NCBI GenBank assembly: GCA_965206075.1
Contig: CBDBIS010000001.1
Location: forward strand, 104,274-168,273
From: Alphaproteobacteria bacterium
GTDB lineage: Bacteria > Pseudomonadota > Alphaproteobacteria > Bin95
Direction of reading: 5' to 3'
Length of the DNA: 64,000 nt
Made by a program: the position numbers and the translations under genes
Shown: positions 1-64,000 of the stretch, one piece after another
Numbering within the stretch: position 1 is the stretch's first letter
Layout: every line of letters begins with the position of its first letter
Notes under the pieces: model-generated
Told to the model about the DNA's origin: nothing
What the model saw: only the letters and a program-made list of their open reading frames with translations
Database searches by the model: none

Positions 1-489
1 AGCGCGCCGTTCGAGAGGACCGGGCGCGACCTCTGGGACCGCATGATCGCGCTGAACCTGACCGGCGTGTTCCTGACGCTCAGGGCAGGCATGAAGGCGA
101 TGCGCGATCCCGCATGGGGGCGGCTCATCGCCGTTTCATCGACTGCCGGGCTCAAGGGCTATCCCTATGTCTCGGCCTACACGGCCGCCAAGCACGGCGT
201 GGTCGGGCTGGCGCGTGCGCTCGCGCTCGAAGTCGCGCGAACCGGCGTGACCGTGAACGCGCTCTGCCCGGGTTTCCTCGATACGGAGATGACCGAACGC
301 AGCATCGCGACGATAACCGAGGCCACCGGCATGAGCCCGGAAGACGCACGCAAGCGGCTGGCGGCATCGAATCCGCAGCAGCGCCTGATCGACCCGGAAG
401 AGGTCGCCGCGGCGGCGCTCTGGCTCTGCGGGGACGCCGCCGCCGCCGTCAACGGCCAGGCGATTGCGCTTTCGGGAGGAGAGATATGA
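1..489 (+). CDS. short-chain dehydrogenase/reductase (SDR), 5'-truncated by window edge
   Basis: Frame of ORF 43..489 stays open back to nt 1. C-terminal SDR catalytic region (S..YxxxK: 'VSSTAGLKGYPYVSAYTAAKHGV'). Stop overlaps the next start (ATGA). Confidence 0.8.
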   Translation, partial: SAPFERTGRDLWDRMIALNLTGVFLTLRAGMKAMRDPAWGRLIAVSSTAGLKGYPYVSAYTAAKHGVVGLARALALEVARTGVTVNALCPGFLDTEMTERSIATITEATGMSPEDARKRLAASNPQQRLIDPEEVAAAALWLCGDAAAAVNGQAIALSGGEI

Positions 490-947
490 ACGATCCGGAG
501 GGCAGGGGCGGGGCCGGCCTCAGCAAGCAGAGGCTGCGGCTCTGGGTGAACCTGTTGCGCACGACACGCTCCATCGAGGCGGATCTGCGCGAGGAGATGC
601 GCCGCGCCTACGGCTCGACCCTGCCGCGCTTCGATGTGCTCTCCGCGCTCGAACGCCATGCCGACGGCCTGCTGATGGGCGAGCTTTCGCGCCATCTCAT
701 GGTCTCGAACGGCAATGTCACCGGCATCGTCGAGCGGCTGGTCGCGGACGGGCTGGTGGAGCGCCTGGCGGTGGAAGGAGACCGCCGCGCGATCCTCGTC
801 CGGCTGACGCGGGCCGGCTCCCGCGCCTTCGCCGTCATGGCCGGGCAGCACGAGGACTGGGTGGACCGGCGGCTGGCGGGCATCGGCCGGGACGAGGCGC
901 AGGCCGCGATCGATACCCTCTCGCGCATCCGCGAGGACCGGCCATGA
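486..947 (+). CDS. MarR-family transcriptional regulator
   Basis: Winged-HTH MarR signature ('LPRFDVLSALERH...MGELSRHLMVSNGNVTGIVERLVADGLVER'). ATG at 486 overlaps the SDR stop; stop overlaps the ligase start. Confidence 0.8.
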   Translation: MNDPEGRGGAGLSKQRLRLWVNLLRTTRSIEADLREEMRRAYGSTLPRFDVLSALERHADGLLMGELSRHLMVSNGNVTGIVERLVADGLVERLAVEGDRRAILVRLTRAGSRAFAVMAGQHEDWVDRRLAGIGRDEAQAAIDTLSRIREDRP

Positions 948-2581
948 CCGCCGCGGGCCCGCATCTCGGCCCGAGCGGGCACGAGAATACCTTCTCGCGC
1001 GACCGGCTCCCGCCCTTCGAGCAATGGCCGGACCTCAACATGGGAGGCCTCGACTATCCAGACCGGCTCAATGCGGCCGTCGAACTGACCGACCGGATGG
1101 TCGAGAGGGGCTTCGGCGACAGCGTCGCGCTGATCGGCAACGGGCGCCGGCGCACCTACAAGGAGCTCTCCGACTGGAGCAACCGGCTCGCGCGCGCCCT
1201 GGTCGAGGATTTCGGCCTGAGGTCGGGCGAGCGCGTGCTGATCCGCTCGGCGAATAACCCGGCCATGGTCGCCTGCTGGCTGGCGGCGACCAAGGCGGGA
1301 GCGGTCGCGGTCAACACCATGCCGCTCCTGCGCGCGGCCGAACTCGGGCAGATCGTGGACAAGTGCGAACTTCGCCTCGCGCTCTGCGACACGCGCCTCA
1401 TGGACGAGCTTGCGCTGGCGGCCAAGGAGAGCCGGTTTCTCCGGCAGGTGGTCGGCTTCGACGGCACCGCCAACCACGATGCAGAGCTCGACCGGGCCGC
1501 GCTCGACAAGCCGGTCACGTTCGAGGCGGCCCCGACCGGGCGGGACGATGTCGCGCTGCTCGGCTTCACTTCGGGCACGACCGGCGCGCCCAAGGCGACG
1601 ATGCATTTCCACCGCGACCTGCTGGCGGTTGCCGACGGCTATGCGCGCGAGGTGCTGGGCGTGACCCCGGCGGATATCTTCGTCGGCTCGCCGCCGCTCG
1701 CCTTCACCTTCGGGCTGGGCGGGCTTGCGATCTTTCCGCTCCGCTTCGGCGCGGCGGCGGCGCTCCTGGAGACCGCCTCGCCGCCGAACCTGATCGCGCT
1801 CATCCAGCAATACCGGGCGACGATCTGCTTCACCGCGCCCACCGCCTACCGCGTGATGCTGCGCGAGATGGACCGGGGCGCGGACCTCTCCTCGCTGCGC
1901 TGCGCGGTCTCCGCCGGCGAGACGCTGCCCGCGCCGGTCTTCGAGGAGTGGGTCGAGAAGACCGGCAAGCCGATTCTCGACGGCATCGGCGCGACAGAGC
2001 TGCTGCACATCTTCATCTCCAACCGGCTGGACGACGCCCGGCCCGGCTGCACGGGACGGCCCGTCGGCGGCTACGAAGCGAAGGTGGTTGACCGCGACAT
2101 GCGCGAACTGCCGAGGGGCGAGCCCGGACGCCTCGCGGTGCGCGGGCCGACCGGCTGCCGTTATCTCGCCGACGACCGCCAGCGCAACTATGTCGTGGAT
2201 GGCTGGAATATCACCGGCGACCGGTTCGTGCAGGACGGGGAAGGCCGGTTCCGCTTCGTCGCCCGCAATGACGACATGATCGTCTCCTCCGGCTACAACA
2301 TTGCCGGCCCCGAGGTGGAGGCGGTGCTGCTGGCGCATGAGCAGGTGCTGGAATGCGCCGTGGTGGGGGCCCCGGACGAAGAGCGCGGCCAGATCGTCCA
2401 GGCGCATGTGGTGCTGGTGGAGGGGGCAGAGGCGGACGAGGCCACGGCCCGTTCGCTGCAAGAGCACGTCAAGGCCGCGATCGCGCCCTACAAGTATCCC
2501 CGCTCCATCGTCTTCGCCGACGCCCTGCCCAAGACCGCCACCGGCAAGATCCAGCGCTTCCGGCTGCGCTCGCCGGGCTAG
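944..2581 (+). CDS. aryl-CoA ligase (benzoate/2-aminobenzoate-CoA ligase family, AMP-binding)
   Basis: AMP-binding motifs 'TSGTTGAPKATMH' and 'YKYPRSIVFADALPKTATGKIQR'. N-terminus 'FEQWPDLNMGGLDYPDRLN' is typical of aminobenzoate/benzoate-CoA ligases. In-frame ATG at 944 after the MarR gene. Confidence 0.8.
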   Translation: MTAAGPHLGPSGHENTFSRDRLPPFEQWPDLNMGGLDYPDRLNAAVELTDRMVERGFGDSVALIGNGRRRTYKELSDWSNRLARALVEDFGLRSGERVLIRSANNPAMVACWLAATKAGAVAVNTMPLLRAAELGQIVDKCELRLALCDTRLMDELALAAKESRFLRQVVGFDGTANHDAELDRAALDKPVTFEAAPTGRDDVALLGFTSGTTGAPKATMHFHRDLLAVADGYAREVLGVTPADIFVGSPPLAFTFGLGGLAIFPLRFGAAAALLETASPPNLIALIQQYRATICFTAPTAYRVMLREMDRGADLSSLRCAVSAGETLPAPVFEEWVEKTGKPILDGIGATELLHIFISNRLDDARPGCTGRPVGGYEAKVVDRDMRELPRGEPGRLAVRGPTGCRYLADDRQRNYVVDGWNITGDRFVQDGEGRFRFVARNDDMIVSSGYNIAGPEVEAVLLAHEQVLECAVVGAPDEERGQIVQAHVVLVEGAEADEATARSLQEHVKAAIAPYKYPRSIVFADALPKTATGKIQRFRLRSPG

Positions 2582-2846
2582 CCCGCATTTCTCACCAGGG
2601 TCACGGCCTGCGTCGCTGTCCAGGCGTTCGATCCGCAAGGAGTGGGCCGAAAAGCGTAGCGGAGCCTACGATTGAGGCCCGCAACGCAGCGGGCGGACGC
2701 CTGGGCGCGACCCGAAGGGCGGCGCTGTCGGGCCGGCAGGCTGCGTCGATCCGCTTGTCCGATGCCCCGCATCGAACTGCGCGGCTCTCCTACCCTGCCG
2801 GCCCGACAGCGCCGCGCAGACCATGACCCTGGTGAGAAACGCGGGC
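2582..2846. repeat. 265-bp palindromic MITE-like repeat element, copy 1 (~30-bp terminal inverted repeats CCCGCATTTCTCACCAGGGTCA...)
   Basis: Terminal inverted repeats read directly: 5' 'cccgcatttctcaccagggtcacggcctgcg', 3' 'cgcagaccatgaccctggtgagaaacgcgggc'. The internal sequence is itself an imperfect palindrome. A second copy lies at 48882-49144. Confidence 0.75.
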
Positions 2847-3469
2847 TAGACCTCCTGCGCCTTGAGGCCGCGCTGGACGGCGGGGCGTGCGGTCATGATG
2901 TCGAACCAGCGCTTCACATTCGGGAAGCGGTCGAAGTCGAGGTCGATCCACTCGTAGCGGCAGGCCCAGGGATAGACGGCGATATCGGCGATGGAATAGT
3001 CGTCGCAGAGGAAGTCGCGCCCCTCCAGCCGCCGGTCCATGACGCCGTAGAGCCGGTAGGTCTCCTGGGTGTAGCGCTCGATGCCGTAGGGCACCTCCAC
3101 CTTGGCGGCGCGGCGGAAATGGTGCGCCTGGCCCTGCATCGGCCCGACGCCGCCCATCTGCCACATCAGCCATTGCAGCACCTCCAGGCGCCGGCGCGGC
3201 TCCGTCGGCCAGAGCGGGCTGCCGGTCTTCTCGGCGAGGTAGATCAGGATGGCGCCGCTCTCGAAGAGCGAGATCGGCCCGCCGCCGGGCCCGTCCGGAT
3301 CGACGATGGCCGGGATGCGGTTGTTCGGGCTGAGCTTCAGGAAGTCCGGATGGAACTGCTCGTCCTTGCCGATATTGACCGGGTGCCACCGGTATTCCAG
3401 CCCCAGCTCCTCCAGCATGATCGAGATCTTGCGCCCGTTGGACGTGTTCCAGCTATGGAGATGAATCAT
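2846..3469 (-). CDS. glutathione S-transferase family protein (YfcG/YghU-like)
   Basis: GST N-terminal thioredoxin-like motif ('LHSWNTSNGRKISIMLEELGLEY...RIPAIVD...ESGAILIYL') and C-terminal helical domain. Confidence 0.8.
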   Translation of the reverse strand: MIHLHSWNTSNGRKISIMLEELGLEYRWHPVNIGKDEQFHPDFLKLSPNNRIPAIVDPDGPGGGPISLFESGAILIYLAEKTGSPLWPTEPRRRLEVLQWLMWQMGGVGPMQGQAHHFRRAAKVEVPYGIERYTQETYRLYGVMDRRLEGRDFLCDDYSIADIAVYPWACRYEWIDLDFDRFPNVKRWFDIMTARPAVQRGLKAQEV

Positions 3470-3512
3470 TCGGGCCGGTCTCCCTCGGCTTTCGTCGTGA
3501 TGAAGTTCGTTG

Positions 3513-3803
3513 TCAGGCGCCCGCCCGGACGCCCTTGAGCCGCACCGCAGGCAGGCGTCTCAACTCCTGCCCGGTCGGATCGGCCTCGATACCGGCGGAC
3601 GCCAGCGCCGTCAGGCCGAGCGAAGGCTCCGCGTCCGACTCGCCGTAAAGGACGGTTGCGCCGACCGTTTCTCCCATGACCTCGATATCCGCAACCGTTG
3701 CGTCGAAAACGGCTTCGCCACCCTCAATTTTCCTGCAGATGCGCCGGCCCTTGGGTTTCAACCCTATGGCGTCGAGATGCGGCCCGGGCACGACCGAATT
3801 CAT
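3513..3803 (-). CDS. hypothetical small protein (~96 aa)
   Basis: C-terminal part of ORF 3513..4673 starting at 'MNSVVPGPHLDAIGLKPKGRRICRKIEGGEAVFDATVADIEVMGETV'. Lies downstream of the Ldh_2 gene. No convincing Shine-Dalgarno and no recognised domain. Confidence 0.25.
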   Translation of the reverse strand: MNSVVPGPHLDAIGLKPKGRRICRKIEGGEAVFDATVADIEVMGETVGATVLYGESDAEPSLGLTALASAGIEADPTGQELRRLPAVRLKGVRAGA

Positions 3804-3934
3804 CCTCGCCGTATCCACAAGGAACAGGCCTTCCCAAAGCCGTTCGGGGTCCGCCGGATTGCGGATGATTGCTGCCACACGCGCCTGTCCCACCGTTTTG
3901 CGGAGCCCCCAATTCTGAGCAATGCCGACGAAAC

Positions 3935-5041
3935 TTACCCGCCCGCCGAGCCGTTGGCGAGCAGGGCGTCGATGCGCTCGGCGGCGAGGCCCGTCGCGCG
4001 GACGGAGGAGACGATGGCGTCCCAGGCGTCGTCGGTGAGCGGCAGGCCGTGCGCGCGGCGCTCGGCGGCGGTCATGCGCTCCGGATCGCCCGGCACCAGC
4101 ACCGGCTGGTCCGGGTCCGCCGGCCGGGCGGAGAGCAGCCACTCGACATAGTCCTCCACCGCGCGCGCAAACGCCTCGCCGGGGCCGAAGGCGTCGGGCG
4201 AGGCATAGAGCGAGAACATGCCGTTGGCGAAGGGCCGGTCCGTCGGCCCGCAGACGCCGTTTCCGGTGAGCGCGCCGCCCAGCAGCTCGCACATCAGCGC
4301 CAGGCCCGAGCCCTTGTGCTCGCCCATCGCGCGGATGGCGCCCTTGCCGTCGCGGAACTGCGGCGGCGCATCGGGGCCGGCGGAGCCGTAAAGCGCCTCG
4401 GGATCGGAGGTGCGCTGTCCCTCGCCGTCGATCAGCGCGTCGTCCGGCACCGGCTTGCCGCCCTTGGCCGCCACCAGCACCTTGCCTTCCGCGACCACGG
4501 AAGTCGCGAAATCGAGCACCAGCGGCTCGCGGCCCTCGCGCGGCACGGCCACGCAGAAGGGCGCGGTGGAGAAACGCCGCTCGCGCGCGCCGTAAGGGGC
4601 GACGAGCACGCTGCCGCGCGCATTCACGAAATGGACCGAGACCAGCCCTTCCTCCGCCGCCATCGCGGCCCATTCGCCGATGCGCCCGAGATGGCCGGTA
4701 TTGCGCAGCGCGACCACGCCGACGCCCCCGGCGCGCGCCTTGTCGATGCCGCAGCGCACGGCCTGCGGGCCGATGGTCTGGCCGAAGCCGAGCCGCCCGT
4801 CGAGCACCGCCAGCGCGCCGTTGTCCGACACGGTCTCGACCTCGCGGTCGGCGACGACGCGCCCGTCGCGCAGCATGTCCAGATAGCGCGGCACGCGCAC
4901 GATGCCGTGGCTGTCATGGCCGGCGAGGTTGGCCGAGACGAGCGAGACCGCGATGCGCGCGCCCTCGGCATCGGAACAGCCCGCCGCAGCGAAGGCTTCG
5001 CCGATCAGGGATTCGGCGGTTTCGACCGGTATGCGAGGCAC
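3935..5041 (-). CDS. Ldh_2-family (malate/L-lactate/ureidoglycolate-type) NAD(P)H-dependent dehydrogenase
   Basis: Ldh_2 signature ('NLAGHDSHGIVRVPRYL', 'ALRNTGHLGRIGEWA', 'PDAPPQFRDGKGAIRAMGEHKGSGLALMCELLGG'). Start trimmed to an in-frame GTG with GGAGAA Shine-Dalgarno immediately after the upstream gene stop (5052). The longer ORF to 5155 would overlap the neighbour. Confidence 0.75.
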   Translation of the reverse strand: MPRIPVETAESLIGEAFAAAGCSDAEGARIAVSLVSANLAGHDSHGIVRVPRYLDMLRDGRVVADREVETVSDNGALAVLDGRLGFGQTIGPQAVRCGIDKARAGGVGVVALRNTGHLGRIGEWAAMAAEEGLVSVHFVNARGSVLVAPYGARERRFSTAPFCVAVPREGREPLVLDFATSVVAEGKVLVAAKGGKPVPDDALIDGEGQRTSDPEALYGSAGPDAPPQFRDGKGAIRAMGEHKGSGLALMCELLGGALTGNGVCGPTDRPFANGMFSLYASPDAFGPGEAFARAVEDYVEWLLSARPADPDQPVLVPGDPERMTAAERRAHGLPLTDDAWDAIVSSVRATGLAAERIDALLANGSAGG

Positions 5042-5051
5042 CGGGTTCTCC

Positions 5052-6086
5052 TCAGAGTGTCGGGAACAGCACTCCGAAGACGATACCGGAGAGGACCGCG
5101 CCGGCAAATCCGAGTCCGACATAGGCGAGGAAGACAGGACGCCGCACCAGCGCATAAACGGCCGTCATCGCCGGGATGCAGCTGACCGCGCCCGCGACCA
5201 TGAAGGCCATGCCGGCGCCGTTGGTCATGCCCTGCTCGATGAGCCCTGCGACCAGCGCCGGGGCGGCGTAACCGTTGAGATAGGCTGGCGCGCCGACCAG
5301 CGCTGCGACGACGATCGGCAGCAGGCCCTCGCCGCCGACCGCGCCCGCAATGGCTTCCGCCGGCAGCCAGGCCAGCATCAGGCTCTCCAGCAGGTAGGCG
5401 AGCGTCAGCCATTTGAGCAGGAAGAGCGCATTGTCCCGCGCCTCGACGGCGAACAGGCTTCGGCGGTCCGCATGGCCCCAGAAGCGCCATTCCGGCGCGC
5501 CGCCGAACGCGCTCGGCGCGCCGCAGCAGCCGCCGGCTTCGCGCGGCCTCACGGGATTGGCGAAAAAGCCGGCACGCACCGCCGCCTGCATGGCGAATCC
5601 GCCGAGGAGGCCGATCGCGACGGCGGCCACCGTCTTGCCGATGGCGAACGGCCAGCTGAGCGCGCCCGCGGTGATGAGGAAGGCGGCGGGGTCGATCAGC
5701 GGCGAGGAGAGCCAGAACGCCATTACCGCGGAGACCGGCGTGCCGAGCGCCAGCAGCGCAGCGATGAACGGGATCACCTCGCAGGAGCAGAAGGGCGCCA
5801 GGCCGCCGACCAGCGCCGCGAGCACGATCATCCGGCTTTCCCGCCCGGCAAAGGCCCGCGCCACCAGCGCGTCGGCCCCCGTCGCCTTCAGCACCGCCAC
5901 CGCGAGCACGGCGAAGGCGATGAAGGGCAGGGTTTGCGCAAGCGCGCCGAGCGTGAAGGCTACGGACGGGCGGAACTGCCCAGGGTCGGCCAGCGCAATC
6001 GCGGCCAGGATTGCCAACACGGCCAGCCAGACCTGCCCGACTTTCGGCAATTCCAAGCGTCTCAGGGTAGCGGCGAGGGCGGCCAT
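5052..6086 (-). CDS. arsP: DUF318/ArsP-family permease (putative organoarsenical efflux permease)
   Basis: Polytopic membrane protein carrying the ArsP-type 'PFCSC' motif ('LAPFCSCEVIPF'). Sits immediately downstream of an ArsR-family regulator. Confidence 0.6.
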   Translation of the reverse strand: MAALAATLRRLELPKVGQVWLAVLAILAAIALADPGQFRPSVAFTLGALAQTLPFIAFAVLAVAVLKATGADALVARAFAGRESRMIVLAALVGGLAPFCSCEVIPFIAALLALGTPVSAVMAFWLSSPLIDPAAFLITAGALSWPFAIGKTVAAVAIGLLGGFAMQAAVRAGFFANPVRPREAGGCCGAPSAFGGAPEWRFWGHADRRSLFAVEARDNALFLLKWLTLAYLLESLMLAWLPAEAIAGAVGGEGLLPIVVAALVGAPAYLNGYAAPALVAGLIEQGMTNGAGMAFMVAGAVSCIPAMTAVYALVRRPVFLAYVGLGFAGAVLSGIVFGVLFPTL

Positions 6087-6116
6087 CGGCGCGAGTCTCT
6101 ATTTCGATATTTCTAA

Positions 6117-6440
6117 CTAAATCGAAATATGCCGATGATGGCACGATCCGTCAAGATGGTCTGCGCAACATTCTTTCAGGAGGAAGCCCAGCGTTTCGTT
6201 CATCGCCTCCGCATTGGCGCGGCAGATGAGCGTGGTGCCGCGCCGCTCCCGGCTCATCAGTCCGCAATCGGCGAGCCGGCGCAGATGGTGCGAGAGCGTG
6301 GAGCGCGGAACGCCGGTGCGCTCGTGGATTTCGTTGACGGCGAGCCCCGCCTCGCCTGCCCGCACCACATGGCGGAACACGGCAAGCCGCGTCTCGTTGC
6401 CGAGCACTTCCAGCCGGACGGCGATTTCACCGAGCGTCAT
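6117..6440 (-). CDS. arsR: ArsR/SmtB-family metalloregulator with Cys/His-rich C-terminus
   Basis: ArsR winged-HTH ('VNEIHERTGVPRSTLSHHLRRLADCGLMSRERRGTTLIC'). C-terminal 'CCADHLDGSCHHRH' metal-binding cluster. Internal ATG chosen because the 5' extension to 6581 has no support. Confidence 0.75.
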   Translation of the reverse strand: MTLGEIAVRLEVLGNETRLAVFRHVVRAGEAGLAVNEIHERTGVPRSTLSHHLRRLADCGLMSRERRGTTLICRANAEAMNETLGFLLKECCADHLDGSCHHRHISI

Positions 6441-6551
6441 GGGGCCGGAGTATAGAGCGGAATCGGGCTCCGTTCGAACCGGGCATGAAAGTTGCCGGAC
6501 CTGCCTTCCCGCCGCCAAGGGTCCTATCCGGTGTATTCCGATTTTCTTCTG

Positions 6552-6569
6552 GAAATTAAGATAAATTTC
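6552..6569. promoter_or_regulatory. perfect palindrome GAAATT-N6-AATTTC in AT-rich arsR upstream region (candidate ArsR operator and/or bidirectional terminator hairpin)
   Basis: Read directly: 'ggaaattaagataaatttca'. Lies 110 nt upstream of the arsR start and ~45 nt upstream of the group II intron 5' end. Confidence 0.35.
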
Positions 6570-6615
6570 AAATATATCCACTTTTTGTTTCGATAGAGGC
6601 TTGACCTGGAGAAAA

Positions 6616-8545
6616 GTGTGCTACAATGGGCGTAGAGGAAGGCGGCTTCCGGGGCCGCCTTTCGGCTTGTGTGCCGAGCATGGCCAACAGCTTGGAGGTG
6701 CAAGTCCTCTATCCAGCCCGATGGCGGCGAAGGATTAGCGAAGCGCAAGGGCGTCGCCGCGAGGCGGGGTCTGAAGGAAGCGTGGAGCAAAGCCGCGACC
6801 CGATGGACAAGAACCGGATACGAGGCCTACCCGGCCGGACGAGCGAGCAAGCGATCGCGAAGTCCGCAGCCATCAAGGGCCGGGGTGGTAAATCCGGCGG
6901 GTGTGCGGTGAAGGCGGTTGGTCTTACCTCGGGAGGTCTGCGTCGTGTCCGGAACCCCCGGACTGAGCGGTTCCGCAAGGGCCGTGATCGCGGCGCAGAA
7001 GTCAGCAGAGGGCATAGTAGCCGGCCCCCCGGCGAAGGCCCGAACGACGGACAGGGTTATTAGGACGGCAGGCTCATGCGGACCAAGCGGCAGAACATCC
7101 AGTTGGAACTGGCCTTGGAGCCGGAGGCGAGGGGTGAAGCCCGGAGCGCCGGAGACCGAGGGACCGAAGCCCGCATGGCGCGTGCCGACCCCGAACGCCC
7201 GGCGGCTGGGCGCGGACCATCGATGGAAGCGGTGGTCGCCCCCGGCAACATGAAGAAGGCGCTGGCGCGTGTCCGGCGCAACAAGGGGGCGCCCGGCCTC
7301 GACGGGATGACCGTCGAAGAGTTGGGCGCTCACCTGAAAGACCACTGGCCCGAGACGAAGGCCCGTCTTCTGGACGGCAGCTACGAACCGCAGCCGGTTC
7401 GGCGGGTAGAGATACCGAAGGCATCGGGGGGCGTTCGCGCTCTTGGCGTGCCGACAGTGCTCGACCGCTTCATCCAGCAGGCGGCGATGCAGGTGCTGCA
7501 GGGAGACTGGGATCCCGGCTTCTCGGATGCGAGCTACGGGTTCCGGCCCGGACGCTCGGCCCATCGGGCGGTAGAGCGCGCGCAGGAGCATATCCGGGCG
7601 GGCTACGCTTATGCGGTCGATCTCGATCTGGAGAAGTTCTTCGACCGGGTGAACCACGACATCCTGATGGGACTGGTGGCCGAGCGCGTGGCCGACAAAC
7701 GCCTGCTCAGGCTCATCCGCGGCTTTCTGACCGCGGGGGTGCTGGACGGCGGACTGGTCGGCCCAACCACCGAGGGGACGCCACAGGGCGGTCCGCTCTC
7801 GCCCTTGCTGTCGAACCTGATGCTCGACGTTCTGGACAAGGAACTGGAGAAGCGCGGTCACCGCTTCGTCCGTTACGCCGACGACTGCAACATCTATGTG
7901 CGGTCCCGGCGGGCGGGCGAGCGGGTCATGGCGAGCGTGACGAGGTTCCTCGCCCGGCGGTTGAAGCTGAAGGTCAATGCAGACAAGAGCGCGGTAGACC
8001 GTCCGTCGGCGAGGGCCTTCCTGGGCTTCAGCTTCACCGCCGAGCGGGCCACGAAGCGGCGCATCGCGCCGCAGGCGCTCGCCCGGTTCAAGGCACGGGT
8101 CCGGGAGCTGACGCGCCGCACCAGGAGCGTCAGCCTCACCCGTCTCGTTGCGGAACTCTCCCGCTACCTTGTCGGGTGGCGGGGCTACTTCGGCTTCTGC
8201 GAGACCCCTTCGGTACTGCTCACCCTCGACCGATGGGTCAGACGACGGCTCCGCGCCATCGCCTGGCAGCAGTGGAAACGCGGGCGCACCCGCTTCGCGG
8301 CGCTACGCCGCCTTGGCGTCAACAAGCACTTGGCGGCGAAAACTGCCGGCAGTGTCCACGGCCCGTGGCGGCTCAGCAACAGTCCCGCGCTCGCATACGC
8401 GCTACCCAATGCCTTCTTCGACAGGCTCGGCCTCGCCTCCCTGCGAGGCCGTTCCGCAGCCTAAATCCGTCGAACCGCCGTGTACGGACCCGTATGCACG
8501 GTGGTGTGGGAGGGGTGGAGCCGTGAGGCTCCCCCCTATCCCGAT
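6616..8545 (+). mobile_element. group II intron (bacterial, endonuclease-less IEP; class C-like), boundaries approximate
   Basis: 5' GUGUG at 6616 matches the GUGYG intron start. ORF 7076..8464 encodes an RT/maturase. After the ORF there is a GNRA-capped hairpin ('ggagcc-gtga-ggctcc') consistent with domain V/VI. The 3' end was placed before the start of the flanking inverted repeat (8558). Confidence 0.6.
7076..8464 (+). CDS. group II intron-encoded reverse transcriptase/maturase (no En domain)
   Basis: RT motifs ('GAPGLDGMT', 'YAYAVDLDLEKFFDRVNHD', 'GTPQGGPLSPLLSNLMLD', 'FVRYADDCNIYV') plus maturase/X domain ('LSRYLVGWRGYFGF'). 462 aa with no HNH/En C-terminus. Confidence 0.9.
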   Translation: MRTKRQNIQLELALEPEARGEARSAGDRGTEARMARADPERPAAGRGPSMEAVVAPGNMKKALARVRRNKGAPGLDGMTVEELGAHLKDHWPETKARLLDGSYEPQPVRRVEIPKASGGVRALGVPTVLDRFIQQAAMQVLQGDWDPGFSDASYGFRPGRSAHRAVERAQEHIRAGYAYAVDLDLEKFFDRVNHDILMGLVAERVADKRLLRLIRGFLTAGVLDGGLVGPTTEGTPQGGPLSPLLSNLMLDVLDKELEKRGHRFVRYADDCNIYVRSRRAGERVMASVTRFLARRLKLKVNADKSAVDRPSARAFLGFSFTAERATKRRIAPQALARFKARVRELTRRTRSVSLTRLVAELSRYLVGWRGYFGFCETPSVLLTLDRWVRRRLRAIAWQQWKRGRTRFAALRRLGVNKHLAAKTAGSVHGPWRLSNSPALAYALPNAFFDRLGLASLRGRSAA

Positions 8546-8743
8546 TTCTGCTGAGGGAAGCAAGGGCTGGGGCCCGCAAAAAAGCCCCGGCGGGAACGAA
8601 CGGGAGAGGTGCGTCCCTCTGTCTCGCGCGCGCAATCAGGCGTGCGAACCGCGCCGGCGCAAGGCGCGCGCGGGCGGGCACAGGCGCGCACGCAGGATAC
8701 GCGCGCAAAAAGGGTCCCACTCCCGGACCGGCAAGGAGGAACC

Positions 8744-9373
8744 ATGACTGCAACCGATCCCCGCCCCCAACTGGCGGCGAAGCTGGCCGCAGGGCTGGCG
8801 CCGGCCGCCGAAGCCCTCGCCGCAGCCTATGCGGAGGACGTGGACGCCGGGCCGCCGCCGGAGGACGACCGCGCGCTTGCCGAACGCCACCGCGCCGGGC
8901 GTGCCGCGCTCGGCCATCTGCGCCAGCTCCTCGCCGTGCTCGACTGGGCCGCCGCACACCTGCCCGAACCGGAGCCGGAACCCGAAGAGGAAATGTGGGA
9001 CGGTCTCGACGACCCGTTCGAAGAGCCCGACCCTTATGTGCCGAACTATGACGGCAGCGAGGACGAGTTCCACTATGGCGGCGAGGTCTGGGCCGGCAGC
9101 CAGGAGACGCCGGAGTTCCGGGCGTGGCTGGAAAAGATGGAGCGCCGGTTCGGGCCGGTCGCGATAGGCGGGGGCCTCGGCGGCCCGATCGACTGCCATG
9201 TCAGCGGGCGGAAGTTCGTCGGCAAGCTGCCGTCGCCCGAATACACGGCATGGCGCGAAAGGCAGCACCGCCGCACGGAAGCCTCCCTCGCCCGCACTCT
9301 CGACCGCGCCCGAAACGCCCGCCCCGACAGGCAGAAAGCCGGGGCCGCAACCCCGCCGCATGACAAAACATGA
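8744..9373 (+). CDS. hypothetical acidic protein (209 aa)
   Basis: Strong Shine-Dalgarno 'caaggaggaacc' before the ATG at 8744. GC3-rich. No recognised domain ('WLEKMERRFGPVAIGGGLGGPIDCHVSGRKFVGKLPSPEYTAWRERQ'). Confidence 0.55.
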   Translation: MTATDPRPQLAAKLAAGLAPAAEALAAAYAEDVDAGPPPEDDRALAERHRAGRAALGHLRQLLAVLDWAAAHLPEPEPEPEEEMWDGLDDPFEEPDPYVPNYDGSEDEFHYGGEVWAGSQETPEFRAWLEKMERRFGPVAIGGGLGGPIDCHVSGRKFVGKLPSPEYTAWRERQHRRTEASLARTLDRARNARPDRQKAGAATPPHDKT

Positions 9374-9385
9374 CACATCATGACG
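9359..9385 (+). promoter_or_regulatory. CATGACA heptad x3 at 10-bp phasing (array 1 of 5)
   Basis: Read directly: 'catgacaaaa catgacacat catgacg'. Confidence 0.5.
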
Positions 9386-9554
9386 CTTCCGTGGAGGGGG
9401 TCCCCGCCTTCGAGCGTGTGAAGGAATCGGATTTGTCGGGTTTTGCGCTCACGGTTCGCGCCCATCCCGTCGCCCCGGAATGCCAATCCGCCGCCCGCAG
9501 CTCTCTCAATCCGGCAGTCCGCAAGCGGGAGGGCAGCGCCCGGATGGGGCGGCT

Positions 9555-9578
9555 ATGCCGAGAGACGACGCAGGGCAT
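9555..9578. promoter_or_regulatory. palindrome ATGCC-N14-GGCAT in duplicated promoter module (left copy)
   Basis: Read directly: 'atgccgagagacgacgcagggcat'. Conserved in the right-hand copy at 19858-19881. Confidence 0.45.
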
Positions 9579-9597
9579 AACTTTCGCGCATGCGGAA

Positions 9598-9624
9598 CAT
9601 GACATCGCATGACATTCCATGACA
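9598..9624 (+). promoter_or_regulatory. CATGACA heptad x3 at 10-bp phasing (array 2 of 5), ~80 nt upstream of regulator gene
   Basis: Read directly: 'catgacatcg catgacattc catgacacat'. Confidence 0.5.
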
Positions 9625-9705
9625 CATCGCAAGGGGGCTGGCGGCGCCATCGCATTGCCCCTGCCGTAGTCCGGCTATGGAACCGTCGGTATCGACCCGT
9701 CAACA

Positions 9706-10620
9706 ATGGTATTAATCCCGGAAACCATGGCCCAGGACGCTCTCGAAGAAGCCGGCGGCGGGCAGCCGCCCTACCTCACGACGAAGGAGGTGGCGGCGCT
9801 TCTGCGCGTGCGCGAACGCAAAGTGTACGACCTTGCCGCCGCTGGCGGGATTCCGCACCGGCGGATCACCGGCAAGCTGCTCTTCCCGCGCACGGAGATC
9901 CTGGCGTGGATCGAGGGCGGCGGCGATGCCGCGTCCCCGGAGCGGCCGGAGGTGTTGACCGGCTCTCACGACCCGCTCCTCGACTGGGCCGTGCGCGAGT
10001 CCGGCTCAGGCCTGGCGACGCTCTGGAACGGCAGCCTCGACGGCCTGGATTCCTTCGCCGGCGGCCGCGCGGCGCTTGCCGGGCTGCACATCCCGGAAGA
10101 AACGGACTGGAACGTCCGAACGGTGGCCGCGCGAGGCTTGCGCGGATCCGTGCTGATCGCCTGGGCCGGGCGGGCGCGCGGGCTTGTGCTCTCGGAAGCC
10201 ATGCGCGACCGGGTGCGCTGCATGTCCGACCTAAGGGGCAGGCGGGTCGTCATGCGCCAGCCGGGGGCGGGCGCGGCGGCGCTCTTCGAGGCGCTGCTCA
10301 CGAAGGAAGGGCTGACGGCCTCGGACCTCGTCCCCTCGGCGGAGCTGGCGCGGACCGAGAGCGACGCCGCAGCAGCGGTCGCGGCGGGAGAAGCGGATGC
10401 GGCCCCCGGTATCGAGGCGATGGCGCGGCAGTTCCATCTGCCGTTCCTGCCGCTGGTCAGCGAGCGGTTCGACCTGCTGATCGACCGGCGGGCCTATTTC
10501 ACCGGGCGGGTGCAGGCGCTTGTAGCCTTCGCGCGCGGCGGCGCCTTTCGGCGCAAGGCCGCCGCGATGGGCGGCTACGACCTGTCGGAGGCCGGGTCGG
10601 TGCGCTGGCTTTCCCCCTGA
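9706..10620 (+). CDS. HTH_17 (excisionase/MerR-type) + PBP-like domain protein; putative molybdate/tungstate-responsive transcriptional regulator
   Basis: N-terminal HTH ('YLTTKEVAALLRVRERKVYDLAAAGGIPHRRITGKLLFPRTEILAWIE') fused to a periplasmic-binding-protein-like domain. Located in the Mo/W transporter cluster. Confidence 0.65.
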   Translation: MVLIPETMAQDALEEAGGGQPPYLTTKEVAALLRVRERKVYDLAAAGGIPHRRITGKLLFPRTEILAWIEGGGDAASPERPEVLTGSHDPLLDWAVRESGSGLATLWNGSLDGLDSFAGGRAALAGLHIPEETDWNVRTVAARGLRGSVLIAWAGRARGLVLSEAMRDRVRCMSDLRGRRVVMRQPGAGAAALFEALLTKEGLTASDLVPSAELARTESDAAAAVAAGEADAAPGIEAMARQFHLPFLPLVSERFDLLIDRRAYFTGRVQALVAFARGGAFRRKAAAMGGYDLSEAGSVRWLSP

Positions 10621-11390
10621 CGGGCGAGCGACGGCACGCAGACCGTCCTGCCGTCGGCGAGGCGCTCCACCCGGACATCGACCCCGTAAACGGCGGACAG
10701 CGCCTCTTCGGTGAGGGCCGCGCCGGGCGCGCCGGTCGCCCTCACGCGCCCCTCGTGAAGCAGGGCGACATCGGTGCCGACGGCGAAGGCGTGGTCGGGA
10801 TCGTGGGTCGAGAGGACGACCGTGAGACCGTCCGACGCCAGCCCCGCGATCTCCCGCAGCACCAGCGCCTGGTTGCCGAAGTCGAGGCTGGCGGTCGGCT
10901 CGTCCATGATGAGCGCTGGCGTTTCCTGCGCGAGCGCACGGGCGACCAGCACGAGCTGGCGCTGGCCGCCGGAGAGGCGGGTGTAGTCGGCCTCCGCCAG
11001 ATCGCCGATCTGCAGGCGCTCCAGCGCGGCGCGGGCTGCCTCGCGGTCGGCCTCGCCCGGCTGGGCGAACAGCCCGAGCCTTGCCGTCCGGCCCATCAGC
11101 ACGACCTCGAAGGCGGACCAGGCGAAGGGCGGCGTATGCGCCTGCGGCACGTAGGCGACGCGGCGCGCGATCTCCGCGCGGGAAAGGCGGTCGAGCGGCC
11201 GGCCCTCCAGCAGCACCTGTCCGCCCCGCGCCGGAATGAGGCCGAGCTGCGTCCTGAACAGCGTGGTCTTGCCGGAGCCGTTGGGGCCGAGCAGGCAGAG
11301 CACCGCGCCCGGCCCGGCGGCGAGCGTGATGCCGGACCCGACCTCGTGCCCCGGATAGCCGATCGCGAGCTCGCGGGTTTCGACGGTCAT
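10575..11390 (-). CDS. ABC transporter ATP-binding protein (FecE/BtuD-type)
   Basis: Walker A 'GPNGSGKTTL', signature 'LSGGQRQLVLVARAL', Walker B 'LIMDEPT'. Start ATG overlaps the permease stop (ATGA). Confidence 0.85.
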   Translation of the reverse strand: MTVETRELAIGYPGHEVGSGITLAAGPGAVLCLLGPNGSGKTTLFRTQLGLIPARGGQVLLEGRPLDRLSRAEIARRVAYVPQAHTPPFAWSAFEVVLMGRTARLGLFAQPGEADREAARAALERLQIGDLAEADYTRLSGGQRQLVLVARALAQETPALIMDEPTASLDFGNQALVLREIAGLASDGLTVVLSTHDPDHAFAVGTDVALLHEGRVRATGAPGAALTEEALSAVYGVDVRVERLADGRTVCVPSLARQGESQRTDPASDRS

Positions 11391-12421
11391 GCCCATGCGC
11401 GCCGCCCCCGTGCGAGCAGCCAGAGGAAGAAGGGCGCGCCCACCACGGCCGTCAGGATGCCGAGCGGCACCTCCGCGGCCGAAATCGTGCGCGCGAGCGT
11501 ATCGACCGCCAGCATGTATCCGGCGCCGAGCAGGGCGGCGGCGGGCAGCAGCCGGCCGAAGCCGGGGCCGACGAGCATCCGGGCGATATGCGGAATGACC
11601 AGCCCGACCCAGCCGACGACGCCCGCGACCGCCACGACGCTCGCCGTGATGAGCGTGGCGCAGAGGATGACGACGAGGCGGAGCCGCCCGGCCTCGACGC
11701 CGAGCGCGCGCGCCTCCTCGTCGCCGAGCGCCAGCACATTGATCCGCCAGCGCAGCAGGACCAGCGGCAGGAGCCCGGCGGCCACGACCGGCGCGGCCGG
11801 GACGAGGTCCTCCGTCTTCACCCCGGCGAGGCTGCCGAGCAGCCAGAAGGTGATGGCGGGGAGCTGGTCGTACGGGTCGGCGAGGACCTTGAGCAGCGAG
11901 GTCGCCGCGCCGGCGAGCGCGCCGACCACCACACCCGCCAGGACGAGAATCAGCGTGCGGTCGCCGGTCTTCACCGCCGCGGCGACGAAACCGACGAGAG
12001 CGACGGCGCCGAGCCCGCCAGCGAATCCCAGGAGCTGGATCGCCGCGACCGGGAACGAAAGGAAGATGCCGAGCACCGCGCCGAGGCCCGCCCCGGCGGA
12101 CACGCCGAGAATGTCGGGCGACACGAGCGGGTTGCGGAAGATCGTCTGGTAGCATGCGCCCGCCGCCGCCAAGGCCGCGCCGACCAGCAGCGAGGCCGCG
12201 ACCCTTGGCAGGCGGATCGCCAGCAGCACGGTTTCCGCCCGGCCGGCGCTCTCGCCGCCCGTCAGCACCGAGACTGCCTCGACGAACCCGAGCGGATAGG
12301 GCCCGACCAGGAGCGCGGCGAAGCTGCCGAGGACCAGCGCGCCCGCGAGCCAGAGCGCCGCTCCGGCTCCCGTATCCCGGCGCTTGCGGATGGACTTCAG
12401 GGCGCGCGTCCCTTTGTCCAT
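11387..12421 (-). CDS. ABC transporter permease (FecCD/BtuC family)
   Basis: About 10 TM helices with FecCD-type motifs ('LLVGAALAAAGACYQTIFRNPLVSPDILGVSAGAGLG', 'VGWVGLVIPHIARMLVG'). Start at 'MDKGTRALKS', trimmed from the fused ORF 11387..13441. Confidence 0.8.
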   Translation of the reverse strand: MDKGTRALKSIRKRRDTGAGAALWLAGALVLGSFAALLVGPYPLGFVEAVSVLTGGESAGRAETVLLAIRLPRVAASLLVGAALAAAGACYQTIFRNPLVSPDILGVSAGAGLGAVLGIFLSFPVAAIQLLGFAGGLGAVALVGFVAAAVKTGDRTLILVLAGVVVGALAGAATSLLKVLADPYDQLPAITFWLLGSLAGVKTEDLVPAAPVVAAGLLPLVLLRWRINVLALGDEEARALGVEAGRLRLVVILCATLITASVVAVAGVVGWVGLVIPHIARMLVGPGFGRLLPAAALLGAGYMLAVDTLARTISAAEVPLGILTAVVGAPFFLWLLARGRRAWA

Positions 12422-13434
12422 TCGAGGAGCCGGTCGAGCTCCGCCGCGTCGAGATCGACATGGTACCAGAGCTTGTAGAAGGCGCGGGTTTCGGCGCGCA
12501 GGTCGCCTGGCCACAGGTCCGGATAGAAGAGCCCGGCAAGCCATTTCAGGCCCATCATGCGGTTGATGGAGGGCGGCCGGTCGATCCAGCCGAACGGCGC
12601 GGTCGGCGAGAGATAGACCCGGCCCCGGCGGACCGCCGCAATCCCCTGCCAGAGCGGGTCCCGCCAGACCCGGTCGTAGAAGGTCCGGTCCCAGGTGACG
12701 ATGGTGTCGGGATCGGCGACGATCACCTGTTCCGGCGAGGCCCGCACGAGCCCGTAACGGCCGGGCACGTCGGCCACGTTCCGTCCGCCGGCAAGCTCGA
12801 TGATCTCCGTGTTGATGGAGCCCTTCAGCCCGGTCTCCAGACCGTCCGGGCCGCGGGCGAGATAGACGCGCGGGCGCTCGTTCACGGGCACGGCGCCGAG
12901 TGCGGCCCGGAGTTCCGCGAACGTCGCCTCCACGTCCGCCGCCAGCGCCTCGCCCCGGTCGGGGACGCCGAGCGCGTCGCCCAGAAGACGGAGCGAGGCC
13001 GCCGTTTCCGCGAAGCGCCCGTTGACAAGGATATAGGGAATGTCGGTCTGGTCCTGAACGCGGTTTGCGAGGTCGATATAGGTGTCCCGCACGGAGCCGA
13101 AATCGACGATGAGGTCCGGCTCGAGCGCGATCACCCGTTCGAGGTTCGCGTCGCCGCCGCGCCCGGTGAGCCGCCCCGTTTCGGGAAGGTCGCGCCAGGG
13201 TTCGGCGATATAGGGCTTCTCGTAGTCGCGAAGCCTGCGCGGCCAGCCGAGCAGCGCTGCGGGCTTCAGCGCATAGATCAGGATCGAGGCGGGCGGCCCG
13301 GCTGCGAAGACGCGCTCCACCCGGTCCGGAATTTCCACGACCCTTCCGGCGGAGTCCCGGACGGTGCGCGCCTCGCCCGGCATGGCAAGGCCGGCGAACG
13401 CAACCGCCAGCAGGGACAGCAAGAGCCGCGTCAT
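12397..13434 (-). CDS. ABC transporter periplasmic substrate-binding protein (class III, FecB/BtuF-like)
   Basis: Signal peptide 'MTRLLLSLLAVAFAGLAMPGEA' followed by a cluster-A/class III SBP fold ('ALEPDLIVDFG'). Confidence 0.75.
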   Translation of the reverse strand: MTRLLLSLLAVAFAGLAMPGEARTVRDSAGRVVEIPDRVERVFAAGPPASILIYALKPAALLGWPRRLRDYEKPYIAEPWRDLPETGRLTGRGGDANLERVIALEPDLIVDFGSVRDTYIDLANRVQDQTDIPYILVNGRFAETAASLRLLGDALGVPDRGEALAADVEATFAELRAALGAVPVNERPRVYLARGPDGLETGLKGSINTEIIELAGGRNVADVPGRYGLVRASPEQVIVADPDTIVTWDRTFYDRVWRDPLWQGIAAVRRGRVYLSPTAPFGWIDRPPSINRMMGLKWLAGLFYPDLWPGDLRAETRAFYKLWYHVDLDAAELDRLLEWTKGRAP

Positions 13435-13473
13435 GCCGCAATCCTTACTCCAGCGAAAGCCCGCAGCCGACCG

Positions 13474-14289
13474 TCAGCCGCCGGCATTCGGGAAGAAGAG
13501 CTGCCGGCCGTCCACCCGGTACGACGCGATGGCCGCCTGCCCTTCTTTAGAGAGCACCCAATCGACGAACCGCCGGCCGAAGCCCGCCTTCACATTGGGA
13601 TGCCGCTCCGGATTGACCAGAACGATGCCGTATTGGTTGAACAGCCTGGGGTCGCCCTCGACAAGGATCCGATGGCCGTTCCTGTTGCCGAAGTTTGTCC
13701 AGCTCGCGCGGTCCGTCATCGCATAGGCATCCATGCCGGCGGCAGTGTTGAGGGTGGCACCCATGCCGGAACCCGTTTCGCGGTACCAGCTGCCGGAAGC
13801 CGCGGTTACGTCGATGTCGGCCTGCACCCAGAGCCGGAGCTCCGCCTTGTGCGTGCCGCTGTCGTCGCCGCGCGAGACGAATGGCGTACGGATGGCGGCA
13901 ATCCTCGCCAAGGCGGCCACGGCGTCATCCATGCCCGCGACGCCGGCGGGGTCGGATGCCGGCCCGACGATGATGAAGTCGTTGTACATGACGTCCGCCC
14001 GCCGGACACCGTGGCCGTCGGCCACAAATTTCTCTTCTGCGGGTCTGGCGTGCACGAGGAGCACGTCGCCATCGCCGTTCGCGGCATTCCTGATCGCCTG
14101 GCCGCTGCCGACGGCGACGACCCGCACCTCGATGCCGGTCTTCAGCCGAAAGATCGGCAGGATATGGTCGTAGAGGCCCGAGTTCTGGATCGAGGTCGTG
14201 GACTGGACGACAATGAATCGGTCTGCCGCCGCCGGTCCGAGGGCGATGAGGACGGCGGCAGCGACACCGAGAAGCGCGTTTCCGACCAT
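13474..14289 (-). CDS. tupA: tungstate/molybdate ABC transporter substrate-binding protein TupA
   Basis: TupA signature 'TTSIQNSGL' after a signal peptide. PBP-like_2 fold. Confidence 0.8.
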   Translation of the reverse strand: MVGNALLGVAAAVLIALGPAAADRFIVVQSTTSIQNSGLYDHILPIFRLKTGIEVRVVAVGSGQAIRNAANGDGDVLLVHARPAEEKFVADGHGVRRADVMYNDFIIVGPASDPAGVAGMDDAVAALARIAAIRTPFVSRGDDSGTHKAELRLWVQADIDVTAASGSWYRETGSGMGATLNTAAGMDAYAMTDRASWTNFGNRNGHRILVEGDPRLFNQYGIVLVNPERHPNVKAGFGRRFVDWVLSKEGQAAIASYRVDGRQLFFPNAGG

Positions 14290-14306
14290 GCTATGTCCGC
14301 CCGGCC

Positions 14307-15104
14307 TCAGCCTGCCGCGCGGTGCGGGGGTTCGAGAAAGAGCCGGCCCTCGAGCCAGGCGCGGACCGCGTCCGAGCGAGGCGCATCCAGCACATTCGAA
14401 ACGGGCCCGGTTTCCACCGTCCGGCCGGCATGCAGGAAGACCAGGTAGTCGCCGAGGCGCCGGGCCTGCCCGATGTCGTGGGTGACCAGCACGATGGCGA
14501 CGCCGCTCTCATGGGCTTCCCCGACCAGCCGTTCGATGGCATGGGTCGAACCCGGATCGAGGCTGGCCGTCGGTTCATCGAGGAACAACACGCGCGGCCG
14601 GCAGGCAAGCGCGCGCACGACCGCAAGCCGCTGCTGCTCGCCGCCGGAAAGCACGCGCGCCGGCCGGTTCGCCAGATTGCCGAGCCGGGAGCGTTCCATC
14701 GCCTCGGCCTCCCGCGCCGCACGCTCCGGACCCGAAAGACCGCGAACCGCAAGCGCGAAGCGGAGATTGGCGAGCACGGAGCGGCGCAGCAGCACCGGGC
14801 GCTGGAATACCATCGCCTGCCCGAGCCGGCCTTCGCGGTCGAGGGGCCGCCCCTGCCAGAGCACTTCACCGGCGGTCGGGCGAATCAGGCCGTGCAGCAG
14901 GCGCAGCAACAGGCTCTTGCCGGCGCCGTTGGCGCCCATCACCACCGTCCGCCTGCCGGGACGGATGTCGATATCGATCCCGTCGATAAGCCGCTTGCCG
15001 CCGGCATCGAAGCAGAGTGCGCTGGCCCGAAGCAAAGCCTCCGAGGGCGTATCCGCCTCGATTGCCGGCGTCGGCGAAGCCATATGGAATGCCGCCTCAG
15101 GCAT
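14307..15104 (-). CDS. tupC: tungstate ABC transporter ATP-binding protein TupC
   Basis: Walker A 'GANGAGKSLLL', signature 'LSGGEQQRLAVVRAL', Walker B 'LFLDEPT'. Alternative start 21 nt downstream at 15083. Confidence 0.75.
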   Translation of the reverse strand: MPEAAFHMASPTPAIEADTPSEALLRASALCFDAGGKRLIDGIDIDIRPGRRTVVMGANGAGKSLLLRLLHGLIRPTAGEVLWQGRPLDREGRLGQAMVFQRPVLLRRSVLANLRFALAVRGLSGPERAAREAEAMERSRLGNLANRPARVLSGGEQQRLAVVRALACRPRVLFLDEPTASLDPGSTHAIERLVGEAHESGVAIVLVTHDIGQARRLGDYLVFLHAGRTVETGPVSNVLDAPRSDAVRAWLEGRLFLEPPHRAAG

Positions 15105-15804
15105 AGGCCATCCGAACCGCCGAGGCCCGGAGCGCCATCACGGCCCCGTTTACGGCTACGGCGATGACGAGCAGCACGACACCGAGCGCGAGCGCGAGTT
15201 CCAGGTTGCCCTTCGAGGTCTCCAGCGCAATCGTCGTGGTCATCACGCGGGTTACATGGTTGATGTTGCCGCCGACGATGATGACAGCGCCTACCTCCGC
15301 CACCGCGCGGCCGAAGCCGGCGAGCGCCACGGTGAGCAGGCTGTAGCGGGCGTCCCACAACAGTGCGGCGACACGGTCGAGGGGACCGACGCCGAGGGAA
15401 TCGAATTGCTCGGCATATTCGCGGTAACAGTCCTCCACGACCTGCCGGCTCAGCGCCGCGACGATGGGCGTGACGAGGATCGTCTGGGCGATAATCATCG
15501 CTGCCGGGGTGTAGAGCAGCTGCAGCGGCCCGAGCGGTCCGGCGGCGGACAACATCAGGTAGGCGATCAGCCCCACCACTACGGGCGGCAGGCCCATCAG
15601 CGAATTCAGGATGACGATGACTGCCATCCGGCCGGGAAACCGGAAAGCGCCTACCGCAGCGCCGAGCGGCAGGCCGATGACGCAGGAGATGGCGACAGCC
15701 GTCAGCGTCACCCGCAGCGACAGGCCGACAATCTCGATGAGATCGGAGTCCCAGGAGAGGATCAGGCCCACAGCCTCAGCGAGTATCAGCCAGAAACCTT
15801 CCAC
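15097..15804 (-). CDS. tupB: tungstate ABC transporter permease TupB
   Basis: ABC transporter permease (TupB) membrane domain in the C-terminal ~236 aa of ORF 15097..17112. GTG start with 'gagggagg' Shine-Dalgarno 9 nt upstream. Confidence 0.7.
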   Translation of the reverse strand: MEGFWLILAEAVGLILSWDSDLIEIVGLSLRVTLTAVAISCVIGLPLGAAVGAFRFPGRMAVIVILNSLMGLPPVVVGLIAYLMLSAAGPLGPLQLLYTPAAMIIAQTILVTPIVAALSRQVVEDCYREYAEQFDSLGVGPLDRVAALLWDARYSLLTVALAGFGRAVAEVGAVIIVGGNINHVTRVMTTTIALETSKGNLELALALGVVLLVIAVAVNGAVMALRASAVRMAYA

Positions 15805-15945
15805 TCTGCAATTCCTCCCTCGATTCGGAAGAAAAGCACAAAAATCAACCTGAATCGACAAAAAGAGCAGAAGTTTCGGTGCGGAAATCGGTTCGGATTG
15901 CGCCGCCGGTCCGGGCTTTCGCAGGGCGCTTCCGGACTGTAGGCT

Positions 15946-17124
15946 TTGGGGCAAGACAGGCACGAAAACAACAAGATAGCCATGATGCCTGGGTTCGGAG
16001 GACAAGGCGCGGGACGTCTGGAGCGCCTGCGGTCGGCAAGCGGGGAGCTGTCGGGCGCTTTCGGCGATCTGGGCACATTCCTGCCCTATGTCGTGGCGGC
16101 GGTGGGCGCGGGCATTCTCGCGCCGACGCCGGTCTTCGCAGGCTTCGCGGCCGGCTATGTCCTCGTCGCCGCCGTTTACCGCCTGCCCATATCCGTCCAG
16201 CCGATGAAGGCGTTGGGCGCAGTCATTATTGCCGGCGGCCTCACGGCCGTGGAAACCGCCTGGGCAGGCGGCATCGTCGGCGCGGTCCTGCTCCTGCTTG
16301 CGGCCGTCCCGTCGTTCGAAAGGGCGACCCGCGCGATTCCCCGATCGGTAGTCACCGGCCTCCAGGCCGGGCTCGGCCTCATGCTGGGAACGGTGGCCTT
16401 CGGCCTGATGAGCAGCGACTGGGTCATGGCACTGGCCGCCCTTGCCGCGCTGTCGCTCGCCTTTCTCCTGCCGAGGGGGCCGTGGGTCCCGCTTGTCGTC
16501 GTAGGCGCCGTGCTGCTGGTTCCCCACACCGGGCCGCCGATTCCCCCGGCAATGCCCGCCGGGGGAATCGACTCCATCCATGCCGTGCTCTCGGGAGTGC
16601 TCGCGCAACTGCCGCTGACCCTGCTCAATGCCGTGGTGGTCGCCGCGGCGGTTGCCCGTTCGCTCTATCCGGACCGGGCCGCGCGCGTGAGCGAACGGAA
16701 GCTCGCGGCCACCAACGGGCTGATGAACCTCCTGCTTGCCCCGCTGGGCGCCATGCCGATGTGCCACGGCGCCGGCGGCATCGCCGCCCATCGCAGGTTC
16801 GGCGCGCGCGGCATGGGTGCGCCGCTGATTATGGCCGCCTTCTGCTGCACGGTCGTTGCGATAGGACCGGAGATCGTCGGTCTGCTCATGTCGGTCCCGC
16901 CGGCGGTCGTCGGCGCGCTGCTCATCTATGCGGCAGTCGATCTGATCTTCACGCCAAGACTGCTCGACGCGCGACCCGACTGCCGGCCGGTCATCGCCGC
17001 CGCCGCGCTTGCCACGGTCTTCCTGGGTGCGCTCGCAGGCCTGATTACGGGCCTGGCAGCGGAGGGCCTGCGCGTCTATGTCCGGCGCAGGCATCGGTCC
17101 GGTTCCACGCACAGCAGCGGCTAG
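15946..17124 (+). CDS. MOT1-family (MFS-like) molybdate transporter
   Basis: Matches both conserved MOT1 motifs: 'ELSGAFGDLGTFLPYVVA ... SVQPMKALGAVII' and 'LGAMPMCHGAGGIAAHRRFGARG'. About 390 aa with ~10 TM segments. Start codon uncertain within the first 15 codons. Confidence 0.7.
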   Translation: MGQDRHENNKIAMMPGFGGQGAGRLERLRSASGELSGAFGDLGTFLPYVVAAVGAGILAPTPVFAGFAAGYVLVAAVYRLPISVQPMKALGAVIIAGGLTAVETAWAGGIVGAVLLLLAAVPSFERATRAIPRSVVTGLQAGLGLMLGTVAFGLMSSDWVMALAALAALSLAFLLPRGPWVPLVVVGAVLLVPHTGPPIPPAMPAGGIDSIHAVLSGVLAQLPLTLLNAVVVAAAVARSLYPDRAARVSERKLAATNGLMNLLLAPLGAMPMCHGAGGIAAHRRFGARGMGAPLIMAAFCCTVVAIGPEIVGLLMSVPPAVVGALLIYAAVDLIFTPRLLDARPDCRPVIAAAALATVFLGALAGLITGLAAEGLRVYVRRRHRSGSTHSSG

Positions 17125-17143
17125 CTCGCCCGGAACGGACGGC

Positions 17144-18229
17144 TCAGGCGCCGCCTACTTCTTCCGGTGCGATGGCGACGGTCTTGATGACGGCGTGGCA
17201 ATGCACGCCCGCCGCCAGCCCCAGCGCCTCGGTCGAACGGCGGGTCGAGCGGGAGAGGATCGTGCCGGCCTTCGTGCGAAGCGACACGATGGCTCCCGGC
17301 CCCTCTCCCGCCCGGACCGACTCGACCGTGCCGGGCAGGATGTTCAGCGCCGACAGGCCCTCCGGTTCCTGGCGGGACAACAGCACTTCATGCGCCGCGA
17401 TCCGGACCCTGATCCGGCTGCCCGGCGGATGCGGGACCCTCGGCAGGAACAGGCGTACGCCGCCCGCATCGATCTCCGACAGGCCGTCGGCATGGTGCGT
17501 GACGACCGCCGCCTCCAGCACCGCGCCCGCACCGCGCGCGCCGAGCGGCGTGACTGTCGGGTCGCCCAGCACCTCGACCGCAGGCCCCTGGCGCACCACG
17601 CGCCCGTCCTGCAGGGCGATCACGGTGGTCGCGAGGCGCGCGACCTCCGCCGCCGAGTGGCTCACATAGAGGACCGGCACCGACACCTCGTCCCGAAGCC
17701 GTTCGAAATAGGGCAGGATCTCGGCCTTCCGCGCCTCGTCCAGGGACGCCAGCGGCTCGTCCGCCAGGATGAGCCTGGGACTCGCGAGCAGCGCCCGCCC
17801 GATCGCAATCCGCTGTTTCTCGCCGCTCGACAGCGCTCCGGGGCGGCGGCCCAGCAGGTGGCCGATGCCGAGCATGTCCACGATGCGTCCCATGTCCTCG
17901 CGCGGCCCGTTCTTCGGCGCGAACCAGCGGCCGTACTGCAGGTTCTGCCTCACGGTAAGGTGCGGAAACAGCCGCCCCTCCTGGAAAATGTAGCCGAGCC
18001 GGCGCCGGTGGGCGGGAAGCCAGGCGCCGCGCTCCGTATCGAACAGCACCCAGCCGTCGGCAACCGCGCGCCCGGCCTGCGGCCTCAACAGGCCTGCGAC
18101 GGCGTTGACGGTCGTCGTCTTGCCGGAGCCGGAGCGGCCGAAGAGCACGGTGACGCCCGGCGGCGCCTCGAACGAAACATCGAGTTCGAAGCCGGGGAAG
18201 GCGTGGCGGATGGCGACGGAAAGCGTCAT
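17144..18229 (-). CDS. modC: molybdate ABC transporter ATP-binding protein ModC (with C-terminal TOBE/Mop domain)
   Basis: Walker A 'GRSGSGKTT', signature 'LSSGEKQRIAIGRAL', Walker B 'LILADEPL', plus a C-terminal Mop-like domain. Start 'MTLSVAIRHAF' overlaps the modB stop. Upstream 520 codons of the ORF are read-through. Confidence 0.85.
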   Translation of the reverse strand: MTLSVAIRHAFPGFELDVSFEAPPGVTVLFGRSGSGKTTTVNAVAGLLRPQAGRAVADGWVLFDTERGAWLPAHRRRLGYIFQEGRLFPHLTVRQNLQYGRWFAPKNGPREDMGRIVDMLGIGHLLGRRPGALSSGEKQRIAIGRALLASPRLILADEPLASLDEARKAEILPYFERLRDEVSVPVLYVSHSAAEVARLATTVIALQDGRVVRQGPAVEVLGDPTVTPLGARGAGAVLEAAVVTHHADGLSEIDAGGVRLFLPRVPHPPGSRIRVRIAAHEVLLSRQEPEGLSALNILPGTVESVRAGEGPGAIVSLRTKAGTILSRSTRRSTEALGLAAGVHCHAVIKTVAIAPEEVGGA

Positions 18230-18918
18230 GCGCCGGCCACCCTTCTTGCCACGCGCCGCGCGACGAGCTCGGAAAGCAGCAGCGCCGCCATGGACACCGC
18301 AACGGCGATTGCCACGAGGCGGAGCGCGGAGGCCTCGCCGCCGGGCACCTGGAGGAAGGCGTAGATGGCCGTCGGCAGGGTCTGGGTCTGGCCGGGAATG
18401 TTGGAGACGAAGGTGATCGTCGCTCCGAACTCTCCCATCGCCTTGGCGAACGCCAGGATCGTGCCGGCGAGAATTCCCGGCAGGACGAGCGGCAGGGTCA
18501 CGGTCGCGAAGACCCATGGGCCGGAGGCGCCGAGCGTCGCGCTCGCCTGCTCCAGTTTCGGATCCACCGCCTCGATGGAAAGCCGGATGGCGCGAACCAT
18601 GAGGGGAAAGGCCATGACGGCCGCCGCCAGCGCCGCGCCCGTCCAGCGGAAGGCAAAGACGATGCCGACCTCCTGCAGAAGACCGCCGAGAGGCCCTTGC
18701 GTCCCGAAGGTCAGGAGCAGCAGGTAGCCCGTCGCCACCGGGGGCAGGATGAGGGGCAGATGCACCGCGCCGTTCAGCAGCTGCCTGCCGGGGAAGCGCC
18801 AGCGCGCCAGCGCATAGGCGGTCAACACCCCGAGCGGCAGGCTCGCAAGCGTTGCCCAGAACGCGACGCGCAGCGAGAGCGCGACGGCCCGCCATTCCTC
18901 GGGGCTCAGCCAGTCCAT
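18226..18918 (-). CDS. modB: molybdate ABC transporter permease ModB
   Basis: ABC transporter permease (ModB) membrane domain, 230 aa. Confidence 0.85.
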   Translation of the reverse strand: MDWLSPEEWRAVALSLRVAFWATLASLPLGVLTAYALARWRFPGRQLLNGAVHLPLILPPVATGYLLLLTFGTQGPLGGLLQEVGIVFAFRWTGAALAAAVMAFPLMVRAIRLSIEAVDPKLEQASATLGASGPWVFATVTLPLVLPGILAGTILAFAKAMGEFGATITFVSNIPGQTQTLPTAIYAFLQVPGGEASALRLVAIAVAVSMAALLLSELVARRVARRVAGA

Positions 18919-18927
18919 GCCGCAATT

Positions 18928-19716
18928 CTACTCGAAGGCGGTGACAAAGCCTTGCCGCTCGAACGCCTTTCGCGCGGCCGGCCCGCGGAGCCAGGAGAGA
19001 AAGCGCGCGTTGAGCGGGTTGCGGCTCGCGGCCACGGCGGCGGCGGGATAGACGATGGGCGGGTGGCTGCGCGCGGGAAAAGCGCCCACCACGGTCACCT
19101 TGTCGTCGGCTGCGGCGTCGGTTGCATAGACGATCCCGAGCGGCGCCTCGCCGGACGAGACCAGCGCCAGCGCCGCGCGGACATTGTCCGCCTGGGCCAC
19201 CTTCGACCGGACAGCTTCCCAGACTCCCAGCGCGCGAAGCGCAGCCTTCCCGTAAATCCCGGCGGGCACGGCGTCCACGAACGTCATGGCAAGGCGGCCT
19301 TCGCCCAGCATGCCTGCGATATCCAGGCCCGGCCGGATTTCCACGGGGCGCGCGTCCCGCCCGTGTGCGATCAGCACGATGGTGTTTCTCAGCAGGTCGA
19401 AGCGGCTGTCCGGTTCGATGAAGCCGTCCCGCTCCAGCGCGTCCATCCAATCCGGGTTCGCGGAAATGAAAATGTCCGCGGGCGCGCCGTGCTGGATCTG
19501 GCGGGCAAGCGCGGAGGAGCCGGCAAGGGAGACCGTGACGGCATGTCCGGCTTCCTGCTCGAACCCGGCGGCAATCTCGTCCATCGCATTCTTCAGGCTG
19601 GCCGCGGCGAAGACCGTGATCGCGTCCGCGCCGAAGCCGGGCCGTGCGAGGCCCAGGCAGAGCCCGAGACCGGCGGCGAACGCGATGAGGCAGCGGCGGG
19701 CAGGCGAAAACGGCAA
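18928..19716 (-). CDS. modA: molybdate ABC transporter periplasmic binding protein ModA
   Basis: ModA fold ('ITVFAAASLKNAMDEIAAGF', 'ADIFISANPDWMD', 'GIVYATDA'). Start trimmed to a TTG with AGGAAAAG Shine-Dalgarno that gives a 30-aa signal peptide. The longer ORF start 'MTFHDTS' at 19827 is an artefact of the heptad repeats. Confidence 0.8.
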   Translation of the reverse strand: MPFSPARRCLIAFAAGLGLCLGLARPGFGADAITVFAAASLKNAMDEIAAGFEQEAGHAVTVSLAGSSALARQIQHGAPADIFISANPDWMDALERDGFIEPDSRFDLLRNTIVLIAHGRDARPVEIRPGLDIAGMLGEGRLAMTFVDAVPAGIYGKAALRALGVWEAVRSKVAQADNVRAALALVSSGEAPLGIVYATDAAADDKVTVVGAFPARSHPPIVYPAAAVAASRNPLNARFLSWLRGPAARKAFERQGFVTAFE

Positions 19717-19811
19717 GGCGGCTTTTCCTGGCGGTCCATGCGTTCGGGCGGTCCGACCAATAGGCCCTTTTCCGCCGGCCCGGCAAGGTTCGCCCGGAGA
19801 GGCCCGCGATG

Positions 19812-19838
19812 TGTCATGGAATGTCATGCGATGTCATG
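19812..19838 (-). promoter_or_regulatory. CATGACA heptad x3 (array 3 of 5), ~100 nt upstream of modA on the modA sense strand
   Basis: Read on + strand as 'tgtcatggaa tgtcatgcga tgtcatg'. Confidence 0.5.
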
Positions 19839-19857
19839 GTCCCGATGTGCGAGAGTC

Positions 19858-19881
19858 ATGCCCTGCGTCGTCTCTTGGCAT
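19858..19881. promoter_or_regulatory. palindrome ATGCC-N14-GGCAT (right copy) upstream of modA
   Basis: Read directly: 'atgccctgcgtcgtctcttggcat'. Confidence 0.45.
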
Positions 19882-20252
19882 AGCTGTCCCATCCGCAAAC
19901 CCGCTCCCGCTTGCGGGCTGCCGGATTGACGGAGTTGCCGGCGTTGGCTGAGCGCGAACGTCTTCCCACCCGTCACCCCTACCGGATTCACACATCTGCG
20001 TTTGCCCGCTTCGCGTTGCATGTTCCCCACGGTCGCCCCGGCCCCCGAGCCGGGGCCCAGCCTCGGCTCTCGCGGCAGCTTCAGCGGTCGGTCCCGCTCT
20101 TCACCGGCCGCGGCGGCATCGGGAGGCATGGATGGACCCCGGCTCGGGGGCCGGGGTGACGAAAGGGCGCGGAGCCGGCGTGGCCGAACCGGCAGGCGCC
20201 GGATACGGGCCGGAACGAGATGTGCGCATGCGGGAGCCCCACTCCACCGGAT

Positions 20253-20279
20253 TGTCATGATGTGTCATGTTTTGTCATG
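20253..20279 (-). promoter_or_regulatory. CATGACA heptad x3 (array 4 of 5)
   Basis: Read on + strand as 'tgtcatgatg tgtcatgttt tgtcatg'. Confidence 0.45.
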
Positions 20280-20783
20280 CGGCTTGGAGCAGGCCCCGGC
20301 GGTTCGCCCTATTCTTCACCGGCCGCGGCGGCATCGGGAGGCATGGATGGACCCCGGCTCGGGGGCCTGCCGGATTCACACATCTGCGCCCGGTGACGTG
20401 GCGTTGCATAACCCCGACCGCCTGCCCTCGCGGAAGCGGGGGTCGCCCCGGCCCCCATGACGGAGAGGAGGGAAACGCGCCCCCGGAAGACCCTCTCCCT
20501 CGGGGAGAGGGCAGGGTGAGGGGCCGCTTCCGGCTGCGGCGGCGGGAGGCAGGGCTGGGTCCCCGCCTTCGCGGGGACGATGAAACGGGGACAAAAGCCC
20601 GCGTAGCAAGACCGACAGGCGCACCGCACACGGGCCGAAATGAGATGTGTGCATCCGGTAGGCTCGGGGGCCGGGGTGACGATGGGGGAGGCCGCCATCG
20701 GTTCCTATCGACGACTGCGGGTATAACGCCTCTTGCGTCACCCCGGACGAAGGGTTGCGCCTGCATCCCGGACAGTTGCGGAA

Positions 20784-20807
20784 TGTCATGTTCTGTCATG
20801 TTCGCCA
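20784..20807 (-). promoter_or_regulatory. CATGACA heptad x2-3 (array 5 of 5), overlapping the recombinase stop codon
   Basis: Read on + strand as 'tgtcatgttc tgtcatgttc gccatg'. Confidence 0.4.
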
Positions 20808-22696
20808 TGCCTTTGCCGAAGCTCTGTCGTTCCGTTCCTGCATATCGTTCCTCCACTGCGTTCCGTTCTCCCCGCCGCCAGCCGGCCCACCCGGCGGGAC
20901 CCTTTTTGCGCGCGTATCGTGCCCGCGCGCCCGCGCCTGCCCGCGCGCGTCTTGCGCCGGCGCGGTTCGCGCACCTGATTGCGCGCGCGAGACGGCGGAC
21001 GCACTTCTCCCGTTGGCAGAATCGGGGGCTTTTTTCGCGCCCTTGCAAACACCGAGACCGACATTGCGGATTGCGTGGTAGCGCTGGCCCTGTTTCCGGT
21101 GTCGGCGGCGGCCCATTCGATGATGGTCCCGAGATCGCCGTGGAGGGTGGCGTGCATCTCGCCGCGCTTTTCGCCCGGCGTGAGTTCGATACGCTCGATC
21201 AGGCCCCGGATGGCGGCGGCCGCCTCGTCCCGGTCGCGAGGGTCGGCCAGCGCCTCGGCAAGCCGCGCCACCTTGCGCCGGTAGATGGCGGCGATATTGG
21301 GGTGGATGTCCGGGACGTCCGCCGGGACGACGGCAAGGCGTTCGGTGAGTTCGTCCTGGCGGGCTTCGAGCTCCCGCAGCCGGTCGGACATGCCGCGCAC
21401 ATAGCCGCCGTCCTCGATAGCGGCGATCATGGTCCTGATCTTGCCCGTCACCGCCGCCAGTTCCTTGCGGTCGGCGGTTCCCGAGGCGCGGCGCTCGCGG
21501 TTCAGCCGGTTGGTCTCCTCCGCATACGCCTTCATCGCTTGCCCGGCCGCCTCCGGAACCATCAGCCTGTCCTTCAGCCCCGCCATCACGCGCTCCTCGA
21601 TCGCCGCGCGCTGGATGCCCCTTGTGTTGGAACAGGAGCGGGACTTCATGTGGCGCGAGCAGCAGTAGCGGCTCTGGCCGCGCAAGGCGACGGGACTGCC
21701 GCACACCCCGCACCTGAGCAGGCCCGAGAGCAGGTAGCGCGGACGGTGGGTGCGGTTCAGGCGGTTGGCATGGGCGTTGCGCACCGAGGCGATGGTGTCC
21801 GCATATATCTCCGAGATTTCCGCCTGCCGGGCCTTCACCGCCGCCCACAGTTCGTCATCGACGATGCGGAGTTCGGGAACCTCCGTCACGATCCACTCTT
21901 CCGGCGGGTTGAGGCGCGGCACCCGCCTGCCGGTCTCCGGGTTCTTCACGAAATGCTGCCGGTTCCAGACCTGGCGGCCGATATAGAGCTCGTTGTTGAC
22001 GATCCCGCGTCCCCGCTTGGCATGGCCGCGCATCACGGCGTCGGTCCAGAGCTTGCCCCTGGGGCCGGGCACGCCCTCCTCGTTGAGCCGCCGCGCGATC
22101 GAGCGCGGGCTCGCGCCATCGGCGAACTCCCGCAGGATGCGCCGCACCACCGCCGCCTCGGCCTCGTTGATGCGCCGCTCGCCCCGCACCGGCTCGCCTG
22201 CCGCGTCGAGCGCCTTCACCACGTCGTAGCCGTAGCAGAGCCCGCCGCTTGACTTGCCCGCCTCCACGCGGCCCCGGAGGCCCCGGTGCGTCTTCGCCGC
22301 CAGGTCCTTCAGGAACAGCGCGTTCATGGTGCCCTTGAGGCCGACATGCAGCTCGTTGATCTCGCCTTCGCCTGCCGCGAGCGTGAAGATCATCACGCCG
22401 GCGAAGCGCAGGTGCTTGTAGAGGGTCGCCACGTCGGCCTGGTCGCGACTGACCCGGTCGAGGGCCTCGGCGACGAGGATATCGAACGCGCCCCGCCGCG
22501 CGTCCTCCAGCAGCGCCTGGACGCCGGGCCGGAGGATCACGCTGTCTCCTGAGATAGCGGAGTCCTTGTAGGTCCCGACGACCTTCCAGCCCTCGCGTTC
22601 CGCGCGTTCGCGGCAGACCCGGAGCTGGTCCTCGATGGAAGCCTCCCGCTGCTGATCGGACGAGTAGCGGGCATAGAGCGCGCAGCGCAGGGTCAT
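20786..22696 (-). CDS. large serine recombinase (resolvase/invertase N-domain + recombinase + zinc-ribbon + coiled-coil)
   Basis: N-terminal catalytic motif 'ALYARYSSDQQ...SIEDQ' with catalytic Ser, followed by the recombinase domain ('LHVGLKGTMNALFLKDLAAKTHRGL') and a zinc ribbon ('CGVCGSPVALRGQSRYCCSRH'). AGGAGA Shine-Dalgarno. The last ~85 codons are encoded by the inverted-repeat sequence. Confidence 0.9.
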   Translation of the reverse strand: MTLRCALYARYSSDQQREASIEDQLRVCRERAEREGWKVVGTYKDSAISGDSVILRPGVQALLEDARRGAFDILVAEALDRVSRDQADVATLYKHLRFAGVMIFTLAAGEGEINELHVGLKGTMNALFLKDLAAKTHRGLRGRVEAGKSSGGLCYGYDVVKALDAAGEPVRGERRINEAEAAVVRRILREFADGASPRSIARRLNEEGVPGPRGKLWTDAVMRGHAKRGRGIVNNELYIGRQVWNRQHFVKNPETGRRVPRLNPPEEWIVTEVPELRIVDDELWAAVKARQAEISEIYADTIASVRNAHANRLNRTHRPRYLLSGLLRCGVCGSPVALRGQSRYCCSRHMKSRSCSNTRGIQRAAIEERVMAGLKDRLMVPEAAGQAMKAYAEETNRLNRERRASGTADRKELAAVTGKIRTMIAAIEDGGYVRGMSDRLRELEARQDELTERLAVVPADVPDIHPNIAAIYRRKVARLAEALADPRDRDEAAAAIRGLIERIELTPGEKRGEMHATLHGDLGTIIEWAAADTGNRASATTQSAMSVSVFARARKKPPILPTGEVRPPSRARNQVREPRRRKTRAGRRGRAGTIRAQKGSRRVGRLAAGRTERSGGTICRNGTTELRQRHGEHDRT

Positions 22697-22709
22697 GGTC
22701 CGGAATCTC

Positions 22710-23012
22710 CTATCGGTCGTGCGCCTCCTTCTCCGGCGCGTTGTCGTTGGCGGCCGTGAGCCCGTCGAACTCCTCGCGGGCGATCTGCCGCCCGATCAGC
22801 CGGGCGAGCCGCATGACGGCGGCATCGATCCGCGCTTCCGCTCCGCCGCCTGCCCCGTCCTGCCCTGCCGACTTGGAGGCCGGCACAGGCGGACCCGATC
22901 CGCGTGCCTCCGGGCCGTGATTGTCGTTCGCGGCCCCGCCGCTGCGGTTCGCGCGCCTGCGGTCTCCCCCGTTCCCCTGCATTGCCTCCGCCTTCTCCCG
23001 GACCTTGTCCAT
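22710..23012 (-). CDS. hypothetical small protein (100 aa) translationally coupled upstream of the serine recombinase
   Basis: Stop lies 13 nt before the recombinase ATG. C-terminal helical segment 'IDAAVMRLARLIGRQIAREEFDGL'. Middle is low-complexity. Confidence 0.35.
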   Translation of the reverse strand: MDKVREKAEAMQGNGGDRRRANRSGGAANDNHGPEARGSGPPVPASKSAGQDGAGGGAEARIDAAVMRLARLIGRQIAREEFDGLTAANDNAPEKEAHDR

Positions 23013-23177
23013 GGAGAAGGCATTTGAGGGCCGGCGCGAGCCCTGTCAAACGCGGTATGCCGGGGATTTCCTTTGCAATATCATAGCCTTGCGTACCCTT
23101 GTCGGTCCCTGCGGCGGCAGGCGCGGACAGGCGTACCCCGAGCGATATTTCGTCGCACAGCATGGTCGCGGCGCCTT

Positions 23178-23513
23178 TCAGTCCAGCACCCGGAGCGCGG
23201 TCTCCGGTGCCTTGTCGAGTACCCGCAGCAGGGCGCGCGCCGCCCCGGTCGGGCCGCGCTGGCCCTGTTCCCATTTGCGGATCGTGTCCGGCGGCACGCC
23301 GATGCGCCGCGCCATCTCCATCTGGGTGAGGCCCAGCCGCCGCCGCACCCGGCGCGCATAGCGCGCCATGTCCTGCATGGCTTCGGCCTCGTCCTCCCGC
23401 TGCTGAGCGGCAATGTCGGCCTCTGCGGTTGCGTCCACCGCCGAAGGGTCGATCCGCCCCTCGGGCAGGGTGGACGGGTCGGCGGGACCGGTCCCGATGC
23501 GCGTCGTGCTCAT
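23178..23513 (-). CDS. XRE-family HTH transcriptional regulator (antitoxin-like)
   Basis: HTH 'LGLTQMEMARRIGVPPDTIRKWEQGQRGPTGAARALLRVL'. Start placed at the internal ATG ('MSTTRIG'). Alternative longer start at 23603. Confidence 0.7.
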   Translation of the reverse strand: MSTTRIGTGPADPSTLPEGRIDPSAVDATAEADIAAQQREDEAEAMQDMARYARRVRRRLGLTQMEMARRIGVPPDTIRKWEQGQRGPTGAARALLRVLDKAPETALRVLD

Positions 23514-23804
23514 TCCATGCGGCCTCCCTTCCGGCGACCCCGAGCGGACCGCGAAATGCGCGCGTGGAACAGCCACCATCCTTCCGGGCCTGCATGGTCG
23601 CACATATAGCCCAATGGGCTATTGGTGTAAAGCCTGGAGGCGCAGTCCGAAGTCTGCAAGGGCTTCGGCGAAGCCGGACCACGGTCATTTGCCGGATCCG
23701 GGTTCATGAAAGCTGCCCCGCGCCACGCTGTCGGCTGCTCCATGCGGCGATGCAATGACCGCGCCGCTCGCGGCAGCCGGCCATCGATGGACCGTTCCCG
23801 GTCC

Positions 23805-26153
23805 CTACGTCTTCATGTGTCCGGGGAGATGGCCGATCACGACCTGCCGGTCCGCATCGTCCCAGGTGAAATAGAGGCGGAAGCAGTATCTCGGATCGCG
23901 GGTGTTCGAGGCCGTCTTCAGGTGCCGGTCGAGGGTCAGCCTGCGGCCGTTCCATTCGACGGTGAAATCGTCGCGCGCCTTGCCCTGGCGGTCGCGGCTT
24001 ATGCTGGGGGTCTCAAGCAGCCGCAGCGCGCGCAGTTCGGCGTCGAACGCCTCCCGCAGTTCCCTGCCGCCTTCGGTCTTCATCCGCCAGTAGGCGCTGC
24101 CGAGCAGTGCAATTGCCCCAGCCACCAGCGCCACATCCTCGAACTCGGCTCCCTTGAGCGCCCTGAGCGCGCGGCCCGCCAGCGCCACGCGTCCGCCGTA
24201 ATGCTGCGCCGCCCAATCCGGCAGCTCCGCATAGCTCGCCGGCGGCGGCACTGTCGGGTTCTCCGTCGCCGCCTCCAGCGGCGCGACGCCTTCCAGCACC
24301 GCGATCCGCTGCTGCAGGCGGCGCCTCTCGCGCCGCAGCCCGGCATTTTCCTCGCCGGCGCCGTCCACCTCCTGCGACAGCGCCGCGATCCGCTCCTCCG
24401 CCTGCCGGTTCGCCGCCTTCAAGTCGTCGATTTCAGCGCGCAGCACCCGCTCCCTCTCCTTCGGGCCCGGAAGCGTTTCGGTTTCCCCGCCGGTGTCCCG
24501 GCCCGCCATCGAGCCGAACGTTCCGACCAGCTCCCCCAGGCAGGCGCCGATGGCATCGAGCGCCGCCGCCGGCTCGCTCGACGGCGGCTCGGCGTTCACC
24601 GCCCCGGCCGCCGTCTGCAGGGCCTCCAGGTTCGCCGCGCTCGGAGTCTCTGCATAGCGGCGCGACGCCTCCTGGAGCGCCCGCTCCCGTTCCCCCGGCT
24701 CCACGATTTCCGCACGGAAGCGTTCCGCCAGTTCCCGGCAGCGCTCCCATTCGGGATCCGGAAAGCCGAGCGGCAGGGAGGCATCGGCCAGCAGCCCCGA
24801 GACACTGTCCTTCAGCCCATCCGCCCTTTCGGCGAACCGCGTCTCCGGCAACGCATCCAGCGTCTCCTGCAACAGCGCCCGCAACAATCCGTGCCGGCGC
24901 CGCGCTAGCGCCTCCTGGCGCGCGTCCTCCAGCTCCTCGACAGCACCGAACAGGGTTTCGACGTCGAACAGCAGGTATGACAACCTTTCTTCCGCCGCGC
25001 CGTAGTCCTCAAGCGCCGCGACATGCTCCTTCAGGCGGGCCCAGGCCTCGTCCATCTCCCTGCGCAGCGTCGCGGCCATGGCCTCCGCCCGCGCCGCCAG
25101 CCCTTCCAGCTGCGCCCCGGCGGGCTCGCCCAGCAACCGCTCGACCAGATTGCCGCGTTCGGGGTCCACGCCGAAACGCTGGCGGCGCAGGGCGTCCCCG
25201 ATCAGCGCCTCGATCCCGGGCTCCCCCAACCAGGGGGACGCGATCAGGCGGCCCTCCGGTCCTTCCAGGCAGGACAGCACCCAGATCGATTGCGCTACCA
25301 ACTCGACTTCGCGCGCCTGCCACAGCGTCTCCAGATCGTCCAGAATCGTCGCATCGCCGTTGCCCGGACCGAAGGGGCTGAGAGACTGCGCCCTCTCGCC
25401 GGCCGTCCTGAGCACCCGCGGGCCCAGCAGCTTCCGTTCGCCCTTCGCCTCGCCGAAGGTCTTCACGATCCGGTCCTCGAACAGCCACAGGAACCAGGTC
25501 CAGCGCTGCGCAAAGCCATGCACCGCACGCCAGAACGCCGCCTCGTCGGAGCCGTTGGCCTCGGCAGGCCAATCGGCGTGCTCCTGCGCCAGCCAGACCG
25601 CCAGCTTGCGCAGGTCGGCCCGCATCAGATGGTGGTTCTCCCGAAGCCAGTCCGGCGTTGCGAAGGCCGGAAGCGGCCCCCGCTCCGGCTGCTTCACCGT
25701 GCCGGCCGACGCCGGGCCGGCGCCTGCTTTCGATCCTCCCGGAATTGCCCGTCCCTCCATGACTTGCGGCCTTGCCCAAGCCGCGCCGAATGCCAAGCGC
25801 AGCCCCGTCCCGTCCCCAAAGAATGGATAGGGGCCGCGACAGCCGCAAGCCCTTCCGGAAACCCTCCCGCGGCGCGCTTGCGCGCCCGCTTCGAAATGCG
25901 AGGACGCAGAAGGCGGCGGGCAGCTACTGGCGCCTGCCGGCGCCCATCGCTGCGGCTTGCGGCGGTCCGGCCGCGCGGCGGCGATCACCTGGCGCACGAT
26001 CGTCTGCGGGAGCCGGACCTCCCGCGCAATCGCCGCCGGCCGGAGGCCGGCCTCACAGGCAGCCAGGATCAGCCGTTCCTGTCCCGGCGTCAGGGACGCC
26101 GCGCGGTCCGGCGCGGCGGGTTTCGGTCCTGCCGGCGTTGCGGGGCCGGACAT
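23805..26153 (-). CDS. hypothetical large protein: N-terminal sigma70-region-4/LuxR-like HTH, Pro/Ser linker, ~640-aa coiled-coil-containing domain of unknown function
   Basis: The 1476-aa ORF 23805..28235 was trimmed because its upstream part is antisense to the triple-CSD gene. HTH 'LTPGQERLILAACEAGLRPAAIAREVRLPQTIVRQVIAAA'. Coiled-coil 'RVLRAEIDDLKAANRQAEERIAALSQEV'. Conserved-looking C-terminus 'RYCFRLYFTWDDADRQVVIGHLPGH'. GC3 dips in the linker, so an alternative start is the ATG at ~25760 ('MEGRAIPGG'). Confidence 0.5.
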   Translation of the reverse strand: MSGPATPAGPKPAAPDRAASLTPGQERLILAACEAGLRPAAIAREVRLPQTIVRQVIAAARPDRRKPQRWAPAGASSCPPPSASSHFEAGAQARRGRVSGRACGCRGPYPFFGDGTGLRLAFGAAWARPQVMEGRAIPGGSKAGAGPASAGTVKQPERGPLPAFATPDWLRENHHLMRADLRKLAVWLAQEHADWPAEANGSDEAAFWRAVHGFAQRWTWFLWLFEDRIVKTFGEAKGERKLLGPRVLRTAGERAQSLSPFGPGNGDATILDDLETLWQAREVELVAQSIWVLSCLEGPEGRLIASPWLGEPGIEALIGDALRRQRFGVDPERGNLVERLLGEPAGAQLEGLAARAEAMAATLRREMDEAWARLKEHVAALEDYGAAEERLSYLLFDVETLFGAVEELEDARQEALARRRHGLLRALLQETLDALPETRFAERADGLKDSVSGLLADASLPLGFPDPEWERCRELAERFRAEIVEPGERERALQEASRRYAETPSAANLEALQTAAGAVNAEPPSSEPAAALDAIGACLGELVGTFGSMAGRDTGGETETLPGPKERERVLRAEIDDLKAANRQAEERIAALSQEVDGAGEENAGLRRERRRLQQRIAVLEGVAPLEAATENPTVPPPASYAELPDWAAQHYGGRVALAGRALRALKGAEFEDVALVAGAIALLGSAYWRMKTEGGRELREAFDAELRALRLLETPSISRDRQGKARDDFTVEWNGRRLTLDRHLKTASNTRDPRYCFRLYFTWDDADRQVVIGHLPGHMKT

Positions 26154-26504
26154 CCCTGCCCGCAGAGCGCGTGCAGCCGGGGGGCTGTCCGCTGCATTTC
26201 GTCCGCGCCGGCCGATTTCCGCGCTTACCGCCTTCGCCAAACGGTCGAGCTGTTCGTCGTCCAGCAGGCGCAGCGACCGTTCGAGGTCGGCCGGCAGGCC
26301 AAGGCGAGTCGTGCCCCGGACGTTGCATCCGGCGCCGGGCGCCACTCGTCTCCCATACCCCGATCCCGCGCCATCGTCCGCCTTCCTGTCCGCGCCATCC
26401 TGTCCCGTGCGCCCCTGCGCCCGCAAGGACTTCACCGCGCCCCTGGCGAAAGGTAGAAATGCCGTTCGATACCAACCTCCGTCATGAGGGGAAAGCCGTT
26501 CGAG

Positions 26505-27368
26505 ATGACAGCTCCTCTTCCGGGCTCCGGCGCCGGCATGTCCATTTCGGCTGCGGTCAAATGGTACGATCCGGGCAAGGGATACGGGTTCCTTCTGCCC
26601 GATGACGGCTCTCCGGACCTCTTCTGCCGGGCGCAGGTGCTGACGGCGGCGGGTCTCGACCGCCTTCTTCCCGGCGCGGCGGTCGTCTGCGAGACGGCGC
26701 CGGGCCTGCGCGGACCCGAGGTCTCGCGAATTCTGTCCATAGACTTTTCCACGGCGGCGGCGCGCATGGCATCCCCGGCCCGCGCGCCCGTCAACGGAGG
26801 GGCTGCCGCCGGACCCGGCGTCGGGCCGGTCGGCCCGCCGGTCCGCGCTTTCGTCAAATGGTTCCAGCCGGCCAAGGGTTACGGCTTCCTCGAACGCGAG
26901 GACGGCGCCGCCGACCTGTTCTGCCACCTGACGCCCGTGCTGGCGTCGGGCCACCAAACGCTGCCCGAGGGCGCGGCCGTGACCTGCGAGGTCGTGCAGG
27001 GCGACCGGGGACCGCAAGTGTCGAAAATCCTGTCGGTAGAGCCGCCCGCCGCCATGCCCGCCGGCCCCGGACCCCGATCCGGGGGCCCGATGGAGCCGGG
27101 CCACAGTCTCTTCGACGCCGGCAAGCCGGGCCCGCAGGCCGTCGGCGCGTCTTCGCCCGTCATGGAGCTGAAGGGCGCGATCAAGTTCTTCGATCCCGCC
27201 AGAGGCTTCGGCTTCGTCGTGCCGGACGACGGCGGTCCCGAGGTGTTCGTCCATGCCAGCACCCTGTTCCGCTCCGGCATGACCGACCTTGAGCCGGGGC
27301 AGCGCGTCATCGTGAGCGCGGAGCACGTCCCGCGCGGGCTCCAGGCGACACGCATAGAGCCGCTCTGA
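26505..27368 (+). CDS. triple cold-shock-domain (CspA-like x3) protein
   Basis: Three tandem CSDs: 'VKWYDPGKGYGFL', 'VKWFQPAKGYGFL', 'IKFFDPARGFGFV', each with RNP1/RNP2-like motifs. Shine-Dalgarno GAGGGGAAA before ATG 26505. Alternative start at 26538. Confidence 0.8.
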   Translation: MTAPLPGSGAGMSISAAVKWYDPGKGYGFLLPDDGSPDLFCRAQVLTAAGLDRLLPGAAVVCETAPGLRGPEVSRILSIDFSTAAARMASPARAPVNGGAAAGPGVGPVGPPVRAFVKWFQPAKGYGFLEREDGAADLFCHLTPVLASGHQTLPEGAAVTCEVVQGDRGPQVSKILSVEPPAAMPAGPGPRSGGPMEPGHSLFDAGKPGPQAVGASSPVMELKGAIKFFDPARGFGFVVPDDGGPEVFVHASTLFRSGMTDLEPGQRVIVSAEHVPRGLQATRIEPL

Positions 27369-27398
27369 ACGGGCCGTCCGCGACAGGCCGCAGCCGCA

Positions 27399-27692
27399 AT
27401 GGAGAACATCATGGATGAGCCGGACGCGCCGCAATCGGCATCCGCAGAGGAAGAGGCCCGGATCGGCGAAATGCCGGCGGTTTTCGTCAACAAGGTCTAT
27501 GTCACGCGCACGCCCGGCGGCGGCGCGAAAATCACGTTTGCCGAAGCGCGCCAGGCGCAGGGCGGGAGCCCGGCGTCGCCGCGCGCGGCGGTGTTCCTGC
27601 AATACGCCGATCTCGCCGCCCTGCGTCGCCTCCTGGACTGGACTGCAAGCCCCGATGAGCCGTCGCAGCGCTTCGGCGGCTCGATGCATTAG
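27399..27692 (+). CDS. hypothetical small protein (97 aa)
   Basis: GGAGAA Shine-Dalgarno. GC3-rich. No recognised domain. Confidence 0.4.
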   Translation: MENIMDEPDAPQSASAEEEARIGEMPAVFVNKVYVTRTPGGGAKITFAEARQAQGGSPASPRAAVFLQYADLAALRRLLDWTASPDEPSQRFGGSMH

Positions 27693-28024
27693 CCGCCGGG
27701 CCCGCCCCTCTTCCCCGAACGCGGGCGCCCTCGCGCCTCGTCGATCCGCGCCTTCAGCTTGTCCGACGCCCTGAGGACAACGACCCGCCGCGCGGCGATC
27801 GGCGCCGCCTCGCCGGTCCTCGGGTTGCGCCCGGTCCGCGCCACCTTGTCCCGCAGCGCGAAGACGGCAAACCCCGAAATCTTCACCTCCTCGCCACGGA
27901 CCAGCGCTTCGACGATCTCCTCGATCATGTCCTCGACCAGCCCGGCCGACGCCGCATGCGAGAGGCCGATCCGCATTTGCACCGCCCGATACAGATCGGC
28001 CCGCGTCACCGTCCTGCCGCTCAT
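27689..28024 (-). CDS. HU/IHF-family DNA-binding protein
   Basis: HU fold: 'LVEDMIEEIVEALVRGEEVKISGFAVFALRDKVARTGRNPRTGEAAPIAARRVVVLRASDKLKARI'. Confidence 0.85.
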   Translation of the reverse strand: MSGRTVTRADLYRAVQMRIGLSHAASAGLVEDMIEEIVEALVRGEEVKISGFAVFALRDKVARTGRNPRTGEAAPIAARRVVVLRASDKLKARIDEARGRPRSGKRGGPGG

Positions 28025-28336
28025 GCCATCGCACCCTCATCAAGCTCCGTCGATTGCCCCGGCCCGGAGCATGCCCGGCTGCGATGGATCGCCCCATGGA
28101 GGTAGCCGTCCCGTCTCCTGGCCGCAAGCGGGACAGGCCGGGGCAATGGGTCGTCATGCCCTCCGGCAGCCTTGCAGGTGACGGTCGGGAACCGCGTCCC
28201 GGCCGCCATTCGGACGTCGCCGCCACGCCTCGCACCTCCAGGAGGCCGAGGCTGGCCGGAAGCCGGGCGGCGGTCGGGTGTCCGGAGAGGGCGTCCGGGC
28301 GCCGCTCATCATCACCGGCAGGATGGAGACGGCACC

Positions 28337-28666
28337 ATGACGGCAGCGATGGCGATGCCCGGCAACACGGCGGACACCTTTTTGGTTCACTTCTTCGGCG
28401 GCGGTCTCGAAGGCGACGACCGTTTCGTGGTCGAGCGGTTCCGCGCTCTGGCCTGCGGCGATATCCGCCCGGTCCGGCCCGAGGCGGCGGGCAAGAAGAG
28501 CCGGCGCAAGGCGGAGCACATTGTCGTTTCGCGCAAGCAGGCCGAGGCGATGCGTCCCGAGCGCGCGGAGATCATCATCTGCACCGGGCTCAGCACCCGC
28601 GGCGGCGTACAGAAGTGGGGGGCGATCGCAACCTCACTCATGTGCGACCGCAAGCAGCGCGGCTGA
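28337..28666 (+). CDS. hypothetical small protein (109 aa)
   Basis: 'aggatggag' Shine-Dalgarno before the ATG ('MTAAMAMPGNTADTFLVHFFGGG...'). No recognised domain. Confidence 0.35.
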   Translation: MTAAMAMPGNTADTFLVHFFGGGLEGDDRFVVERFRALACGDIRPVRPEAAGKKSRRKAEHIVVSRKQAEAMRPERAEIIICTGLSTRGGVQKWGAIATSLMCDRKQRG

Positions 28667-28751
28667 GCAGCAACTTCCGGGGGACGTCCCGCCGGCGCAC
28701 CGTCGGCGGGACGTCCTCTTCCGGGATTCCGATTTCGATGGGGAGAATGTC

Positions 28752-29771
28752 GTGGCCTATCGAGACGTGGAAGTCAGGAAACAACGCGACCGCGAGCGGT
28801 TCGCGCGCCGGACGGCCGCCCGGATTGCGGCCGGCCAATGCCCGCGCTGCGGCGAGCGGCCTCCCACGCCGGACCGCTCGGTGTGCGAGCCGTGCGCGGC
28901 CGGGAGAAACCGCACGAGCCGGGCCCGCGACGCGCGGCTGCGCGCCGAGGGAAAACCCAGGCGGAACATGGAGCGCGCGCGCGAGTACGAGCGCGAGCGG
29001 TCACGCAGGGAACGAGCCGCGCGCCAGGCCGGGGGCATTTGCGCCCGTTGCGGCACGCGCCCGTCGGCGGAAGGCCGCTCGTCCTGCGAGCCCTGCCTTC
29101 AGAAGCGCCGCGCCGAAGACCGGGCGAAATACCGGGCCGGCAAGGAAGCCGGAAAGCCGTATGGCGGGGCCAATGCCGATGCAAAGCGGCGCGCCGGCCG
29201 GGCCAGGAGCAGGAAGCGCCAGAAGGCGCGGATCGAGGCCGGGCTCTGCATTCGCTGCGGCGCGCGCCCGCCGGTCGAGGGGGGAACCACCTGCTCGCCA
29301 TGCCGCGAAAAGCGCCAGCAGGCCGAGCGGCAGTTGTATGCCGAACGCCGGGCTGCCGGTTGCTGCACGCGCTGCGGCGGTCCGGTCCATGAAGGCCTGT
29401 CGCGCTGTGCGCGATGCGCCGCCATCGAGGAGGCCGGCCGTTGCCCCGAACGCAAGAACGCGCGCTCCCGAAAGCTCTACGCCGCCAGGAGGGCGCGGGG
29501 CGAATGCACATCCTGCGGAGCGCCCGCGCAGGGGGCCAGCAGGTGCGCCCCATGCGCGGAGAAGTCGTACCACCGCTCGGCGCATTTCAGGGGCATCCCG
29601 GTCTGGGATCCGCAGTATACGGTGATCGAGATCGAGACGGGCGCCGACCACGGCACCTATGACAGCATGGCCGACGTGGCGCTCTGCCTCGCCTTCGCCA
29701 AGCTCGACCGCGACCGGGTGGAGATCGTGACGGACGCCCCGGTCACCGCGCGGCTGACGGCGTGGGAATGA
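28752..29771 (+). CDS. tandem zinc-ribbon protein (five CxxCG-x9-12-CxxC repeats) with conserved C-terminal domain
   Basis: Five repeats read directly, e.g. 'CPRCGERPPTPDRSVCEPCAAGRNR', 'CARCGTRPSAEGRSSCEPCLQKRR', 'CIRCGARPPVEGGTTCSPCREKRQ', 'CTRCGGPVHEGLSRCARCAA', 'CTSCGAPAQGASRCAPCAEK', each followed by a basic stretch. GTG start with GGGGAGA Shine-Dalgarno. The ATG at 28521 is an alternative. Confidence 0.55.
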   Translation: MAYRDVEVRKQRDRERFARRTAARIAAGQCPRCGERPPTPDRSVCEPCAAGRNRTSRARDARLRAEGKPRRNMERAREYERERSRRERAARQAGGICARCGTRPSAEGRSSCEPCLQKRRAEDRAKYRAGKEAGKPYGGANADAKRRAGRARSRKRQKARIEAGLCIRCGARPPVEGGTTCSPCREKRQQAERQLYAERRAAGCCTRCGGPVHEGLSRCARCAAIEEAGRCPERKNARSRKLYAARRARGECTSCGAPAQGASRCAPCAEKSYHRSAHFRGIPVWDPQYTVIEIETGADHGTYDSMADVALCLAFAKLDRDRVEIVTDAPVTARLTAWE

Positions 29772-29901
29772 GCGGCGCCATGCGTGCCGGGGGCCGGGCG
29801 CCCGCCGGCCTCCTGCACGTGCCGCCGGCCCGCCGCCCGCCGGGATGCGTATCGCCGTCCCGCGGGCGGCAGATCCGAACCCGACGACAGGAGATCGACC
29901 G

Positions 29902-30153
29902 ATGACCGTCGACACGCTGCCCGACTGCCCCCGCTACTGTTTCGCGCCCATCGAGGACGCCGAGCTCGGGGTGCAGCAGATCCGCATATTCGTCGAGGGC
30001 CTGGACGCGGCCATCGGCACGTCGCTGGTCGTGCTGGGCATCGACGAGGCCATGGCGATGGCGGACAGGCTCAACCGTCCGCTCGGCTGGACGCGGGCGG
30101 GGTGGACCGCCTTCGCCGCGACATGCATCCGCGGGGCCAGCACCCCGGACTGA
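29902..30153 (+). CDS. hypothetical small protein (83 aa)
   Basis: AGGAGA Shine-Dalgarno before the ATG ('MTVDTLPDCPRYCFAPIEDAELG'). Confidence 0.45.
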   Translation: MTVDTLPDCPRYCFAPIEDAELGVQQIRIFVEGLDAAIGTSLVVLGIDEAMAMADRLNRPLGWTRAGWTAFAATCIRGASTPD

Positions 30154-30371
30154 CGCGCCGGCCACGCCGCGCGGTCGACGGGCTCCACCCGCGCGATGCC
30201 CGGCCTGCCATCCTGACGGCGCCACCGGCCCGCGCCTGTCGCGGGCGACCGCGTCCTGGGCCGAAGCTCCCGTCGAGGAGCCGGAGAGGAGCGCTTTGCG
30301 GGCGATCGCCCGGAGAGCGGAGGGAGCGGTTTCCCTCGAACGCGCCGGGCAGCGCAAAGGAGGCTCCGGCC

Positions 30372-30614
30372 ATGTTCGACCCCGACATCCATATCGACGT
30401 TCCCACCGGCGCCCTGCTCGCCGAGATCGGCATCGACCCCGCCGCTGCGAGCGAGGTCATCGCGGAAGACCGCGCCCTCCGCTGCCCCGACCGGGATCGG
30501 GTGCGTCTCGAGTGCGGCACCGCGTTCCTCGACGTCGCCATGCCGCACGGGACCACCCTGCGCGGGGCGACGGGCAGCATGGTCCCGGTCCCGGCGTACC
30601 GCCCCGCGAAATAG
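30372..30614 (+). CDS. hypothetical small protein (80 aa)
   Basis: AGGAGG Shine-Dalgarno before the ATG ('MFDPDIHIDVPTGALLAEIGIDP'). Confidence 0.45.
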   Translation: MFDPDIHIDVPTGALLAEIGIDPAAASEVIAEDRALRCPDRDRVRLECGTAFLDVAMPHGTTLRGATGSMVPVPAYRPAK

Positions 30615-30725
30615 AGGAGGAGGGAAGCCTGGAGAAGGTGAACGGCGGGGGGCCGGGGGGAGCGATCGTCCCGGTCTCCCGTCGTTCGCGAACCCATCGT
30701 CATGAACGAGACCTGAAGGAGCATC

Positions 30726-31202
30726 GTGATGAGCTTCGGAATGAACCGCGTCGAACTGATCGGCCGCCTCGGCGCCGACGTCACCGTCAACCACCTGATG
30801 AGCGGGGGGCGCGTCGCGAATTTGAGCATCGCGACCGATGAGTCCTACTTCAACCGCGACGGCCAGAAGGTCGACAAGACCGAGTGGCACCGGGTCGTGA
30901 CCTTCCAGGACGGCCTCATCGACATGCTGGAGCGCCACGCGAAGAAGGGCCGCCTGGTCCACGCCGAGGGCAAGCTCCAGACCCGGCGGTGGAAGAAGGA
31001 CGGCGAGGACGGCGACCGCTTCTCGACCGAGATCCTGATCGTGCCCGGTCACAAGATCCAGTTCCTCGACAAGCCTGCCGGCGCGAACGGCAACGGCGCC
31101 CTGGCCGAGACCGCCCCGCCGAAGGCGAACGGCGAGGCCATGCCGGCCGGCGGCGACCCGGCGCAGGGCGATGACTTCGGATCGGATCGCATTCCCTTCT
31201 GA
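30726..31202 (+). CDS. ssb: single-stranded DNA-binding protein
   Basis: OB-fold SSB ('NRVELIGRLGADV...RVANLSIATDESY...KTEWHRVV') with the acidic C-terminal tail 'DDFGSDRIPF'. Confidence 0.9.
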   Translation: MMSFGMNRVELIGRLGADVTVNHLMSGGRVANLSIATDESYFNRDGQKVDKTEWHRVVTFQDGLIDMLERHAKKGRLVHAEGKLQTRRWKKDGEDGDRFSTEILIVPGHKIQFLDKPAGANGNGALAETAPPKANGEAMPAGGDPAQGDDFGSDRIPF

Positions 31203-31227
31203 GCCGGTTCCCCTTCCTCCCAACTCA

Positions 31228-31256
31228 GGCGGCTGCTTCGGCAGTCGCCTTTTTTT
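31228..31256 (+). terminator. rho-independent terminator after ssb
   Basis: Hairpin GGCGGCTGC-ttcg-GCAGTCGCC followed by T7. Confidence 0.7.
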
Positions 31257-31724
31257 CTGCCGTGGGTCCGGAGCCCGCGTCCGCGCCGAGACCGCCCGGA
31301 TGCCCGACACCCATCCGCTCTGGCGGTGACGGGCGCATGTCCGCAGATCGGCGCCCCGCCGGCAGACGCCGTGCCGGCCGAGAGGCCCATGGCGTCGGTG
31401 CGGGTGGAGAGATTTGGCCGACGACGTGCTGTCCTATTGTGCCACACGTGCTCCCTCCGCCAACCCCTCCGGGGTCCTCCGCTGGCGCTCCGGCGCGGGG
31501 AGGTTCCGCTAGGCGCCGCGACGGGGCGACCGTGGCTCAGGCCCAAGCTACGCCAGGGCTCGTTCCTCGCCAGGCTCCGCTAGGGCCTTGCGCCCGCACC
31601 ACTCGCCCCGCCGCGCCGCCAAGCTCCACCAACCCCGCGTGGCTGCGGTCCGCGCGCGTGACCCAAAAGGACATCACATCGGGGATCGGCCCCGAACGTG
31701 CAACCGATCGCATAGGAGATCGTC

Positions 31725-32648
31725 ATGAACATCATCGACACCATCGAGACCGCCGCGCAGTCCGCCACCGCAACCGTCTGCGACAACGCCGCCCTGTTCG
31801 GCGCTGCCCCCGAGCGCGACGAGTTCGACAGCCGGGAGGTCTGGGACCGCGACGATGCGCTCGCCGCCGTCGCCGAGGCCTTCCGCATCCTGGCCCAGGG
31901 CGTCGCGCCGGACGGCACCCAGCTCGCCGACGAGCGCGAGAGCCTGCTCTGGGGCTTCGTCAACATGCTCGACAGCCAGACCAACCGCCTCGACCGCGCC
32001 GCCGACAGGCTGATGCCCGAACTCCGCAACCTCCAGCGCGCCCAGGACGGCACCGAGATCAAGTCGCTTGAACTCGAGATGACCACCCACCGCGCGCAGT
32101 GCCTCACCGACCGGCGCGACGCCTTCGAGACCATGCGCGACACCGCCGCCGAACAGTATCGCGCCGAGACCGGCAACGTCTGGCGGCCCCGGCGCGGCAG
32201 CCACGTCTCGCAGACCGGCGCCCTGACCTCCGCCAGCATCGACGCCCGCGACTTCGCCCGCGCCCGGCAGGACCGCAAGACCGCCGCGCATCTGCCCCAG
32301 GGCACCCTCGTCGCCATCGCCGGCGGCAAGGACGTCGCCGACCCGGCCGCAGTGATCGCCATGCTCGAAAGGACCCGCGCCAAGCACGCCGACATGGTGC
32401 TCGTCCACGGCGGCGGCCCCGGCGTCGAGAAGATCGCGGCGCGCTGGGCCGAGCGGAACGGCGTCCACCAGGTCGTCTGCAAGCCGGACTGGGATCGCCA
32501 CGGACGCGCCGCTCCGTTCCGCCGCAACGAGGAACTGCTGAACCTCCTGCCGAAGGGCGTGCTCGCGTTCCCCGGTTCGGGCATCACCGAGAATCTCGTG
32601 GACCGCGCCCGCCAGCTGGGCATCCCGGTCATGAAGGCCGCGGCCTGA
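31725..32648 (+). CDS. DUF2493/SLOG-family (YspA-like) protein with N-terminal coiled-coil domain
   Basis: C-terminal half 'LVAIAGGKDVADPAAV...MVLVHGGGPGVEKIAARWAERNGVHQVVCKPDWDRHGRAAPFRRNEELL...GVLAFPGSGITENL' fits the SLOG/DUF2493 pattern common on plasmids and ICEs. Confidence 0.55.
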   Translation: MNIIDTIETAAQSATATVCDNAALFGAAPERDEFDSREVWDRDDALAAVAEAFRILAQGVAPDGTQLADERESLLWGFVNMLDSQTNRLDRAADRLMPELRNLQRAQDGTEIKSLELEMTTHRAQCLTDRRDAFETMRDTAAEQYRAETGNVWRPRRGSHVSQTGALTSASIDARDFARARQDRKTAAHLPQGTLVAIAGGKDVADPAAVIAMLERTRAKHADMVLVHGGGPGVEKIAARWAERNGVHQVVCKPDWDRHGRAAPFRRNEELLNLLPKGVLAFPGSGITENLVDRARQLGIPVMKAAA

Positions 32649-33374
32649 CCGCAACGCATCGCGGGCCGCGTCGTCATCCCCGCAGTGGGACGGTGGCGCG
32701 GCCCGTTTCGTTTCCGACCCACGGCGTTGCGGCGGCAATGCCGTCCTCGCGCGCGCTTCGCGCGGCGCTCGCCGCCTCGCTACGCTCGGCGTCCTCGGCA
32801 GCGTGCTCGCACGCCTGCCGTCGGCTCCGCCGACGCGCCGGCCGGCAATCGCGTCGTCCGCCTTTGCAACATTTCTGCGCATGTGTGCTTCGGCTACTGC
32901 GTCGGTCATTGTGCACGACACAATGCACGGCGTCGGCATCGGTGACTGTGGTCGCGGTCGCCATCGCGATCGTCGCGCGCGTCGCCACTGCCGGCTTCGC
33001 CGTCACCGGCCTCCGCGGTAGCCGCCGCGGTCGCGGGCATGCTCGTGCGGCCGTCGCCGCCGATGCCGCCGTCACGGCGCTCGACACTTCGTCCCTCCGT
33101 AGTGTCGCCGACAACGACCACTCAAGCGCCGTGGCGGCTTCGATCCGCCGCTCTCGCCGGCGACGATTCCCCCATGAAAATCGCTGCACGATTCGGTGCC
33201 TTCCACGCCCGGAGGGCGCTGGCTCGTCACACCCGACTCACCGCTGGTGAATGGGGCGCAGGCGTAGCCCCGGAGGGCCCTTCCGGCGCCTTACCGAGCC
33301 AGTCGGGGCCTATCGTATGATGGGAACCCGTAGTGCGGATTGTGTTACGACCAAGTCTCTGGAATCATTGGCGG

Positions 33375-33458
33375 TGTTTGTTCCGTGTTCGCTGTGTATG
33401 CTCCAGAGCACCGCGCGCAACTCGCGCGCAACTCGCCCGGACACGGAACAAACACCGG
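33375..33458. promoter_or_regulatory. 16-bp perfect inverted repeat (GGTGTTTGTTCCGTGT / ACACGGAACAAACACC) flanking tandem 'GCGCGCAACTC' repeats; candidate oriT or operator upstream of mobC-like gene
   Basis: Read directly from the sequence. Located in an 850-bp non-coding stretch between the DUF2493 gene and the RHH gene. Confidence 0.4.
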
Positions 33459-33575
33459 ATCGCCGCCCGCGGTCACATAGGCCAATGGACCGGGAAATAG
33501 CCCATGGCCATCCGAAACCGACCGGCATTCCGCTCGCGGAGGGGCCGGTGGAAGGCTCGAACAGGGGAGGTAACG

Positions 33576-33917
33576 ATGGCGGTCAGGAGCTTCCAGCGCT
33601 CGATCCGGTTCACGAACAACGAGTGGGATGCCGTGGTCGAGGCCGCCGAGAAGGCCGGAATCGCGCCCGGCTCGTTCGTGCGCAAGGCCGCCGCGCGCGC
33701 CGCGGCCGACGATTTATATCTCTATGGCGGCGGCCTGACACCCGAATTGGCCGATCTGATCCAGCGGACCCACCGTGGCGTCCACCTGCTCACCTACCTG
33801 AAGCGGGAGGAGCTCGCCGGATCGGAAAGGGGAGCGCTCTTCGACCGGGCCGTCGAAGACGCCCGCGCCACCCAGATCAAGGCGCTCGGCGACGACCGCT
33901 CAAGCGAAGATTCGTAG
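33576..33917 (+). CDS. ribbon-helix-helix mobilization accessory protein (MobC-like)
   Basis: 'RSIRFTNNEWDAVVEAAEKAGIAPGSFVRKAA' matches the MobC/RHH relaxosome-accessory pattern. GGGGAGG Shine-Dalgarno before the internal ATG. Confidence 0.55.
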   Translation: MAVRSFQRSIRFTNNEWDAVVEAAEKAGIAPGSFVRKAAARAAADDLYLYGGGLTPELADLIQRTHRGVHLLTYLKREELAGSERGALFDRAVEDARATQIKALGDDRSSEDS

Positions 33918-34108
33918 CACCCTCGGCCTCCGGCGGGCGACGCCGGTCCCAGCCTTTTCCGCGGTGGTTGGCTCCAGGGTACCCCGCACCCGACCGGTTC
34001 GCCGAACCGATCAAAGGCGCCACGAAAGGCGCCGCCGCCGATCCCCGCCACGCTCATTCGACGCTTCGTCCGTCCGCCGGCAGCGTCATCTCATGCAACG
34101 ACGCACGC

Positions 34109-34420
34109 TCAGGCGACCCGTCTTCCGAACGGAACAAGGTCGATTTCGTCCTCGCGCTCGCGGGTCCGGGCGATGTCGTAGCCGGTCTGCATGCGCAACA
34201 GCGTGTCCATCGACACGCCGAATACCTTCTCGATCCTGAGCGCCATTTCGGGCGAGAGGCTCGCCCGCTCGTTGAGCAGCGCGGACAGCGCCGGGCGCGT
34301 GACCCCCAGCGCCGACGCGGCCCCGGTCACCGACAGGCCCATCGCCTCGACGATCTCGCTCTTCACGAACCCGCCCGGGTGGGCCGGGTTCTTCATCCGC
34401 AAACCCTGTGTCGTGCCCAT
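34109..34420 (-). CDS. higA: HigA-family antitoxin (XRE HTH)
   Basis: 'IVEAMGLSVTGAASALGVTRPALSALLNERASLSPEMALRIEKVFGVSMDTLLRMQTGYDI' is the HigA addiction-module antidote signature. Confidence 0.85.
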   Translation of the reverse strand: MGTTQGLRMKNPAHPGGFVKSEIVEAMGLSVTGAASALGVTRPALSALLNERASLSPEMALRIEKVFGVSMDTLLRMQTGYDIARTREREDEIDLVPFGRRVA

Positions 34421-34429
34421 CGCCGTCTC

Positions 34430-34720
34430 CTAGTGGTAATCCTCGTAGTCGAGGTCGACGATCTCGCCCTCGGCGCGGTCGATCCGGAAGGTGAGCCGCC
34501 AGTTCCCGGTCACCGTCAGGCTCCACACGCCCCTGCGGTTGCCGGTCAGCCGGTGCGCGTTCCAGCCCGGAACCGTCCGCAATTCGTCCTCGCGCTCCAT
34601 GTCCTGGAGGAACGACAGCATCCGCCGCAGCTTCGGCACGGCCGCGGGCGGGAGCGCCGCAGCATTGTCTTCCTCGATGAACCGGCGCAGCCCCCTGTGA
34701 ATCACGTTCCGAATCTTCAT
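34430..34720 (-). CDS. higB: HigB-family toxin (RelE/ParE superfamily, plasmid-maintenance killer)
   Basis: 'MKIRNVIHRGLRRFIEEDN...LRRMLSFLQDME...PGWNAHRLTGNRRGVWSLTVTGNWRLTF' fits the HigB pattern. Sits directly upstream of higA. Confidence 0.8.
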   Translation of the reverse strand: MKIRNVIHRGLRRFIEEDNAAALPPAAVPKLRRMLSFLQDMEREDELRTVPGWNAHRLTGNRRGVWSLTVTGNWRLTFRIDRAEGEIVDLDYEDYH

Positions 34721-34980
34721 GGCGGAAGCTATCGAAGAGACACGTCAAGCGTCAAGCGACGCAATACGATGCCATCCGGCAGCTGAAACCCCGGCCGGAG
34801 GCAACCGCATTTGCCGGCGATCCGCGACTGCGCGGCGCATCGTTCCGGCAGGAAACAAACGGCTTCGATTCGTGCGCGACTTGCAGAAGGGTACGTCGCC
34901 GGACATGGCGGCCGGGCCGGTGGCGCCGGCCGGAGCCCCACCGACATGTCCAGCGTCGGCGGTTCCCGACCAACCGGGGA

Positions 34981-37969
34981 TCACATCTCCATCTCGATCC
35001 CGCGCGATCCCCGGGACTTGTCCGGTTCGGCGGTCCGTTCTTGCTCCGGCGCCTTCTCCCGTTCCGGCTCCCGGCTCCTGTCGGCCGACTCGTCCCGGGT
35101 TCCGGCGGGCCGCTCCAGCAATGCCTCCAGCCCGCGCTCGCGTTCCTTCTCGCCGCCGCGCGTCTTCTCTTCCGCGAGCGCCTTCTCCGCCGCGCCGATC
35201 CCTTCGAGCGCCGATATCCGCTCGCCGGTCGCCGCCTCCAGGGTCTCGCGCAGTTCCTTCGCATCGTCGGTGACCAGCTCGGCGCTGTGCCGGGCCCGGC
35301 TGATCTCGACGTAGAAGCTCTTCTGCGTCGACAGTTTCGGGTGTTTCGCCTCCATCGCCGCGATCACGTTGTCGACCGTGCGCCCCTGAAACGCATGCAC
35401 GGTGGAAGCCCAGGCATGGTCGAGATGGCGGAGTTGGGGATCGTTCTTGCCGAGCTCCAGCATCCGCCCGTCGCCGAGCCGGAAGGCGACGCGGTCGCCC
35501 CGGACCCCGCATGACCTCCGCCGTATCGCTGTTCACCAAGCCCAGCCCGGTGTCGTTGCGGGTCCAGCGGATGCGGTCCCCGGCGCGCAGCTCCATCGAT
35601 TCCGTCCGGTAGACCTCGACCGCGCCGCGCTTCCCGCCGACCTGGCGCGGCCTCCAGGAGACGGATTGTCCGTCCGGCCCCTCCAGCATTACCGTGCCCT
35701 TCCGGTGATCGACCCCTGACACGCGGCGTTCGTCGCCCTTCGCGACGCCAAGGCTCTTGTAGTCGCGGTGGAAGGCGACGACGTCGCCGGGGGAATAGTT
35801 GCCTGCAACCGTCTTCTCGGCGCTGGTATAGCCGTGGGAGACCAGCCGTTCGGCCTCGAAGGCGGGGCCGCGGATGGCGCCGTCGCGGGCGAGGCGCTCG
35901 CGGATGTGGCCGTTAATCGCGGTGCGCAGCGCATGGCTCGGGGCCATCAGCCCGGTGTTCTCTCGCTCCCGTGGTGAGAGTTTCAGCCAGCGCGCGGCGG
36001 CCGCACCGGCAAGGTTGTCGGGATTGACCTCGGCGATGCGGTCGCCGAGCTTGCCGAAGGCCCTGCCGATTTCGCCCGCGAGGCTCGCGCGCACCGCCTC
36101 CTTCAGTTCGGCGTCCTTCTGGCGCAGGATCTCGTCCATCACCGCCGTCTTCATGCCGGCGGCCTGGAGCTGGGCGAAGGGCTTGCCGGCATCGACCGCG
36201 TCGAGCTGCTTCCGGTCGCCCACCAGCACCACGCGGGGGATGCGGATGGCGGCGGCGATTCTCAACAGGTCCCGGGCCTGGACGGTCGAGGCGAGGGAAC
36301 CCTCGTCGACCACCAGCACGGTCTTCCGGAATGCGGCGCGCATCTCCCGCGCGCCCTTCCGGGTCAGCCGACCCTCGGCAACGCCCGCATTGCGGGCGAG
36401 GAATCTTTGCAGGGTCTCGGTCTCGATCCCGGCTTCCGATGCAAGGGTGCGCGCCGCCGAGGCGGACGGCGCGACGCCGATCGTGCGGTATCCACTCTTC
36501 GCCGCGAGCTGCCGGGCGCGGGCGAGCATGGTGGTCTTGCCGGTGCCGGCATAGCCCTGCACGCCCACCACCCGGTCCTTGGAGGACAGGATCGTCTTGA
36601 CCGCCTCCTTCTGGCCCACGGTGAGGCGGCCGTTGTGCAGCAGCGGCCCGGCGATCCAGCTCCGCATGACGGGGCGCGCGGCGCCCCGGCCGCGTTCCAT
36701 CAGCGCGACGGTCTCCTTCTCGTCGGCGACGGCCTTGTCGGTGGTGAGCGACTCGCCCCATGCCGGCAGGCCGCAGGGATGCAGCGTGCCCTCCTTCTCC
36801 AGCCGTGCGACTGCGGCCTCGGCTTCTCCGATGGTCACCGATCCCGGTTTCCACGCCAGCGCGGCGGCGAGCAGGTCGGTCTTCGCGAACACCGCCTCGC
36901 GTTCGGACAGGTGCTCCACCGCCCAGGCCATGGCGGCATCCGCCGGGGATTGCGGCGGAGGATCGAACAGGTCGCCCTGGCGAGCCGCCGACCCGTCAGA
37001 TGCACCGTTCCTGCCAACCCCGCGATCCTTTCCCGGAGCGTCCTGGCTCTTCTCTACCGCATCGGCCGCGAGCGCCCTGGCGTCGAACCCGAGCCCGTCC
37101 GCCTGGCGCTGCCACATCTCCCGCAGTTCGGCACGGTCGACGTCGCGCTTCGCCGCCCGGGTCATCAGCGCCGCGCGCTGGGCGGCGCGCTGGTTCTCCG
37201 CCGGCGTCCCCAGGCCGCGCCCGTCCATCGCCGCCTCGATCTCCGCGCGGCGGGTGGAAAAGGCGTCGATGATTTCGCGGGAAACGCCCGCGATCTCGAA
37301 CCGCCCGTCGGCATGGGCCTTTTCGATGCCGTAGCCGAGCGAGGTCAGCTCCCGCGCGAGCTCGCCCCGGTAGAGCGCGCCGATCAGCATCTTCGAGGAA
37401 TACAGCTTCTCGTTGGCCATGGTGCGCCACTTGCCGTCTTCGCCCTGCACCATGTTGGCGATCACCGCGTGGGTGTGGAGCTGCGGGTCGAGATTGCGCG
37501 AGGTCTCGTGGGTGAAGGTGGCGATCACCGCCTTCTGGTCCCCGGCGCGGACCATGCGACCGCCGTCGGGATGCTTCATCCGGGTCTCGATCACCCGTTC
37601 CTCGACCCAGGCAAGCGTTCGCTCCACCGCCCGGCCGTGGGCCTCCGCGACGCGGGCGTCGCCGCCGACCAGCGCGGCGAGGGAGATGGATTTCGGGGCC
37701 GACAGGGTGAGGTCGCGGCCGGGACGGTGGACGATCTCCCCGTCCTTGCCGGGGCGCCCGAGCTGCGGCCCGTCCGGAACCCGGCCCTCGAGGATCGCGG
37801 TGAAGACGTCCGGATCGACCGGGCCGGACAGGCCGAGCGCGTCGGCGCCCTTGCCCGTCCAGGCGCTGGCGGCGCGATGATCGGGATCGTCCCTGGCGTA
37901 ATAGCCGTCCCGTTCGTAGTAGCTGACGCCCTGGGATGGCGCGGCGATGGCGCCGATCGAGGCGACCAT
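34981..37969 (-). pseudogene. traA: conjugative relaxase TraA (MobF/TrwC relaxase + RecD-like helicase), interrupted by a +1 frameshift in a G-run near 35497
   Basis: N-terminal TrwC relaxase ('YYERDGYY', 'HETSRNLDPQLHTHAVIAN'). Helicase Walker A 'GYAGTGKTT', 'VLVVDEGSLA', 'VLVGDRKQL'. Frame A ends in junk after 'NSDTAEVM'. The true C-terminus ('RVRGDRVAFRLGDGRMLELGKNDPQLRHLDHAWASTVHAFQGRTVDNVIAA...') continues in ORF 34981..35463. Deleting one G in 'atgcggggtcc' restores the frame. Confidence 0.8.
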
Positions 37970-38766
37970 CAGAAGAATTGCTGGCCCAGCTCGCGCCTGG
38001 GCACGATCGCCTCGCCCTCGGCCGGCTCTTCGGCCTCCGTCGTGTCCGGCCGGCTTTCTGGATCGGCGGGGGCCGGGTTCGCCGGAACCGCGACACCGGC
38101 GCTCCGGGCGCTTTCCGCCGACGGCAGGCCCGGCGCTTCCGTCCGCTCCAACAGCTCGCCGTCGGTCACCATAGGCTTCGCGCCGTCCGGCTCCGGGAGG
38201 TCGATGAATCCTGGACGTCGCCTGCCGCCGAGCAACGTCAGGAGGCGTTCGAGCTCCGCCGGAGACACCACCAGCAGCGCGACCCGCGCGCGCAGGCCGG
38301 GACGGACCCACTCGGCGACGCGCCCCGCCGGCCCCGGTGCCGCCAAATGCCGATGGGGATATTCCACCGGCTCCAGCGCCGTCCCGGACCGGCCGCGCCG
38401 CCCATGGCCCGCGGCCCCGAGCAGCATCAGGCAGAACACCGTCCCGCCGGCGCCGGCGCCCAGCATGACGCCGTCTCCGATCGCCGCCAGGATGCGCCGC
38501 CGCGCCTCCACCGCCGACGGGAATTGGGCAACCGCCGCTCGAATGATGTTCCAGACGTCGCCGTCCGCCCTGCGGTATGCAACGGTCGTGTACTCGCTGA
38601 AACCGACGGCCAGCATGGCCTCCGCAACCGTCAGCTTCCGGGCCGCGTACCAGTCATGACCGGCGGTCCCACGCGCCAGCAGGATGACCGGCGCCGCCAG
38701 CGTCATTGCGGCGACGCCGAGCAGCCCCAGCCGGATCATGCGGCGCGGCCATCGCGCGCCCGACAT
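37969..38766 (-). CDS. hypothetical membrane protein (265 aa) upstream of and overlapping the traA start
   Basis: Two to three predicted TM segments ('IRLGLLGVAAMTLAAPVILLA', 'TVFCLMLLGAAG'). Stop overlaps the traA ATG (TGATG). Confidence 0.5.
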   Translation of the reverse strand: MSGARWPRRMIRLGLLGVAAMTLAAPVILLARGTAGHDWYAARKLTVAEAMLAVGFSEYTTVAYRRADGDVWNIIRAAVAQFPSAVEARRRILAAIGDGVMLGAGAGGTVFCLMLLGAAGHGRRGRSGTALEPVEYPHRHLAAPGPAGRVAEWVRPGLRARVALLVVSPAELERLLTLLGGRRRPGFIDLPEPDGAKPMVTDGELLERTEAPGLPSAESARSAGVAVPANPAPADPESRPDTTEAEEPAEGEAIVPRRELGQQFF

Positions 38767-38799
38767 GTCAACCGGCCCAGGGGCCGGAGACGCCCGAAC

Positions 38800-39534
38800 T
38801 CACGGCGATGCCTGAGGAGCGGCCACGCGCCTGCGCGGACGGCAGCGCCCGGCGTCCCACGCGTCCAGATCCGTCTCCCGGTAACGCACGCAGCCCCCGA
38901 GACGGTAGTACCGCGGCCCGGCCCCGGTGCACCGGTAGGTATCGAGGGTGCGCGGGGAAAGCCCCAGCCGCTCCGCCGCCTCGCGGGTGTCGACATATGC
39001 CGAGTCTTCGCCGCAGGGCGGCGGCATCCCGTCCTCGGAGCCGTTCGCCGGAGAACGGGCAGGGGGTTCCGGCGGCAGTTTGGCGCCGGTCAGGAAGCGC
39101 GGCATCGCGCCGGTCCGGGCGCGAATCTGCCGCCATTCCCCGGCGCTCGCGTGAGACGCCATCCAGGTGCGCACGTCCCTCACGGTCGCCAGGGTGGGCG
39201 ACAGGCCCTTGCGCAGCTGCGCGACGAAGGACGGATTGCCCGTCGCCCCGAAACCGAGCATGGAGCGCTTGATTCCGGTCACCGCGAGGAAGGCCTCGAC
39301 CTCCTCAAGGAAAGTCGGGCCGGCCGGTGGCTCGCCCATGACGGCGAGCACGCTGTCCACCGTCCTGAGCCGGGGATTGCGGCCGCCGCGCAGCGAGGGG
39401 ACGAAGTCCCGGTCGCGCAGCGCAACCGCGCCCAGCGCCCCGGCGCTCATGCCGTTACGCGAACACCAGGCCTCGATCGCCTGTCGAAATCGGGCAACCA
39501 GACTACCGGTCGGGACTGCGTCCATGGCGTTCAT
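38800..39534 (-). CDS. HTH_17 (excisionase/MerR-type) DNA-binding protein
   Basis: C-terminal 'YVDTREAAERLGLSPRTLDTYRCTGAGPRYYRLGGCVRYRETDLDAW' fits the excisionase-type HTH pattern. Start at internal ATG 'MNAMDAV'. Confidence 0.6.
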   Translation of the reverse strand: MNAMDAVPTGSLVARFRQAIEAWCSRNGMSAGALGAVALRDRDFVPSLRGGRNPRLRTVDSVLAVMGEPPAGPTFLEEVEAFLAVTGIKRSMLGFGATGNPSFVAQLRKGLSPTLATVRDVRTWMASHASAGEWRQIRARTGAMPRFLTGAKLPPEPPARSPANGSEDGMPPPCGEDSAYVDTREAAERLGLSPRTLDTYRCTGAGPRYYRLGGCVRYRETDLDAWDAGRCRPRRRVAAPQASP

Positions 39535-39581
39535 GCAGGAAAAGATAGGGGACGCGGAAGGCCCCGCAAGCCGGTTTCGGT

Positions 39582-40154
39582 ATGGGAATTCCGGCGGTTC
39601 GCAGTCCTGGCCTTGCGAGGCTCCGCAAGGCGCCGCAGGGCGGCAATTTTTTTGTAGGGTGTGCTGCACTCGACGTGGCGACGGGCGCGGTCATCGCACG
39701 GTGCAAGAAGCGGCACCGGGCCCGCGAGTTCCGTGCCTTCCTGGACGAGGTGGAGCGGAACGTGCCCACCGACCTCGACGTCCATGTCGTCATGGACAAC
39801 GCATCGAGCCACAAGACCAAGTCGATCCGCGACCGGTTCGCCGAGCGTCCGCGCTGGCATCCGCACTTCACCCCGACCTCCGCCTCATGGCTCAACCAGG
39901 TCGAGCGCTTTTTCGCTCTCCTGACCGAATGGCAGATCAAGCGCGGTGTCCACCGCTCCACCGCCGACCTTGAAGCCGCCATCGGGCGCCATATCGAAAC
40001 TTGTAACCGCGAGCCCAGACCCTTCCGATGGACAAAGTCCGCAGACGACATCCTCGCCTCCATCGAACGGTTCTGCCGCAGAACCCTCAACATCCACAGC
40101 AAAACTGCGTGGAAACTTCCGAATCAGGACACTAGTCATATGGAACTGAAGTAG
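39582..40154 (+). pseudogene. IS630-family transposase, 5'-truncated remnant (DDE domain only)
   Basis: Aligns to the C-terminal 190 aa of the full IS630 transposase at 40196..41305 ('DVHVVMDNASSHKT...[16 protein letters not shown]...[12 protein letters not shown]'). Lacks the N-terminal HTH. Confidence 0.75.
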
Positions 40155-41320
40155 ATTTCATTATAAATGGCCTCCGGCATTGGACGCTGGAGGGTTTGGC
40201 GATGGCGCGTGGTTCGGGTCGGCCGGTAGCGGCGGTGGTTCTGAGCGATGAAGAGCGGTCTTTTCTTGAGCGCCAGGCGCGACGCCGCCGGGTGGCACGC
40301 TCGATGTCGGAGCGTTGCCGCATGATCCTGCGTTGCGCCGACGGCCCGGCGAACAAGGTGGTTGCTGCGGAGCTTGGCGTGCACGAGCACACGGTCGGCA
40401 AGTGGCGCCGCCGCTTCGTGAAGGCACGCCTTCACGGCCTGTCGGACGAGCCTCGGCCGGGCCGGCCGCGCAGCCTGACGGACGACAAGGTGGCCGAGGT
40501 CATCGAGCGGACACTCCATACGACCCCGCCGGACGCCACCCATTGGTCGATCCGCTCGATGGGCAGGGAGACCGGGCTGTCGCACACGACGATCCGGCGC
40601 ATCTGGACGGCGTTTGGATTGCAGCCGCATCGGGCGCAGACGTTCAAGCTCTCCAGCGATCCGCTGTTCGTGGACAGGGTCCGCGACATCGTCGGGCTCT
40701 ATCTCTCGCCGCCGGACCGCGCCCTGGTGCTTTGTGTCGATGAGAAGAGCCAGATCCAGGCGCTCGACCGCACGCAGCCTGTCCTGCCGATGCTGCCGGG
40801 CATGCCCGAACGACGCACACACGACTACAAGCGGCACGGCACCACCTCGCTGTTTGCCGCCCTCGATGTCGCCACCGGCTTCGTCATCGGCAAATGCTAC
40901 CGGCGCCACAGGGCCAGGGAGTTCCTCGACTTCCTGAAGCAGATCGACCGCTGTGTTCCCGTAGGCCTCGACGTCCACATCGTCATGGACAACTACGCCA
41001 CCCACAAGACCGCGGCGGTCAGGGCATGGCTGGCGCGAAGGCCGCACTGGCATGTCCACTTCACGCCGACCTCAGCCTCCTGGATCAATCAGGTCGAGCG
41101 ATGGTTCGCTGAACTGACGCGCAAGCAACTGCAGCGCGGCGTGCATAACTCGACCCATAAACTCGAAGCCGACATTCGCGCCTTCATCGACAAGCACAAC
41201 CAAGACCCAAAGCCCTTCAAATGGACCAAGTCAGCCGACGATATCCTCGCCGCCGTCAAACGATTCTGCCTCCGCGTCGAACAAAACCTATGCCACGAAC
41301 TTTAGATTCACGTGACTAGG
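40155..41320 (+). mobile_element. IS630-family insertion sequence (boundaries approximate)
   Basis: Carries a complete 369-aa IS630/Tc1-mariner transposase. Abuts the truncated IS630 remnant. Terminal inverted repeats not resolved by eye. Confidence 0.6.
40196..41305 (+). CDS. IS630-family transposase (complete)
   Basis: N-terminal HTH ('[36 protein letters not shown]') and DDE domain ('[12 protein letters not shown]...[13 protein letters not shown]...[16 protein letters not shown]'). Confidence 0.9.
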
Positions 41321-41884
41321 ATCAGCGACTATGCGCACATGTCGACCGCCACCGACAACGGGATGAGAACGCCGATATCTTGGCCGTCGTCGAAGCCGAA
41401 AGCCGTCCGATGCTTCATAAAATGAACCGGCCGATCCTTCCACAGGTCGAGGCCAACCAGTATCTCAATGTCATGATCATCGACGGAACTATCAACGCGG
41501 AATCGATTTCGGGATTATGGCCAAAGCCAAACTCAGAGTCCGTTTGAGAATGAACACCACACGGTATTCGGGCCAGCGGCGACCGGGCCGAAGGCGCAAA
41601 AACACCGTCGCCCCGGCCCCCGAGCCGGGGCCTCGCGCCGCTTGGCGGGATGTCGAAGGGTTTGCCGACGCTTCCGGAGGCCCCGGCTCGGGGGCCGGGG
41701 CGACGCAGCGGAGGCAACGCCGCTATGCTCAAACGGTCTCTCAAGCCGACAGGGCGGCTCGAGAACCCCGGAATCGACAAACCCAAAGTGAAAAATTTCG
41801 GGTCGCAACGAATGGGAATTTTACGGTCGCTACCAACAACACTGTGGCTTCGATCCGTCAACGGACAACGGGAGAGCGACAGGC

Positions 41885-43034
41885 ATGAGTGGGCAGGATC
41901 CGTTCGAACGTCTCCTTTCGTCGCTGCACGCGGCGGCGCTCGACGACGGGCTGTGGCCCGCCGCCTCGGCGTCGATCGACGAGGCCTGCGGCTCGAAGGG
42001 CAACATCCTGGTGTCGGGCGACGGCGGGTTCAACGGCGGGGCCGACATCTTCTTCGTCCGAACGCTCTATCGCGGGCAGCGCCGCCCGGAGCTCGAGCGC
42101 GAGTATTTCGAGACCTACCATCCGGTGGACGAGCGGCTGCCGCGGCTGCGGCGGCTGGCCGACAGCCGGATCGTCCATGTGGACGCGCTGTTCACCGGGG
42201 AGGAGAAGAAGGCGTCGCCGGTGTACAACGAGATAATGCCGCGCACCGATACCGGGAACTGCCTGCATGCGCGGCTCGACGGGCCGGACGGCTCGCGCAT
42301 CGTGTGGACGCTCGCCGATCCGGTGGACGCGGAGGGCTGGACCTCGGAGCGGGTCGAAACGGTCGGGCGCCTGCTGCCGCATCTCCGCCACTTCGTGCGG
42401 GTGCGCGAGGCGCTGGTCGAGGCGCGGGCCTTGAGGACGACGATCGACGGGCTGCTCGAGACCGCAGGGATGGCGGTAATCCGTCTCGACCGCAGCGGCG
42501 GGGTGGCGGAGGCGAACGACCGCGCGCGGGCGATCCTGCGCCGGTGCGACGGGCTGCGGGACGAGGACGGGCGCCTGCAAGCGGCGCTCCCCGAAGAGGA
42601 CGACGCGCTTCAGGGGCTGGTGGCGCGCGCGGTGCCGTATGGCTGCGGCGCCCGCGCGGGCGGCTCGATGACGGTGAGCCGGGAGCGCGCGGTATCGCGG
42701 CTGCTGCTGCATGTGAGCCCGGTCGGCGCGGACGGGACGGACGGGATCGGGCCGGACCGGCGCGCTGGTGCTGGCGATCGACCCGGCGGACCGCCTGCGG
42801 CTGGACCCGGACGCCCTGGGGCGGTTCCTCGGCCTCACGCCCACCGAAAGCCACATCGCGGCGTCGCTGGTCGAGGGCATGTCGTTGCACGACATCGCGG
42901 CCGAGACGGGGCGCAGCGTCATCACGGTCAAGTGGCACCTGCGCCGTATCTTCGCCAAGCACCGCCTGTCGCGGCAGTCGGACCTGGTGCGGCTCGCGAT
43001 GTCGATCGCCAACGTCCCCGGAATTCGGCGCTGA
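41885..43034 (+). pseudogene. LuxR-family transcriptional regulator, frameshifted near 42750
   Basis: N-terminal domain in frame 1 (41885..~42750). C-terminal LuxR HTH 'LTPTESHIAASLVEGMSLHDIAAETGRSVITVKWHLRRIFAKHRL' in frame 2 (ORF 42768..43034). Junction is in a GC-rich run ('ccggcgcgctgg'). Confidence 0.65.
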
Positions 43035-43236
43035 CGCGGGCCGCGGCGCGGCGAAGGGAACGGCAACGCCGTCGTCGACCCGGCGCCGTTCGGCGCGGGC
43101 AGGATCGCGATCGAAGGGGTCGGGGGCCTCGGCGCCGCGGAAGTCCGGTTCCGGGCGGAGGGCCGCCCGGCCCGCCGGAGCCGGAGAAGCCGGGCCTCCG
43201 TCCCGTCCGCCGGACAATGGACGACATCGACCGCCG

Positions 43237-44031
43237 TCAGCCTTCCCCGGAAATCCCGCCAAAGTCCCGGCGGCCGCCGTCCGGCCGGTCCGAAGCCGCC
43301 GCCCGTGCCCGGCCGAAGAGCCCGAGGGCCCGGGCGGCGCAGAGCAGGCACAGCCGGAGGTCGAGCCAGGGACCCATCCGGGCGATGTAGAGACTGTCGA
43401 GGCGCAGTTTCCTGCGCGGATCCGAGTCGTAAGCGCCCATCCACTGGGCCAGGCCCGCGATCCCCGGCCGCACGCGCAGCCTCCCGGCAAACCCCGGCGC
43501 CCGACCTTCGAGCCGCGCGGCCAGTTCCGGGCGTTCCGGCCGCGGGCCCACCAGGCTCATCTCGCCCCTCAGGACGTTGACCGCCTGGGGCAGCTCGTCG
43601 AGATGGAACCGGCGCAGCACCTCCCCCGTGCGCGTCACCCGCCGGTCCCGCGCCGAGGCCAGTACGGGCCCGGTGCCGTCCTCCGCGTTTTCCACCATGG
43701 TCCGGAACTTGAGGATGGAGAACACCCTGCCGCCGCGGCCCAGGCGGGGCTGGCGGTAGAACACCCGCCCGCCGTCCTCCAGCCGGATGGCCAGCGCGAT
43801 AACGGCGCCGAGCAGAGCCCACAGCGGCAACAGCGACAGCAGGAAAAAACCGAGAACGGCGAGGTCGAAGGGGCGCTTGTAGCGCTCCCTTGCCGCGAGG
43901 GACGGATCCTTCCCGGCATGCCCTGCATGAATGCCCGTCGCGCCGCCGCCGACCGGACGGCGCGGCGGCGCCCCCTCCGCGCGGGGATGCGCTTCGATCG
44001 TCGGCCCGATGGCCCGATGGCGAATGCTCAT
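43237..44031 (-). CDS. undecaprenyl-phosphate sugar phosphotransferase (bacterial sugar transferase, ExoY/WbaP-like)
   Basis: 'KRPFDLAVLGFFLLSLLPLW...GRVFSILKFRTM...DELPQAVNVLRGEMSLVGPRPERPE' is the PF02397 sugar-transferase signature. Confidence 0.85.
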   Translation of the reverse strand: MSIRHRAIGPTIEAHPRAEGAPPRRPVGGGATGIHAGHAGKDPSLAARERYKRPFDLAVLGFFLLSLLPLWALLGAVIALAIRLEDGGRVFYRQPRLGRGGRVFSILKFRTMVENAEDGTGPVLASARDRRVTRTGEVLRRFHLDELPQAVNVLRGEMSLVGPRPERPELAARLEGRAPGFAGRLRVRPGIAGLAQWMGAYDSDPRRKLRLDSLYIARMGPWLDLRLCLLCAARALGLFGRARAAASDRPDGGRRDFGGISGEG

Positions 44032-44250
44032 GGTTCCTTGCGCCCGCGTATCCGGCCCGTTTTTCCTCTTCCGTCGTCCGGATTCTTCAACTTCTTCGAT
44101 TCTTTCCGTTTCCCGCCGTCTACCTTTTTAAATGCTAGCGGGGAAACAGGTTCGAGTTCAACCCGGTCTCAAGCCGGGCAGCACCGCTGCCCGCGCGGCG
44201 GTTCATTTCCCGCCTCCTTCCGGCAGCGCGGCAAATCCCGGTCCCGCATC

Positions 44251-44270
44251 GTATAGGATCGTATAGGATC
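44251..44270. promoter_or_regulatory. tandem decamer GTATAGGATC x2 in divergent promoter between sugar transferase and sulfotransferase genes
   Basis: Read directly: 'gtataggatcgtataggatc'. An AT-richer island in a GC-rich intergenic region. Confidence 0.3.
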
Positions 44271-44308
44271 GTCGCCCGTACGATTCGAGGCGAGCCGCCG
44301 ACCGTGCC

Positions 44309-45274
44309 ATGAAACCAGCAGACGAAGGCGCCGGAGCCGCCATGAAACCCGGAAATGCCGGAAAAAGCGGCTGCCGGGTCGGGGGCAACCCGGATCCGGG
44401 CGCCGGAGCCGGTCCCGGAGCGCCGTATTACGACTGCCTGCTGGTGGCTGGACCCGGGCGGTCGGGCAGCACCTGGCTCTACCGCGCCCTGAACGCCCAC
44501 CCCGCCTTCTGCGCCCAGGCGGTAAAGGAGGGCCGTTACTACCGCTCGGTCCGCCGTTTCGAGCGTGCGCTCGGCAAGACCGCTGGACGGATACTGCTCG
44601 ACGCCCCCAATCTGGCCTGGCGGGACCCCGGGCTGGAAAACCTCGCCGCGCTCCGGGAGCGGGGCCGCCGCATCCTGGTGGTGGTGCTGCTGCGCCGGCA
44701 CGCGGACCGCGCCGCCTCGGTCATCGCGTTCCGCCGGAGCCGGGTGCTGCCGGCCCTGTTCCCGGGTCCCGGGGGGCTCGAGGGAGCGGCGGTGCGGGAC
44801 AGCCTCGCCCCGGCGGACCTCGAACGCATCCACGCCCTTGGCGTCGACATGCTCACCGTCTCCTTCGAGGCCCTGTCCCGGACCCCCGGCACGGTGCTCG
44901 GGGCCATCGCGGGCGTGGCGGGCATATCCCCGTTCACGGTCCCGCCCCCGGCCGCCGCCAATCCTTCCGTGCGGGCGCGCAGCGCGGTCCTCGCCGCGAC
45001 CGGCAAGCTGGCGGCGGCGGTGCTGCGCGCCGCCGGCTTCCGCCGGCTCCTGCAGCGTCTGAAGGACAGCCCTGCCGCGATGGACTTCTTCTTCGTTCCC
45101 GACCCGGGGGCCGGGCGGGTCCGGCTCGGGGCGGGGGCCGAGGCCTGCCTGGAGCGCCGCTACCGGGACTGCCTGGCTGCCGTGGAGTCGACGGGCGAGC
45201 CGCTGGCGGAAGGCGTCTGGCTCCGCCGCGCCGGCGCGGCGGTTTCCCGCCCCCTGCCCTCCGGAACCGGCTGA
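44309..45274 (+). CDS. sulfotransferase-family protein
   Basis: PAPS-binding 5'-PSB loop 'VAGPGRSGSTWLYRAL'. About 320 aa. Alternative start at 44342. Confidence 0.7.
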   Translation: MKPADEGAGAAMKPGNAGKSGCRVGGNPDPGAGAGPGAPYYDCLLVAGPGRSGSTWLYRALNAHPAFCAQAVKEGRYYRSVRRFERALGKTAGRILLDAPNLAWRDPGLENLAALRERGRRILVVVLLRRHADRAASVIAFRRSRVLPALFPGPGGLEGAAVRDSLAPADLERIHALGVDMLTVSFEALSRTPGTVLGAIAGVAGISPFTVPPPAAANPSVRARSAVLAATGKLAAAVLRAAGFRRLLQRLKDSPAAMDFFFVPDPGAGRVRLGAGAEACLERRYRDCLAAVESTGEPLAEGVWLRRAGAAVSRPLPSGTG

Positions 45275-46464
45275 CCGGCAGGGTTTCCCCCGGGCCGTGG
45301 CCGGACCCGATCGCCCGCCCGGCCCCCGAGCAGCGAGCCCCAGAATCCGGCGCCCCAGGCGAGATGCATCGTCCCCAGCACCGGCGCGAGGAGCAGGGCC
45401 GCGGCGTCCCGCCGGCGAAGGCCGATGACCCCCGCCCCGGCGGCCAGCGCCAGCAGCCAGGCGAGGGGGGGAACCAGGGCGAGCGGCGAGGCGGTCGCCA
45501 CGCCCGCGACGGCGCAGGCCGCCAGCGCCAGCACCAGGAGCGGCGCGGCCAGGTGGCGCCAGCGAACCGACGCGGGATGCCGGCGCAGCACCACGCACTT
45601 CCACCGGCCCCAGTCCCGATACTGCCGGGCCAGCGCCCCGAAACCGGCCCGGGGGCGGTATTCGGCATGGAGCGCGGGCGTGAACCACACCGTGCCGCCG
45701 GCCTGCCTGATCCGCCAGTTGAGCTCGTAGTCCTGGTTGCGCTCCAGCGTCGCGTCGAACCCCCCTGCCGCCTCCAGCGCCCCGCGCCGGAACACTCCGA
45801 GCCAGACGGTGTCCACGGGCCCTTCCGGCCCGCCGATCCGGTATCTCGCGCCGCCCGCGCCGAGAGGCGTCGTCATCGCCATGGCCACCGCCCGGGTGAA
45901 CGCCGTCGCGCCCGCCGGGCGCTGCATCCCGCCCACCGCCTGGGCCCCGGTGCGCTCCAGCGTCTCCACCGCCGTCCGGACATACCCCGGCGGCAGGCGG
46001 CTGCGCGCGTCGCAGCGCACGAGAATGCCGTGGGAGGCCGCGGCGATCGCGCGGTTGAGCCCCGCGGGGGTGCTTCCGTCCGGGTTGGGGACGATGCGCA
46101 CCTCCGGTCGTTCCGACCGTGGCGCATGCGCGGCCCCGGGCGGGTCCGGGCCGTCGACCATGTCGAATCCGGTCGCGCCTCCGCGGTCCCGCGACCGTAT
46201 CGCACCCATCGTCCCCGTGATTGCCGATCCGTCAGCCATGACGGTTTCAATGGCGCCTTCCTTGTCGGAAGCGCGTATCGAGTCCGCCGTCTCCGACGAG
46301 GCCGAACCGTCGGCAACGACGATCTCGATGACGCCTTCGTAGTCCTGGGCCAGCACCGAGGCGAGCGCTCCGGGCAGCTCGCCGGGCTCGTCCCGCACGG
46401 GGATGACCACGGACACGGGCGGCGGATCCTTCGTCACGTTTGCTTCGAATTCGCGTGCTTTCAT
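45160..46464 (-). CDS. family 2 glycosyltransferase with internal ~20-aa tandem duplication
   Basis: GT2 motifs ('VSVVIPVRDEPGEL', 'DGS', 'LVRCDARSRL', 'QDYELNWRI'). Duplicated segment 'IEIVVADGSASSETADSIRA / IETVMADGSAITGTMGAIRS'. Its 3' end overlaps the sulfotransferase gene on the opposite strand, so the true stop may be earlier. Confidence 0.75.
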   Translation of the reverse strand: MKAREFEANVTKDPPPVSVVIPVRDEPGELPGALASVLAQDYEGVIEIVVADGSASSETADSIRASDKEGAIETVMADGSAITGTMGAIRSRDRGGATGFDMVDGPDPPGAAHAPRSERPEVRIVPNPDGSTPAGLNRAIAAASHGILVRCDARSRLPPGYVRTAVETLERTGAQAVGGMQRPAGATAFTRAVAMAMTTPLGAGGARYRIGGPEGPVDTVWLGVFRRGALEAAGGFDATLERNQDYELNWRIRQAGGTVWFTPALHAEYRPRAGFGALARQYRDWGRWKCVVLRRHPASVRWRHLAAPLLVLALAACAVAGVATASPLALVPPLAWLLALAAGAGVIGLRRRDAAALLLAPVLGTMHLAWGAGFWGSLLGGRAGDRVRPRPGGNPAGQPVPEGRGRETAAPARRSQTPSASGSPVDSTAARQSR

Positions 46465-46485
46465 CCGATTTCGTCCGGCCCCGCG

Positions 46486-48486
46486 TCACTGCCTGCGGCC
46501 GCCGCCCGGCTTGCCGGGCATCAGTGGATCCTGGAAGGGAGCGACCTCCCGCGACCGCTCGTACCAGTACCGCGCCATCCTGCCATATTCCGGGTCGGTC
46601 TTCGCCACCGCGGCGTACATCTTCGCCAGCGCATGGAGCAGCTGCCAGTTCCGGGGTTCCGCCGCCAGCGCCGCCCGCGCCTCGGCCTCGGCCCAGGCGA
46701 GCAGCCGGAAGGCCCGGGCCGGGTCCTTCCCGTGGATGACGCCCCAGTTCGGCGCGACGTTCTCGAACAGCAGGATCCGCGGATGGGTGGCGAGCGGCTC
46801 GAAGGCCCGGATCGACTTGCGCAACTCGGCCATGAACGGACCCGAGGTCTCGGCCCGGTACAGGGCGGCCGCGCCTTCATGAGCGGCGCGGGTCGCCGCC
46901 AGGGACGCGCCGGCGAGCCCGATGGCGGCGGCGGCGAGGACGCCGCGCGCCCATGGCCTGCCGAAGGCTTTTTCAAGCATGCGCGCCGCCCCCGTCCCGA
47001 CGGTCTTTCCGGTCCAAATGCCCGCTGCGTTCCCGCCGGCTTCCGCTTTGTCCCCGTCCCCGGCATCTTCGCCTTTCTTCTTCCCCGCGGCCTGCGCGAA
47101 GTATCCGACGAATGCAAGCAGCAGGACATGCTGCATCCAGGTCACCGGGCTGTAGAACGACGTCAGCCCCTGCACCAGCCAGCCGAGCAGGGCCGCCCCC
47201 GCGAAGACAAGGAGCGCACCGTCCGCCGGATCCGCCCGCCGGGAGCCGCGCCACACGGCGGCGAACGTGGCGGCCCACAGCAGGAGCCAGGCGGCAAGCC
47301 CCGCCAGGCCCCCGGTCACGGCCCGCTCCATCGCCTCGTTGTGGGCCCGGTCGCTGCTGCGGTTGGTCGCGGCCGCCGCCCGGTCGTAACGGCTCACGGC
47401 CACCATGTTGTTCTCCGGCCCCCAGCCGAGCAGAGGCCGGTCGGCGAAGGCCCGGAGCCCGGCCCTCCAGGTGTCGAGGCGCTTGCCCAACGTGGATCCC
47501 ACCCGGCCCGCGTGCGTGATCCGCCCGAACAGCGAAACCGAATACCCCCTCTTCCCATCTTCTCCATCGGGCGGCAGGGGCCGCGTTTCCGGCAGGTGTT
47601 GGGCCTGCGGCGCGGAAGTTCCGTTTCGCATGGCTTCCCCATCCCCCGGACGGGACGGTCCCGGCGGTATTTCCGGCTGCGCCGCGGACGTTCCGCCGTT
47701 CCCGGCCGCGTTCCCCCCGCCCGGTACGTCCAGCAGGAGCGCCGTCGCAAGCGCCGCGCCAACCAGCGCAGCCGTGCCGACCGCCGCCCGGCCGCCCAGA
47801 CGCGCCGGGCCCGGAGGGCCCCACAAGGCGAGATACAGCGCGGCCGCGGCCGCCCCGGCCCAGAGGCCGGCCGCCGCGCCCATGGAGCCGGAGAGCGCCA
47901 GCGCCCAGACCGAAAGCGCCGCCGTCAATGCCCAGAAGGCCCGGGCCGCCGCCGGCGCCGGGGCGCCGAGGAAGGAACGCGCCAGGAAACCGGCCGCCAG
48001 CAGCGCCACCGCCTGCATGTAGGCCCCGAAAAAGAGCGGGTTGGCGAAGCTGCCCGAGATCCTGGGATACAGCGACTCGAACCACCACGGTTGGTCCGAC
48101 GCCCCCGGGAAGAGGAACCGCGCGGTCCCGAGGAGGGCGGCCGCAAGGCCCACGGCCAGGAAGAGGTTCAGGTATCGCCGCCAGTCGGCCGCGGTGCGCA
48201 GCATCGCCGACAGCAGCACGGCGAACGCGAACCAGTGGGCGGCGGCGACCAGGCCGCCCATGCGCACATAGTTGGACCAGAGGCTGCGCTGCAGGCTGAC
48301 CCCGAAAAATGCCGAGACCAGCCCCGCCGCCAGGGTCGCGGCCAGAAGGACCAGCAGGATGCCCGGCCTCGGCCGCCAGACCGGGCGCGCCGCCGCCAGC
48401 ACCGCCCAGAGCCCGAATGCAACCGCGATCAGCGTGTGCGCATAGACCGCCTTGCCCACCGTGAAGCCGTACAGCACCCAGGGCAT
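46486..48486 (-). CDS. O-antigen ligase/Wzy-family polymerase with C-terminal TPR-like domain
   Basis: Wzy_C motif region ('RLDTWRAGLRAFADRPLLGWGPENN...HNEAMERAVTGGLAGL') in a ~10-TM protein. C-terminal soluble repeat domain. Start uncertain (48486-48560). Confidence 0.7.
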   Translation of the reverse strand: MPWVLYGFTVGKAVYAHTLIAVAFGLWAVLAAARPVWRPRPGILLVLLAATLAAGLVSAFFGVSLQRSLWSNYVRMGGLVAAAHWFAFAVLLSAMLRTAADWRRYLNLFLAVGLAAALLGTARFLFPGASDQPWWFESLYPRISGSFANPLFFGAYMQAVALLAAGFLARSFLGAPAPAAARAFWALTAALSVWALALSGSMGAAAGLWAGAAAAALYLALWGPPGPARLGGRAAVGTAALVGAALATALLLDVPGGGNAAGNGGTSAAQPEIPPGPSRPGDGEAMRNGTSAPQAQHLPETRPLPPDGEDGKRGYSVSLFGRITHAGRVGSTLGKRLDTWRAGLRAFADRPLLGWGPENNMVAVSRYDRAAAATNRSSDRAHNEAMERAVTGGLAGLAAWLLLWAATFAAVWRGSRRADPADGALLVFAGAALLGWLVQGLTSFYSPVTWMQHVLLLAFVGYFAQAAGKKKGEDAGDGDKAEAGGNAAGIWTGKTVGTGAARMLEKAFGRPWARGVLAAAAIGLAGASLAATRAAHEGAAALYRAETSGPFMAELRKSIRAFEPLATHPRILLFENVAPNWGVIHGKDPARAFRLLAWAEAEARAALAAEPRNWQLLHALAKMYAAVAKTDPEYGRMARYWYERSREVAPFQDPLMPGKPGGGRRQ

Positions 48487-48881
48487 TCCCACGAGCGGCG
48501 TCAGCAGCACCAGCGCCAGGCAGGCCCGGACGGCCAGGACGAGCCCCCGCTCGGGAAAGCGGAGCCTCCCGGACCGGCTGTTCCGGCCTGCGGCCCGCCG
48601 CGCGTCCCGCCGCCCGGCGGACCCGCGCGGGCGACTCTTCCCGGAGGAACGGGAAGAACGGGAAGGCCGTGGAGAACGGGACACGGTCACCGCCCGGGGC
48701 GCCCGGGGCCGGCCCGGCCGGCCGGTCGTGTCGGCTTGCGTTTCATGTCCTCGATCATGAAGAATGCCGGCGCCTTGCGCCAGCGCCGGCCGGGAAATTG
48801 CAACCGCCGCCCCGGCGCGATGCCGGTGCGCCCGGGCCGGGACGGACAACGGCCCGCGCATACGGTTAGACTGGCGGTTAA

Positions 48882-49144
48882 CCCGCATTTCTCACCATGG
48901 TCATGGTCTGCGCGGCGCTGTCCGGCCGACAGGGCAGGAGAGGCGCGCAGCGCGATGTGGTGCATCGGGCAAGCGTCTCGACGCACCCTGTCGGCCGGAC
49001 AGCGCCGCCCTTCGGGTCGCGCCCAGCCGCCCGCCCGCGGCGTCGCGGGCCTCAACCGTATTCCCCGATACGCTTTTCGGCCCGCTCCTGGCGGACCGAA
49101 CGCCTGGGCGCGACGCAGGCCGTGACCATGGTGAGAAATGCGGG
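48882..49144. repeat. 265-bp palindromic MITE-like repeat element, copy 2 (inverted relative to copy 1)
   Basis: Perfect 22-bp terminal inverted repeats 'cccgcatttctcaccatggtca' / 'tgaccatggtgagaaatgcggg'. Internal segments ('cgcccttcgggtcgcgcccag') are reverse-complementary to copy 1. Confidence 0.75.
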
Positions 49145-49197
49145 TTAAGCTCCGATCCCATGAGCCGGCCGGCGATGAACAGCACAAGCGCAAGACG

Positions 49198-50223
49198 ATG
49201 AGCGGCAGGGTGCTGGTCACCGGGGGCGCCGGCTATATCGGCTCCCATACCGTGCTCGGGCTGCTCGCGTCCGGCCGCGAGGTCGTCGTGCTGGACAGCC
49301 TTTGCTCCGGCCACCGCTGGGCGGCGCCCCGGGAGGCGTCCTTCCATCGCCTCGACATCCTCGACCGGGAGGGCGTCTCCTCGGCGATCCGCCGGCACGG
49401 CATCGACGCGGTCGTTCACTGCGCCGCCCGCGCCTCGGTGCCGGAGTCGTTCCGCGACCCCGCCGGCTACTGGCGCAGCAACGTCCTGGGGACGCGCCGG
49501 CTGCTCGAATGCTGCATCGATGAGGGCGTGGACCGGTTCGTCTTCTCTTCCAGCGCGGCGGTGTACGGAAACCCGCAGGACCGCACGGTCAGCGAGAGCC
49601 GCCGCCCCGCACCGGCCAGCCCCTACGGCCGCACCAAGCTGGCCGCGGAGCGGATGCTGCGCGACGCGGCGGCGGCGTCCGGAGGGAAGTTCCGCTATGC
49701 GGCGCTGCGGTACTTCAATGTCGCCGGGGCGCATATGGGGGGGCTTCTGGGCCAGGCGACGCCGGGCGCCGCCCACCTGGTCAAGGCCGCCTGCGGGGCG
49801 GCCCTCGGCCTGCGTCCGGGGATTGCGGTCTTCGGCGACGACTACCCCACCCCGGACGGAACCTGCGTCCGGGACTACATCCACGTCGACGACCTGGTCG
49901 ACGTGCATCTGCACGCGCTTGACCGCCTGGACTCCGGCGGGGAGAGCGTCGTCCTCAACTGCGGCTCCGGCCGGGGACACAGCGTCCGGGAGGTCATCGA
50001 CTGCGTCCGGTCCGTCAGCGGCGCGGACTTTCCGGTCGCGACGCAGGGCCGCCGCCGGGGCGACCCGCCCGAACTGGTGGCCGACCCGGGCCGGATCCGG
50101 CGCCTGCTCGGCTGGACGCCGAAGTTCGACAGCCTGGAGACCATCTGCCGATCCGCCCTCGAATGGGAACGGAAACTGTCGGGGGGCGATCCGGACCCGT
50201 TTCATGCGCCGGCCGGGCAGTAG
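49198..50223 (+). CDS. galE: UDP-glucose 4-epimerase
   Basis: Rossmann 'VLVTGGAGYIGSH', catalytic 'SPYGRTKLAAE' (YxxxK), 'LRYFNVAGA'. Start at the internal ATG ('MSGRVLVTGG'). The upstream part of the ORF overlaps the MITE. Confidence 0.9.
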   Translation: MSGRVLVTGGAGYIGSHTVLGLLASGREVVVLDSLCSGHRWAAPREASFHRLDILDREGVSSAIRRHGIDAVVHCAARASVPESFRDPAGYWRSNVLGTRRLLECCIDEGVDRFVFSSSAAVYGNPQDRTVSESRRPAPASPYGRTKLAAERMLRDAAAASGGKFRYAALRYFNVAGAHMGGLLGQATPGAAHLVKAACGAALGLRPGIAVFGDDYPTPDGTCVRDYIHVDDLVDVHLHALDRLDSGGESVVLNCGSGRGHSVREVIDCVRSVSGADFPVATQGRRRGDPPELVADPGRIRRLLGWTPKFDSLETICRSALEWERKLSGGDPDPFHAPAGQ

Positions 50224-50999
50224 CGCGCGGGATTCCGCCAGGCCGGAAATGCCGCGGACCGGCCCGCCTGCATGTCCGCGGGACCGCCCGCGACAGCCAA
50301 GCGATCCGACCGACAATGACCGGGCGCCGGTCGAGCCGTTCATGCATCGCCGCGTCGTACCGGCCGCCCGCGCACGACCGATTTGCGCGAGGTCGCGAAC
50401 GCGGCGCCCTATATGGCCTCGACCGGCTGCCGGTGGCGCCTTTTGCCGATAGACCGGGACAAATCGATCGATTCCGGCGAAGCGGGCGATCCTCCATCGC
50501 CGGCGCCGCCCCGCAGCCCGCCGGGTGAAACAGCGCTGCGCTTCGACGGAGCCGGCGCCCGCGAACCGGGATCGGGAGGACGGACCGGATACGAGCCGGG
50601 ACGAGACGCGGGCATGCGCTCGCTCGCGGGGGATGCCGGGCGGGAACCCGCTTCGGCGGCACATGTCCGTCGCTGAGCGCGCGAAATAGCGTCAGTCCGT
50701 CATTGCGCATCCCGGTATGAGGGTTCCGGACCCGGCCGCCGGCGAGGCCGCCGCAGGCGCCTCGGGCCCGGGCGGCAAGGGGTTCGCCCGCGCCTGGACA
50801 TGTTTTTCTCTCATATTTCCGCAATTTTTCTTCGAATCCCATACCTTTGGAGGGGGAGGCAAAGTCCGTTTCGTCTGCCAAAGTTGCCGTGAAACAGGTT
50901 GGGCGGGGCACGCGCGGACCCCGGCCGACGCCCTGAGGGGAGTCGGCCGGGACCGCCGGAAGCGGGGCGGCAGAGACCAGTGAGGGAAACCGGGGAAAA

Positions 51000-53900
51000 A
51001 ACCAGCATCGGCTTCGCTGCACGGGCGGGCCGGCAGCCGGCTGCCCGTGGCCTTGCGTTCCTTGCCGGCCTGGCTGCCCTCTGCTTCCGGCGCGGGGAGT
51101 CCCGCCGGCCCCGGCGCCCGGGGTTCGCACCGGCGCTCCCGCTGCTTTCGCTGGTGTCCCTGCTCTTGCTCGCCCTGCCGCCGCTCGTCCCCGAGGCGAA
51201 GGCCCAGAGCGAGATCCAGATCTTCTCGAAGACGGTGACGCTGGCGACGTCCGGCGCGTTCACGGGCTATCGGTCCGGCTCGCACGGATCGATCGCGCCG
51301 AACGACGATTTCGACATCGACGGAACGGCCTACACCGTATCCAGAATCGAAATGGATACGGGGGGGTCGTTATATCTTGAGGTCCGGGACAGCAGGGGCG
51401 ACGGGAGGTACCTCCCGGACGACAGCCGCTTCCGGCTCAGGATCGAGGACAAGCCGGCCAGTCCCGGAGATCCGGTCACCCATACGGATTTCACGCTGGG
51501 GCAGGATGCTCGAAACAACACCGTCGGGCAGTACCAATTCACAACCGGGTCCACCATCACCCAGGGCCAGTGGTCGAGCGGCCATGCGGCCGGGGATATG
51601 GCCACCGTCCGGCTCATCTGGCTCCCGCGGCCGCCGCCGCCGCCGCCCGGGAACGCGATCTGGTCCCAGGAGTTCACCACGGCGGATACCAACGACTTTT
51701 TCGGGTTCATCCATCGCGACCACCCGGCGACCGGGTTCGGCGGTGAGCTGGACGACGACGACTTCGACCTCAAGGACACGACATACACGGTCTGGCGGCT
51801 CACGCAGAATTCGGACAACGATCCCAATTTCTGGGTGACCTTTACCGTGGCGGCGGGCCGTCCGGCGGCGGTCACGCGGCTGGAGGGCGAGTCGGAGCTG
51901 ATCCTGCGGCTGATGGATGCCATGGGCCGCAGCGCGGATCTCGATTTCGGCGAGGCGACCTATAGCGCCACCGGGAACAGCGACCGCCTGGGATACGTCT
52001 TCAACAATCCCCCGGACATCCGCTTCATCGAGGCCGGCGTCGACGTGACGGCCTCCATCCTCCGCAAGTCGGACAATGCGCCGCCGACGGCGTCGGACGG
52101 CGCCGTGACGACCGGCGCGGACACGGACTACGCATTCGCGGCGGGGGATTTCGGGTTCACGGACCCGTTCGACGAGCTGGCGAGCGTGAAGGTCGCGAGC
52201 CTGCCGCCTGCGGGGCGGGGGTCGCTGCTGCTGGACGGCACGGCGATCGCGGCCGCGGACCTGCCGCAGACGGTGACGGCCGACGAGCTCGACGCCGGCG
52301 CGCTGGTCTACCGCCCGCAGCCGGGCGCGGTCGGCGCCGGCTTCGCGCGCTTCACGTTCCGCGTGAACGACGGCACGTCGGACAGCGCGGACGCCTACAC
52401 GATGACGGTGGACGTGGCCGCGCGGCCGCCGCCCGCGGTGCCGGAAGCCTTCTGGTCCGCGACGGTCAGGTACGCCGATGTGGAAATCGGGGGGCACCGC
52501 GGGTTTGTCCATGACCATCATCCGCTGGGGGAGTCCGGGGGGACGATCAGCGACGAGTATTTCGACATCGACGGCACGACCTACACGGTCTGGCGGATCA
52601 CGCAGGCCACCGACGGCTCCGGCACCTACTTCACCGTGGCGGCGGGCGCGACGCCGGCGACCGTGCGGTTGCCGGACGAGGACCGGCTGATCCTGCGGGT
52701 GATGGGTTCGGACAGCAGCGTCGATCTCGAATTCAGCGACGCCACGTTCGAACCCAGCGGTTCGGCCAATGGCGAACAGGGATACTTCTGGGCCAAAAGT
52801 CGCGTAGGCCCTGACGTCCAAGTCGGCGCCGTCAACACCATCGCCCTGATCCGCAAGCCGCCGCCGCCGCCGCCGCCGCCGATTTTCCTGGACGGGTTCT
52901 GGTCCACCTCGGTCACGCCGGCCAACGACGGCAGAACGGCGCCTCGGTCGGCTACCAGCGCCGGCTCACCCGAGCTTCAATCCCGGCGGGACGATCGGCG
53001 ACGACGATTTCGACATCGACGGCACGACCTACACGGTCTGGCGGCTCACGCACAACTCGGGCGCCGTGATTTTCTTCACCGTGGCGGCGGGCGCGACGCC
53101 GGCGACCCCGGTTGCCGGACGAAGAGGACCTGGTCCTGCGGCTCATGCTTCGGGGATGCGGCATCGCCCCCACGGATTCAATTTGAGCGACGCCACGTTC
53201 ACCGACAGCAGCGCGGATCGAACGCCAACTCCAGGGATACGTCTGGGACACCACCTCCACCCGCGACAGTAACGTTCATATGGGGACCGAGGACACCGCC
53301 GTCGCCCTGTTGCGCCGGACCCCCGTCGCCGACTGCGCCGCGTTCACCGCGCCGGCGGGCCAGGCGCTGGTGTGGGCGGCGGACCTGGGGGTGCAGTCGG
53401 CGGCCCAGGGGGGGCAGGAGAATGCCTTCCGCGGGTTCGTGAACCTGGAATCCCCCGCGCGGGACCCTGACGCCAAGGGGCGTCGACTTCGACGGCGACG
53501 GGACGGACGACCGCTCGTTCAATTCATTCGCCGTGGCCACGGCCGACCATGCGAGCCTTGACGACGGGGCACTCGTGCTTCTTTTCGACAGCGCCCTGAC
53601 GCAGGCGCAGCACGATGGCCTCTGGGCGCACGTGTGCGGCGACGTCATCGACAGCTTCAGCTTCGCCGCTTCCGACCAGGCGGCCGCGGGCCAGGGATAC
53701 ACCTGGGCCGGCGCCGGCCTCGACTGGTCGTCGGTGTCGGACCGCCGGGTGTTCCTCACGCGGGAGCTCTCCGACACGACGCTGGGCGCGCTCACGGTGA
53801 CCGAGGGCACGGGCACGACGGCGGTGGCGCTCTCCCCGGCCTTCGCGTCCGCGACGACCGAGTACGCCGCCTGGGTGGGGAGCGGGGTCGAATCGGTGAC

Positions 53901-56900
53901 GGTGGCGGCGACGCCCACCGACGAGGCGGTGACGGTGACCTTCCCGGGCGGGCGGGCCGGGAGCGCGTCGGGCAGCGCGCAGTACGACCTGGCGCCCGGG
54001 CGGAACGACCTCGAGGTGCTGGTCACGGCGGGCAGCTCGACGCAGACCTACACGGTGACGGTGGTGCGCGAGGCGGAGCCGCCGGCGCGCGACCCGATGG
54101 CGCTCCTGACCGCGCACCTGACGGTGGGCGACAACGGCACCTCCCAGGGGTACGTCGAGGGCGACTACGGCGCCCTGACCGACACCGACTTCGTGGTCGA
54201 CGGCGCCACCTGGCAGATCACCGAATTCAAGAAGACGGCCGACACCCAGGTGGCCCTGTGCTTCCCCGACGCGGCGTCGCGGCCGTCCGCGGCGCTGCGG
54301 GAGCGTCTGCTCCTGCTGGTGGACGGGCATCGCCTCTCCCTGGCCGACGCGTCGGTCGAGGTCGAGCATTGCCTCGGGTTCGTGATCGACGGGCCGGCAG
54401 TTCCCCGACATGGCCTGGGGCGACATCGTCGAGTTCAAGGTGAAGCTCACCGCCTCGAACGCGACGGGGGCGCCCGCGATCTCGGGCTCGGGCCGCGTCG
54501 GCGAGACGCTGACGGCGTCGACGGACGACATCGCCGACCCCGACGGCCTGGACGACGTGAGCTACGCCTACACCTGGCTGCGCATGGACGGCGGCGACGA
54601 GACGGTGGTGGGCACGGACGCGGCGACCTACATGCCGGTGGCGGCGGACGAGGGCAAGATGGTCAAGGTCCGGGTGCGCTTCACCGACGACGCGGGCAAC
54701 GCCGAGGCGCTGACCAGCGCCGGGGTGACGATCCGCCCCGCGATGCCGGGCGCCACCTGCCCGGCCTTCACGGTGCCCGCGGGCCACGTGCAGGTCTGGT
54801 CCGGGACGATGACGGTGGGGGCTGTCACCACCGGAGAAGGGTTTGTTGGCGGCGTCGGCAGCCTGGTGCCCAGTCAATTCGATTGGGGCGGCAAGCGCCG
54901 CGAGGTGACCGTGGTCCTGGCTTCACGCAATGATTCGCAGGGGCCGGACGGGCGGCTGGCCCTGAGCTTCCTCGAATCCCTCTCGTTCGACAGGTTTACC
55001 GAAGCGGAGGCGGCAAGGCTCAGTCTGCACATCTGCGGCGAGACCTGGGCGCTGGCCGATGCGGGCCGCGATACGGTCAACGGCAATGACGCCCGGGTCT
55101 GGCCCAACGCCGGCCTCGACTGGTCCGGCCTGGTGGGCTCGACCCGCGAGTTGGTGCTGACCTGGGAGGGCAACGCCCCGGCGACGGGCCTGCCGGCGGT
55201 GACCGGCACGGCGGAGCAGGGCGGGGAGCTGACGGCGTCGGTGTCCGATATCGGCGATCCGAACGGGCTCGCCAACGCGTCCTACCGCTACCAGTGGCTG
55301 CGGGTCGAGGGCCGGGTAGTCGACGGAGATTCCCGGGGCGACCGGGCCGAGCTACACGCCGGGCGCGGCGGACCTCGGCAAGCAGGTGGCGGTGCGGGTG
55401 GACTTCACCGACGACGCCGGCGGGGCCGAGTCGCTCACCAGCGAGCCGACGGCGGTGGTGACGGGCGACACGGAGGTGTTCCTCGTCAGCGCGGACCGCA
55501 CGAGCGCGGCGGGCGGGATCGACCAGATCACCTACACGGTGACCCGCACCGGCGACGCCACCGACGCGGTGAAGGTGCAGCTCACCCTTGCCGGGCCGGA
55601 CGGCAACGACTGGGGCATGACCAGGACGAGCCAGGAGGTCGACTTCCCCGCCGGCACCACCTCGAAAACCGTAAATGTGGGGCTGCGGCCGGCGGGTACC
55701 GGCTCGACCGGAGGGTTCACCGGGTCGGCGACGACCGACGGGACCCTGACCGCGACCCTCGGCGAGGCGTCGTCGGACCCGCCGACGGGCTACCTCCTCG
55801 ACGACACGGCCGAGGTCCACGTGGTGGTCTCGCGGCCGGCCTGGATCATGCGGCTGACGCAGCCCGCCTACCGCGTCGGCGAGGGCGAGGGGTCGCGGAA
55901 GTTCACCCTGGAGGCCTACGCCGCCTCCCCGGACATCCCGGAGCCGTCGTCCTTTGCCAGGGACCACTCCATGGAGACCAATGTGACCACGCGCGGGGGC
56001 ACGGGCACGGGCATGGCCAGGGTCGGTTCCGACTTCGAGGCCGTGTCCGTGCGGGCCGATTTCTCGGGCGTCGCGTTCCGCCGCGACGCGAACGGCATCC
56101 TGCGCGGCAGCCGGACGGTCACGTTCGAGCCGCTGCAGGACGCCGAGTTCGAGGGCGACGAGGACCTGACGATTGATCTCCAAAACTCACCCGCCGCGGA
56201 CATCAACGGGTACCGGCAGGTCGAGGGCCCCGACGGCACGCTAAGGGCTACAGGTGCCACGTCCTACCCGGTCACCATCGTCGACGACGACGCGGGGATC
56301 GTGCCGGGCGGGGTGACGGTGATCTCGAAGCCCGGCCTGAAGTCGGCGGACACCCTGACCGACCCCGACACCTACGCCGAGGAGGAGCGGATCCGCTTCC
56401 AGGTGGAGTTCACCCACGAGGTGGAGGTGACCGGGGCGCCGCATTTCGAGTTCACGCTCGGCTCCGACACCAAGGAGGCGGCGTATGCGGGCGGCTCGGG
56501 CACCGAGAGGCTGGTGTTCACCTACCAGGTCGCGGCCGCCGACAGCGACGACGACGGCATCTTCATCGGCGACGGCGCGACGACGCTGAAGCTGGACACG
56601 GACGAGCACATCCGCCGCAGGGACACGGGCCAGGACGCGAGCCTGACCCACGCCGAGGTGGGCACGCTCGCCGGCCACAAGGTGGACGGCTCCATGGAGT
56701 CGCCGGGCGGCAGGACCTCGGTCGACGGCGAGGCCCGGGTGGGCCAGACGCTGACCGCGAACACCACGGATATCACCGACCCCGACGGAACGACGACCGC
56801 CACCTTCGCCTACCAGTGGTTCCGGGTCGACGGGGCCGACGAGACCGAGATCGACGGCGCGACCGCCGAAACCTACGTCGTGACCGACGACGACGTCGGC

Positions 56901-59900
56901 AAGGCGCTCAAGGTGAAGCTCACCTTCACCGACGACGGCGGCAACGCCGAGGAGCGCGACGGCGACCCGACGGACGTGGCGGTGGCGAACACGGCGCCGG
57001 CCTTCACGGAGACGGCCTATTCGTACACGGTGCCGGAGAACAGCGCGGGCGGCGTCAATGTCGGCGCCCCGCTGGCGGCGACGGACGCCGACACCAGCGA
57101 CACGGTGACCTTCCTCGAGGCCCTGGGCGGGGCGGACGCGGACTCGTTCGAGTTCGACGCGGCGACGGGCCAGATCACGACGAAGGAGGGCGTCACCTAC
57201 GACTTCGAGGAGAAGAACGCCTACACGGTGGAGGTGACGGCCACCGACGGCGTGGACGAGACCGTGGCCACGGTCAGTATCGCCCTCGGCGACCTGCCGG
57301 CGGTGAGCCTGTCGTTCGCGCAGGAGACCTATCTCTTCTCGGACGGGCTGATCGGGGGCACGGTGTCGGCGACGCCGGCGCCGGATGCGGACCTCGACGT
57401 CGGCGTGACCGTCACCCAGACCGAGGCCTGGGTCCAGGACGCCAGTCTCAAGCAAACGCTGTCCTACATCGCGATCGACCGGGAGTGGATACAGCCAGAG
57501 TTCGGCCTGAACGCCGCCCATCCGGCGATGAGCGGCACCGTGACGGTGTCGCTGGACGCGCCGGAGGCGGGCGCGGCCTACGAACTCGACGCGGACGCCG
57601 CGTCCGCGACCCTGACGCTCGAGGCGCGGCAGGTGACGGCGTTTGCGCAGGGGCTCTTCCGGGTCCGGGAGGATGCCGGCACGGCGACGGTGACGCTGGT
57701 GGCCGAGGCGCCTCCCGACACGTCTCCGCGCCAGCTGTACCGCATGGACTGGACCACGACGGAGGACCAGGCGAAGGCGGGCAGCGACTTCACGGCCTCG
57801 GGCGGGACGGCGCGGTTCGGCACCTCCGACGCGCCCTTCACGCAGGAGTTTCCCGGAGCCGTCTGGCGGTCGACCCTGGACATCGAGATTCCCATCCTGG
57901 ACGACAATGACATCGAGTCGCCGGAGCGGTTCTTCGTGACCCTGTCGTCCGGGACGGACACCCACGCGCTGTTCCGGCCCGCCAACGGCGACGCGAGCCT
58001 GTGCGCGGACAACCCGCCGGGGGTCAACTGCGGCGCCGAGGTGACGATCTTCGACGAGGACCGCCCCGCCGGCACCTGGGACGCCCCGGCGAACCTCCGG
58101 GCGGCGGCGGCGGGGGACGAGTCGATCGACCTGACCTGGACCGCGCCGACGGGCGCCGGGCTCGATCCCGCCCCGAACCCCATCCTCGGCTACCGGATCG
58201 AGGGTTCGGCGGACGGCCTCACCGGCTGGACGGTGGAGGCCGAGAACACCGGCAGCACCGCCACGGCGTTCACGGCCACCGCGAACCTCGGCTCCGCGAC
58301 GACGCGCCACTACCGGGTGTCGGCGGTGAACGAGCCGGTCGCGGGCGCGCCGATGGCGGGCTCGCCGTCGAACGTGGCCAAGGCCACCACCACCGACGGG
58401 GCCCCGGCGGCGCCCACCGGGCTCACGGCGACGCCCGTCCCGGCCGCTTTCGGGGCCGCCGACACGGCCATCGCGCTTGAATGGACCGCGCCCACGGACG
58501 AGGGCACCTCGGCGATCACCGGCTACCGGATCGAGTGGTCGGCGGACGGCGGCGACCCGTGGACGGCCATCGCGCCGGACCTCGGCGCCGCGGCCAGGGC
58601 CTACGAGGACGCCGGGCTGGCCTCGGAGACCGTGCGCCACTACCGGGTCCGGGCGATCAACGACTCCGGCGCGAGCCCGGCCTCGGATGTCGAGAGCGCC
58701 ATCAGCGCCGACATCGTGGCGCCGGCGCCGTTGTTGGCGGCGGTCAATGCGGCCGGCGACGCCATATGGATCACCTTCGACGAGAGGCTCGACGGGACGG
58801 CGGCCAACCTGCCCCCGCGGGACCGCTTCACGCTCACCGCCGCGGACGGGGCGGTGCTGCGGATCGAATCGGTCGCGGTCTCCGGGGGGGTGGTGACGCT
58901 CGCGCTCGCGGACGGGCCCGAGGGCGAGGTCGCGGCGACGGTCAGGCAGGGCCAGGTCCTCACGCTCGCCTACCGCGATCCGACGCCGAGAGACGACACG
59001 CGGGCGCTCCAGGACGACGACCCGGGCAACGATGCGGCGGACTTCACGTTCGGGCCGGACGAGGCGGTCGCGGTGACGAACGGCTCCACCGTCGCGCCGA
59101 CGGCGCCGGGGGCGCCGCGGAACGTCACGGCCGGGCCCGGGTCGACCCAGGACGCCATCGACGTGGCCTGGGATGCGCCGGCGGACACCGGCGGCCGGGC
59201 GATTACCGACTATGTGGTGGAGGTGTGCGCGGCGGACTGCGGCGTGGAGGCGAACTGGAGCGCCGCGCCGGGGGACACGGTGAGCACGGCCACGGCCTAC
59301 ACCCACACCGGCCTGATGATCGGCGACGAGCGGTCCTACCGGGTGAAGGCGAGGAACGAGGTGGGCGACAGCGTCCTGTCGGAGGTCCGGTTGGGCCAGG
59401 CGATCGAGCCGCTCGGCCGGGTGGACCTCGCGGTGGGCCCGGCGGCGGCCGAGGGCGGGCGGATCGAGTGGACGCTGACGGCGACGACGGAGGAGAACGT
59501 GCGCCCGGCGGCGGACTTCTCGCTCGGCGTGCAGGTGATGTCGGCGGACGGCACGGCGACGGCGCCGTACGACTACGCGGCGGTGGACGAGACGGTGACC
59601 TTCGGGCGCGGGGACTTCACCCAGCGCACGGTGGACGGGGAGAGGCGCTGGGTGGCGGAGCGCCGCGGCACGGTGGCCATCGAGGACGACACCCTGGCGG
59701 AGAACGCGGAGTCCTTCGCCCTGGAGGCGACGGTGACGGATGTCGTCGGCACGCGCTACGTCGACGGCGAGGTGGCGGCCGGGGCGGAGATCGAGGCGAG
59801 CGACCCGTGGGGGATCGCGGTGACGGCGGCGCCCCTGGAGGTGGCCGAGGGCGAGACGCGCGAGGTGACGCTGACGGCCCGGGTCGTGTCTCCGGGCGCC

Positions 59901-62900
59901 GGGCCCACGGACTGCGTCGCGGACTTCGAGGTGGAGGTCGAACTGGCCGTGGGCGGCACGGCGGAGGATCCGGCGGACTACGCGCTCGACGGCGAACTCC
60001 GGGCGCAGACGATCGCGGCCTGCGACACCGCCGGGGTGACGTGGACGGTGGACCTCGCCGCGGCGCTGGACGGCGCGGACGACGCGGACGAGACGGTGGT
60101 CTTCACGCCGACGGTGCTGAACGCGCCGCCGGTGGCGGCGGACCCCGGCCAGGCCGCGGCGGCGGCGGTCACGGTCACCGAGGATCCGGCGGTGCTCCCG
60201 AACGTCGCCGCGCTCGACGTCGAGGAGGGCGGCACGGCGTCCTACACGCTGGTGCTGGCGAAGCGCCCGACGGGGAACGTGACGGTGACCCCGTCGGTTT
60301 CGGGGGCGGCGGACGTGAGCCCGGTGACGATGCGGGTCGTCTTCACGCGCGCCAACTGGAACGTGCCGCAGGCGGTGACGCTGCGGGCCGGCGAGGACGG
60401 CAACGACACCGACGAGACGGCGGTGGTGACGCACGCGGTGTCGGGGGCGGACTATGCCGGGGCGAGCACGACGGACGTGACCGTGACGTCGATCGACAAC
60501 GACATCTCCTACGGGACGATGACGGCGGCGATCTCGGGCGGCGCCTGGGGCAAGACCGACCCGCCGCCCGAGGTGCATTACGGCGAGCCGTTCAAGGTGG
60601 AACTGCGCTGGTCGAAGAACCGCACGGGCAACGCGGCGAACCCGCGGAGGGCGATCGGCGACGACGCGGCGATCCGGGTGCGCGGCGGGACCGCGCGTCC
60701 GGTGGACTGCCCGTATGCCGCCGGGCCGACCTGCGGCTCGGTGCAGGTGCTGGAGCTCATCCCCGCCGGGACGGACGACGTCGTCCTGACGCTGGAGCCG
60801 CTCGACTGCCGGGACAACAACCCGAAGGCGCTCTGCGGCTTCGAGGACGGGACCTCGCGCTACACGGGGCTCGCCAAGCGCCAGCGCTGGACCTTCCGGG
60901 GCATCGGCGAGCCGCCGGCGGCGCCGTCGAACCTGATCGTCGAGGAGGAGGTCTCGACGCAGCGCACCCGGGTCAACGGGGAGTGGGTCGAGGAGGTTCT
61001 GTCGCGGGCGCTCTATGCGAAGTTCGACAGCGGGGCGGGGCTCGTCCGCTGGCAGGTCGAGGCGCGGACGGCGGGCGGGAGCTGGGACGATGCGCATACG
61101 TTCGAGGGCCCGAGGAATGTGGGCGCGCAGCAACGGGTCCGGCTCGAGGGGCTCGCTGTCGGCGCCGAGTGGGACATCCGGGCGCGCTGGCGGAACGGCA
61201 ACGAAGACCTCGGCTGGGGTCCCTGGGCGGTGGCCCGGTGGACGGATGCGGCGCTGCTCCCTGCGCCTGCGGGGCTCGCGGTTGCCGGCGGCGATGACGG
61301 GCGCTCGGTGACGCTGACCTGGACGGCGTCGGCGTCGGCGGCGCGCTACCAGTACCGGCTGTTCCGGTCGTCCCGTGCGACGGGCGACTGGATGAACATT
61401 CCGTCGAGCGGCTCCGGGGGCGCGAACCGGACTTCGTTCGCCGTCGGCGGCGAGACCGGGATCTGGGAGATTCGGGCCCAGCTTCGTGCGATCGACTATT
61501 CCGGCCGGCCCGGCGCGGCCTCGGCCGCCGCGCGGGTTCCGGTGGAGGCGCCGCGGGTGCTGCCCGGGCGGATTGCGGTGACGTCGGACCCGGGCGCGGA
61601 CGGGCGCTACGCGGCGGGCGACCCGATCACGGTGCGGGTGACGATGAGCCGGCCGGTGCGGCTTGCGGACACATCCACGCTGCCGAAGGTGACGCTGGGC
61701 GAGGGCTATGCGCGGCGCTCGGCGAAGCTGGCCCGGATCGACCAGCCGGGCCAGGGGAGCGTCGGCATCGACATCGATTCGGGGGTCGCCGGCACCGGCA
61801 CGGACCTCTACTTCGATTTCACGGTGCGGGAGGGTCTGGTGGACCTGGACGGCATCTCGATTCCCGCCGGGGGCCTCGCGCTCGATGGCGCGGAGCTCGT
61901 GGATGCGACCGCCGAGGGCGCCGGCGCCGCGGCCACGTTCTCGCTCTCGGCGGGCAGGAACTTCCCGAACCACAAGGTGGACGCGGCGGTGCGGCGGATG
62001 ACCGCCGTCGAGCGGCTCGGGCGCCATGTGTGGGTGCACTTCGACCGGGACCTCGACCCGGAGACGGCGCTCGACGGGACCGGGCGCCACCAGTTCGACA
62101 TCGCCTACACGGCTGCGCGGCCGGTCGGGCATGCAGTCGCCGAGGCGCTGATCGTGAAGGGGCGCGGCGTGCAGGCCTGCGCCGTGGCGCGCGCGGGCGC
62201 CGCCGCCGAGGCGGGTTGCCGGACGGTGCGTCTCACCCTGGGGCCGCTCCGGCGGACGAACCGGGACGGGCGGGGCCGGCTGGTCCCGGTGAACCCGGAG
62301 ACCTGGCCGCTCGAAACGCACCCGGCGGACGAGCCGTGGCACGACGATACGGTGACGGTGAGCTACACGCCGGCCTGCACGGACGAAGGTTGCGGGACGC
62401 TCGCGAAGTACCGGCTGAAGGGCTACGCCGGGAGCGAGGCGGAGGCGTTCAGCGGCGAGGTGGCGGTGCGTCTCGGCGGGAGCGCCACGCCGCAGATCAC
62501 GGTCGGGGACGCCGACGGTGTCGAGCCGGTGTGCGGCGACGCAAGTCAGCCGGGCTGCACGGACGCGAGGAGGCTGCGGTACGTCGAGTTCCCGGTGCGG
62601 CTCGTGCCGGGCGCGCGCGGGGACGTGACGGTGGACTACGCGACGGCGAACGGCTCGGCGAAGGCGGGCGAGGATTACGAGGAGACCTCGAACACGCTCC
62701 GGTTCTTCAGCGGCGAGACCGAGCGGACGATCCGGGTGCGGATCCTGTTCGACGGCAGGGAGGACACCGGAGAGCAGTTCACGCTGACGCTCTCGAACCC
62801 GACCGGGGACGCGGCGCTCGCCGACGGCGAGGCGACGGGCACGATCCGGAACTCCGAGGTGGCGCTCCAGGCGTGGTTCGGCTCGCTGCCGGCGGCCCAT

Positions 62901-64000
62901 GACGGGACGGGCCCGTTCACGGTGCGGCTGACCTTCAGCGAGGCGCCGGACCTGGACGCGGCGTCGCTGCCGGGGGCCATCGGGGTTACCGGCGGCCAGG
63001 TGACGGAGGCGCGCCAGGCCGAGGCCGGACAGGCGCTGGCCTGGGACGTGGACGTGACGCCGTCGTCGGACGCGGCAGTGACGCTGGCGCTGGCGCCGGC
63101 TTCGGACTGCGAGGCGGCGGGGGCGCTCTGCACGGAGGACGGGCGCACGCTCGAGGCGCCGGTGGAGGCGGTGGTGCCGGGGCCGGCGACGCCGGTCTCG
63201 GCGGTGCGGGTGACGTCGGCGCGGCTCACTTCGGGCCCGGGGGAGAACGGGACCTGGGACGAGGGCGAAACGGTGACGGCGGAGCTGGTGTTCAGCGGCC
63301 CGGTGACGGTGACCGGGGCGCCGACCCTGGGGCTCCTGCTGGACGGCGTCCGCCGGGAGGCGGTGCTGGCCAGCGGTTCCGGCACCGGCACGCTCGCGTT
63401 CAGCCATGCGGTGACGGCGGCGGACGACGGCGCCGAAAAGGTGCGGCTGGCGCCGGACGGGCTGACGCTCGACGGGGCGGCGCTGGAGGACGGCGAGGCC
63501 ATGGCGGTGGATCCGGGCTTCGCGACAGCGCCATACGTGACCGGCGCGGCGGTGCTGGCGGACGCTTCGGGCGACGGGGTGTGGACCGCGGGCGAGACCA
63601 TGGCGGTGCGCCTCGTGTTCAGCGAGGCGGTGACGGTCACCGATCCCGCGCCCACGGTGGACCTGCTGCTGGATGGCATTCCGGTGCCGTTGCAGCTCAC
63701 CTACACGTCGGGCTCGGGGAGCGCGACGCTGGTGTTCTCCGAGGAGGTGCTGGGCGGGTCGTTCCCGGACATCGAACTGGTTGCGGACAGCCTGCACCTC
63801 CGGGGCGGGCGGATCGTGTCGGCGGCGAGCGGCCTGGCGGCGGAACGCGGCCATCCGGGCGCGGACGGCGCAGAGGCGGTGGACCCGGACGAAACGGTGG
63901 AAGGACCCGCGCTGACGGCGGCGTTCGCCGGGATGCCGGAGAGCCACGGCGGGGAGGCCTTCGCCTTCGAGCTCGCCTTCAGCGAGGCGCCGGACCTGGA
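51000..64000 (+). CDS. giant repeat-rich cell-surface protein (FN3, Calx-beta and Ig/cadherin-like domains), 3'-truncated by window edge; reading frame broken at >=4 homopolymer sites
   Basis: Signal-peptide-like 'ALPLLSLVSLLLLALPPLVPEAKAQ'. Two ~130-aa repeats ('DDDFDLKDTTYTVWRLTQNSDNDPNFWVTFTVAAGRPAAVTRLEGESELILRLMD') plus a degenerate third. Repeated 'YQWLRVDG...ETEIDGATAETY' modules. FN3 domains ('TGYRIEWSADGGDPWT...HYRVRAIN'). Calx-beta ('DYATANGSAKAGEDYEETSNTLRFFSGETERTIRVRI'). Frame switches near ~53000-53300, ~53460, ~54400 (C-run) and ~55330 (G-run), then one continuous frame from 55350 to 64000 with no stop. The 2568-aa minus-strand ORF is its antisense. Confidence 0.65.

What the first reader, a model, noticed from the sequence alone, without database searches (positions are those of the whole stretch)
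10575..13434. FecBCD-type (class III SBP) ABC transporter embedded in and co-transcribed with tupBCA
Class III/cluster A binding-protein transporters normally carry siderophores, haem, cobalamin or metal chelates, not oxyanions. Here the SBP, permease and ATPase lie head-to-tail on the same strand directly downstream of tupBCA with overlapping stop and start codons, inside a Mo/W-dedicated island. The substrate could be a Mo/W-chelate (metallophore) or cobalamin, which would be a route not covered by Mod/Tup/Wtp.
Basis: inference. Interest (0 to 1): 0.55.

Follow-up and report, generated by a model that had tools for sequence, protein, structure and literature searches.

The report
MolBC-A-like molybdate/tungstate ABC importer beside tupBCA
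The three genes are real and probably encode a second, BtuCD-style ABC importer for molybdenum or tungsten, a distant relative of the Haemophilus MolBC-A system, so this is a new member of a known kind of transporter, not a new uptake route.

Summary
On the minus strand, tupB-tupC-tupA-like genes are followed by a class III binding protein (13434-12397), a FecCD permease (12421-11387) and an ATPase (11396-10575). A 39-bp gap separates tupA from the binding protein, and the three genes overlap each other.

The link to Mo/W is real. In 80 related loci from different species, 61 carry tup-like, MOT1-like, Mop/TOBE, ModA-like or HTH-PBP_like regulator genes within 10 kb, in several different arrangements.

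The premise that such transporters never carry oxyanions is wrong. H. influenzae MolBC-A is a type II importer whose class III protein MolA binds molybdate and tungstate. MolB and MolC are the best solved matches of the permease and ATPase. MolA is the closest characterised relative of the binding protein. Relatives' operons carry a homologue of the fourth gene of Haemophilus-type mol operons, a ModA-like protein.

No cobalamin or Moco riboswitch, TonB-dependent receptor or chelator-synthesis gene was found nearby.

The caveat is that the cleft loops conserved within this family differ from those of the MolA family, so the exact Mo/W species transported is unproven. Some distant relatives do sit with TonB systems.

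Verdict: new member of a known kind, moderate interest.

The parts
12397..13434 (-). Class III (cluster A) periplasmic binding protein, MolA-like, 345 aa, with an N-terminal signal peptide (MTRLLLSLLAVAFAGLAMPGEA|RTV).
   Evidence: Pfam Peripla_BP_2 1e-19. A family profile against PDB gives 4PAG 1e-59, 4OVK 5e-30, MolA (3PSA) 3e-22 and YiuA 6e-18. Foldseek gives the same order. Homologues are 70-93% identical across Alphaproteobacteria.
11387..12421 (-). FecCD-type (type II ABC importer) permease, MolB-like, 344 aa.
   Evidence: Pfam FecCD 1e-85. The best solved match is HI1471 (MolB, 2NQ2) at 4e-61. It is 43-50% identical to Haemophilus-like and Pectobacterium MolB.
10575..11396 (-). ABC ATPase, MolC-like, 273 aa. 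An alternative ATG at 11390 gives an ATGA overlap with the permease stop.
   Evidence: ABC_tran 2e-26. The best solved match is HI1470 (MolC) at 3e-37. It is 34-44% identical to MolC.
13474..14289 (-). TupA-like oxyanion-binding protein of the type I transporter. It ends 39 bp upstream of the class III SBP.
   Evidence: PBP_like_2 4e-41. NCBIfam TupA scores 199 bits, below the cut-off of 400. STTS replaces the TTTS motif. R118 and T124 equivalents are present in FVSRGDDSGT (sequence, compared with PMC5517513).
14307..15104 (-). TupC-like ABC ATPase.
   Evidence: ABC_tran 3e-30.
15097..15804 (-). TupB-like type I permease. It is the first gene of the six-gene array (GTG start, GGGAGG ribosome-binding site).
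   Evidence: NCBIfam ABC_perm1 247 bits (cut-off 100) and TupB 170 bits (cut-off 320). Junctions.
15836..15858 (-). Conserved block TCGATTCAGGTTGATTTTTGTGC, about 30 bp (25-35 bp) upstream of the tupB ribosome-binding site. It is a candidate promoter or operator of the array.
   Evidence: Conserved in 12 loci including Stappia. It occurs once per locus and only in this position.
9706..10620 (+). HTH_17 + PBP_like regulator, convergent with the ATPase, with a 46-bp 3' overlap.
   Evidence: Pfam PBP_like 3e-43 and HTH_17 2e-14. It sits beside the ABC genes in 29 of 80 loci.
15946..17124 (+). MOT1-family MFS (putative molybdate transporter), divergent from tupB.
   Evidence: Pfam MFS_MOT1 8e-38. 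Present in 33 of 80 related loci.
17144..19827 (-). modABC: modA 19827-18928, modB 18918-18226, modC about 18232-17144 with a TOBE domain.
   Evidence: SBP_bac_11 2e-54 and ABC_tran + TOBE. BPD_transp_1.
9359..9624 (+). Arrays of CATGACA heptamers at 10-bp spacing (9359/9369 and 9598/9608/9618), upstream of the regulator gene.
   Evidence: 13 of the 15 heptamers in the 64-kb window lie in five clusters at the two ends of the island. The same arrays lie upstream of modA (five loci) and of the regulator (two loci) in other species.
19812..20800 (-). Matching CATGACA arrays (19812-19838, 20253-20279, 20784-20800), upstream of modA.

Best explanation
The three genes encode a type II (BtuCD-fold) ABC importer of the MolBC-A kind, dedicated to group-6 metal uptake.

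Proposed mechanism, inferred and not shown:
- The exported class III binding protein captures molybdate and/or tungstate in the periplasm.
- It docks on the FecCD permease dimer. The two Glu residues invariant across all three related SBP families, E99 and E235, lie in the motifs that hold the docking glutamates of BtuF.
- The ATPase dimer drives import.
- The genes are most likely transcribed as the distal half of one six-gene unit, tupB-tupC-tupA-molA-like-molB-like-molC-like, starting in the tupB/MOT1 intergenic region.
- The cell would therefore make a type I (Tup-like) and a type II (Mol-like) importer for the same metals together, next to modABC, a MOT1-type permease and a PBP_like-domain regulator.

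Shown: gene identities, homology ranking and conserved synteny.
Inferred: substrate, co-transcription and regulation.
For: 1. Homology.
- The permease's best solved relative is MolB at 4e-61.
- The ATPase's best is MolC at 3e-37.
- MolA is the closest characterised relative of the SBP by profile (3e-22, full length) and by fold (rank 4, after two chains of 4PAG and 4OVK, which are uncharacterised structural-genomics entries).

2. Literature. MolA binds molybdate and tungstate, and MolBC-A takes up molybdate in vivo (PMC4031551, PMC4245157).

3. Synteny. In 80 loci from different species the neighbours are tupA 37, tupB 32, MOT1 33, PBP_like regulator 29, Mop-like TOBE 29 and an orphan ModA-like gene directly upstream of the SBP 29. 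At least one is present in 61 of 80, in several rearranged layouts.

4. The orphan ModA-like gene. It is the specific homologue of the fourth gene of the mol operon in Haemophilus-like and Pectobacterium contigs. Identity is 27-36%, E 1e-50 to 3e-29, against 5e-06 to 3e-08 for the window's ModA. The Haemophilus locus is also joined to type I transporter genes, modD-salX-cysU (PMC3928620).

5. More distant relatives. The 4PAG protein sits next to a ModE-type (HTH_1+TOBE) regulator, FdhD and a formate-dehydrogenase-like enzyme. The Desulfuromonas locus ends with an HTH+PBP_like regulator.

6. No cobalamin or Moco riboswitch. No TonB-dependent receptor or TonB/ExbBD in the window or the 80 loci.

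7. Operon structure. Gaps are short or overlapping, no terminator-like site lies between tupA and the SBP, and the conserved upstream block lies only before tupB.
Against: - The SBP is only 24-28% identical to MolA.
- Nearly all cleft-lining loops that are invariant within this family (AGPPAS, TGRLTGRGG, DFGSVRDTY, GLETGLKGSINTE, TWD, PFGWIDRPPS) differ from the residues invariant in the MolA family. The ligand-binding chemistry is therefore not the same.
- MolA's own contact residues could not be retrieved, because the paper is not held.
- The margin over iron-complex binders is modest: YiuA 6e-18 against MolA 3e-22.
- MolA has about 100 uM affinity, which would be useless at the low Mo and W concentrations expected in seawater (own knowledge). 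This family is largely marine, so it must differ in affinity or in substrate form.
- 19 of 80 loci show no Mo/W neighbour.
- Sources name the homologues 'iron ABC transporter substrate-binding protein', which is a generic name.
- No transcript or binding data exist.
Confidence: 0.6

Rival explanations
1. The transporter imports Mo or W bound to an organic chelator (a metallophore), or another complexed or bulky Mo/W species, instead of the free oxyanion.
For: - Type II importers usually carry bulky chelates.
- The family-invariant cleft loops differ from those of MolA and are rich in Arg, Lys, Thr and Ser.
- Distant members of the same SBP clade are encoded with a TonB-dependent receptor, ExbB-ExbD-TonB and a radical-SAM protein, next to Mo-type regulators (Sulfurospirillum and Desulfuromonas).
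- The next characterised relatives after MolA are YiuA (iron-catecholate fragments) and CeuE (Ni-His).
Against: - No TonB-dependent receptor, TonB/ExbBD or chelator-biosynthesis gene lies in the 64-kb window or in any of the 80 related loci.
- The recurrent partners are oxyanion binders: a MolD-like ModA homologue, Mop/TOBE and TupA-like.
- The characterised relative MolA binds the free oxyanions (PMC4031551).
Confidence: 0.2
2. The system imports a different tetrahedral oxyanion, such as vanadate, chromate, arsenate or selenate. The 'Tup-like' and 'MOT1-like' neighbours share that substrate instead of Mo/W.
For: - TupA-like and TupB-like proteins score below NCBIfam's equivalog cut-offs (199 of 400 and 170 of 320). 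The TTTS motif reads STTS.
- One stand-alone locus lies near chromate (ChrA/ChrB) and arsenic-type genes.
- The window has an ArsR-type regulator and an ArsP permease about 4 kb away.
Against: - Canonical modABC, with a TOBE domain on ModC, lies in the same island.
- Mop-type TOBE proteins and PBP_like/ModE-type regulators recur.
- R118 and T124 of TupA are conserved (sequence, PMC5517513).
Confidence: 0.1
3. It is an ordinary iron-siderophore, haem or cobalamin importer that merely lies next to Mo/W genes.
For: - Generic source names read 'iron ABC transporter substrate-binding protein'.
- There are weak NCBIfam hits to BtuF, IsdE, BtuC and FhuB.
- 19 of 80 loci have no Mo/W neighbour.
Against: - All those NCBIfam hits are far below their cut-offs.
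- Synteny with Mo/W genes holds in 61 of 80 loci across rearrangements.
- No cobalamin riboswitch.
- No TonB-dependent receptor nearby.
- Stand-alone loci show no iron or B12 genes either.
Confidence: 0.07

Closest known systems
MolBC-A (molABCD, HI1469-HI1472) of Haemophilus influenzae: a type II ABC importer for molybdate/tungstate with the class III binding protein MolA
   Same: - The same three components: Peripla_BP_2 SBP, FecCD permease and ABC ATPase.
- MolB and MolC are the best solved matches, and MolA is the closest characterised SBP.
- It lies in a molybdenum locus.
- Relatives of the window operon carry the homologue of the fourth mol gene, a ModA-like SBP_bac_11 protein.
- The Haemophilus locus is also adjacent to type I transporter genes, modD-salX-cysU (PMC3928620).
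   Different: - SBP identity is only 24-28%. The family-invariant cleft loops differ.
- Gene order differs. The ModA-like gene lies upstream in relatives and is absent from this window.
- There is no ModD.
- Here the genes sit directly behind tupBCA in one same-strand array.
- Partners not described for Mol recur in relatives: a MOT1-type MFS, a TrmO_N-like protein and an HTH_17+PBP_like regulator.
PDB 4PAG (Sulfurospirillum deleyianum) and 4OVK (Veillonella parvula): uncharacterised structural-genomics class III binding proteins
   Same: They are the closest solved structures (profile E 1e-59 and 5e-30; 4PAG Foldseek TM 0.75-0.80). 4PAG shares the PFxWxDRPPS motif, a PP motif and the C-terminal helical extension. 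The 4PAG gene also sits in a Mo/W context, with a ModE-like regulator, FdhD and a formate-dehydrogenase-like enzyme.
   Different: The 4PAG locus includes a TonB-dependent receptor, ExbBD-TonB and a radical-SAM/SBP fusion protein, all absent here. Other cleft motifs differ (GGWHGNN against GRLTGRGG). No ligand is known.
TupABC, ModABC and WtpABC: type I ABC importers for tungstate/molybdate
   Same: The presumed metals are the same. Tup-like and Mod systems are encoded in the same island.
   Different: The transporter architecture differs. Those use a class II SBP with a BPD_transp_1 or TupB-type 5-6 TM permease. This one uses a class III SBP with a FecCD permease.
BtuFCD, FecBCDE, FhuDBC and HmuTUV: type II importers for cobalamin, ferric citrate, hydroxamates and haem
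   Same: The same fold class for all three subunits. The conserved SBP glutamates (E99, E235) lie in the motifs used for docking in BtuF.
   Different: - All equivalog models score far below their cut-offs.
- No riboswitch and no TonB-dependent receptor.
- Synteny is with Mo/W genes instead.

Membership tests
MolBC-A type II molybdate/tungstate importer | FecCD-fold permease and cognate ATPase homologous to MolB and MolC | tested here: met
   MolB (2NQ2_A) is the best solved hit at 4e-61, ahead of BhuU at 2e-56 and BtuC at 7e-36. MolC is the best at 3e-37. Identity is 43-50% to MolB and 34-44% to MolC. The margin over haem permeases is small, so this shows relatedness, not orthology.
MolBC-A type II molybdate/tungstate importer | Class III SBP closer to MolA than to any other characterised class III SBP | tested here: met
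   The family profile scores MolA at 3e-22 over its full length, YiuA at 6e-18 and BtuF at about 5e-11. MolA is Foldseek rank 4, the first characterised protein in the list.
MolBC-A type II molybdate/tungstate importer | Conservation of MolA's oxyanion-contacting residues | tested here: inconclusive
   MolA's contact residues could not be obtained, because the structure paper is not held. In a three-family alignment, most cleft-loop positions invariant in this family differ from those invariant in the MolA family. Identity of the binding site is therefore unlikely.
MolBC-A type II molybdate/tungstate importer | SBP binds molybdate/tungstate and not sulfate/phosphate | not testable with these tools
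   Needs ITC, DSF or crystallography of the purified protein.
MolBC-A type II molybdate/tungstate importer | Encoded in a molybdenum locus together with an SBP_bac_11 (ModA-like, 'MolD') gene | tested here: met
   The locus context is Mo/W in the window and in 61 of 80 relatives. The MolD-like gene lies directly upstream of the SBP in 29 of 80 relatives and is specifically homologous to the mol-operon gene. It is absent from this window, where the tupA-like gene occupies that position.
BtuFCD cobalamin importer | SBP, permease and ATPase reach the BtuF, BtuC and BtuD equivalog scores, and a cobalamin riboswitch lies upstream | tested here: not met
   BtuF scores 40 bits against 234, BtuC 183-220 against 334-461, and BtuD 124 against 281. 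No Rfam cobalamin riboswitch in 6000-24000, or in 7 related loci.
Fe(III)-siderophore / ferric citrate (FecBCDE, FhuDBC) importers | Equivalog-level similarity, with an associated TonB-dependent receptor or iron-regulated context | tested here: not met
   FecC, FecD and FhuB models score well below their cut-offs. No TonB-dependent receptor or ExbBD/TonB homologue in the window or the 80 loci. Iron-regulator boxes were not searched systematically.
TupABC tungstate importer (the upstream genes) | TupA with a TTTS motif, R118 and T124, and TupB/TupC partners | tested here: inconclusive
   STTS replaces TTTS. R118 and T124 equivalents are present (sequence, PMC5517513). NCBIfam TupA scores 199 of 400 and TupB 170 of 320, both below the equivalog cut-offs. 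The genes are Tup-like, and tungstate selectivity is unproven.

The most novel reading that the evidence does not exclude
This strongly conserved, largely marine branch of the MolA clade may not be a low-affinity molybdate back-up. It may be a high-affinity importer for a special Mo/W species, such as tungstate at picomolar levels or a Mo/W-organic complex. In the related 4PAG-type loci the same SBP clade is coupled to a TonB-dependent receptor and a radical-SAM enzyme. That would be a TonB-energised Mo/W acquisition pathway not described so far.
Probability: 0.2. Interest if true: 0.7.

Novelty: new member of a known kind. Interest (0 to 1): 0.4.

Why it matters
MolBC-A appears in the papers read here only as a low-affinity Haemophilus system. 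No paper on this family was found in the literature searches.

This analysis shows three things:
- A distant but recognisable relative is widespread. 438 species-level genome hits were found, mostly Alphaproteobacteria among the 80 loci examined.
- It is under strong purifying selection, at 70-93% identity across orders.
- It is systematically wired into Mo/W gene neighbourhoods.

The results correct a generic 'iron transporter' annotation and suggest that type II import of group-6 metals is a general strategy. They also single out a protein family whose remodelled binding cleft is worth testing for affinity and for molybdate/tungstate selectivity. The family has culturable hosts, including Tritonibacter, Stappia and Roseovarius. 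Such a test would bear on how marine bacteria obtain tungsten and molybdenum.

Tried and rejected
- **Riboswitches.** No Moco or cobalamin riboswitch in window 6000-24000 at E<=0.1. Only group II intron domains matched. Nothing reached gathering score in 7 related loci.
- **Promoter and terminator scans.** No promoter-like site was found, and terminator-like sites occurred at chance level. This tells nothing about operon ends, except that none lies between tupA and the SBP.
- **MolA ligand residues.** The structure paper (PMID 22078568, PMC3258573) is not held. Other papers give no residue detail.
- **Structure model.** The AlphaFold2 model from a shallow alignment is mediocre. Mean pLDDT is 69, and residues 40-96 of the N-lobe fall below 50. 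It sufficed for a fold ranking.
- **Regulator literature.** Searches for the regulator family (TunR) and for a TonB-dependent Mo/W system found nothing relevant.
- **Shared motifs.** No k-mer of 9 nt or longer is shared between the tupB/MOT1 intergenic region and the modA or regulator upstream regions. The CATGACA operator candidate therefore does not obviously control the tup-mol array.
- **TonB system.** tblastn with TonB-dependent receptor, ExbB, ExbD and TonB queries from the 4PAG-type loci found nothing in the window or the 80 loci.
- **Rejected readings.** BtuF or FecB orthology, and chance adjacency to the Mo/W genes.

Full report
**1. What is there**

The window has about 70% G+C, so raw ORF lists are full of spurious frames. 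Codon-position G+C periodicity and profile searches give the gene map for 9.7-19.8 kb below.

| Coordinates | Strand | Gene |
|---|---|---|
| 9706-10620 | + | HTH_17 + PBP_like regulator |
| 11396/11390-10575 | - | ABC ATPase |
| 12421-11387 | - | FecCD permease (E 1e-85) |
| 13434-12397 | - | Peripla_BP_2 binding protein |
| 14289-13474 | - | TupA-like |
| 15104-14307 | - | TupC-like |
| 15804-15097 | - | TupB-like |
| 15946-17124 | + | MOT1-family MFS |
| 19827-17144 | - | modABC |

The finding's coordinates match the three genes exactly.

Junctions:
- tupB/tupC overlap by 8 bp.
- tupC to tupA is a 17-bp gap.
- tupA to the SBP is a 39-bp gap with a ribosome-binding site.
- SBP/permease overlap by 25 bp.
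- Permease/ATPase share an ATGA overlap.
- The ATPase and the regulator gene converge, with a 46-bp overlap.

The tupA-SBP junction is a short gap, not an overlap. Co-transcription is plausible but unproven. No terminator-like site lies in the gap. The only conserved upstream block, TCGATTY-N-TTTTTRTGY, lies about 30 bp before the tupB ribosome-binding site in 12 loci.

**2. What the proteins are related to**

None of the three reaches any NCBIfam equivalog cut-off for BtuFCD, FecBCDE, FhuDBC, haem or F420 systems.

Against solved structures:
- The permease's best match is HI1471 (MolB) at 4e-61.
- The ATPase's best match is HI1470 (MolC) at 3e-37.
- For the binding protein, a 13-sequence family profile gives 4PAG at 1e-59, 4OVK at 5e-30, MolA (HI1472, 3PSA) at 3e-22 over its full length, YiuA at 6e-18 and BtuF at about 5e-11.
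- A Foldseek search with an AlphaFold2 model (pLDDT 69) gives the same order.

4PAG and 4OVK are uncharacterised structural-genomics entries, so MolA is the closest characterised relative.

MolBC-A of H. influenzae is an established type II ABC importer. Its class III binding protein binds molybdate and tungstate, and it contributes to molybdate uptake in vivo (PMC4031551, PMC4245157).

**3. Synteny**

The binding protein belongs to a very conserved family. It is 70-93% identical across Stappia, Roseibium, Thalassobaculum, Tritonibacter, Roseovarius, Marivita and a Burkholderiaceae MAG. A scan of one genome per species found 438 relatives, and the best 80 loci were fetched.

tblastn with the window's proteins and with neighbours found in relatives gave these counts out of 80 loci:

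| Neighbour | Loci |
|---|---|
| tupA-like | 37 |
| tupB-like | 32 |
| MOT1-like | 33 |
| HTH-PBP_like regulator | 29 |
| 69-aa Mop/TOBE protein | 29 |
| Orphan ModA-like (SBP_bac_11) gene directly upstream of the class III SBP | 29 |
| TrmO_N-like protein | 21 |
| modABC | 7-8 |

At least one Mo/W-type neighbour is present in 61 of 80 loci.

The layouts differ:
- The window type is modABC / MOT1 / tupBCA-SBP-permease-ATPase / regulator.
- Stappia has tupBCA-ModA-like-SBP...
- Roseovarius, Marivita and Primorskyibacter have tupBCA and the regulator divergent upstream, with Mop and MOT1 downstream.
- Tritonibacter has TrmO_N-ModA-like-SBP-permease-ATPase / Mop / MOT1 and no tup genes.
- Thalassobaculum has only the ModA-like gene.

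Linkage that survives rearrangement argues for function, not inheritance. The stand-alone loci show no iron or cobalamin genes.

**4. The link to the archetype is deeper than fold**

- In Haemophilus-like and Pectobacterium contigs the mol operon is MolA-MolB-MolC followed by an SBP_bac_11 gene. In the Haemophilus-like contigs it is preceded by ModD.
- That fourth gene is specifically homologous to the orphan ModA-like gene of the alphaproteobacterial loci. Identity is 27-36%, E 1e-50 to 3e-29, against 5e-06 to 3e-08 for the window's true ModA.
- In H. influenzae Rd the cluster is described as modA (HI1469), molABC (HI1470-72) and modD-salX-cysU (HI1473-75). A type II importer is therefore physically joined to type I transporter genes there too (PMC3928620).
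- The wider clade is also Mo/W-linked. The 4PAG gene of Sulfurospirillum lies behind a ModE-type regulator (HTH_1+TOBE), near FdhD and a formate-dehydrogenase-like enzyme.
- A Desulfuromonas locus holds two such SBPs. One of them is 33-35% identical to the window-family SBPs of the related loci. The locus ends with an HTH+PBP_like regulator.

**5. Tests of the rivals**

- Cobalamin: no cobalamin riboswitch in the window region or in seven representative loci.
- Iron or chelate: no TonB-dependent receptor, ExbB/ExbD/TonB or biosynthetic genes in the 64-kb window or the 80 loci (and gene tables).
- The chelate idea keeps some life for two reasons.
  - In a three-family alignment, the cleft-lining loops invariant in this family (AGPPAS, TGRLTGRGG, DFGSVRDTY, GLETGLKGSINTE, TWD, PFGWIDRPPS) differ at most positions from those invariant in the MolA family. 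The putative docking glutamates E99 and E235 are shared by all.
  - The 4PAG-type loci do contain a TonB-dependent receptor, TonB-ExbBD and a radical-SAM/SBP fusion.
- MolA's contact residues could not be retrieved. Identity of the binding site is therefore untested and looks unlikely.
- From my own knowledge, a 100-uM MolA-like affinity would be useless at seawater Mo (about 100 nM) or W (pM). This branch probably differs in affinity, or in the form of the metal it takes.

**6. Mechanism proposed**

Gene identities, homology and synteny are shown. The rest is inferred.

A promoter in the 141-bp tupB/MOT1 intergenic region drives tupB-tupC-tupA-molA-like-molB-like-molC-like. The Tup-like type I system and the Mol-like type II system both take up group-6 oxyanions from the periplasm. 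The TupA-like protein keeps R118 and T124 but has STTS for TTTS (PMC5517513).

The HTH_17+PBP_like protein probably senses the oxyanion. From memory it resembles the TunR family of tungstate-responsive regulators. That was not verified here.

Arrays of CATGACA heptamers at 10-bp spacing lie upstream of modA and of the regulator gene. They are conserved at the same places in other species (upstream of modA in five loci and of the regulator in two), so they are candidate operators. The tupB promoter lacks them, so regulation of the tup-mol array is open.

**7. Verdict**

The system is best filed as a divergent member of the known MolBC-A kind, not a new route.

- Confidence that it serves Mo/W in some chemical form is about 0.8.
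- Confidence that the substrate is the free oxyanion is about 0.6.
- Interest is moderate (0.4). The result generalises a system treated in the papers read here only as a Haemophilus one, corrects 'iron transporter' annotations, and points to a testable family with a remodelled pocket.

Noticed in passing
window 8570-9630 and 19806-21042: The whole Mo/W island is bracketed by inverted repeats about 1 kb long, in three colinear blocks at 82-91% identity. The outermost block (about 8600-8750) also flanks the equivalent island on both sides in another species (L002: 2396-2518 and 14069-14223). It could be a mobile or invertible cassette, or duplicated regulatory flanks.
   Followed up: partly
window 9359-9375, 9598-9624, 19812-19838, 20253-20279, 20784-20800: 13 of the 15 CATGACA heptamers in the 64-kb window lie in arrays of 2-3 copies at exact 10-bp spacing, upstream of the regulator gene and of modA. 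The same arrays occur upstream of modA in L002, L003, L005, L006 and L030, and upstream of the regulator in L002 and L003. This is a probable operator. The 299-aa modA ORF probably starts too early, because its first codons lie inside the array.
   Followed up: partly
window 6753-8545: A complete group II intron (Rfam D1-D4 domains and domain V/VI) with its reverse transcriptase/maturase ORF at 7076-8464. It is inserted just outside the left inverted-repeat arm.
   Followed up: partly
window 20786-22696 (-): A large serine recombinase (Resolvase + Recombinase + Zn_ribbon_recom). Its 3' end runs into the right inverted-repeat arm. An Xre/MqsA-like HTH gene follows at 23178-23603.
   Followed up: partly
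L083 8713-9198, L084 8706-9197, and 21 of 80 loci: A stand-alone TrmO_N-domain protein of about 165 aa, with a conserved CPRQGRxDGPEC motif. It is the first gene of many SBP-permease-ATPase operons in Rhodobacterales. A SAM-binding tRNA-methyltransferase-like fold in a Mo/W transport operon has no obvious explanation. It is absent from the window.
   Followed up: partly
L081 9257-9988, L083 9221-10000, L088 10820-11599, L089 10850-11584: The ModA-like (SBP_bac_11) partner of Mol-type operons has a signal peptide in Sedimentitalea. It has no room for one in the Haemophilus-like, Pectobacterium and Thalassobaculum versions, whose starts abut or overlap the preceding gene. It may therefore be cytoplasmic in some lineages and periplasmic in others.
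   Followed up: no
L086 11041-12822 and L087 15915-17735: In Sulfurospirillum and Desulfuromonas, a roughly 600-aa radical-SAM protein is encoded next to the 4PAG-type SBP, a TonB-dependent receptor and ExbBD-TonB, under ModE-type or PBP_like-type regulators. In Sulfurospirillum its C-terminal part is homologous to the class III SBP (29% identity over 224 aa). Its function is unknown.
   Followed up: partly
window 5052-6581 (-): An ArsP-type permease (ArsP_1) and an ArsR/HTH_20 regulator lie about 4 kb from the island, beyond the group II intron. A related stand-alone locus (L090) lies near ChrA/ChrB and an ArsR-LMWPc gene. Oxyanion-handling genes may tend to cluster.
   Followed up: no
window 15836-15858 (-): A conserved AT-rich block, TCGATTCAGGTTGATTTTTGTGC, lies upstream of tupB. 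It is shared with Stappia loci whose surrounding sequence is otherwise unalignable.
   Followed up: partly

Follow-up and report, generated by a model that had tools for sequence, protein, structure and literature searches.

General features of the element

Which kind of mobile element occupies this alphaproteobacterial locus, where does it begin and end, and can the copy found here still move? Within the window, the whole 64-kb stretch of DNA that was analysed, a block of recognisable extent runs from 21036 to about 39650 (18.6 kb; Table 1), and we think it probable that it represents an integrative mobilizable element (IME) of the relaxase-bearing "iMOB" type. It would be one copy of an IME family that is widespread in alphaproteobacteria (Rhodospirillales-like MAGs). 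In kind the element is ordinary, a further member of a known IME class, and the iMOB class has a precedent in the literature (bioRxiv 10.64898/2026.01.13.699239).

The block has its own site-specific recombinase, with the domains of a large serine recombinase (LSR) and a catalytic-serine region (YARYSSDQQ) that aligns with that of the TP901-1 integrase; it also has a MOBF relaxase, frameshifted in this copy, and a cognate oriT made up of a nic-like motif and an inverted-repeat region. A complete T4SS with coupling protein (T4CP), as expected of an ICE, was found neither in the window nor in the flanks of relatives. No called gene in the whole 64-kb window contains a T4SS or T4CP domain by Pfam, which bears out the statement of the initial annotation that VirB/Tra mating-pair genes are lacking, and the relatives examined (L020, L021/22, L106, L110 and L111) show none in the 8-10 kb to either side of the relaxase, as far as their contigs extend. 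The central reading of that annotation, an IME with recombinase, relaxase and oriT and without mating-pair genes, is upheld, and Pfam confirms all of the gene content it listed; its coordinates and its IS630 end are not, the relaxase turns out to be frameshifted, and its list left out the 630-aa gene at 23805-25697.

Table 1. Features of the element and its borders (window coordinates)
Feature	Position	Strand	Evidence and remarks
Large serine recombinase (LSR) ORF	20786-22696	-	636 aa; Pfam Resolvase, Recombinase, Zn_ribbon_recom
Left (LSR-proximal) junction	21029-21049	.	break at 21035/21036, inside LSR ORF 3' end
Small ORF	22710-23012	-	100 aa; start of LSR 13 nt downstream; kept beside LSR homologues
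XRE/MqsA-like HTH regulator, integration module	23178-23603	-	Pfam HTH_31/HTH_3
Candidate anti-phage defence gene (HEC-07-like cargo), 630-aa coiled-coil product	23805-25697	-	PADLOC HEC-07
Three-CSD protein	26484-27368	+	Pfam CSD x3; variable segment
97-aa ORF	27399-27692	+	variable segment
HU	27689-28024	-	Pfam Bac_DNA_binding; variable segment
109-aa protein, backbone	28337-28666	+	homologues in same order in L020-L022
Cys-rich zinc-ribbon protein, backbone	28752-29771	+	homologues in same order in L020-L022
Small backbone ORFs	29902-30153; 30372-30614	+	homologues in same order in L020-L022
SSB	30726-31202	+	Pfam SSB, E 1.5e-22; kept in L020-L022, L105, L106
YAcAr/SLOG (ex-DUF2493) protein	31725-32648	+	Pfam PF10686, E 5.5e-23; 81-82% identical in L020/L021
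Conserved non-coding oriT region (putative)	33100-33576	+	conserved in L020, L021, L106
Short hairpin in oriT region	33304-33330
Nic-like TrwC-type motif GTGCGGATTGTGT/TACG	33333-33349	+	sole match to motif in window
Large inverted repeat, oriT region	arms 33372-33391 / 33438-33457		20 nt, 95% complementary
RHH relaxosome accessory protein (NikA/MobA-like)	33576-33917	+	Pfam NikA-like, 8.8e-5 (weak); NCBIfam MobA, 0.004
higA (antitoxin/toxin pair higBA, cargo)	34109-34420	-	Pfam HTH_3
higB (higBA pair, cargo)	34430-34720	-	Pfam HigB-like_toxin
MOBF relaxase-helicase gene	34981-37969	-	Pfam TrwC, 1.8e-85, and AAA_30
Conserved 256-aa protein, two hydrophobic helices	37969-38739	-	hydropathy; stop overlaps relaxase start
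HTH_17 (excisionase-type fold) DNA-binding protein	38800-39450	-	Pfam HTH_17, 7.7e-9
Conserved-backbone end	39626-39657	.	GC hairpin and T7 run (39644-39650), then ~8 nt of no assigned origin
5'-truncated IS630-family fragment	~39658-40135	+	Pfam DDE_3; transposase residues 221-361 only, 62% identity
Complete IS630-family element	40132-41319	+	Pfam DDE_3 (HTH_32 matched in the IS630 pair); 21-nt TIRs

Left junction and insertion site

The initial annotation let the block begin at 22697, one base beyond the LSR gene, so that its coordinates leave out the recombinase it lists. It had also proposed to define att sites by means of relatives that lack the element; such a comparison, with relatives and with the related genome L003, places the left junction at 21035/21036 and yields no right junction. 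Minus-strand sequence common to the family, ...GTGTTTGCAAGGGCGCG, ends at 21036, and the flank AAAAAAGCCCCCG... runs from 21035 downwards. Homology with L024 likewise ends at 21036, and the junction was also compared across five members of a 'GGGCGCG' subgroup. In these alignments the LSR end presents itself as a sharp element/chromosome junction common to relatives.

L003 has the modA-side target, with the same leader-modA arrangement, in uninterrupted form and carries no element genes; window positions 21027-20891 and 19841-18900 are collinear with L003 8758-8900 and 9870-10817. By this alignment, with L003 as the reference, the element has been inserted into a conserved leader upstream of modABC (molybdate uptake) and interrupts it, the insertion site being the 5' edge of this structured, unannotated leader. 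The effect on the locus is modest: the element stands between modABC with its leader and the promoter region that lies upstream of them in the related genome. Beyond the junction, the window and L023 have about 200 nt in common in different gene contexts, and L024 and L109 have at least 160 nt of another flank in common. Because of this flank sharing, the DNA beyond the junction could be partly element-borne, with the true end further out.

Integration module and the tRNA-Met(CAT) link of its relatives

Residues 1 to about 552 of the LSR (21040-22696) are conserved in the family, and the last ~84 codons run on into flanking chromosomal DNA; an alignment of 15 homologues keeps the three-domain architecture throughout and diverges past residue ~552. 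The small ORF next to it has no family match in Pfam, NCBIfam or PHROG. By tblastn it matches ORFs of 69-78 aa in L024 and L105, and ORFs of 68-78 aa lie just upstream of the LSR in L023, L109 and L112, where the likeness is one of size and position; its place suggests a candidate regulator or directionality factor. The trio of XRE gene, small ORF and LSR is common to L023, L024 and L109, and the DNA homology of the integration module with a relative stops at 23623-23634.

In its resolvase catalytic domain, recombinase domain and zinc ribbon, and in the position of its gene at the extreme end of the element beside the att site, the LSR resembles the integrases of TP901-1, phiC31 and Bxb1 as well as TnpX/TndX; unlike these, its clade has the att site within the 3' coding end of the recombinase itself. 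The targets of classical serine integrases are generally protein-coding or intergenic sites. The best phage matches to the window LSR are only 38-42% identical. The Paracoccus prophage vB_PamS_Pami6 is likewise alphaproteobacterial with a serine recombinase, and its integration has been reported in tRNA-Met(CAT) (PMC6536676); it is a prophage and not a mobilizable island.

Most relatives of the LSR close, at the 3' end of their gene, with a stretch that runs antisense to the 3' half of tRNA-Met(CAT), and several are joined to a whole tRNA-Met gene. A complete tRNA-Met(CAT) lies within 200 nt of the LSR end in 13 of 60 metagenome loci, and the C-terminal tail VAGxGFEPxTxxL is found in 79 of the 120 closest homologues. 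L105, the sole locus read that far, has a 44-nt overlap of LSR and tRNA-Met followed by a 5S-like sequence and tRNA-Ala/Ile, which would correspond to an rrn operon. The window LSR is 47-93% identical to members that abut or overlap tRNA-Met(CAT), and so belongs to the clade as defined here, but its 3' end is not antisense to a tRNA and no tRNA-Met gene adjoins it. It keeps only a degenerate remnant of 14 nt, TTTGCAAGGGCGCG, of which 10 match GTTGCGGGGGCAGG; the flank is not tRNA, and there is no tRNA gene in the 64-kb window and no tRNA fragment. A degenerate remnant without adjacent tRNA is likewise present in L023, L024, L109 and L108, and on these comparisons the window copy falls into an LSR subgroup with the remnant only, at non-tRNA sites.

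We put at slightly below even the chance that these recombinases make up a large and seemingly undescribed clade of serine integrases with att in their own 3' end, and that the window copy represents a derived, target-switched subgroup of it. The last ~15 codons of the clade (VAGxGFEPxTxxL-stop) would then mirror, on the opposite strand, the T-arm and anticodon arm of tRNA-Met(CAT), and integration would rebuild the tRNA, which in L105 terminates what reads as an rRNA operon. In the subgroup, the tRNA mimic would have decayed to 14 nt and the elements would have moved to other sites, here the edge of the molybdate-uptake leader. If true, this would be a natural case of target switching by a serine integrase.

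Backbone and cargo

The SSB, the YAcAr/SLOG protein, the zinc-ribbon protein and the small proteins form the conserved backbone of the element; its synteny is found in L020-L022, L106, L110 and L111, where the cargo differs. The variable slots hold higBA and the HEC-07-like candidate defence gene in the window copy and other defence genes in relatives. The 630-aa protein matches PADLOC HEC-07 with an E value of 1.4e-57 over residues 416-630 and has no Pfam, NCBIfam or PHROG family. Other cargo occupies the higBA slot in relatives, and the variable segment 26484-28024 is missing from L020-L022.

Relaxase operon and oriT

The MOBF relaxase-helicase, the RHH accessory gene and the conserved intergenic region with the TrwC-type nic-like motif are predicted to form the DNA-processing module. 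The relaxase matches TraI/TrwC structures in the PDB (E 1e-59 to 1e-72) with the motifs YYERDGYY and LHTHAVIAN aligned, and its N-terminal HUH domain, of TrwC type, has the paired tyrosines and the histidine triad typical of MOBF. The complete in-frame SF1B helicase of this class is lacking. An insertion of 1 nt near 35506-35512, located by tblastn of P0001, P0005 and P0009 and by DNA alignment, splits the coding sequence: residues 1-823 are read from 37969 to 35513 and residues 826-999, in a second frame, from 35505 to 34984, so that the UvrD_C_2 part (residues 826-999 in relatives) is out of frame. A 1188-aa relaxase ORF was rejected as an artefact of the frameshift; the ancestral gene spans 37969-34981. 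Like TrwC of R388 and TraI of F, the relaxase starts with an HUH domain that bears the motifs YY-x5-YY and HxH and continues into an SF1B helicase; unlike them, it belongs to an integrated and not a plasmid-borne element, has no adjacent TrwB-type coupling protein or T4SS, and carries its helicase C-terminus out of frame. Its identity to plasmid MobF does not exceed 40%.

The HTH_17 gene is the first of an operon that continues with the 256-aa protein and the relaxase; its product has a weak match to the excisionase family TIGR01764 and is 82% identical in L020. None of the 122 homologues of the 256-aa protein has a Pfam domain, and its AF2 model (pLDDT 43) is unusable.

The inverted repeat that the initial annotation had offered as a candidate oriT at 33375-33458 is real, and its region folds better than 200 of 200 shuffles (z -3.9); the likeliest nic site, however, is the TrwC-type motif about 25 nt upstream of it. 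The pattern CGGATTGTGT.ACG is invariant across the oriT regions of L020, L021 and L106, and GTGCGGATTGTGT/TA resembles the nic region of R388, which we take to be GGTGCGTATTGTCT/AT. The RHH protein, 81-86% identical in L020/L021, had been labelled MobC-like; its weak matches are NikA-like and MobA-like, not MobC.

Right end, mobility and alternative origins

Homology with L020, L021/22 and L111 ends at the A/T run of the backbone, and each of these goes on into different DNA. Both IS630 copies said to terminate the block are there, but the first is a truncated fragment and the pair, which is probably not part of the original element, does not constitute an att-type end. No right-hand att site was found, neither a copy of the other half of the L003-type target nor a tRNA fragment, and the inverted similarity between the two ends is no better than chance, a score that 11% of random 30-mers also reach.

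In the proposed life cycle, the XRE protein and the small ORF would control the recombinase, which would cut the element out as a circle; the relaxase with the RHH protein would nick oriT and then pass to the coupling protein and T4SS of a helper; the SSB and other backbone proteins would shield the incoming strand; and the recombinase would reintegrate the element. The window copy is probably no longer mobile: its relaxase loses the reading frame ahead of the last helicase motifs, and a truncated IS630 sits against its right end, where no att is recognisable. An assembly error could account for the frameshift, and a sequencing or assembly error is what an intact, mobilizable element would require, together with an attR that lies beyond the IS630 copies or is unrecognisable; we regard this as unlikely. 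Serine-recombinase att sites have very little sequence in common, the other backbone genes are all full length relative to those of relatives, and the LSR is whole through its conserved domains. A second frameshifted gene in the window (LuxR-like, near 42.7 kb) suggests indel errors, and related contigs look long-read assembled, one with a poly-G artefact. The extra base, however, sits in a short variable stretch and not in a long homopolymer, no protein identical to the relaxase ORF is among the database matches although the LSR of the same contig was matched, which fits annotation as a pseudogene, and the backbone abuts the truncated IS630.

That boundary could also be explained if the block were the remnant of a self-transmissible ICE whose T4SS and coupling-protein genes were lost by an IS630-associated deletion of the right end: the backbone ends exactly where the 5'-truncated IS630 starts, the right att site is missing, and the closest plasmid MOBF relaxases usually adjoin a T4CP gene. 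We consider this improbable, since the relatives listed above have no T4SS or T4CP in the 8-10 kb flanking the relaxase on each side, as far as their contigs extend, past the point where the backbone stops they continue into defence cargo or IS and not into conjugation genes, and the gene coupled to the relaxase encodes the 256-aa membrane protein instead of a T4CP. Equally improbable in our view is a juxtaposition of two unrelated neighbours, a serine-recombinase defence island (~21036-28200) and an independent mobilizable module (~28200-39650). In L023, L024, L109, L108 and L112 the XRE-small ORF-LSR unit does occur with quite different cargo, and the 10 kb upstream of it (20 kb for L108) hold no relaxase module; in L106 the relaxase module lies near tyrosine integrases; because of these two arrangements, the linkage of LSR and relaxase modules appears modular, not obligatory. 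Against two separate elements, LSR homologues in L026, L027 and L043 have counterparts of the 109-aa and zinc-ribbon genes beside them, ordered and oriented as in the window, in L105 the neighbours are SSB and YAcAr, and the window has no internal att-like junction or second integrase between the two parts.

Comparison with known IMEs and significance

IMEs are considered roughly as frequent as ICEs, yet few have been described outside the Firmicutes and a few pathogens. In Mesorhizobium there are IMEs that carry a MOBF relaxase and, as a separate observation, five that use serine recombinases (PMC8627217). The present IME is similar to the IMEMlR88B-like IMEs of that genus in being an alphaproteobacterial chromosomal island with its own recombinase and variable cargo, and in having a MOBF relaxase, accessory gene and oriT without mating-pair genes. 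The Mesorhizobium IMEs differ in their traA-traC-traD locus, which is Ti-like and has an RDF gene downstream of traA, in their sites, mostly tRNA, radC or guaA, and in that most have tyrosine integrases (PMC8627217). The window relaxase, by comparison, is TrwC/TraI-like and preceded by the HTH_17 gene and the uncharacterised 256-aa membrane protein, and the RHH gene and oriT are parted from it by a cargo slot.

The window documents one IME family that is abundant in uncultured alphaproteobacteria, with a conserved backbone of MOBF relaxase, oriT, SSB and YAcAr and with cargo slots that hold mostly anti-phage defence genes. The LSR clade and its off-tRNA subgroup offer natural material on how serine integrases change their target specificity, a property that matters for genome-engineering tools.

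Gene content and classification

Genes were called by codon-position composition, chosen for the high G+C content of the window (about 70%), and the calls were checked against Pfam. The block so outlined, recognisable from 21036 to about 39650, is a relaxase-bearing integrative mobilizable element (IME), a known category: in Mesorhizobium, MOBF IMEs and, separately, serine-recombinase IMEs have been described (PMC8627217), and an iMOB class has also been described (bioRxiv 10.64898/2026.01.13.699239). The family of this element is undescribed yet abundant. The genes listed in the initial annotation are correct according to Pfam, and the absence of VirB/Tra genes was borne out, as no gene of the 64 kb has a type IV secretion system (T4SS) or coupling-protein domain. 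That annotation left out the 630-aa gene, which matches the candidate defence family HEC-07 (PADLOC, E 1.4e-57), and drew the block as 22697-41320, so that the large serine recombinase (LSR) gene falls one base beyond its start. An AF2 model of the 256-aa protein with 30 homologues was unusable (pLDDT 43).

Features of the window and of the element it carries
Feature	Position	Strand	Location or remark
Group II intron	6650-8550		Rfam D1-D4 at 6753-7040, D5/D6 at 8473-8545; RT/maturase ORF 7076-8464
GC-rich leader, two copies	8578-8718; 20896-21035		about 140 nt, mutually inverted, predicted multi-stem
TGTCATG boxes	9492-9608 (inverted); 19808-19847; 20259-20281; 20780-20809
HTH_17 + PBP_like regulator gene	9727-10620
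MFS_MOT1	15946-17124		left flank, molybdate gene
modCBA	17144-19827	-	left flank, molybdate genes
Repeat-rich non-coding DNA	19.8-20.8 kb		about 1 kb
REP-like palindrome GTCGCCCCGGCCCCCGAGCCGGGGCC	20032-20057; 20135-20160; 41607-41632; 41679-41704		partial copies 20328-20367, 20441-20463, 20661-20687
LSR	20786-22696	-	integration module
Small ORF	22710-23012	-	integration module
XRE regulator	23178-23603	-	integration module
630-aa protein	23805-25697		variable segment
Three-CSD protein	26484-27368		variable segment
97-aa ORF			variable segment, between three-CSD protein and HU
HU	27689-28024		variable segment
109-aa protein	28337-28666		backbone
Cys-rich zinc-ribbon protein	28752-29771		backbone; then two small ORFs
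SSB	30726-31202		backbone
YAcAr/SLOG	31725-32648		backbone
Non-coding stretch			about 930 bp, between YAcAr/SLOG and RHH gene; 33100-33576 conserved
nic-like motif	33333-33349
Inverted repeat	33372-33391 / 33438-33457
RHH protein	33576-33917
higA + higB	34109-34720		cargo
TrwC-type relaxase-helicase		-	transfer operon
256-aa protein	37969-38739	-	transfer operon; two hydrophobic helices
HTH_17 protein	38800-39450	-	transfer operon
A/T run (T7)	39644-39650
IS630-family fragment			right of transfer operon; first 220 codons missing
IS630-family element, complete	40132-41319		21-nt TIRs; directly after the fragment
Low-GC stretch	41320-41600		about 55-60% GC; only short ORFs, without family match
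LuxR-family regulator gene	41885-43034		right flank
Exopolysaccharide genes			right flank
Giant adhesin-like ORF	55386-64000		right flank; open, >2870 aa, GC3 0.95

A phage reading was ruled out: structural genes are absent, and PHROGs match only the CSD and YAcAr proteins. Viral collections gave no useful match. A plasmid origin was likewise ruled out, as there is no near-identical plasmid DNA and the closest plasmid MobF, of a kind that usually has a coupling-protein (T4CP) gene beside it, is 40% identical to the window relaxase.

Insertion site and left junction

Left of modA, the window is syntenic with ModA relatives from bins labelled only 'Alphaproteobacteria bacterium'. Upstream of modA all of these relatives differ, and the leader is retained only in L003, a locus of a related genome, where it is collinear with the window (21027-20891 = L003 8758-8900), as is the modA side (19841-18900 = L003 9870-10817). 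L003 has no element genes; upstream it has instead a YggS-like gene and promoter-like, AT-rich DNA. The second, inverted leader copy of the window is likewise without a recombinase. Since the segment is collinear in element-free L003 and recurs LSR-free at 8578-8718, DNA left of 21036 is chromosomal. By these comparisons the element is an insertion relative to an L003-type chromosome, and its insertion point is the 5' edge of the leader.

Among 8000 candidates scored, 7330 LSR homologues were found at E<=1e-30. Their conservation extends to ...MSVSVxAxAR (residue ~552); beyond it they diverge entirely, the tails measuring 8 to about 190 residues. In L024, whose LSR is 93% identical, the DNA match with the window ends at 21036 with nothing beyond. 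All five members of the LSR subgroup (the window, L023, L024, L109 and, on Paracoccus versutus pBEN, L108) have ...TTGC(A/G)(A/G)GGGC(G/A)CG in common, after which the sequences differ; the window ORF continues 84 codons into chromosomal DNA. An A-run considered as the common core was ruled out, being missing in L024. Beyond the junction, about 200 nt are common to the window and L023 in different gene contexts, and L024 and L109 have a different flank in common over at least 160 nt. This DNA could be a tail borne by the element. Given that the leader is found LSR-free in L003 and at 8.5 kb, we interpret the shared flanks as repeats of regulatory DNA that serve as targets.

The leader, which also occurs in L023 (11656-11865), matches no Rfam family and may be an undescribed cis-regulatory RNA. 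An unrelated gene follows it in three of the four copies (a 209-aa ORF, a TerS-like gene before modA and a TbpB_B_D-like gene), and repeat-rich non-coding DNA takes the place of the gene in the modA-side copy of the window. A gene with the N-terminal domain of Terminase_2 (small terminase) lies between leader and modA in L003 (8974-9897) and is partial in L002, L004, L005 and L014; its position in the window is again repeat-rich and non-coding. The regions at 8.6-9.6 kb and 19.8-21.0 kb are inverted paralogues. TGTCATG boxes, possibly a molybdate-responsive operator, are repeated upstream of modA and of the HTH_17 + PBP_like regulator gene. The group II intron is inserted immediately past a promoter-proximal hairpin (about 6630-6665), and some 30 nt separate its end from the second leader copy.

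Modular organization

Homologues of the LSR adjoin 109-aa and zinc-ribbon homologues in L026, L027 and L043, in the order and orientation of the window, and adjoin SSB and YAcAr in L105, a locus on a 2.93-Mb NCBI contig. The LSR and relaxase modules are bridged by these neighbour genes, which the relaxase loci carry as well: L020, L021/22, L106, L110 and L111 have the common order HTH_17, 256-aa protein, relaxase, [cargo], RHH, YAcAr, (DUF4326), SSB, small ORFs, zinc ribbon, 109-aa protein. In L023, L024, L109, L108 and L112 the LSR trio is accompanied by other cargo, and the 10 kb upstream (20 kb in L108) contain no relaxase; L106 has a tyrosine integrase past its cargo. The two modules remain exchangeable. 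LSR and relaxase loci lie about 39 kb apart on the 2.93-Mb contig (L105 and L106), and no relaxase lies within 10 kb of the LSR on a 5.68-Mb contig (L112); these two contigs, which hold homologues of both, yielded no complete bounded relative.

Cargo slots of related elements hold mostly defence-type genes (L020 1-8207; L021/L022 6269-8261; L106 926-8406; L110 13030-16584; L024 1-3224; L112 8627-9508), namely SNF2 + DUF1156, AbiE, type I R-M with PIN/FitA, SIR2_2 + DUF4020, DUF6361 + helicase, and DruA.

Transfer module

The relaxase (Pfam TrwC, 1.8e-85, and AAA_30) matches the TraI and TrwC structures, contains the motifs YYERDGYY and LHTHAVIAN, and has the hallmarks of a MOBF protein. Many contigs of uncultured alphaproteobacteria hold homologues of 90-95% identity; no T4SS or T4CP was found within 8-10 kb of the relaxase in L020, L021/22, L106, L110 and L111. 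Part of the non-coding DNA before the RHH gene is conserved among these relatives, with CGGATTGTGT.ACG invariant even in the divergent L106. The nic-like GTGCGGATTGTGT/TACG is similar to the R388 nic region, GGTGCGTATTGTCT/ATAGC; it is the sole such match in the window, the motif by itself not being statistically rare. The inverted repeat proposed earlier as a candidate oriT (33375-33458) is present and is conserved too. It lies about 25 nt downstream of the nic-like motif. A role as accessory-protein site is likelier for it than one as nic hairpin.

Signs of decay and the right end

Aligned with three intact homologues (tblastn), the relaxase gene changes frame: residues 1-823 are encoded at 37969-35513, and residues 826-999 at 35505-34984 in a different frame. 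The shift results from one additional base within a short variable stretch; it leaves the UvrD_C_2 part of the helicase in the wrong frame and gives rise to a spurious 1074/1188-aa ORF. The frameshift may stem from faulty assembly, given that the LuxR-family gene near 42.7 kb appears frameshifted too, its N-terminal part lying in one frame and its GerE HTH (42768-43034) in another.

Right of the transfer operon, the homology to L020, L021/22 and L111 stops at the A/T run, which a GC hairpin precedes. All loci differ past it, with SNF2/DUF1156, AbiE or an IS; the window has about 8 nt and then the IS630 fragment. Searches of the window turned up no right-hand att site: matches to an inverted copy of the LSR-side arm were at chance level, neither the other half of an L003-type or paralogous target, nor a tRNA-Met 3' half, nor the flank shared by L024 and L109 was present, and an end-to-end dyad test was not significant. 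Either the element truly ends at 39650, or that position is a cargo hot spot. The element is probably immobilised in this genome.

Within the 64 kb, the REP-like palindrome is confined to the flanks on either side of the element; by chance, 0 copies would be expected. Farther right, the giant ORF lies downstream of the exopolysaccharide cluster and encodes cadherin, Calx-beta, fn3 and Ig-like repeats (first 1538 residues scanned); the right-hand region has a higher GC (0.72-0.75) than the left flank.

The serine recombinase clade and tRNA-Met

Most LSR relatives have GTTGCGGGGGCAGGATTTGAACCTGCGACCTTCAGGTTATGAG directly after ...TCGGTxTCGGTG. This sequence reads as the 3' half of a tRNA-Met(CAT) gene in reverse complement, with the LSR stop codon positioned within the anticodon loop. 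The resulting tail, VAGxGFEPxTxxL, is translated antisense tRNA and is terminal in 79 of the 120 closest protein clusters. In L105 the LSR gene (10001-11707) and a complete tRNA-Met(CAT) overlap by 44 nt; beyond lie a 5S-like sequence (by eye), a ~3.3-kb stretch without called genes, tRNA-Ala and tRNA-Ile, which we take to be an rRNA operon. A complete tRNA-Met(CAT) lies within 200 nt of the LSR end in 13 of 60 assessable metagenome loci. LSR 3' ends overlap, or come within ~110 nt of, a complete opposite-strand tRNA-Met(CAT) in L105, L035, L036, L039, L058, L085, L086, L090, L093, L095, L098, L103 and L104. In the literature we found no description of an LSR with a tRNA-Met antisense 3' end, and one report of a Paracoccus prophage with a serine recombinase at tRNA-Met (PMC6536676).

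The window LSR keeps only the remnant TTTGCAAGGGCGCG, 10 of whose 14 positions agree with GTTGCGGGGGCAGG; the window has no tRNA genes (ARAGORN), and no tRNA-Met 3' half or other tRNA fragment occurs anywhere in it. With this remnant alone, the window LSR is by sequence a member of the clade without the clade's tRNA feature. The main interest of the element lies in the tRNA-Met mimicry of its integrase clade and in the apparent retargeting of the subgroup to which the window belongs.

What the first reader, a model, noticed from the sequence alone, without database searches (positions are those of the whole stretch)
28752..29771. Protein with five tandem CxxCG...CxxC zinc-ribbon repeats on the mobile element
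Five evenly spaced zinc-ribbon units, each followed by an Arg/Lys-rich stretch, precede a ~80-aa conserved C-terminal domain ('FRGIPVWDPQYTVIEIETGADHGTYDSMADVALCLAFAKLD'). No standard family comes to mind. The position between HU and ssb in an ICE leading region suggests a nucleic-acid-binding role such as anti-restriction, ssDNA coating or a regulator.
Basis: seen in the sequence. Interest (0 to 1): 0.55.

Follow-up and report, generated by a model that had tools for sequence, protein, structure and literature searches.

The report
Five-zinc-module basic protein on mobilizable island
This is a real, strongly conserved gene for an uncharacterised, very basic protein made of five zinc-binding helical modules plus a small acidic end domain; it sits in one apparent operon with a single-strand-DNA-binding gene on a mobilizable genomic island shared among uncultured, apparently sponge- and coral-associated bacteria, and it most likely binds nucleic acid, though that was not tested.

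Summary
Window 28752..29771 (+) is a real 339-aa gene, and the rival +1 ORF is not the coding frame. It has five Cys4 units whose cysteines are invariant in relatives, but the units are not evenly spaced. They are five homologous helix–Zn–helix modules (net charge about +43) followed by an acidic ~50-residue folded domain.

No curated family (Pfam, NCBIfam, PHROGs, PADLOC) and no solved structure matches. The family is large (>800 clusters at 90% identity) and has 3–8 modules. All 80 genome loci come from metagenome-assembled genomes of several phyla, often with several copies per genome.

The element is a ~19-kb integrative mobilizable element (serine recombinase, TrwC relaxase, no type IV secretion genes), not a demonstrated ICE. 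HU is an incidental neighbour. The conserved partners are an unknown 109-aa gene directly upstream and ssb downstream. The layout suggests one operon: structured leader, g105, this gene, two small ORFs, ssb, terminator.

The best reading is a multivalent single-strand nucleic-acid binder that works with SSB in transfer or establishment. A regulator that binds the operon's conserved RNA hairpins is a serious rival. "Leading region" and "anti-restriction" remain unproven. In passing I found a conserved, covarying 76-nt leader hairpin that Rfam does not contain.

The parts
28252..28328 (+). Conserved structured leader hairpin (about 76 nt, up to about 30 bp) ending at the Shine-Dalgarno GGAG of g105
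   Evidence: Covariance model R1 scores 66.5 bits here and finds 74 hits in 82 sources, about one per locus, all on the + strand just upstream of g105. On the model-fitted alignment 81.5% of cells pair against 38-46% with slid partners, and 12 pairs show compensatory changes (0 of 500 shuffles reach the score). G.U pairs outnumber A.C 219 to 87. The + strand folds 8.5 kcal/mol better than the - strand in 64 of 66 loci. No Rfam match at E<=1.
28337..28666 (+). g105: 109-aa protein of unknown function, the conserved upstream partner
   Evidence: GC3 is 0.84-0.85 in this frame. 533 homologues of 105-110 aa, none with a name or a Pfam domain. It lies directly upstream of the zinc-module gene in 61 of 72 loci with flank. 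No Pfam, PHROG, NCBIfam, PADLOC or PDB relative.
28682..28716 (+). Intercistronic 16-bp hairpin (GGACGTCCCGCCGGCG / CGTCGGCGGGACGTCC) between g105 and the zinc-module gene
   Evidence: Inverted repeat I4, 94% complementary. A GGACGTCC..GCCGGC-type stem follows the g105 stop in most of 71 distinct loci (median shuffle z -2.0; 36 of 71 below -2). No U-tract follows it.
28752..29771 (+). Zinc-module protein gene: 339 aa, GTG start, stop included
28839..28895 (+). Zn site 1 (C30, C33, C45, C48), long module 1 (about residues 1-68)
   Evidence: AF2 places helices 6-26 and 46-65 on either side.
29040..29096 (+). Zn site 2 (C97, C100, C112, C115), long module 2 (about residues 69-137)
   Evidence: Flanking helices 73-93 and 113-132.
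29247..29303 (+). Zn site 3 (C166, C169, C181, C184), long module 3 (about residues 138-203)
   Evidence: Flanking helices 142-162 and 182-201.
29364..29417 (+). Zn site 4 (C205, C208, C219, C222), short module 4
   Evidence: It shares helix 182-201 with module 3.
29505..29555 (+). Zn site 5 (C252, C255, C265, C268), short module 5
   Evidence: Flanking helices 232-248 and 266-275.
29592..29768 (+). Acidic C-terminal domain (residues 281-339; beta-beta-alpha-beta-alpha core at 288-336; pI 4.2)
   Evidence: AF2 core pLDDT 96-97. Charge. Many invariant residues. No PDB fold match at E<0.1. No Pfam or PDB sequence match.
29902..30153 (+). g83: small ORF of unknown function, present in part of the loci
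   Evidence: GC3 0.94. tblastn match in 26 of 81 loci. No family hit.
30372..30614 (+). g80: small ORF of unknown function, present in part of the loci
   Evidence: GC3 0.91. Match in 26 of 81 loci. No family hit.
30640..30687 (+). Conserved sense-strand hairpin upstream of ssb
   Evidence: Stem of about 20 bp, MFE -54.9 to -61.1 kcal/mol for the two overlapping stretches folded. The block 30610-30725 matches up to 44 loci. The + strand folds 10.9 kcal/mol better than the - strand in 58 of 60 loci. It is not an instance of model R1 (9.5 bits).
30726..31202 (+). ssb (158 aa) with a C-terminal ...DRIPF tip
   Evidence: Pfam SSB, E 1.5e-22. Sequence. Same strand within 3 kb downstream of the zinc-module gene in 50 of 62 loci.
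31227..31257 (+). Intrinsic terminator (10-bp stem plus T7) closing the proposed operon
   Evidence: The only terminator-like site in 27600-33700.
20786..39450 (.). Surrounding integrative mobilizable element, approximate limits. It runs from the serine recombinase through Xre HTH, an HEC-07-like gene, a triple-CSD protein, HU, the operon above, a YAcAr protein, a NikA-like protein, HigBA, TrwC and a 256-aa ORF to an HTH_17 protein.
   Evidence: Pfam and PADLOC scans. 1-20 kb holds ABC transporters and other housekeeping genes. DDE_3 transposases and polysaccharide genes lie beyond 39.6 kb. att sites were not mapped.

Best explanation
The gene encodes a multivalent, zinc-stabilised, polycationic nucleic-acid-binding protein. 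It belongs to the conserved backbone of a family of TrwC-relaxase integrative mobilizable elements.

Shown:
- It is a real gene under purifying selection.
- It consists of five mutually homologous helix-Cys4-helix modules plus an acidic alpha/beta end domain.
- Relatives carry 3 to 8 modules.
- It is flanked by g105 upstream and ssb downstream.
- The layout (leader hairpin, g105, this gene, two small ORFs, ssb, then a single terminator) looks like one operon.

Inferred: the basic helices clamped by the zinc knuckles lie along a nucleic-acid backbone. The number of modules sets footprint and avidity. The preferred substrate is single-stranded nucleic acid, namely the strand displaced by the relaxase in the donor or the strand arriving in the recipient, where the protein would act with the element's own SSB to protect or organise it. 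The acidic C-terminal domain would recruit a partner or limit self-association. I cannot say whether it acts in the donor or the recipient.
For: - Gene reality and conservation.
- Repeat homology.
- Architecture: the AF2 model has mean pLDDT 87.6, with eight long helices joined alternately by zinc sites.
- Charge: 74 Arg/Lys against 31 Asp/Glu in residues 1-280, with a C-terminal domain of pI 4.2.
- Conserved basic face: invariant Arg at i, i+4, i+8 positions such as R16, R20, R24, and a conserved aromatic residue on most helices (Y79, Y127, Y196, Y243).
- Weak unit-level resemblance to the RNA-binding zinc ribbon of ribosomal protein eL37 (E 0.004) and to small phage multi-zinc-ribbon proteins (Foldseek E 4e-5 to 9e-4).
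- Synteny: ssb on the same strand within 3 kb in 50 of 62 loci and g105 directly upstream in 61 of 72.
- One terminator, located after ssb.
- TrwC, NikA-like and recombinase genes in the same element and in related loci.
- Precedent: tandem zinc ribbons bind ssDNA in the E. coli topoisomerase I C-terminal region (PMC7192597).
Against: - No binding was measured.
- No homology to any characterised nucleic-acid binder passes a family threshold.
- The topoisomerase zinc ribbons are beta-sheet domains, whereas these modules are mainly helical, so the precedent is only functional.
- pTM is 0.41, so the arrangement of the modules relative to one another is unknown.
- ssDNA, RNA and dsDNA cannot be told apart from sequence.
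- A minority of loci keep g105 and this gene without ssb nearby (L007, L008, L027, L029).
- Co-transcription with ssb is inferred only from the absence of terminators.
Confidence: 0.4

Rival explanations
1. It is an RNA-binding regulator of its own operon. The protein, alone or with g105, would recognise the conserved sense-strand hairpins that precede g105, itself and ssb, and would set translation, stability or read-through. This would resemble the way ribosomal proteins or T4 gp32 autoregulate through leader RNAs (that comparison rests on my own knowledge).
For: - Three conserved hairpins lie 12-60 nt upstream of the three start codons.
- The g105 leader covaries and is specific to this operon.
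- The structures are much more stable in the mRNA sense: 64 of 66 and 58 of 60 loci, with no asymmetry in a coding control. G.U pairs outnumber A.C 219 to 87.
- The best sequence resemblance of one unit is to an rRNA-binding zinc ribbon, eL37.
- The leader and the intercistronic stems share a GGACGUCC-like arm.
Against: - Nothing links the protein to the hairpins apart from position, and co-occurrence within one operon is uninformative.
- The ssb hairpin is not an instance of the leader model (9.5 bits).
- A net charge of +43 spread over 280 residues looks more like a general coating protein than a specific operator binder.
- The element-encoded triple cold-shock-domain protein is another candidate hairpin binder here, but it is rare across loci (3 of 81).
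Confidence: 0.25
2. It is an establishment or anti-defence factor of the leading region, expressed early in the recipient to shield incoming DNA from restriction or other nucleases.
For: - SSB and anti-defence genes cluster in leading regions in a single orientation (PMC11541004).
- If oriT lies in the YAcAr-nikA gap, where a 20-nt inverted repeat sits at 33372-33457, then g105, this gene, ssb and the YAcAr gene all point toward oriT, as leading-region genes do.
- Related elements carry defence cargo such as type I R-M, AbiE and an Mrr-like gene, so an arms-race context is present.
Against: - oriT is not mapped. The inverted repeat is shared only by the two or so closest loci, and inverted repeats upstream of nikA homologues are inconsistent.
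- If oriT lies instead upstream of the HTH_17-g256-trwC operon, these genes would be on the wrong strand.
- The hairpins before these genes are sense-strand structures, which is the opposite of what an Frpo-type ssDNA promoter for them would need.
- No PADLOC hit and no known anti-restriction domain.
- No homologue in 72,556 plasmids, 50,697 phage records or IMG/VR viral contigs.
Confidence: 0.12
3. It is a dsDNA architectural or relaxosome accessory protein that bends or condenses the excised element, or helps assemble TrwC at oriT.
For: - It sits in the backbone of a TrwC/NikA-like element.
- The g105-plus-gene pair persists next to a divergent TrwC even where ssb is missing (L007).
- Basic helices could enter DNA grooves.
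- This particular element also carries HU.
Against: - The gene is linked to ssb rather than to trwC or nikA (TrwC in 18 and NikA in 19 of 81 loci within 10 kb, against 58 for ssb).
- No repeated DNA motif matching a 5-module reader was seen near the candidate oriT.
- No homology to known relaxosome accessory proteins.
Confidence: 0.12
4. It is not a functional gene but a chance ORF or a decaying repeat in a GC-rich genome.
For: GC-rich DNA gives many long spurious ORFs, for example the 1476-aa ORF on the opposite strand and the 523-aa +1 ORF.
Against: - GC3 periodicity supports this frame.
- More than 800 homologue clusters conserve the length of 339 aa.
- The cysteines are invariant.
- dN/dS is 0.21-0.30.
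- AF2 is confident locally.
Confidence: 0.01

Closest known systems
C-terminal zinc-ribbon repeats of bacterial topoisomerase I (Topo_C_ZnRpt; E. coli TopA domains D5-D9)
   Same: Both are tandem Cys4 zinc modules. The number of modules varies between relatives (1-5 there, 3-8 here). The topoisomerase repeats bind ssDNA with high affinity (PMC7192597).
   Different: The topoisomerase repeats are four-stranded beta-sheet domains with stacking aromatics and are fused to an enzyme core. The modules here are helix-Zn-helix with almost no beta structure, stand alone, and give no zf-C4_Topoisom hit. The resemblance is in function only, not membership.
Pfam double zinc ribbon families DZR (PF12773) and DZR_2 (PF18912)
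   Same: CxxC...CxxC knuckles. These are the only Pfam models that score at all. A few homologues carry a precomputed PF18912 hit.
   Different: Scores of 16.9 and 19.4 bits fall below the gathering thresholds of 27.3 and 27, and cover about 20 residues of one unit. These families say nothing about function.
Ribosomal protein eL37 zinc ribbon
   Same: The family profile matches the eL37 zinc ribbon with its basic flank (HGLCRRCG...C..C) at E 0.004-0.08 in many ribosome structures. In the ribosome that element is buried in rRNA (my own knowledge).
   Different: The match covers a single unit of about 38 residues and is marginal. The protein has no ribosomal context and is not a homologue in any demonstrable sense.
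Small phage multi-zinc-ribbon proteins in BFVD (for example A0A8S5SEH9, A0A8S5SE21, B6CXI6)
   Same: Foldseek E 4e-5 to 9e-4. These proteins of 93-162 aa appear to contain two or three similar zinc modules.
   Different: They are uncharacterised, and their names are machine transfers (NMD3, Nob1, HypA-like). Whether they carry the C-terminal domain could not be checked, since only scores and lengths were returned. No sequence-level relative exists in phage or viral collections.
Leading-region establishment genes of conjugative plasmids (ssb, psiB, ardA/ardC and others)
   Same: Co-located and co-oriented with an element-borne ssb on a transferable element.
   Different: Leading-region status is unproven here because oriT is unmapped. 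No homology to any of those proteins. Absent from PLSDB plasmids.

Membership tests
Pfam DZR / DZR_2 (double zinc ribbon) | Score at or above the curated gathering threshold (27.3 and 27 bits) | tested here: not met
   16.9 and 19.4 bits, with no stretch passing on its own.
Topoisomerase I C-terminal zinc-ribbon repeats | Match to the zf-C4_Topoisom model and a four-stranded antiparallel beta-sheet module | tested here: not met
   No Pfam hit at E<=0.1. The AF2 modules are helix-Zn-helix with only isolated beta bridges. The family description comes from PMC7192597.
DksA/TraR C4 zinc-finger family | Match to PF01258 with CxxC-x17-CxxC spacing beside a coiled coil (the spacing is from my own knowledge) | tested here: not met
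   No Pfam hit. The spacing between the CxxC pairs here is 9-11 residues.
Known anti-restriction or anti-defence proteins (ArdA, ArdB/KlcA, ArdC and others) and known defence proteins | Sequence match to the corresponding Pfam, NCBIfam or PADLOC models | tested here: not met
   No hit in Pfam, NCBIfam, PHROGs or PADLOC. PADLOC holds defence models, not anti-defence models.
Leading-region gene of a conjugative or mobilizable element (operational class) | Lies within the first kilobases transferred from oriT | tested here: inconclusive
   oriT is not mapped. A candidate inverted repeat at 33372-33457 would put the gene 3.6-4.6 kb from oriT, but it is shared only by the closest loci. An alternative site upstream of the trwC operon is not excluded.
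Leading-region gene of a conjugative or mobilizable element (operational class) | Encoded so that the transferred strand is the template, often behind an ssDNA (Frpo-type) promoter | tested here: inconclusive
   The orientation fits only if oriT is in the YAcAr-nikA gap. The hairpins before g105 and ssb are sense-strand structures, which does not fit an Frpo-type promoter for these genes. The - strand of 28000-28340 folds with z -2.3 against -1.0 for the + strand, which is weak.
   None among the genes scanned across the 64-kb window. Only the relaxase, a NikA-like protein and a recombinase are present, which makes it an integrative mobilizable element.
Cys4 zinc-binding protein (general) | Four conserved Cys per site in CxxC...CxxC geometry | tested here: met
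   20 ligand cysteines are invariant. AF2 brings each pair of CxxC motifs together with pLDDT around 90.
Cys4 zinc-binding protein (general) | Bound zinc | not testable with these tools
   Needs metal analysis of purified protein.

The most novel reading that the evidence does not exclude
The protein may be a new kind of modular helix-Zn-helix repeat reader. Its number of modules (3-8 across relatives) would tune recognition of the GGACGUCC-type sense-strand hairpins that precede each cistron of its own operon. Together with the covarying 76-nt leader, it would form a self-contained RNA-protein switch that times ssb and transfer functions in a family of mobilizable islands spreading between phyla in what appear to be sponge and coral microbiomes.
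Probability: 0.1. Interest if true: 0.75.

Novelty: new variant of a known kind. Interest (0 to 1): 0.45.

Why it matters
If the protein does bind the transferred strand or the operon's RNA hairpins, it adds a new, easily recognised component to the DNA-processing and establishment toolkit of mobilizable islands. That toolkit is known almost entirely from plasmids of cultured pathogens.

The family is a marker for a set of relaxase-bearing islands that carry defence cargo (type I R-M, AbiE, HEC-07-like, Mrr-like). These islands occur in several copies per genome across Alpha- and Gammaproteobacteria, Acidobacteriota and Gemmatimonadota MAGs, so the family could help trace gene flow inside host-associated microbiomes.

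The variable-length array of zinc-capped basic helices is also an unusual protein design with no solved analogue. The conserved leader is a candidate new cis-regulatory RNA motif.

Tried and rejected
- Alternative +1 ORF (28054..29625): rejected on GC3 and on the frame of the homologues.
- Curated family searches of the protein, its C-terminal domain and g105 in Pfam, NCBIfam, PHROGs and PADLOC: nothing above threshold.
- PDB sequence searches: only marginal eL37 hits for the protein and nothing for g105 or the C-terminal domain.
- Foldseek against PDB with the full model and the C-terminal model: nothing below E 0.1.
- BFVD returned a ~50-residue DUF2188 hit at E 0.07. I could not tell which part of the model it matched, and hmmscan gave no DUF2188 signal, so I dropped it.
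- Plasmid, phage and viral-contig searches: no relatives apart from one 25%-identity fragment.
- A divergent repeat protein without the C-terminal domain (P0237) was searched to find other architectures, but it only led back to the same family.
- Exact-sequence look-ups of the window's own proteins and of P0001 and P0271 found nothing, so the source organism is not identified.
- Frpo-type ssDNA promoter upstream of g105: disfavoured by the sense-strand bias of the structures, even though the - strand of the whole intergenic region has a weak z of -2.3.
- The ssb-upstream hairpin as a second copy of the leader motif: rejected at 9.5 bits.
- oriT mapping by inverted repeats and conservation: inconclusive.
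- No sigma-70-like promoter was found in 27600-33700.
- Literature searches found no description of this family or of these elements.
Full report

Yes. GC at codon position 3 is 0.81-0.94 in this frame from about 28680 to 29880. The competing 28054..29625 ORF has no such signal. The start is the GTG at 28752, 5 nt after GGGGAGA. More than a hundred homologues are exactly 339 aa long and begin MAY(R/A)D at that position.

Five CxxCG-x(8-11)-CxxC units lie at residues 30-48, 97-115, 166-184, 205-222 and 252-268. Only 12 of 20,000 shuffles of the same composition give even two such motifs. All 20 ligand cysteines are invariant in 21 sequences of 68-89% identity. They stay invariant or nearly so in a 41-sequence set reaching 40% identity. 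dN/dS against eight relatives is 0.21-0.30.

Two details need correcting.
- The units are not evenly spaced: the first-Cys spacings are 67, 69, 39 and 47 residues.
- The folded C-terminal domain is about 50 residues (288-336) behind a conserved linker, not 80 residues.

**2. Anatomy of the protein**

Profile-profile comparison shows the five units are homologous to one another (probability 97-99.5%, E 1e-11 to 4e-22). There are three long modules of 66-69 aa and two short ones of 40-47 aa. None resembles the C-terminal domain.

AlphaFold2 on a 41-sequence alignment gives mean pLDDT 87.6 but pTM 0.41, so the local structure is confident and the overall arrangement is not. The model has eight long helices (6-26, 46-65, 73-93, 113-132, 142-162, 182-201, 220-248 with a kink, 266-280). 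Zinc knuckles join them at alternate turns. In modules 3-5 consecutive zinc sites cap opposite ends of a shared helix. A beta-beta-alpha-beta-alpha domain follows. Modelled alone, that domain has a core pLDDT of 96-97.

Residues 1-280 carry 74 Arg/Lys against 31 Asp/Glu (pI 10.8). The last 59 residues are acidic (pI 4.2). Invariant arginines fall at i, i+4, i+8 spacing, and most helices keep one aromatic residue.

Relatives have 3, 4, 5, 6, 7 or 8 modules (about 196, 272, 339, 382, 420 and 465 aa). The full-length relatives examined, apart from the divergent P0237, end in the same C-terminal domain.

**3. Comparison with known families and structures**

- Pfam gives only sub-threshold double-zinc-ribbon hits (19.4 and 16.9 bits against cut-offs of 27 and 27.3). 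NCBIfam, PHROGs and PADLOC give nothing.
- A family profile against all PDB sequences gives only marginal matches of one unit to the zinc ribbon of ribosomal protein eL37 (best E 0.004).
- Foldseek against the PDB finds nothing below E 0.1 for either model.
- Against predicted viral structures, seven small phage proteins with two or three zinc modules match at E 4e-5 to 9e-4. They are uncharacterised, and their names are machine transfers.
- The C-terminal domain and the upstream partner g105 have no Pfam or PDB relatives.
- I found no paper describing the family.

**4. Distribution**

The family has at least 827 clusters at 90% identity and 93 clusters at 50% identity with E<1e-30.

All 80 genome loci retrieved are metagenome-assembled genomes. 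They include Rhodospirillales, Defluviicoccus, Thalassobaculaceae, Paracoccaceae, several Gammaproteobacteria, an Acidobacteriota bin and Candidatus Palauibacter. Bin labels such as RHO, COS and Plut suggest sponge and coral hosts. That reading of the labels is my own and was not checked.

Several genomes hold many copies: at least 7 in isolate 48c0c1bc, 5 on one contig of 78d396fd, and 4 in OY763326. Identity of 53-78% across phyla points to horizontal spread. There is no relative in 72,556 plasmids, and none in phage records or IMG/VR apart from one 25% fragment.

**5. Genomic context**

In the window the gene sits in an island of about 19 kb. In order, the island holds:
- a large serine recombinase (20786-22696, -) and an Xre-type HTH protein;
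- a 630-aa protein whose C-terminus matches the PADLOC candidate defence family HEC-07 (E 1e-57);
- a triple cold-shock-domain protein, a 97-aa ORF and HU (-);
- g105, the zinc-module gene, two small ORFs and ssb;
- a YAcAr/SLOG protein and a NikA-like protein;
- HigBA, TrwC relaxase-helicase (-), a 256-aa ORF and an HTH_17 protein.

Transposases and polysaccharide genes follow. Transporters and other housekeeping genes lie upstream. No type IV secretion or coupling-protein gene is present, so this is an integrative mobilizable element rather than a demonstrated ICE.

Across 81 related loci the conserved neighbours are g105 (73), ssb (58) and YAcAr (46). TrwC (18) and NikA (19) appear where the 10-kb flank reaches them. 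HU (4) and the CSD protein (3) are incidental. Counting only loci with enough flank, g105 lies directly upstream in 61 of 72. ssb lies on the same strand within 3 kb downstream in 50 of 62, often only 360-500 nt away.

Related loci show the same backbone behind different integrases and different defence cargo: type I R-M, AbiE and an Mrr-like helicase-nuclease.

**6. Operon structure and conserved hairpins (found in passing)**

Between 27600 and 33700 there is a single intrinsic terminator, a 10-bp stem plus T7 at 31227-31257 just after ssb. This suggests one transcript covering g105, the zinc-module gene, g83, g80 and ssb.

The 90-140 nt upstream of g105 are conserved at 72-84% DNA identity, even in loci whose g105 protein is only 45-50% identical.

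A covariance model of this stretch scores 66.5 bits at 28252-28328. It finds 74 hits in 82 sources, about one per locus, always on the + strand just before g105.

- On the raw MAFFT alignment, 80% of cells pair against 35-55% with slid partners.
- On the model-fitted alignment, which leans toward the structure, 81.5% pair against 38-46%. Twelve of 24 pairs show compensatory changes, and no shuffle of 500 reaches the covariation score.
- Rfam has no match there.

A second hairpin (28682-28716) follows the g105 stop and recurs with a GGACGTCC..GCCGGC stem in most loci. A third (30640-30687) precedes ssb and lies in a block conserved in up to 44 loci.

The g105 and ssb leaders fold 8.5 and 10.9 kcal/mol better as the sense strand than as its complement, in 64 of 66 and 58 of 60 loci. 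A coding control shows no bias. In the leader, G.U pairs outnumber A.C 219 to 87. These are therefore most likely mRNA structures, not Frpo-type ssDNA promoters for these genes.

**7. What it most likely does**

Nothing here measures function, so what follows is inference. Four features point to a multivalent nucleic-acid binder working with SSB on single-stranded DNA during transfer or establishment of the island (confidence 0.4):
- the strongly basic, zinc-braced helical array;
- module numbers that vary between relatives;
- tight linkage and probable co-transcription with ssb;
- membership of the backbone of relaxase-bearing islands.

Tandem zinc ribbons binding ssDNA have a precedent in the topoisomerase I C-terminal region, but the fold there is different.

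The main rival (0.25) is that the protein binds the operon's own RNA hairpins and regulates it. An anti-defence or leading-region role (0.12) depends on an oriT I could not place. The best candidate is the 20-nt inverted repeat at 33372-33457 upstream of the nikA-like gene, which would make all these genes point toward oriT. It is shared only by the closest relatives, and a site upstream of the trwC operon is not excluded. A dsDNA or relaxosome accessory role (0.12) is also possible.

**8. Verdict**

This is a real and well-conserved but uncharacterised protein family with an unusual helix-Zn-helix repeat design. It is correctly spotted but somewhat mis-set in context: the element is a mobilizable island rather than a shown ICE, and the conserved partners are g105 and ssb rather than HU. 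It is of moderate interest in itself. The interest rises somewhat because of the associated covarying leader motif and the cross-phylum spread of the host element.

Noticed in passing
window 28252-28328 (+): Conserved, covarying hairpin of about 76 nt in the 5' leader of g105. A covariance model finds 74 instances in 82 sources, always just upstream of g105 homologues. It is sense-strand biased and has no Rfam family. It is a candidate new cis-regulatory RNA motif.
   Followed up: yes
window 28682-28716 (+) and 30640-30687 (+): Further conserved GC-rich sense-strand hairpins lie between g105 and the zinc-module gene and upstream of ssb, so each of the three cistrons is preceded by a hairpin. 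The ssb hairpin is not an instance of the leader model.
   Followed up: partly
window 28337-28666 (+): g105 is a 109-aa protein with 533 homologues and no family, name or solved relative. It is the most constant neighbour of the zinc-module gene. Invariant motifs include TFLxHxxGxGL and RPxRxEIIxxTG.
   Followed up: partly
window 23805-25697 (-): The C-terminal ~215 residues of this 630-aa protein match the PADLOC candidate defence family HEC-07 (E 1.4e-57). It is probably defence cargo of the island. The N-terminal 400 residues are unassigned.
   Followed up: no
window 26484-27368 (+): A protein with three cold-shock domains in tandem (Pfam CSD, 3 stretches, E 1.3e-39) is encoded on the island next to HU. 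Similar genes occur in 3 of 81 related loci.
   Followed up: no
window 29592-29768 (+): Synonymous divergence is lower in the codons of the C-terminal domain (dS 0.25-0.50) than in the repeat array (0.75-0.80) in the closest pairs. This hints at recombination or an extra nucleotide-level constraint at the 3' end of the gene.
   Followed up: no
window 33372-33457 (+): A 20-nt inverted repeat (95% complementary, 46-nt spacer containing the tandem CGCGCGCAACT x2) lies about 120 nt upstream of the NikA-like gene. It is a candidate oriT but is shared only by the closest relatives. Some distant loci have GCGTATGCT-type inverted repeats at the equivalent place.
   Followed up: partly
window 31350-31500 and 32640-32760, 33060-33240 (+): These DNA blocks are conserved in 13-40 related loci, yet my GC3-based gene finder called no gene there. 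Related loci have a DUF4326 gene between ssb and YAcAr and a 224-aa ORF after YAcAr, so these may be degraded or missed genes.
   Followed up: no
window 34109-34720 (-): A HigB/HigA-type toxin-antitoxin pair sits between the NikA-like gene and TrwC.
   Followed up: no
window 7076-8464 (+): A group II intron reverse transcriptase/maturase (RVT_1 plus GIIM) lies in the chromosomal part of the window. Related loci also show reverse transcriptases and many IS elements near the islands.
   Followed up: no
window 55386-63998 (+): A giant ORF of more than 2870 codons with GC3 0.95 runs off the end of the window. It was not examined.
   Followed up: no
L007, L008, L027, L029 and other loci of isolate 48c0c1bc; L011/L019/L023/L026/L030 on one 5.3-Mb contig: Many copies of the island backbone occur per genome, several of them interrupted by IS elements, integrases or ankyrin-repeat genes. 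Some predicted 'fusion' proteins (P0145 with an integrase, P0226 with a transposase) are probably such insertions.
   Followed up: partly
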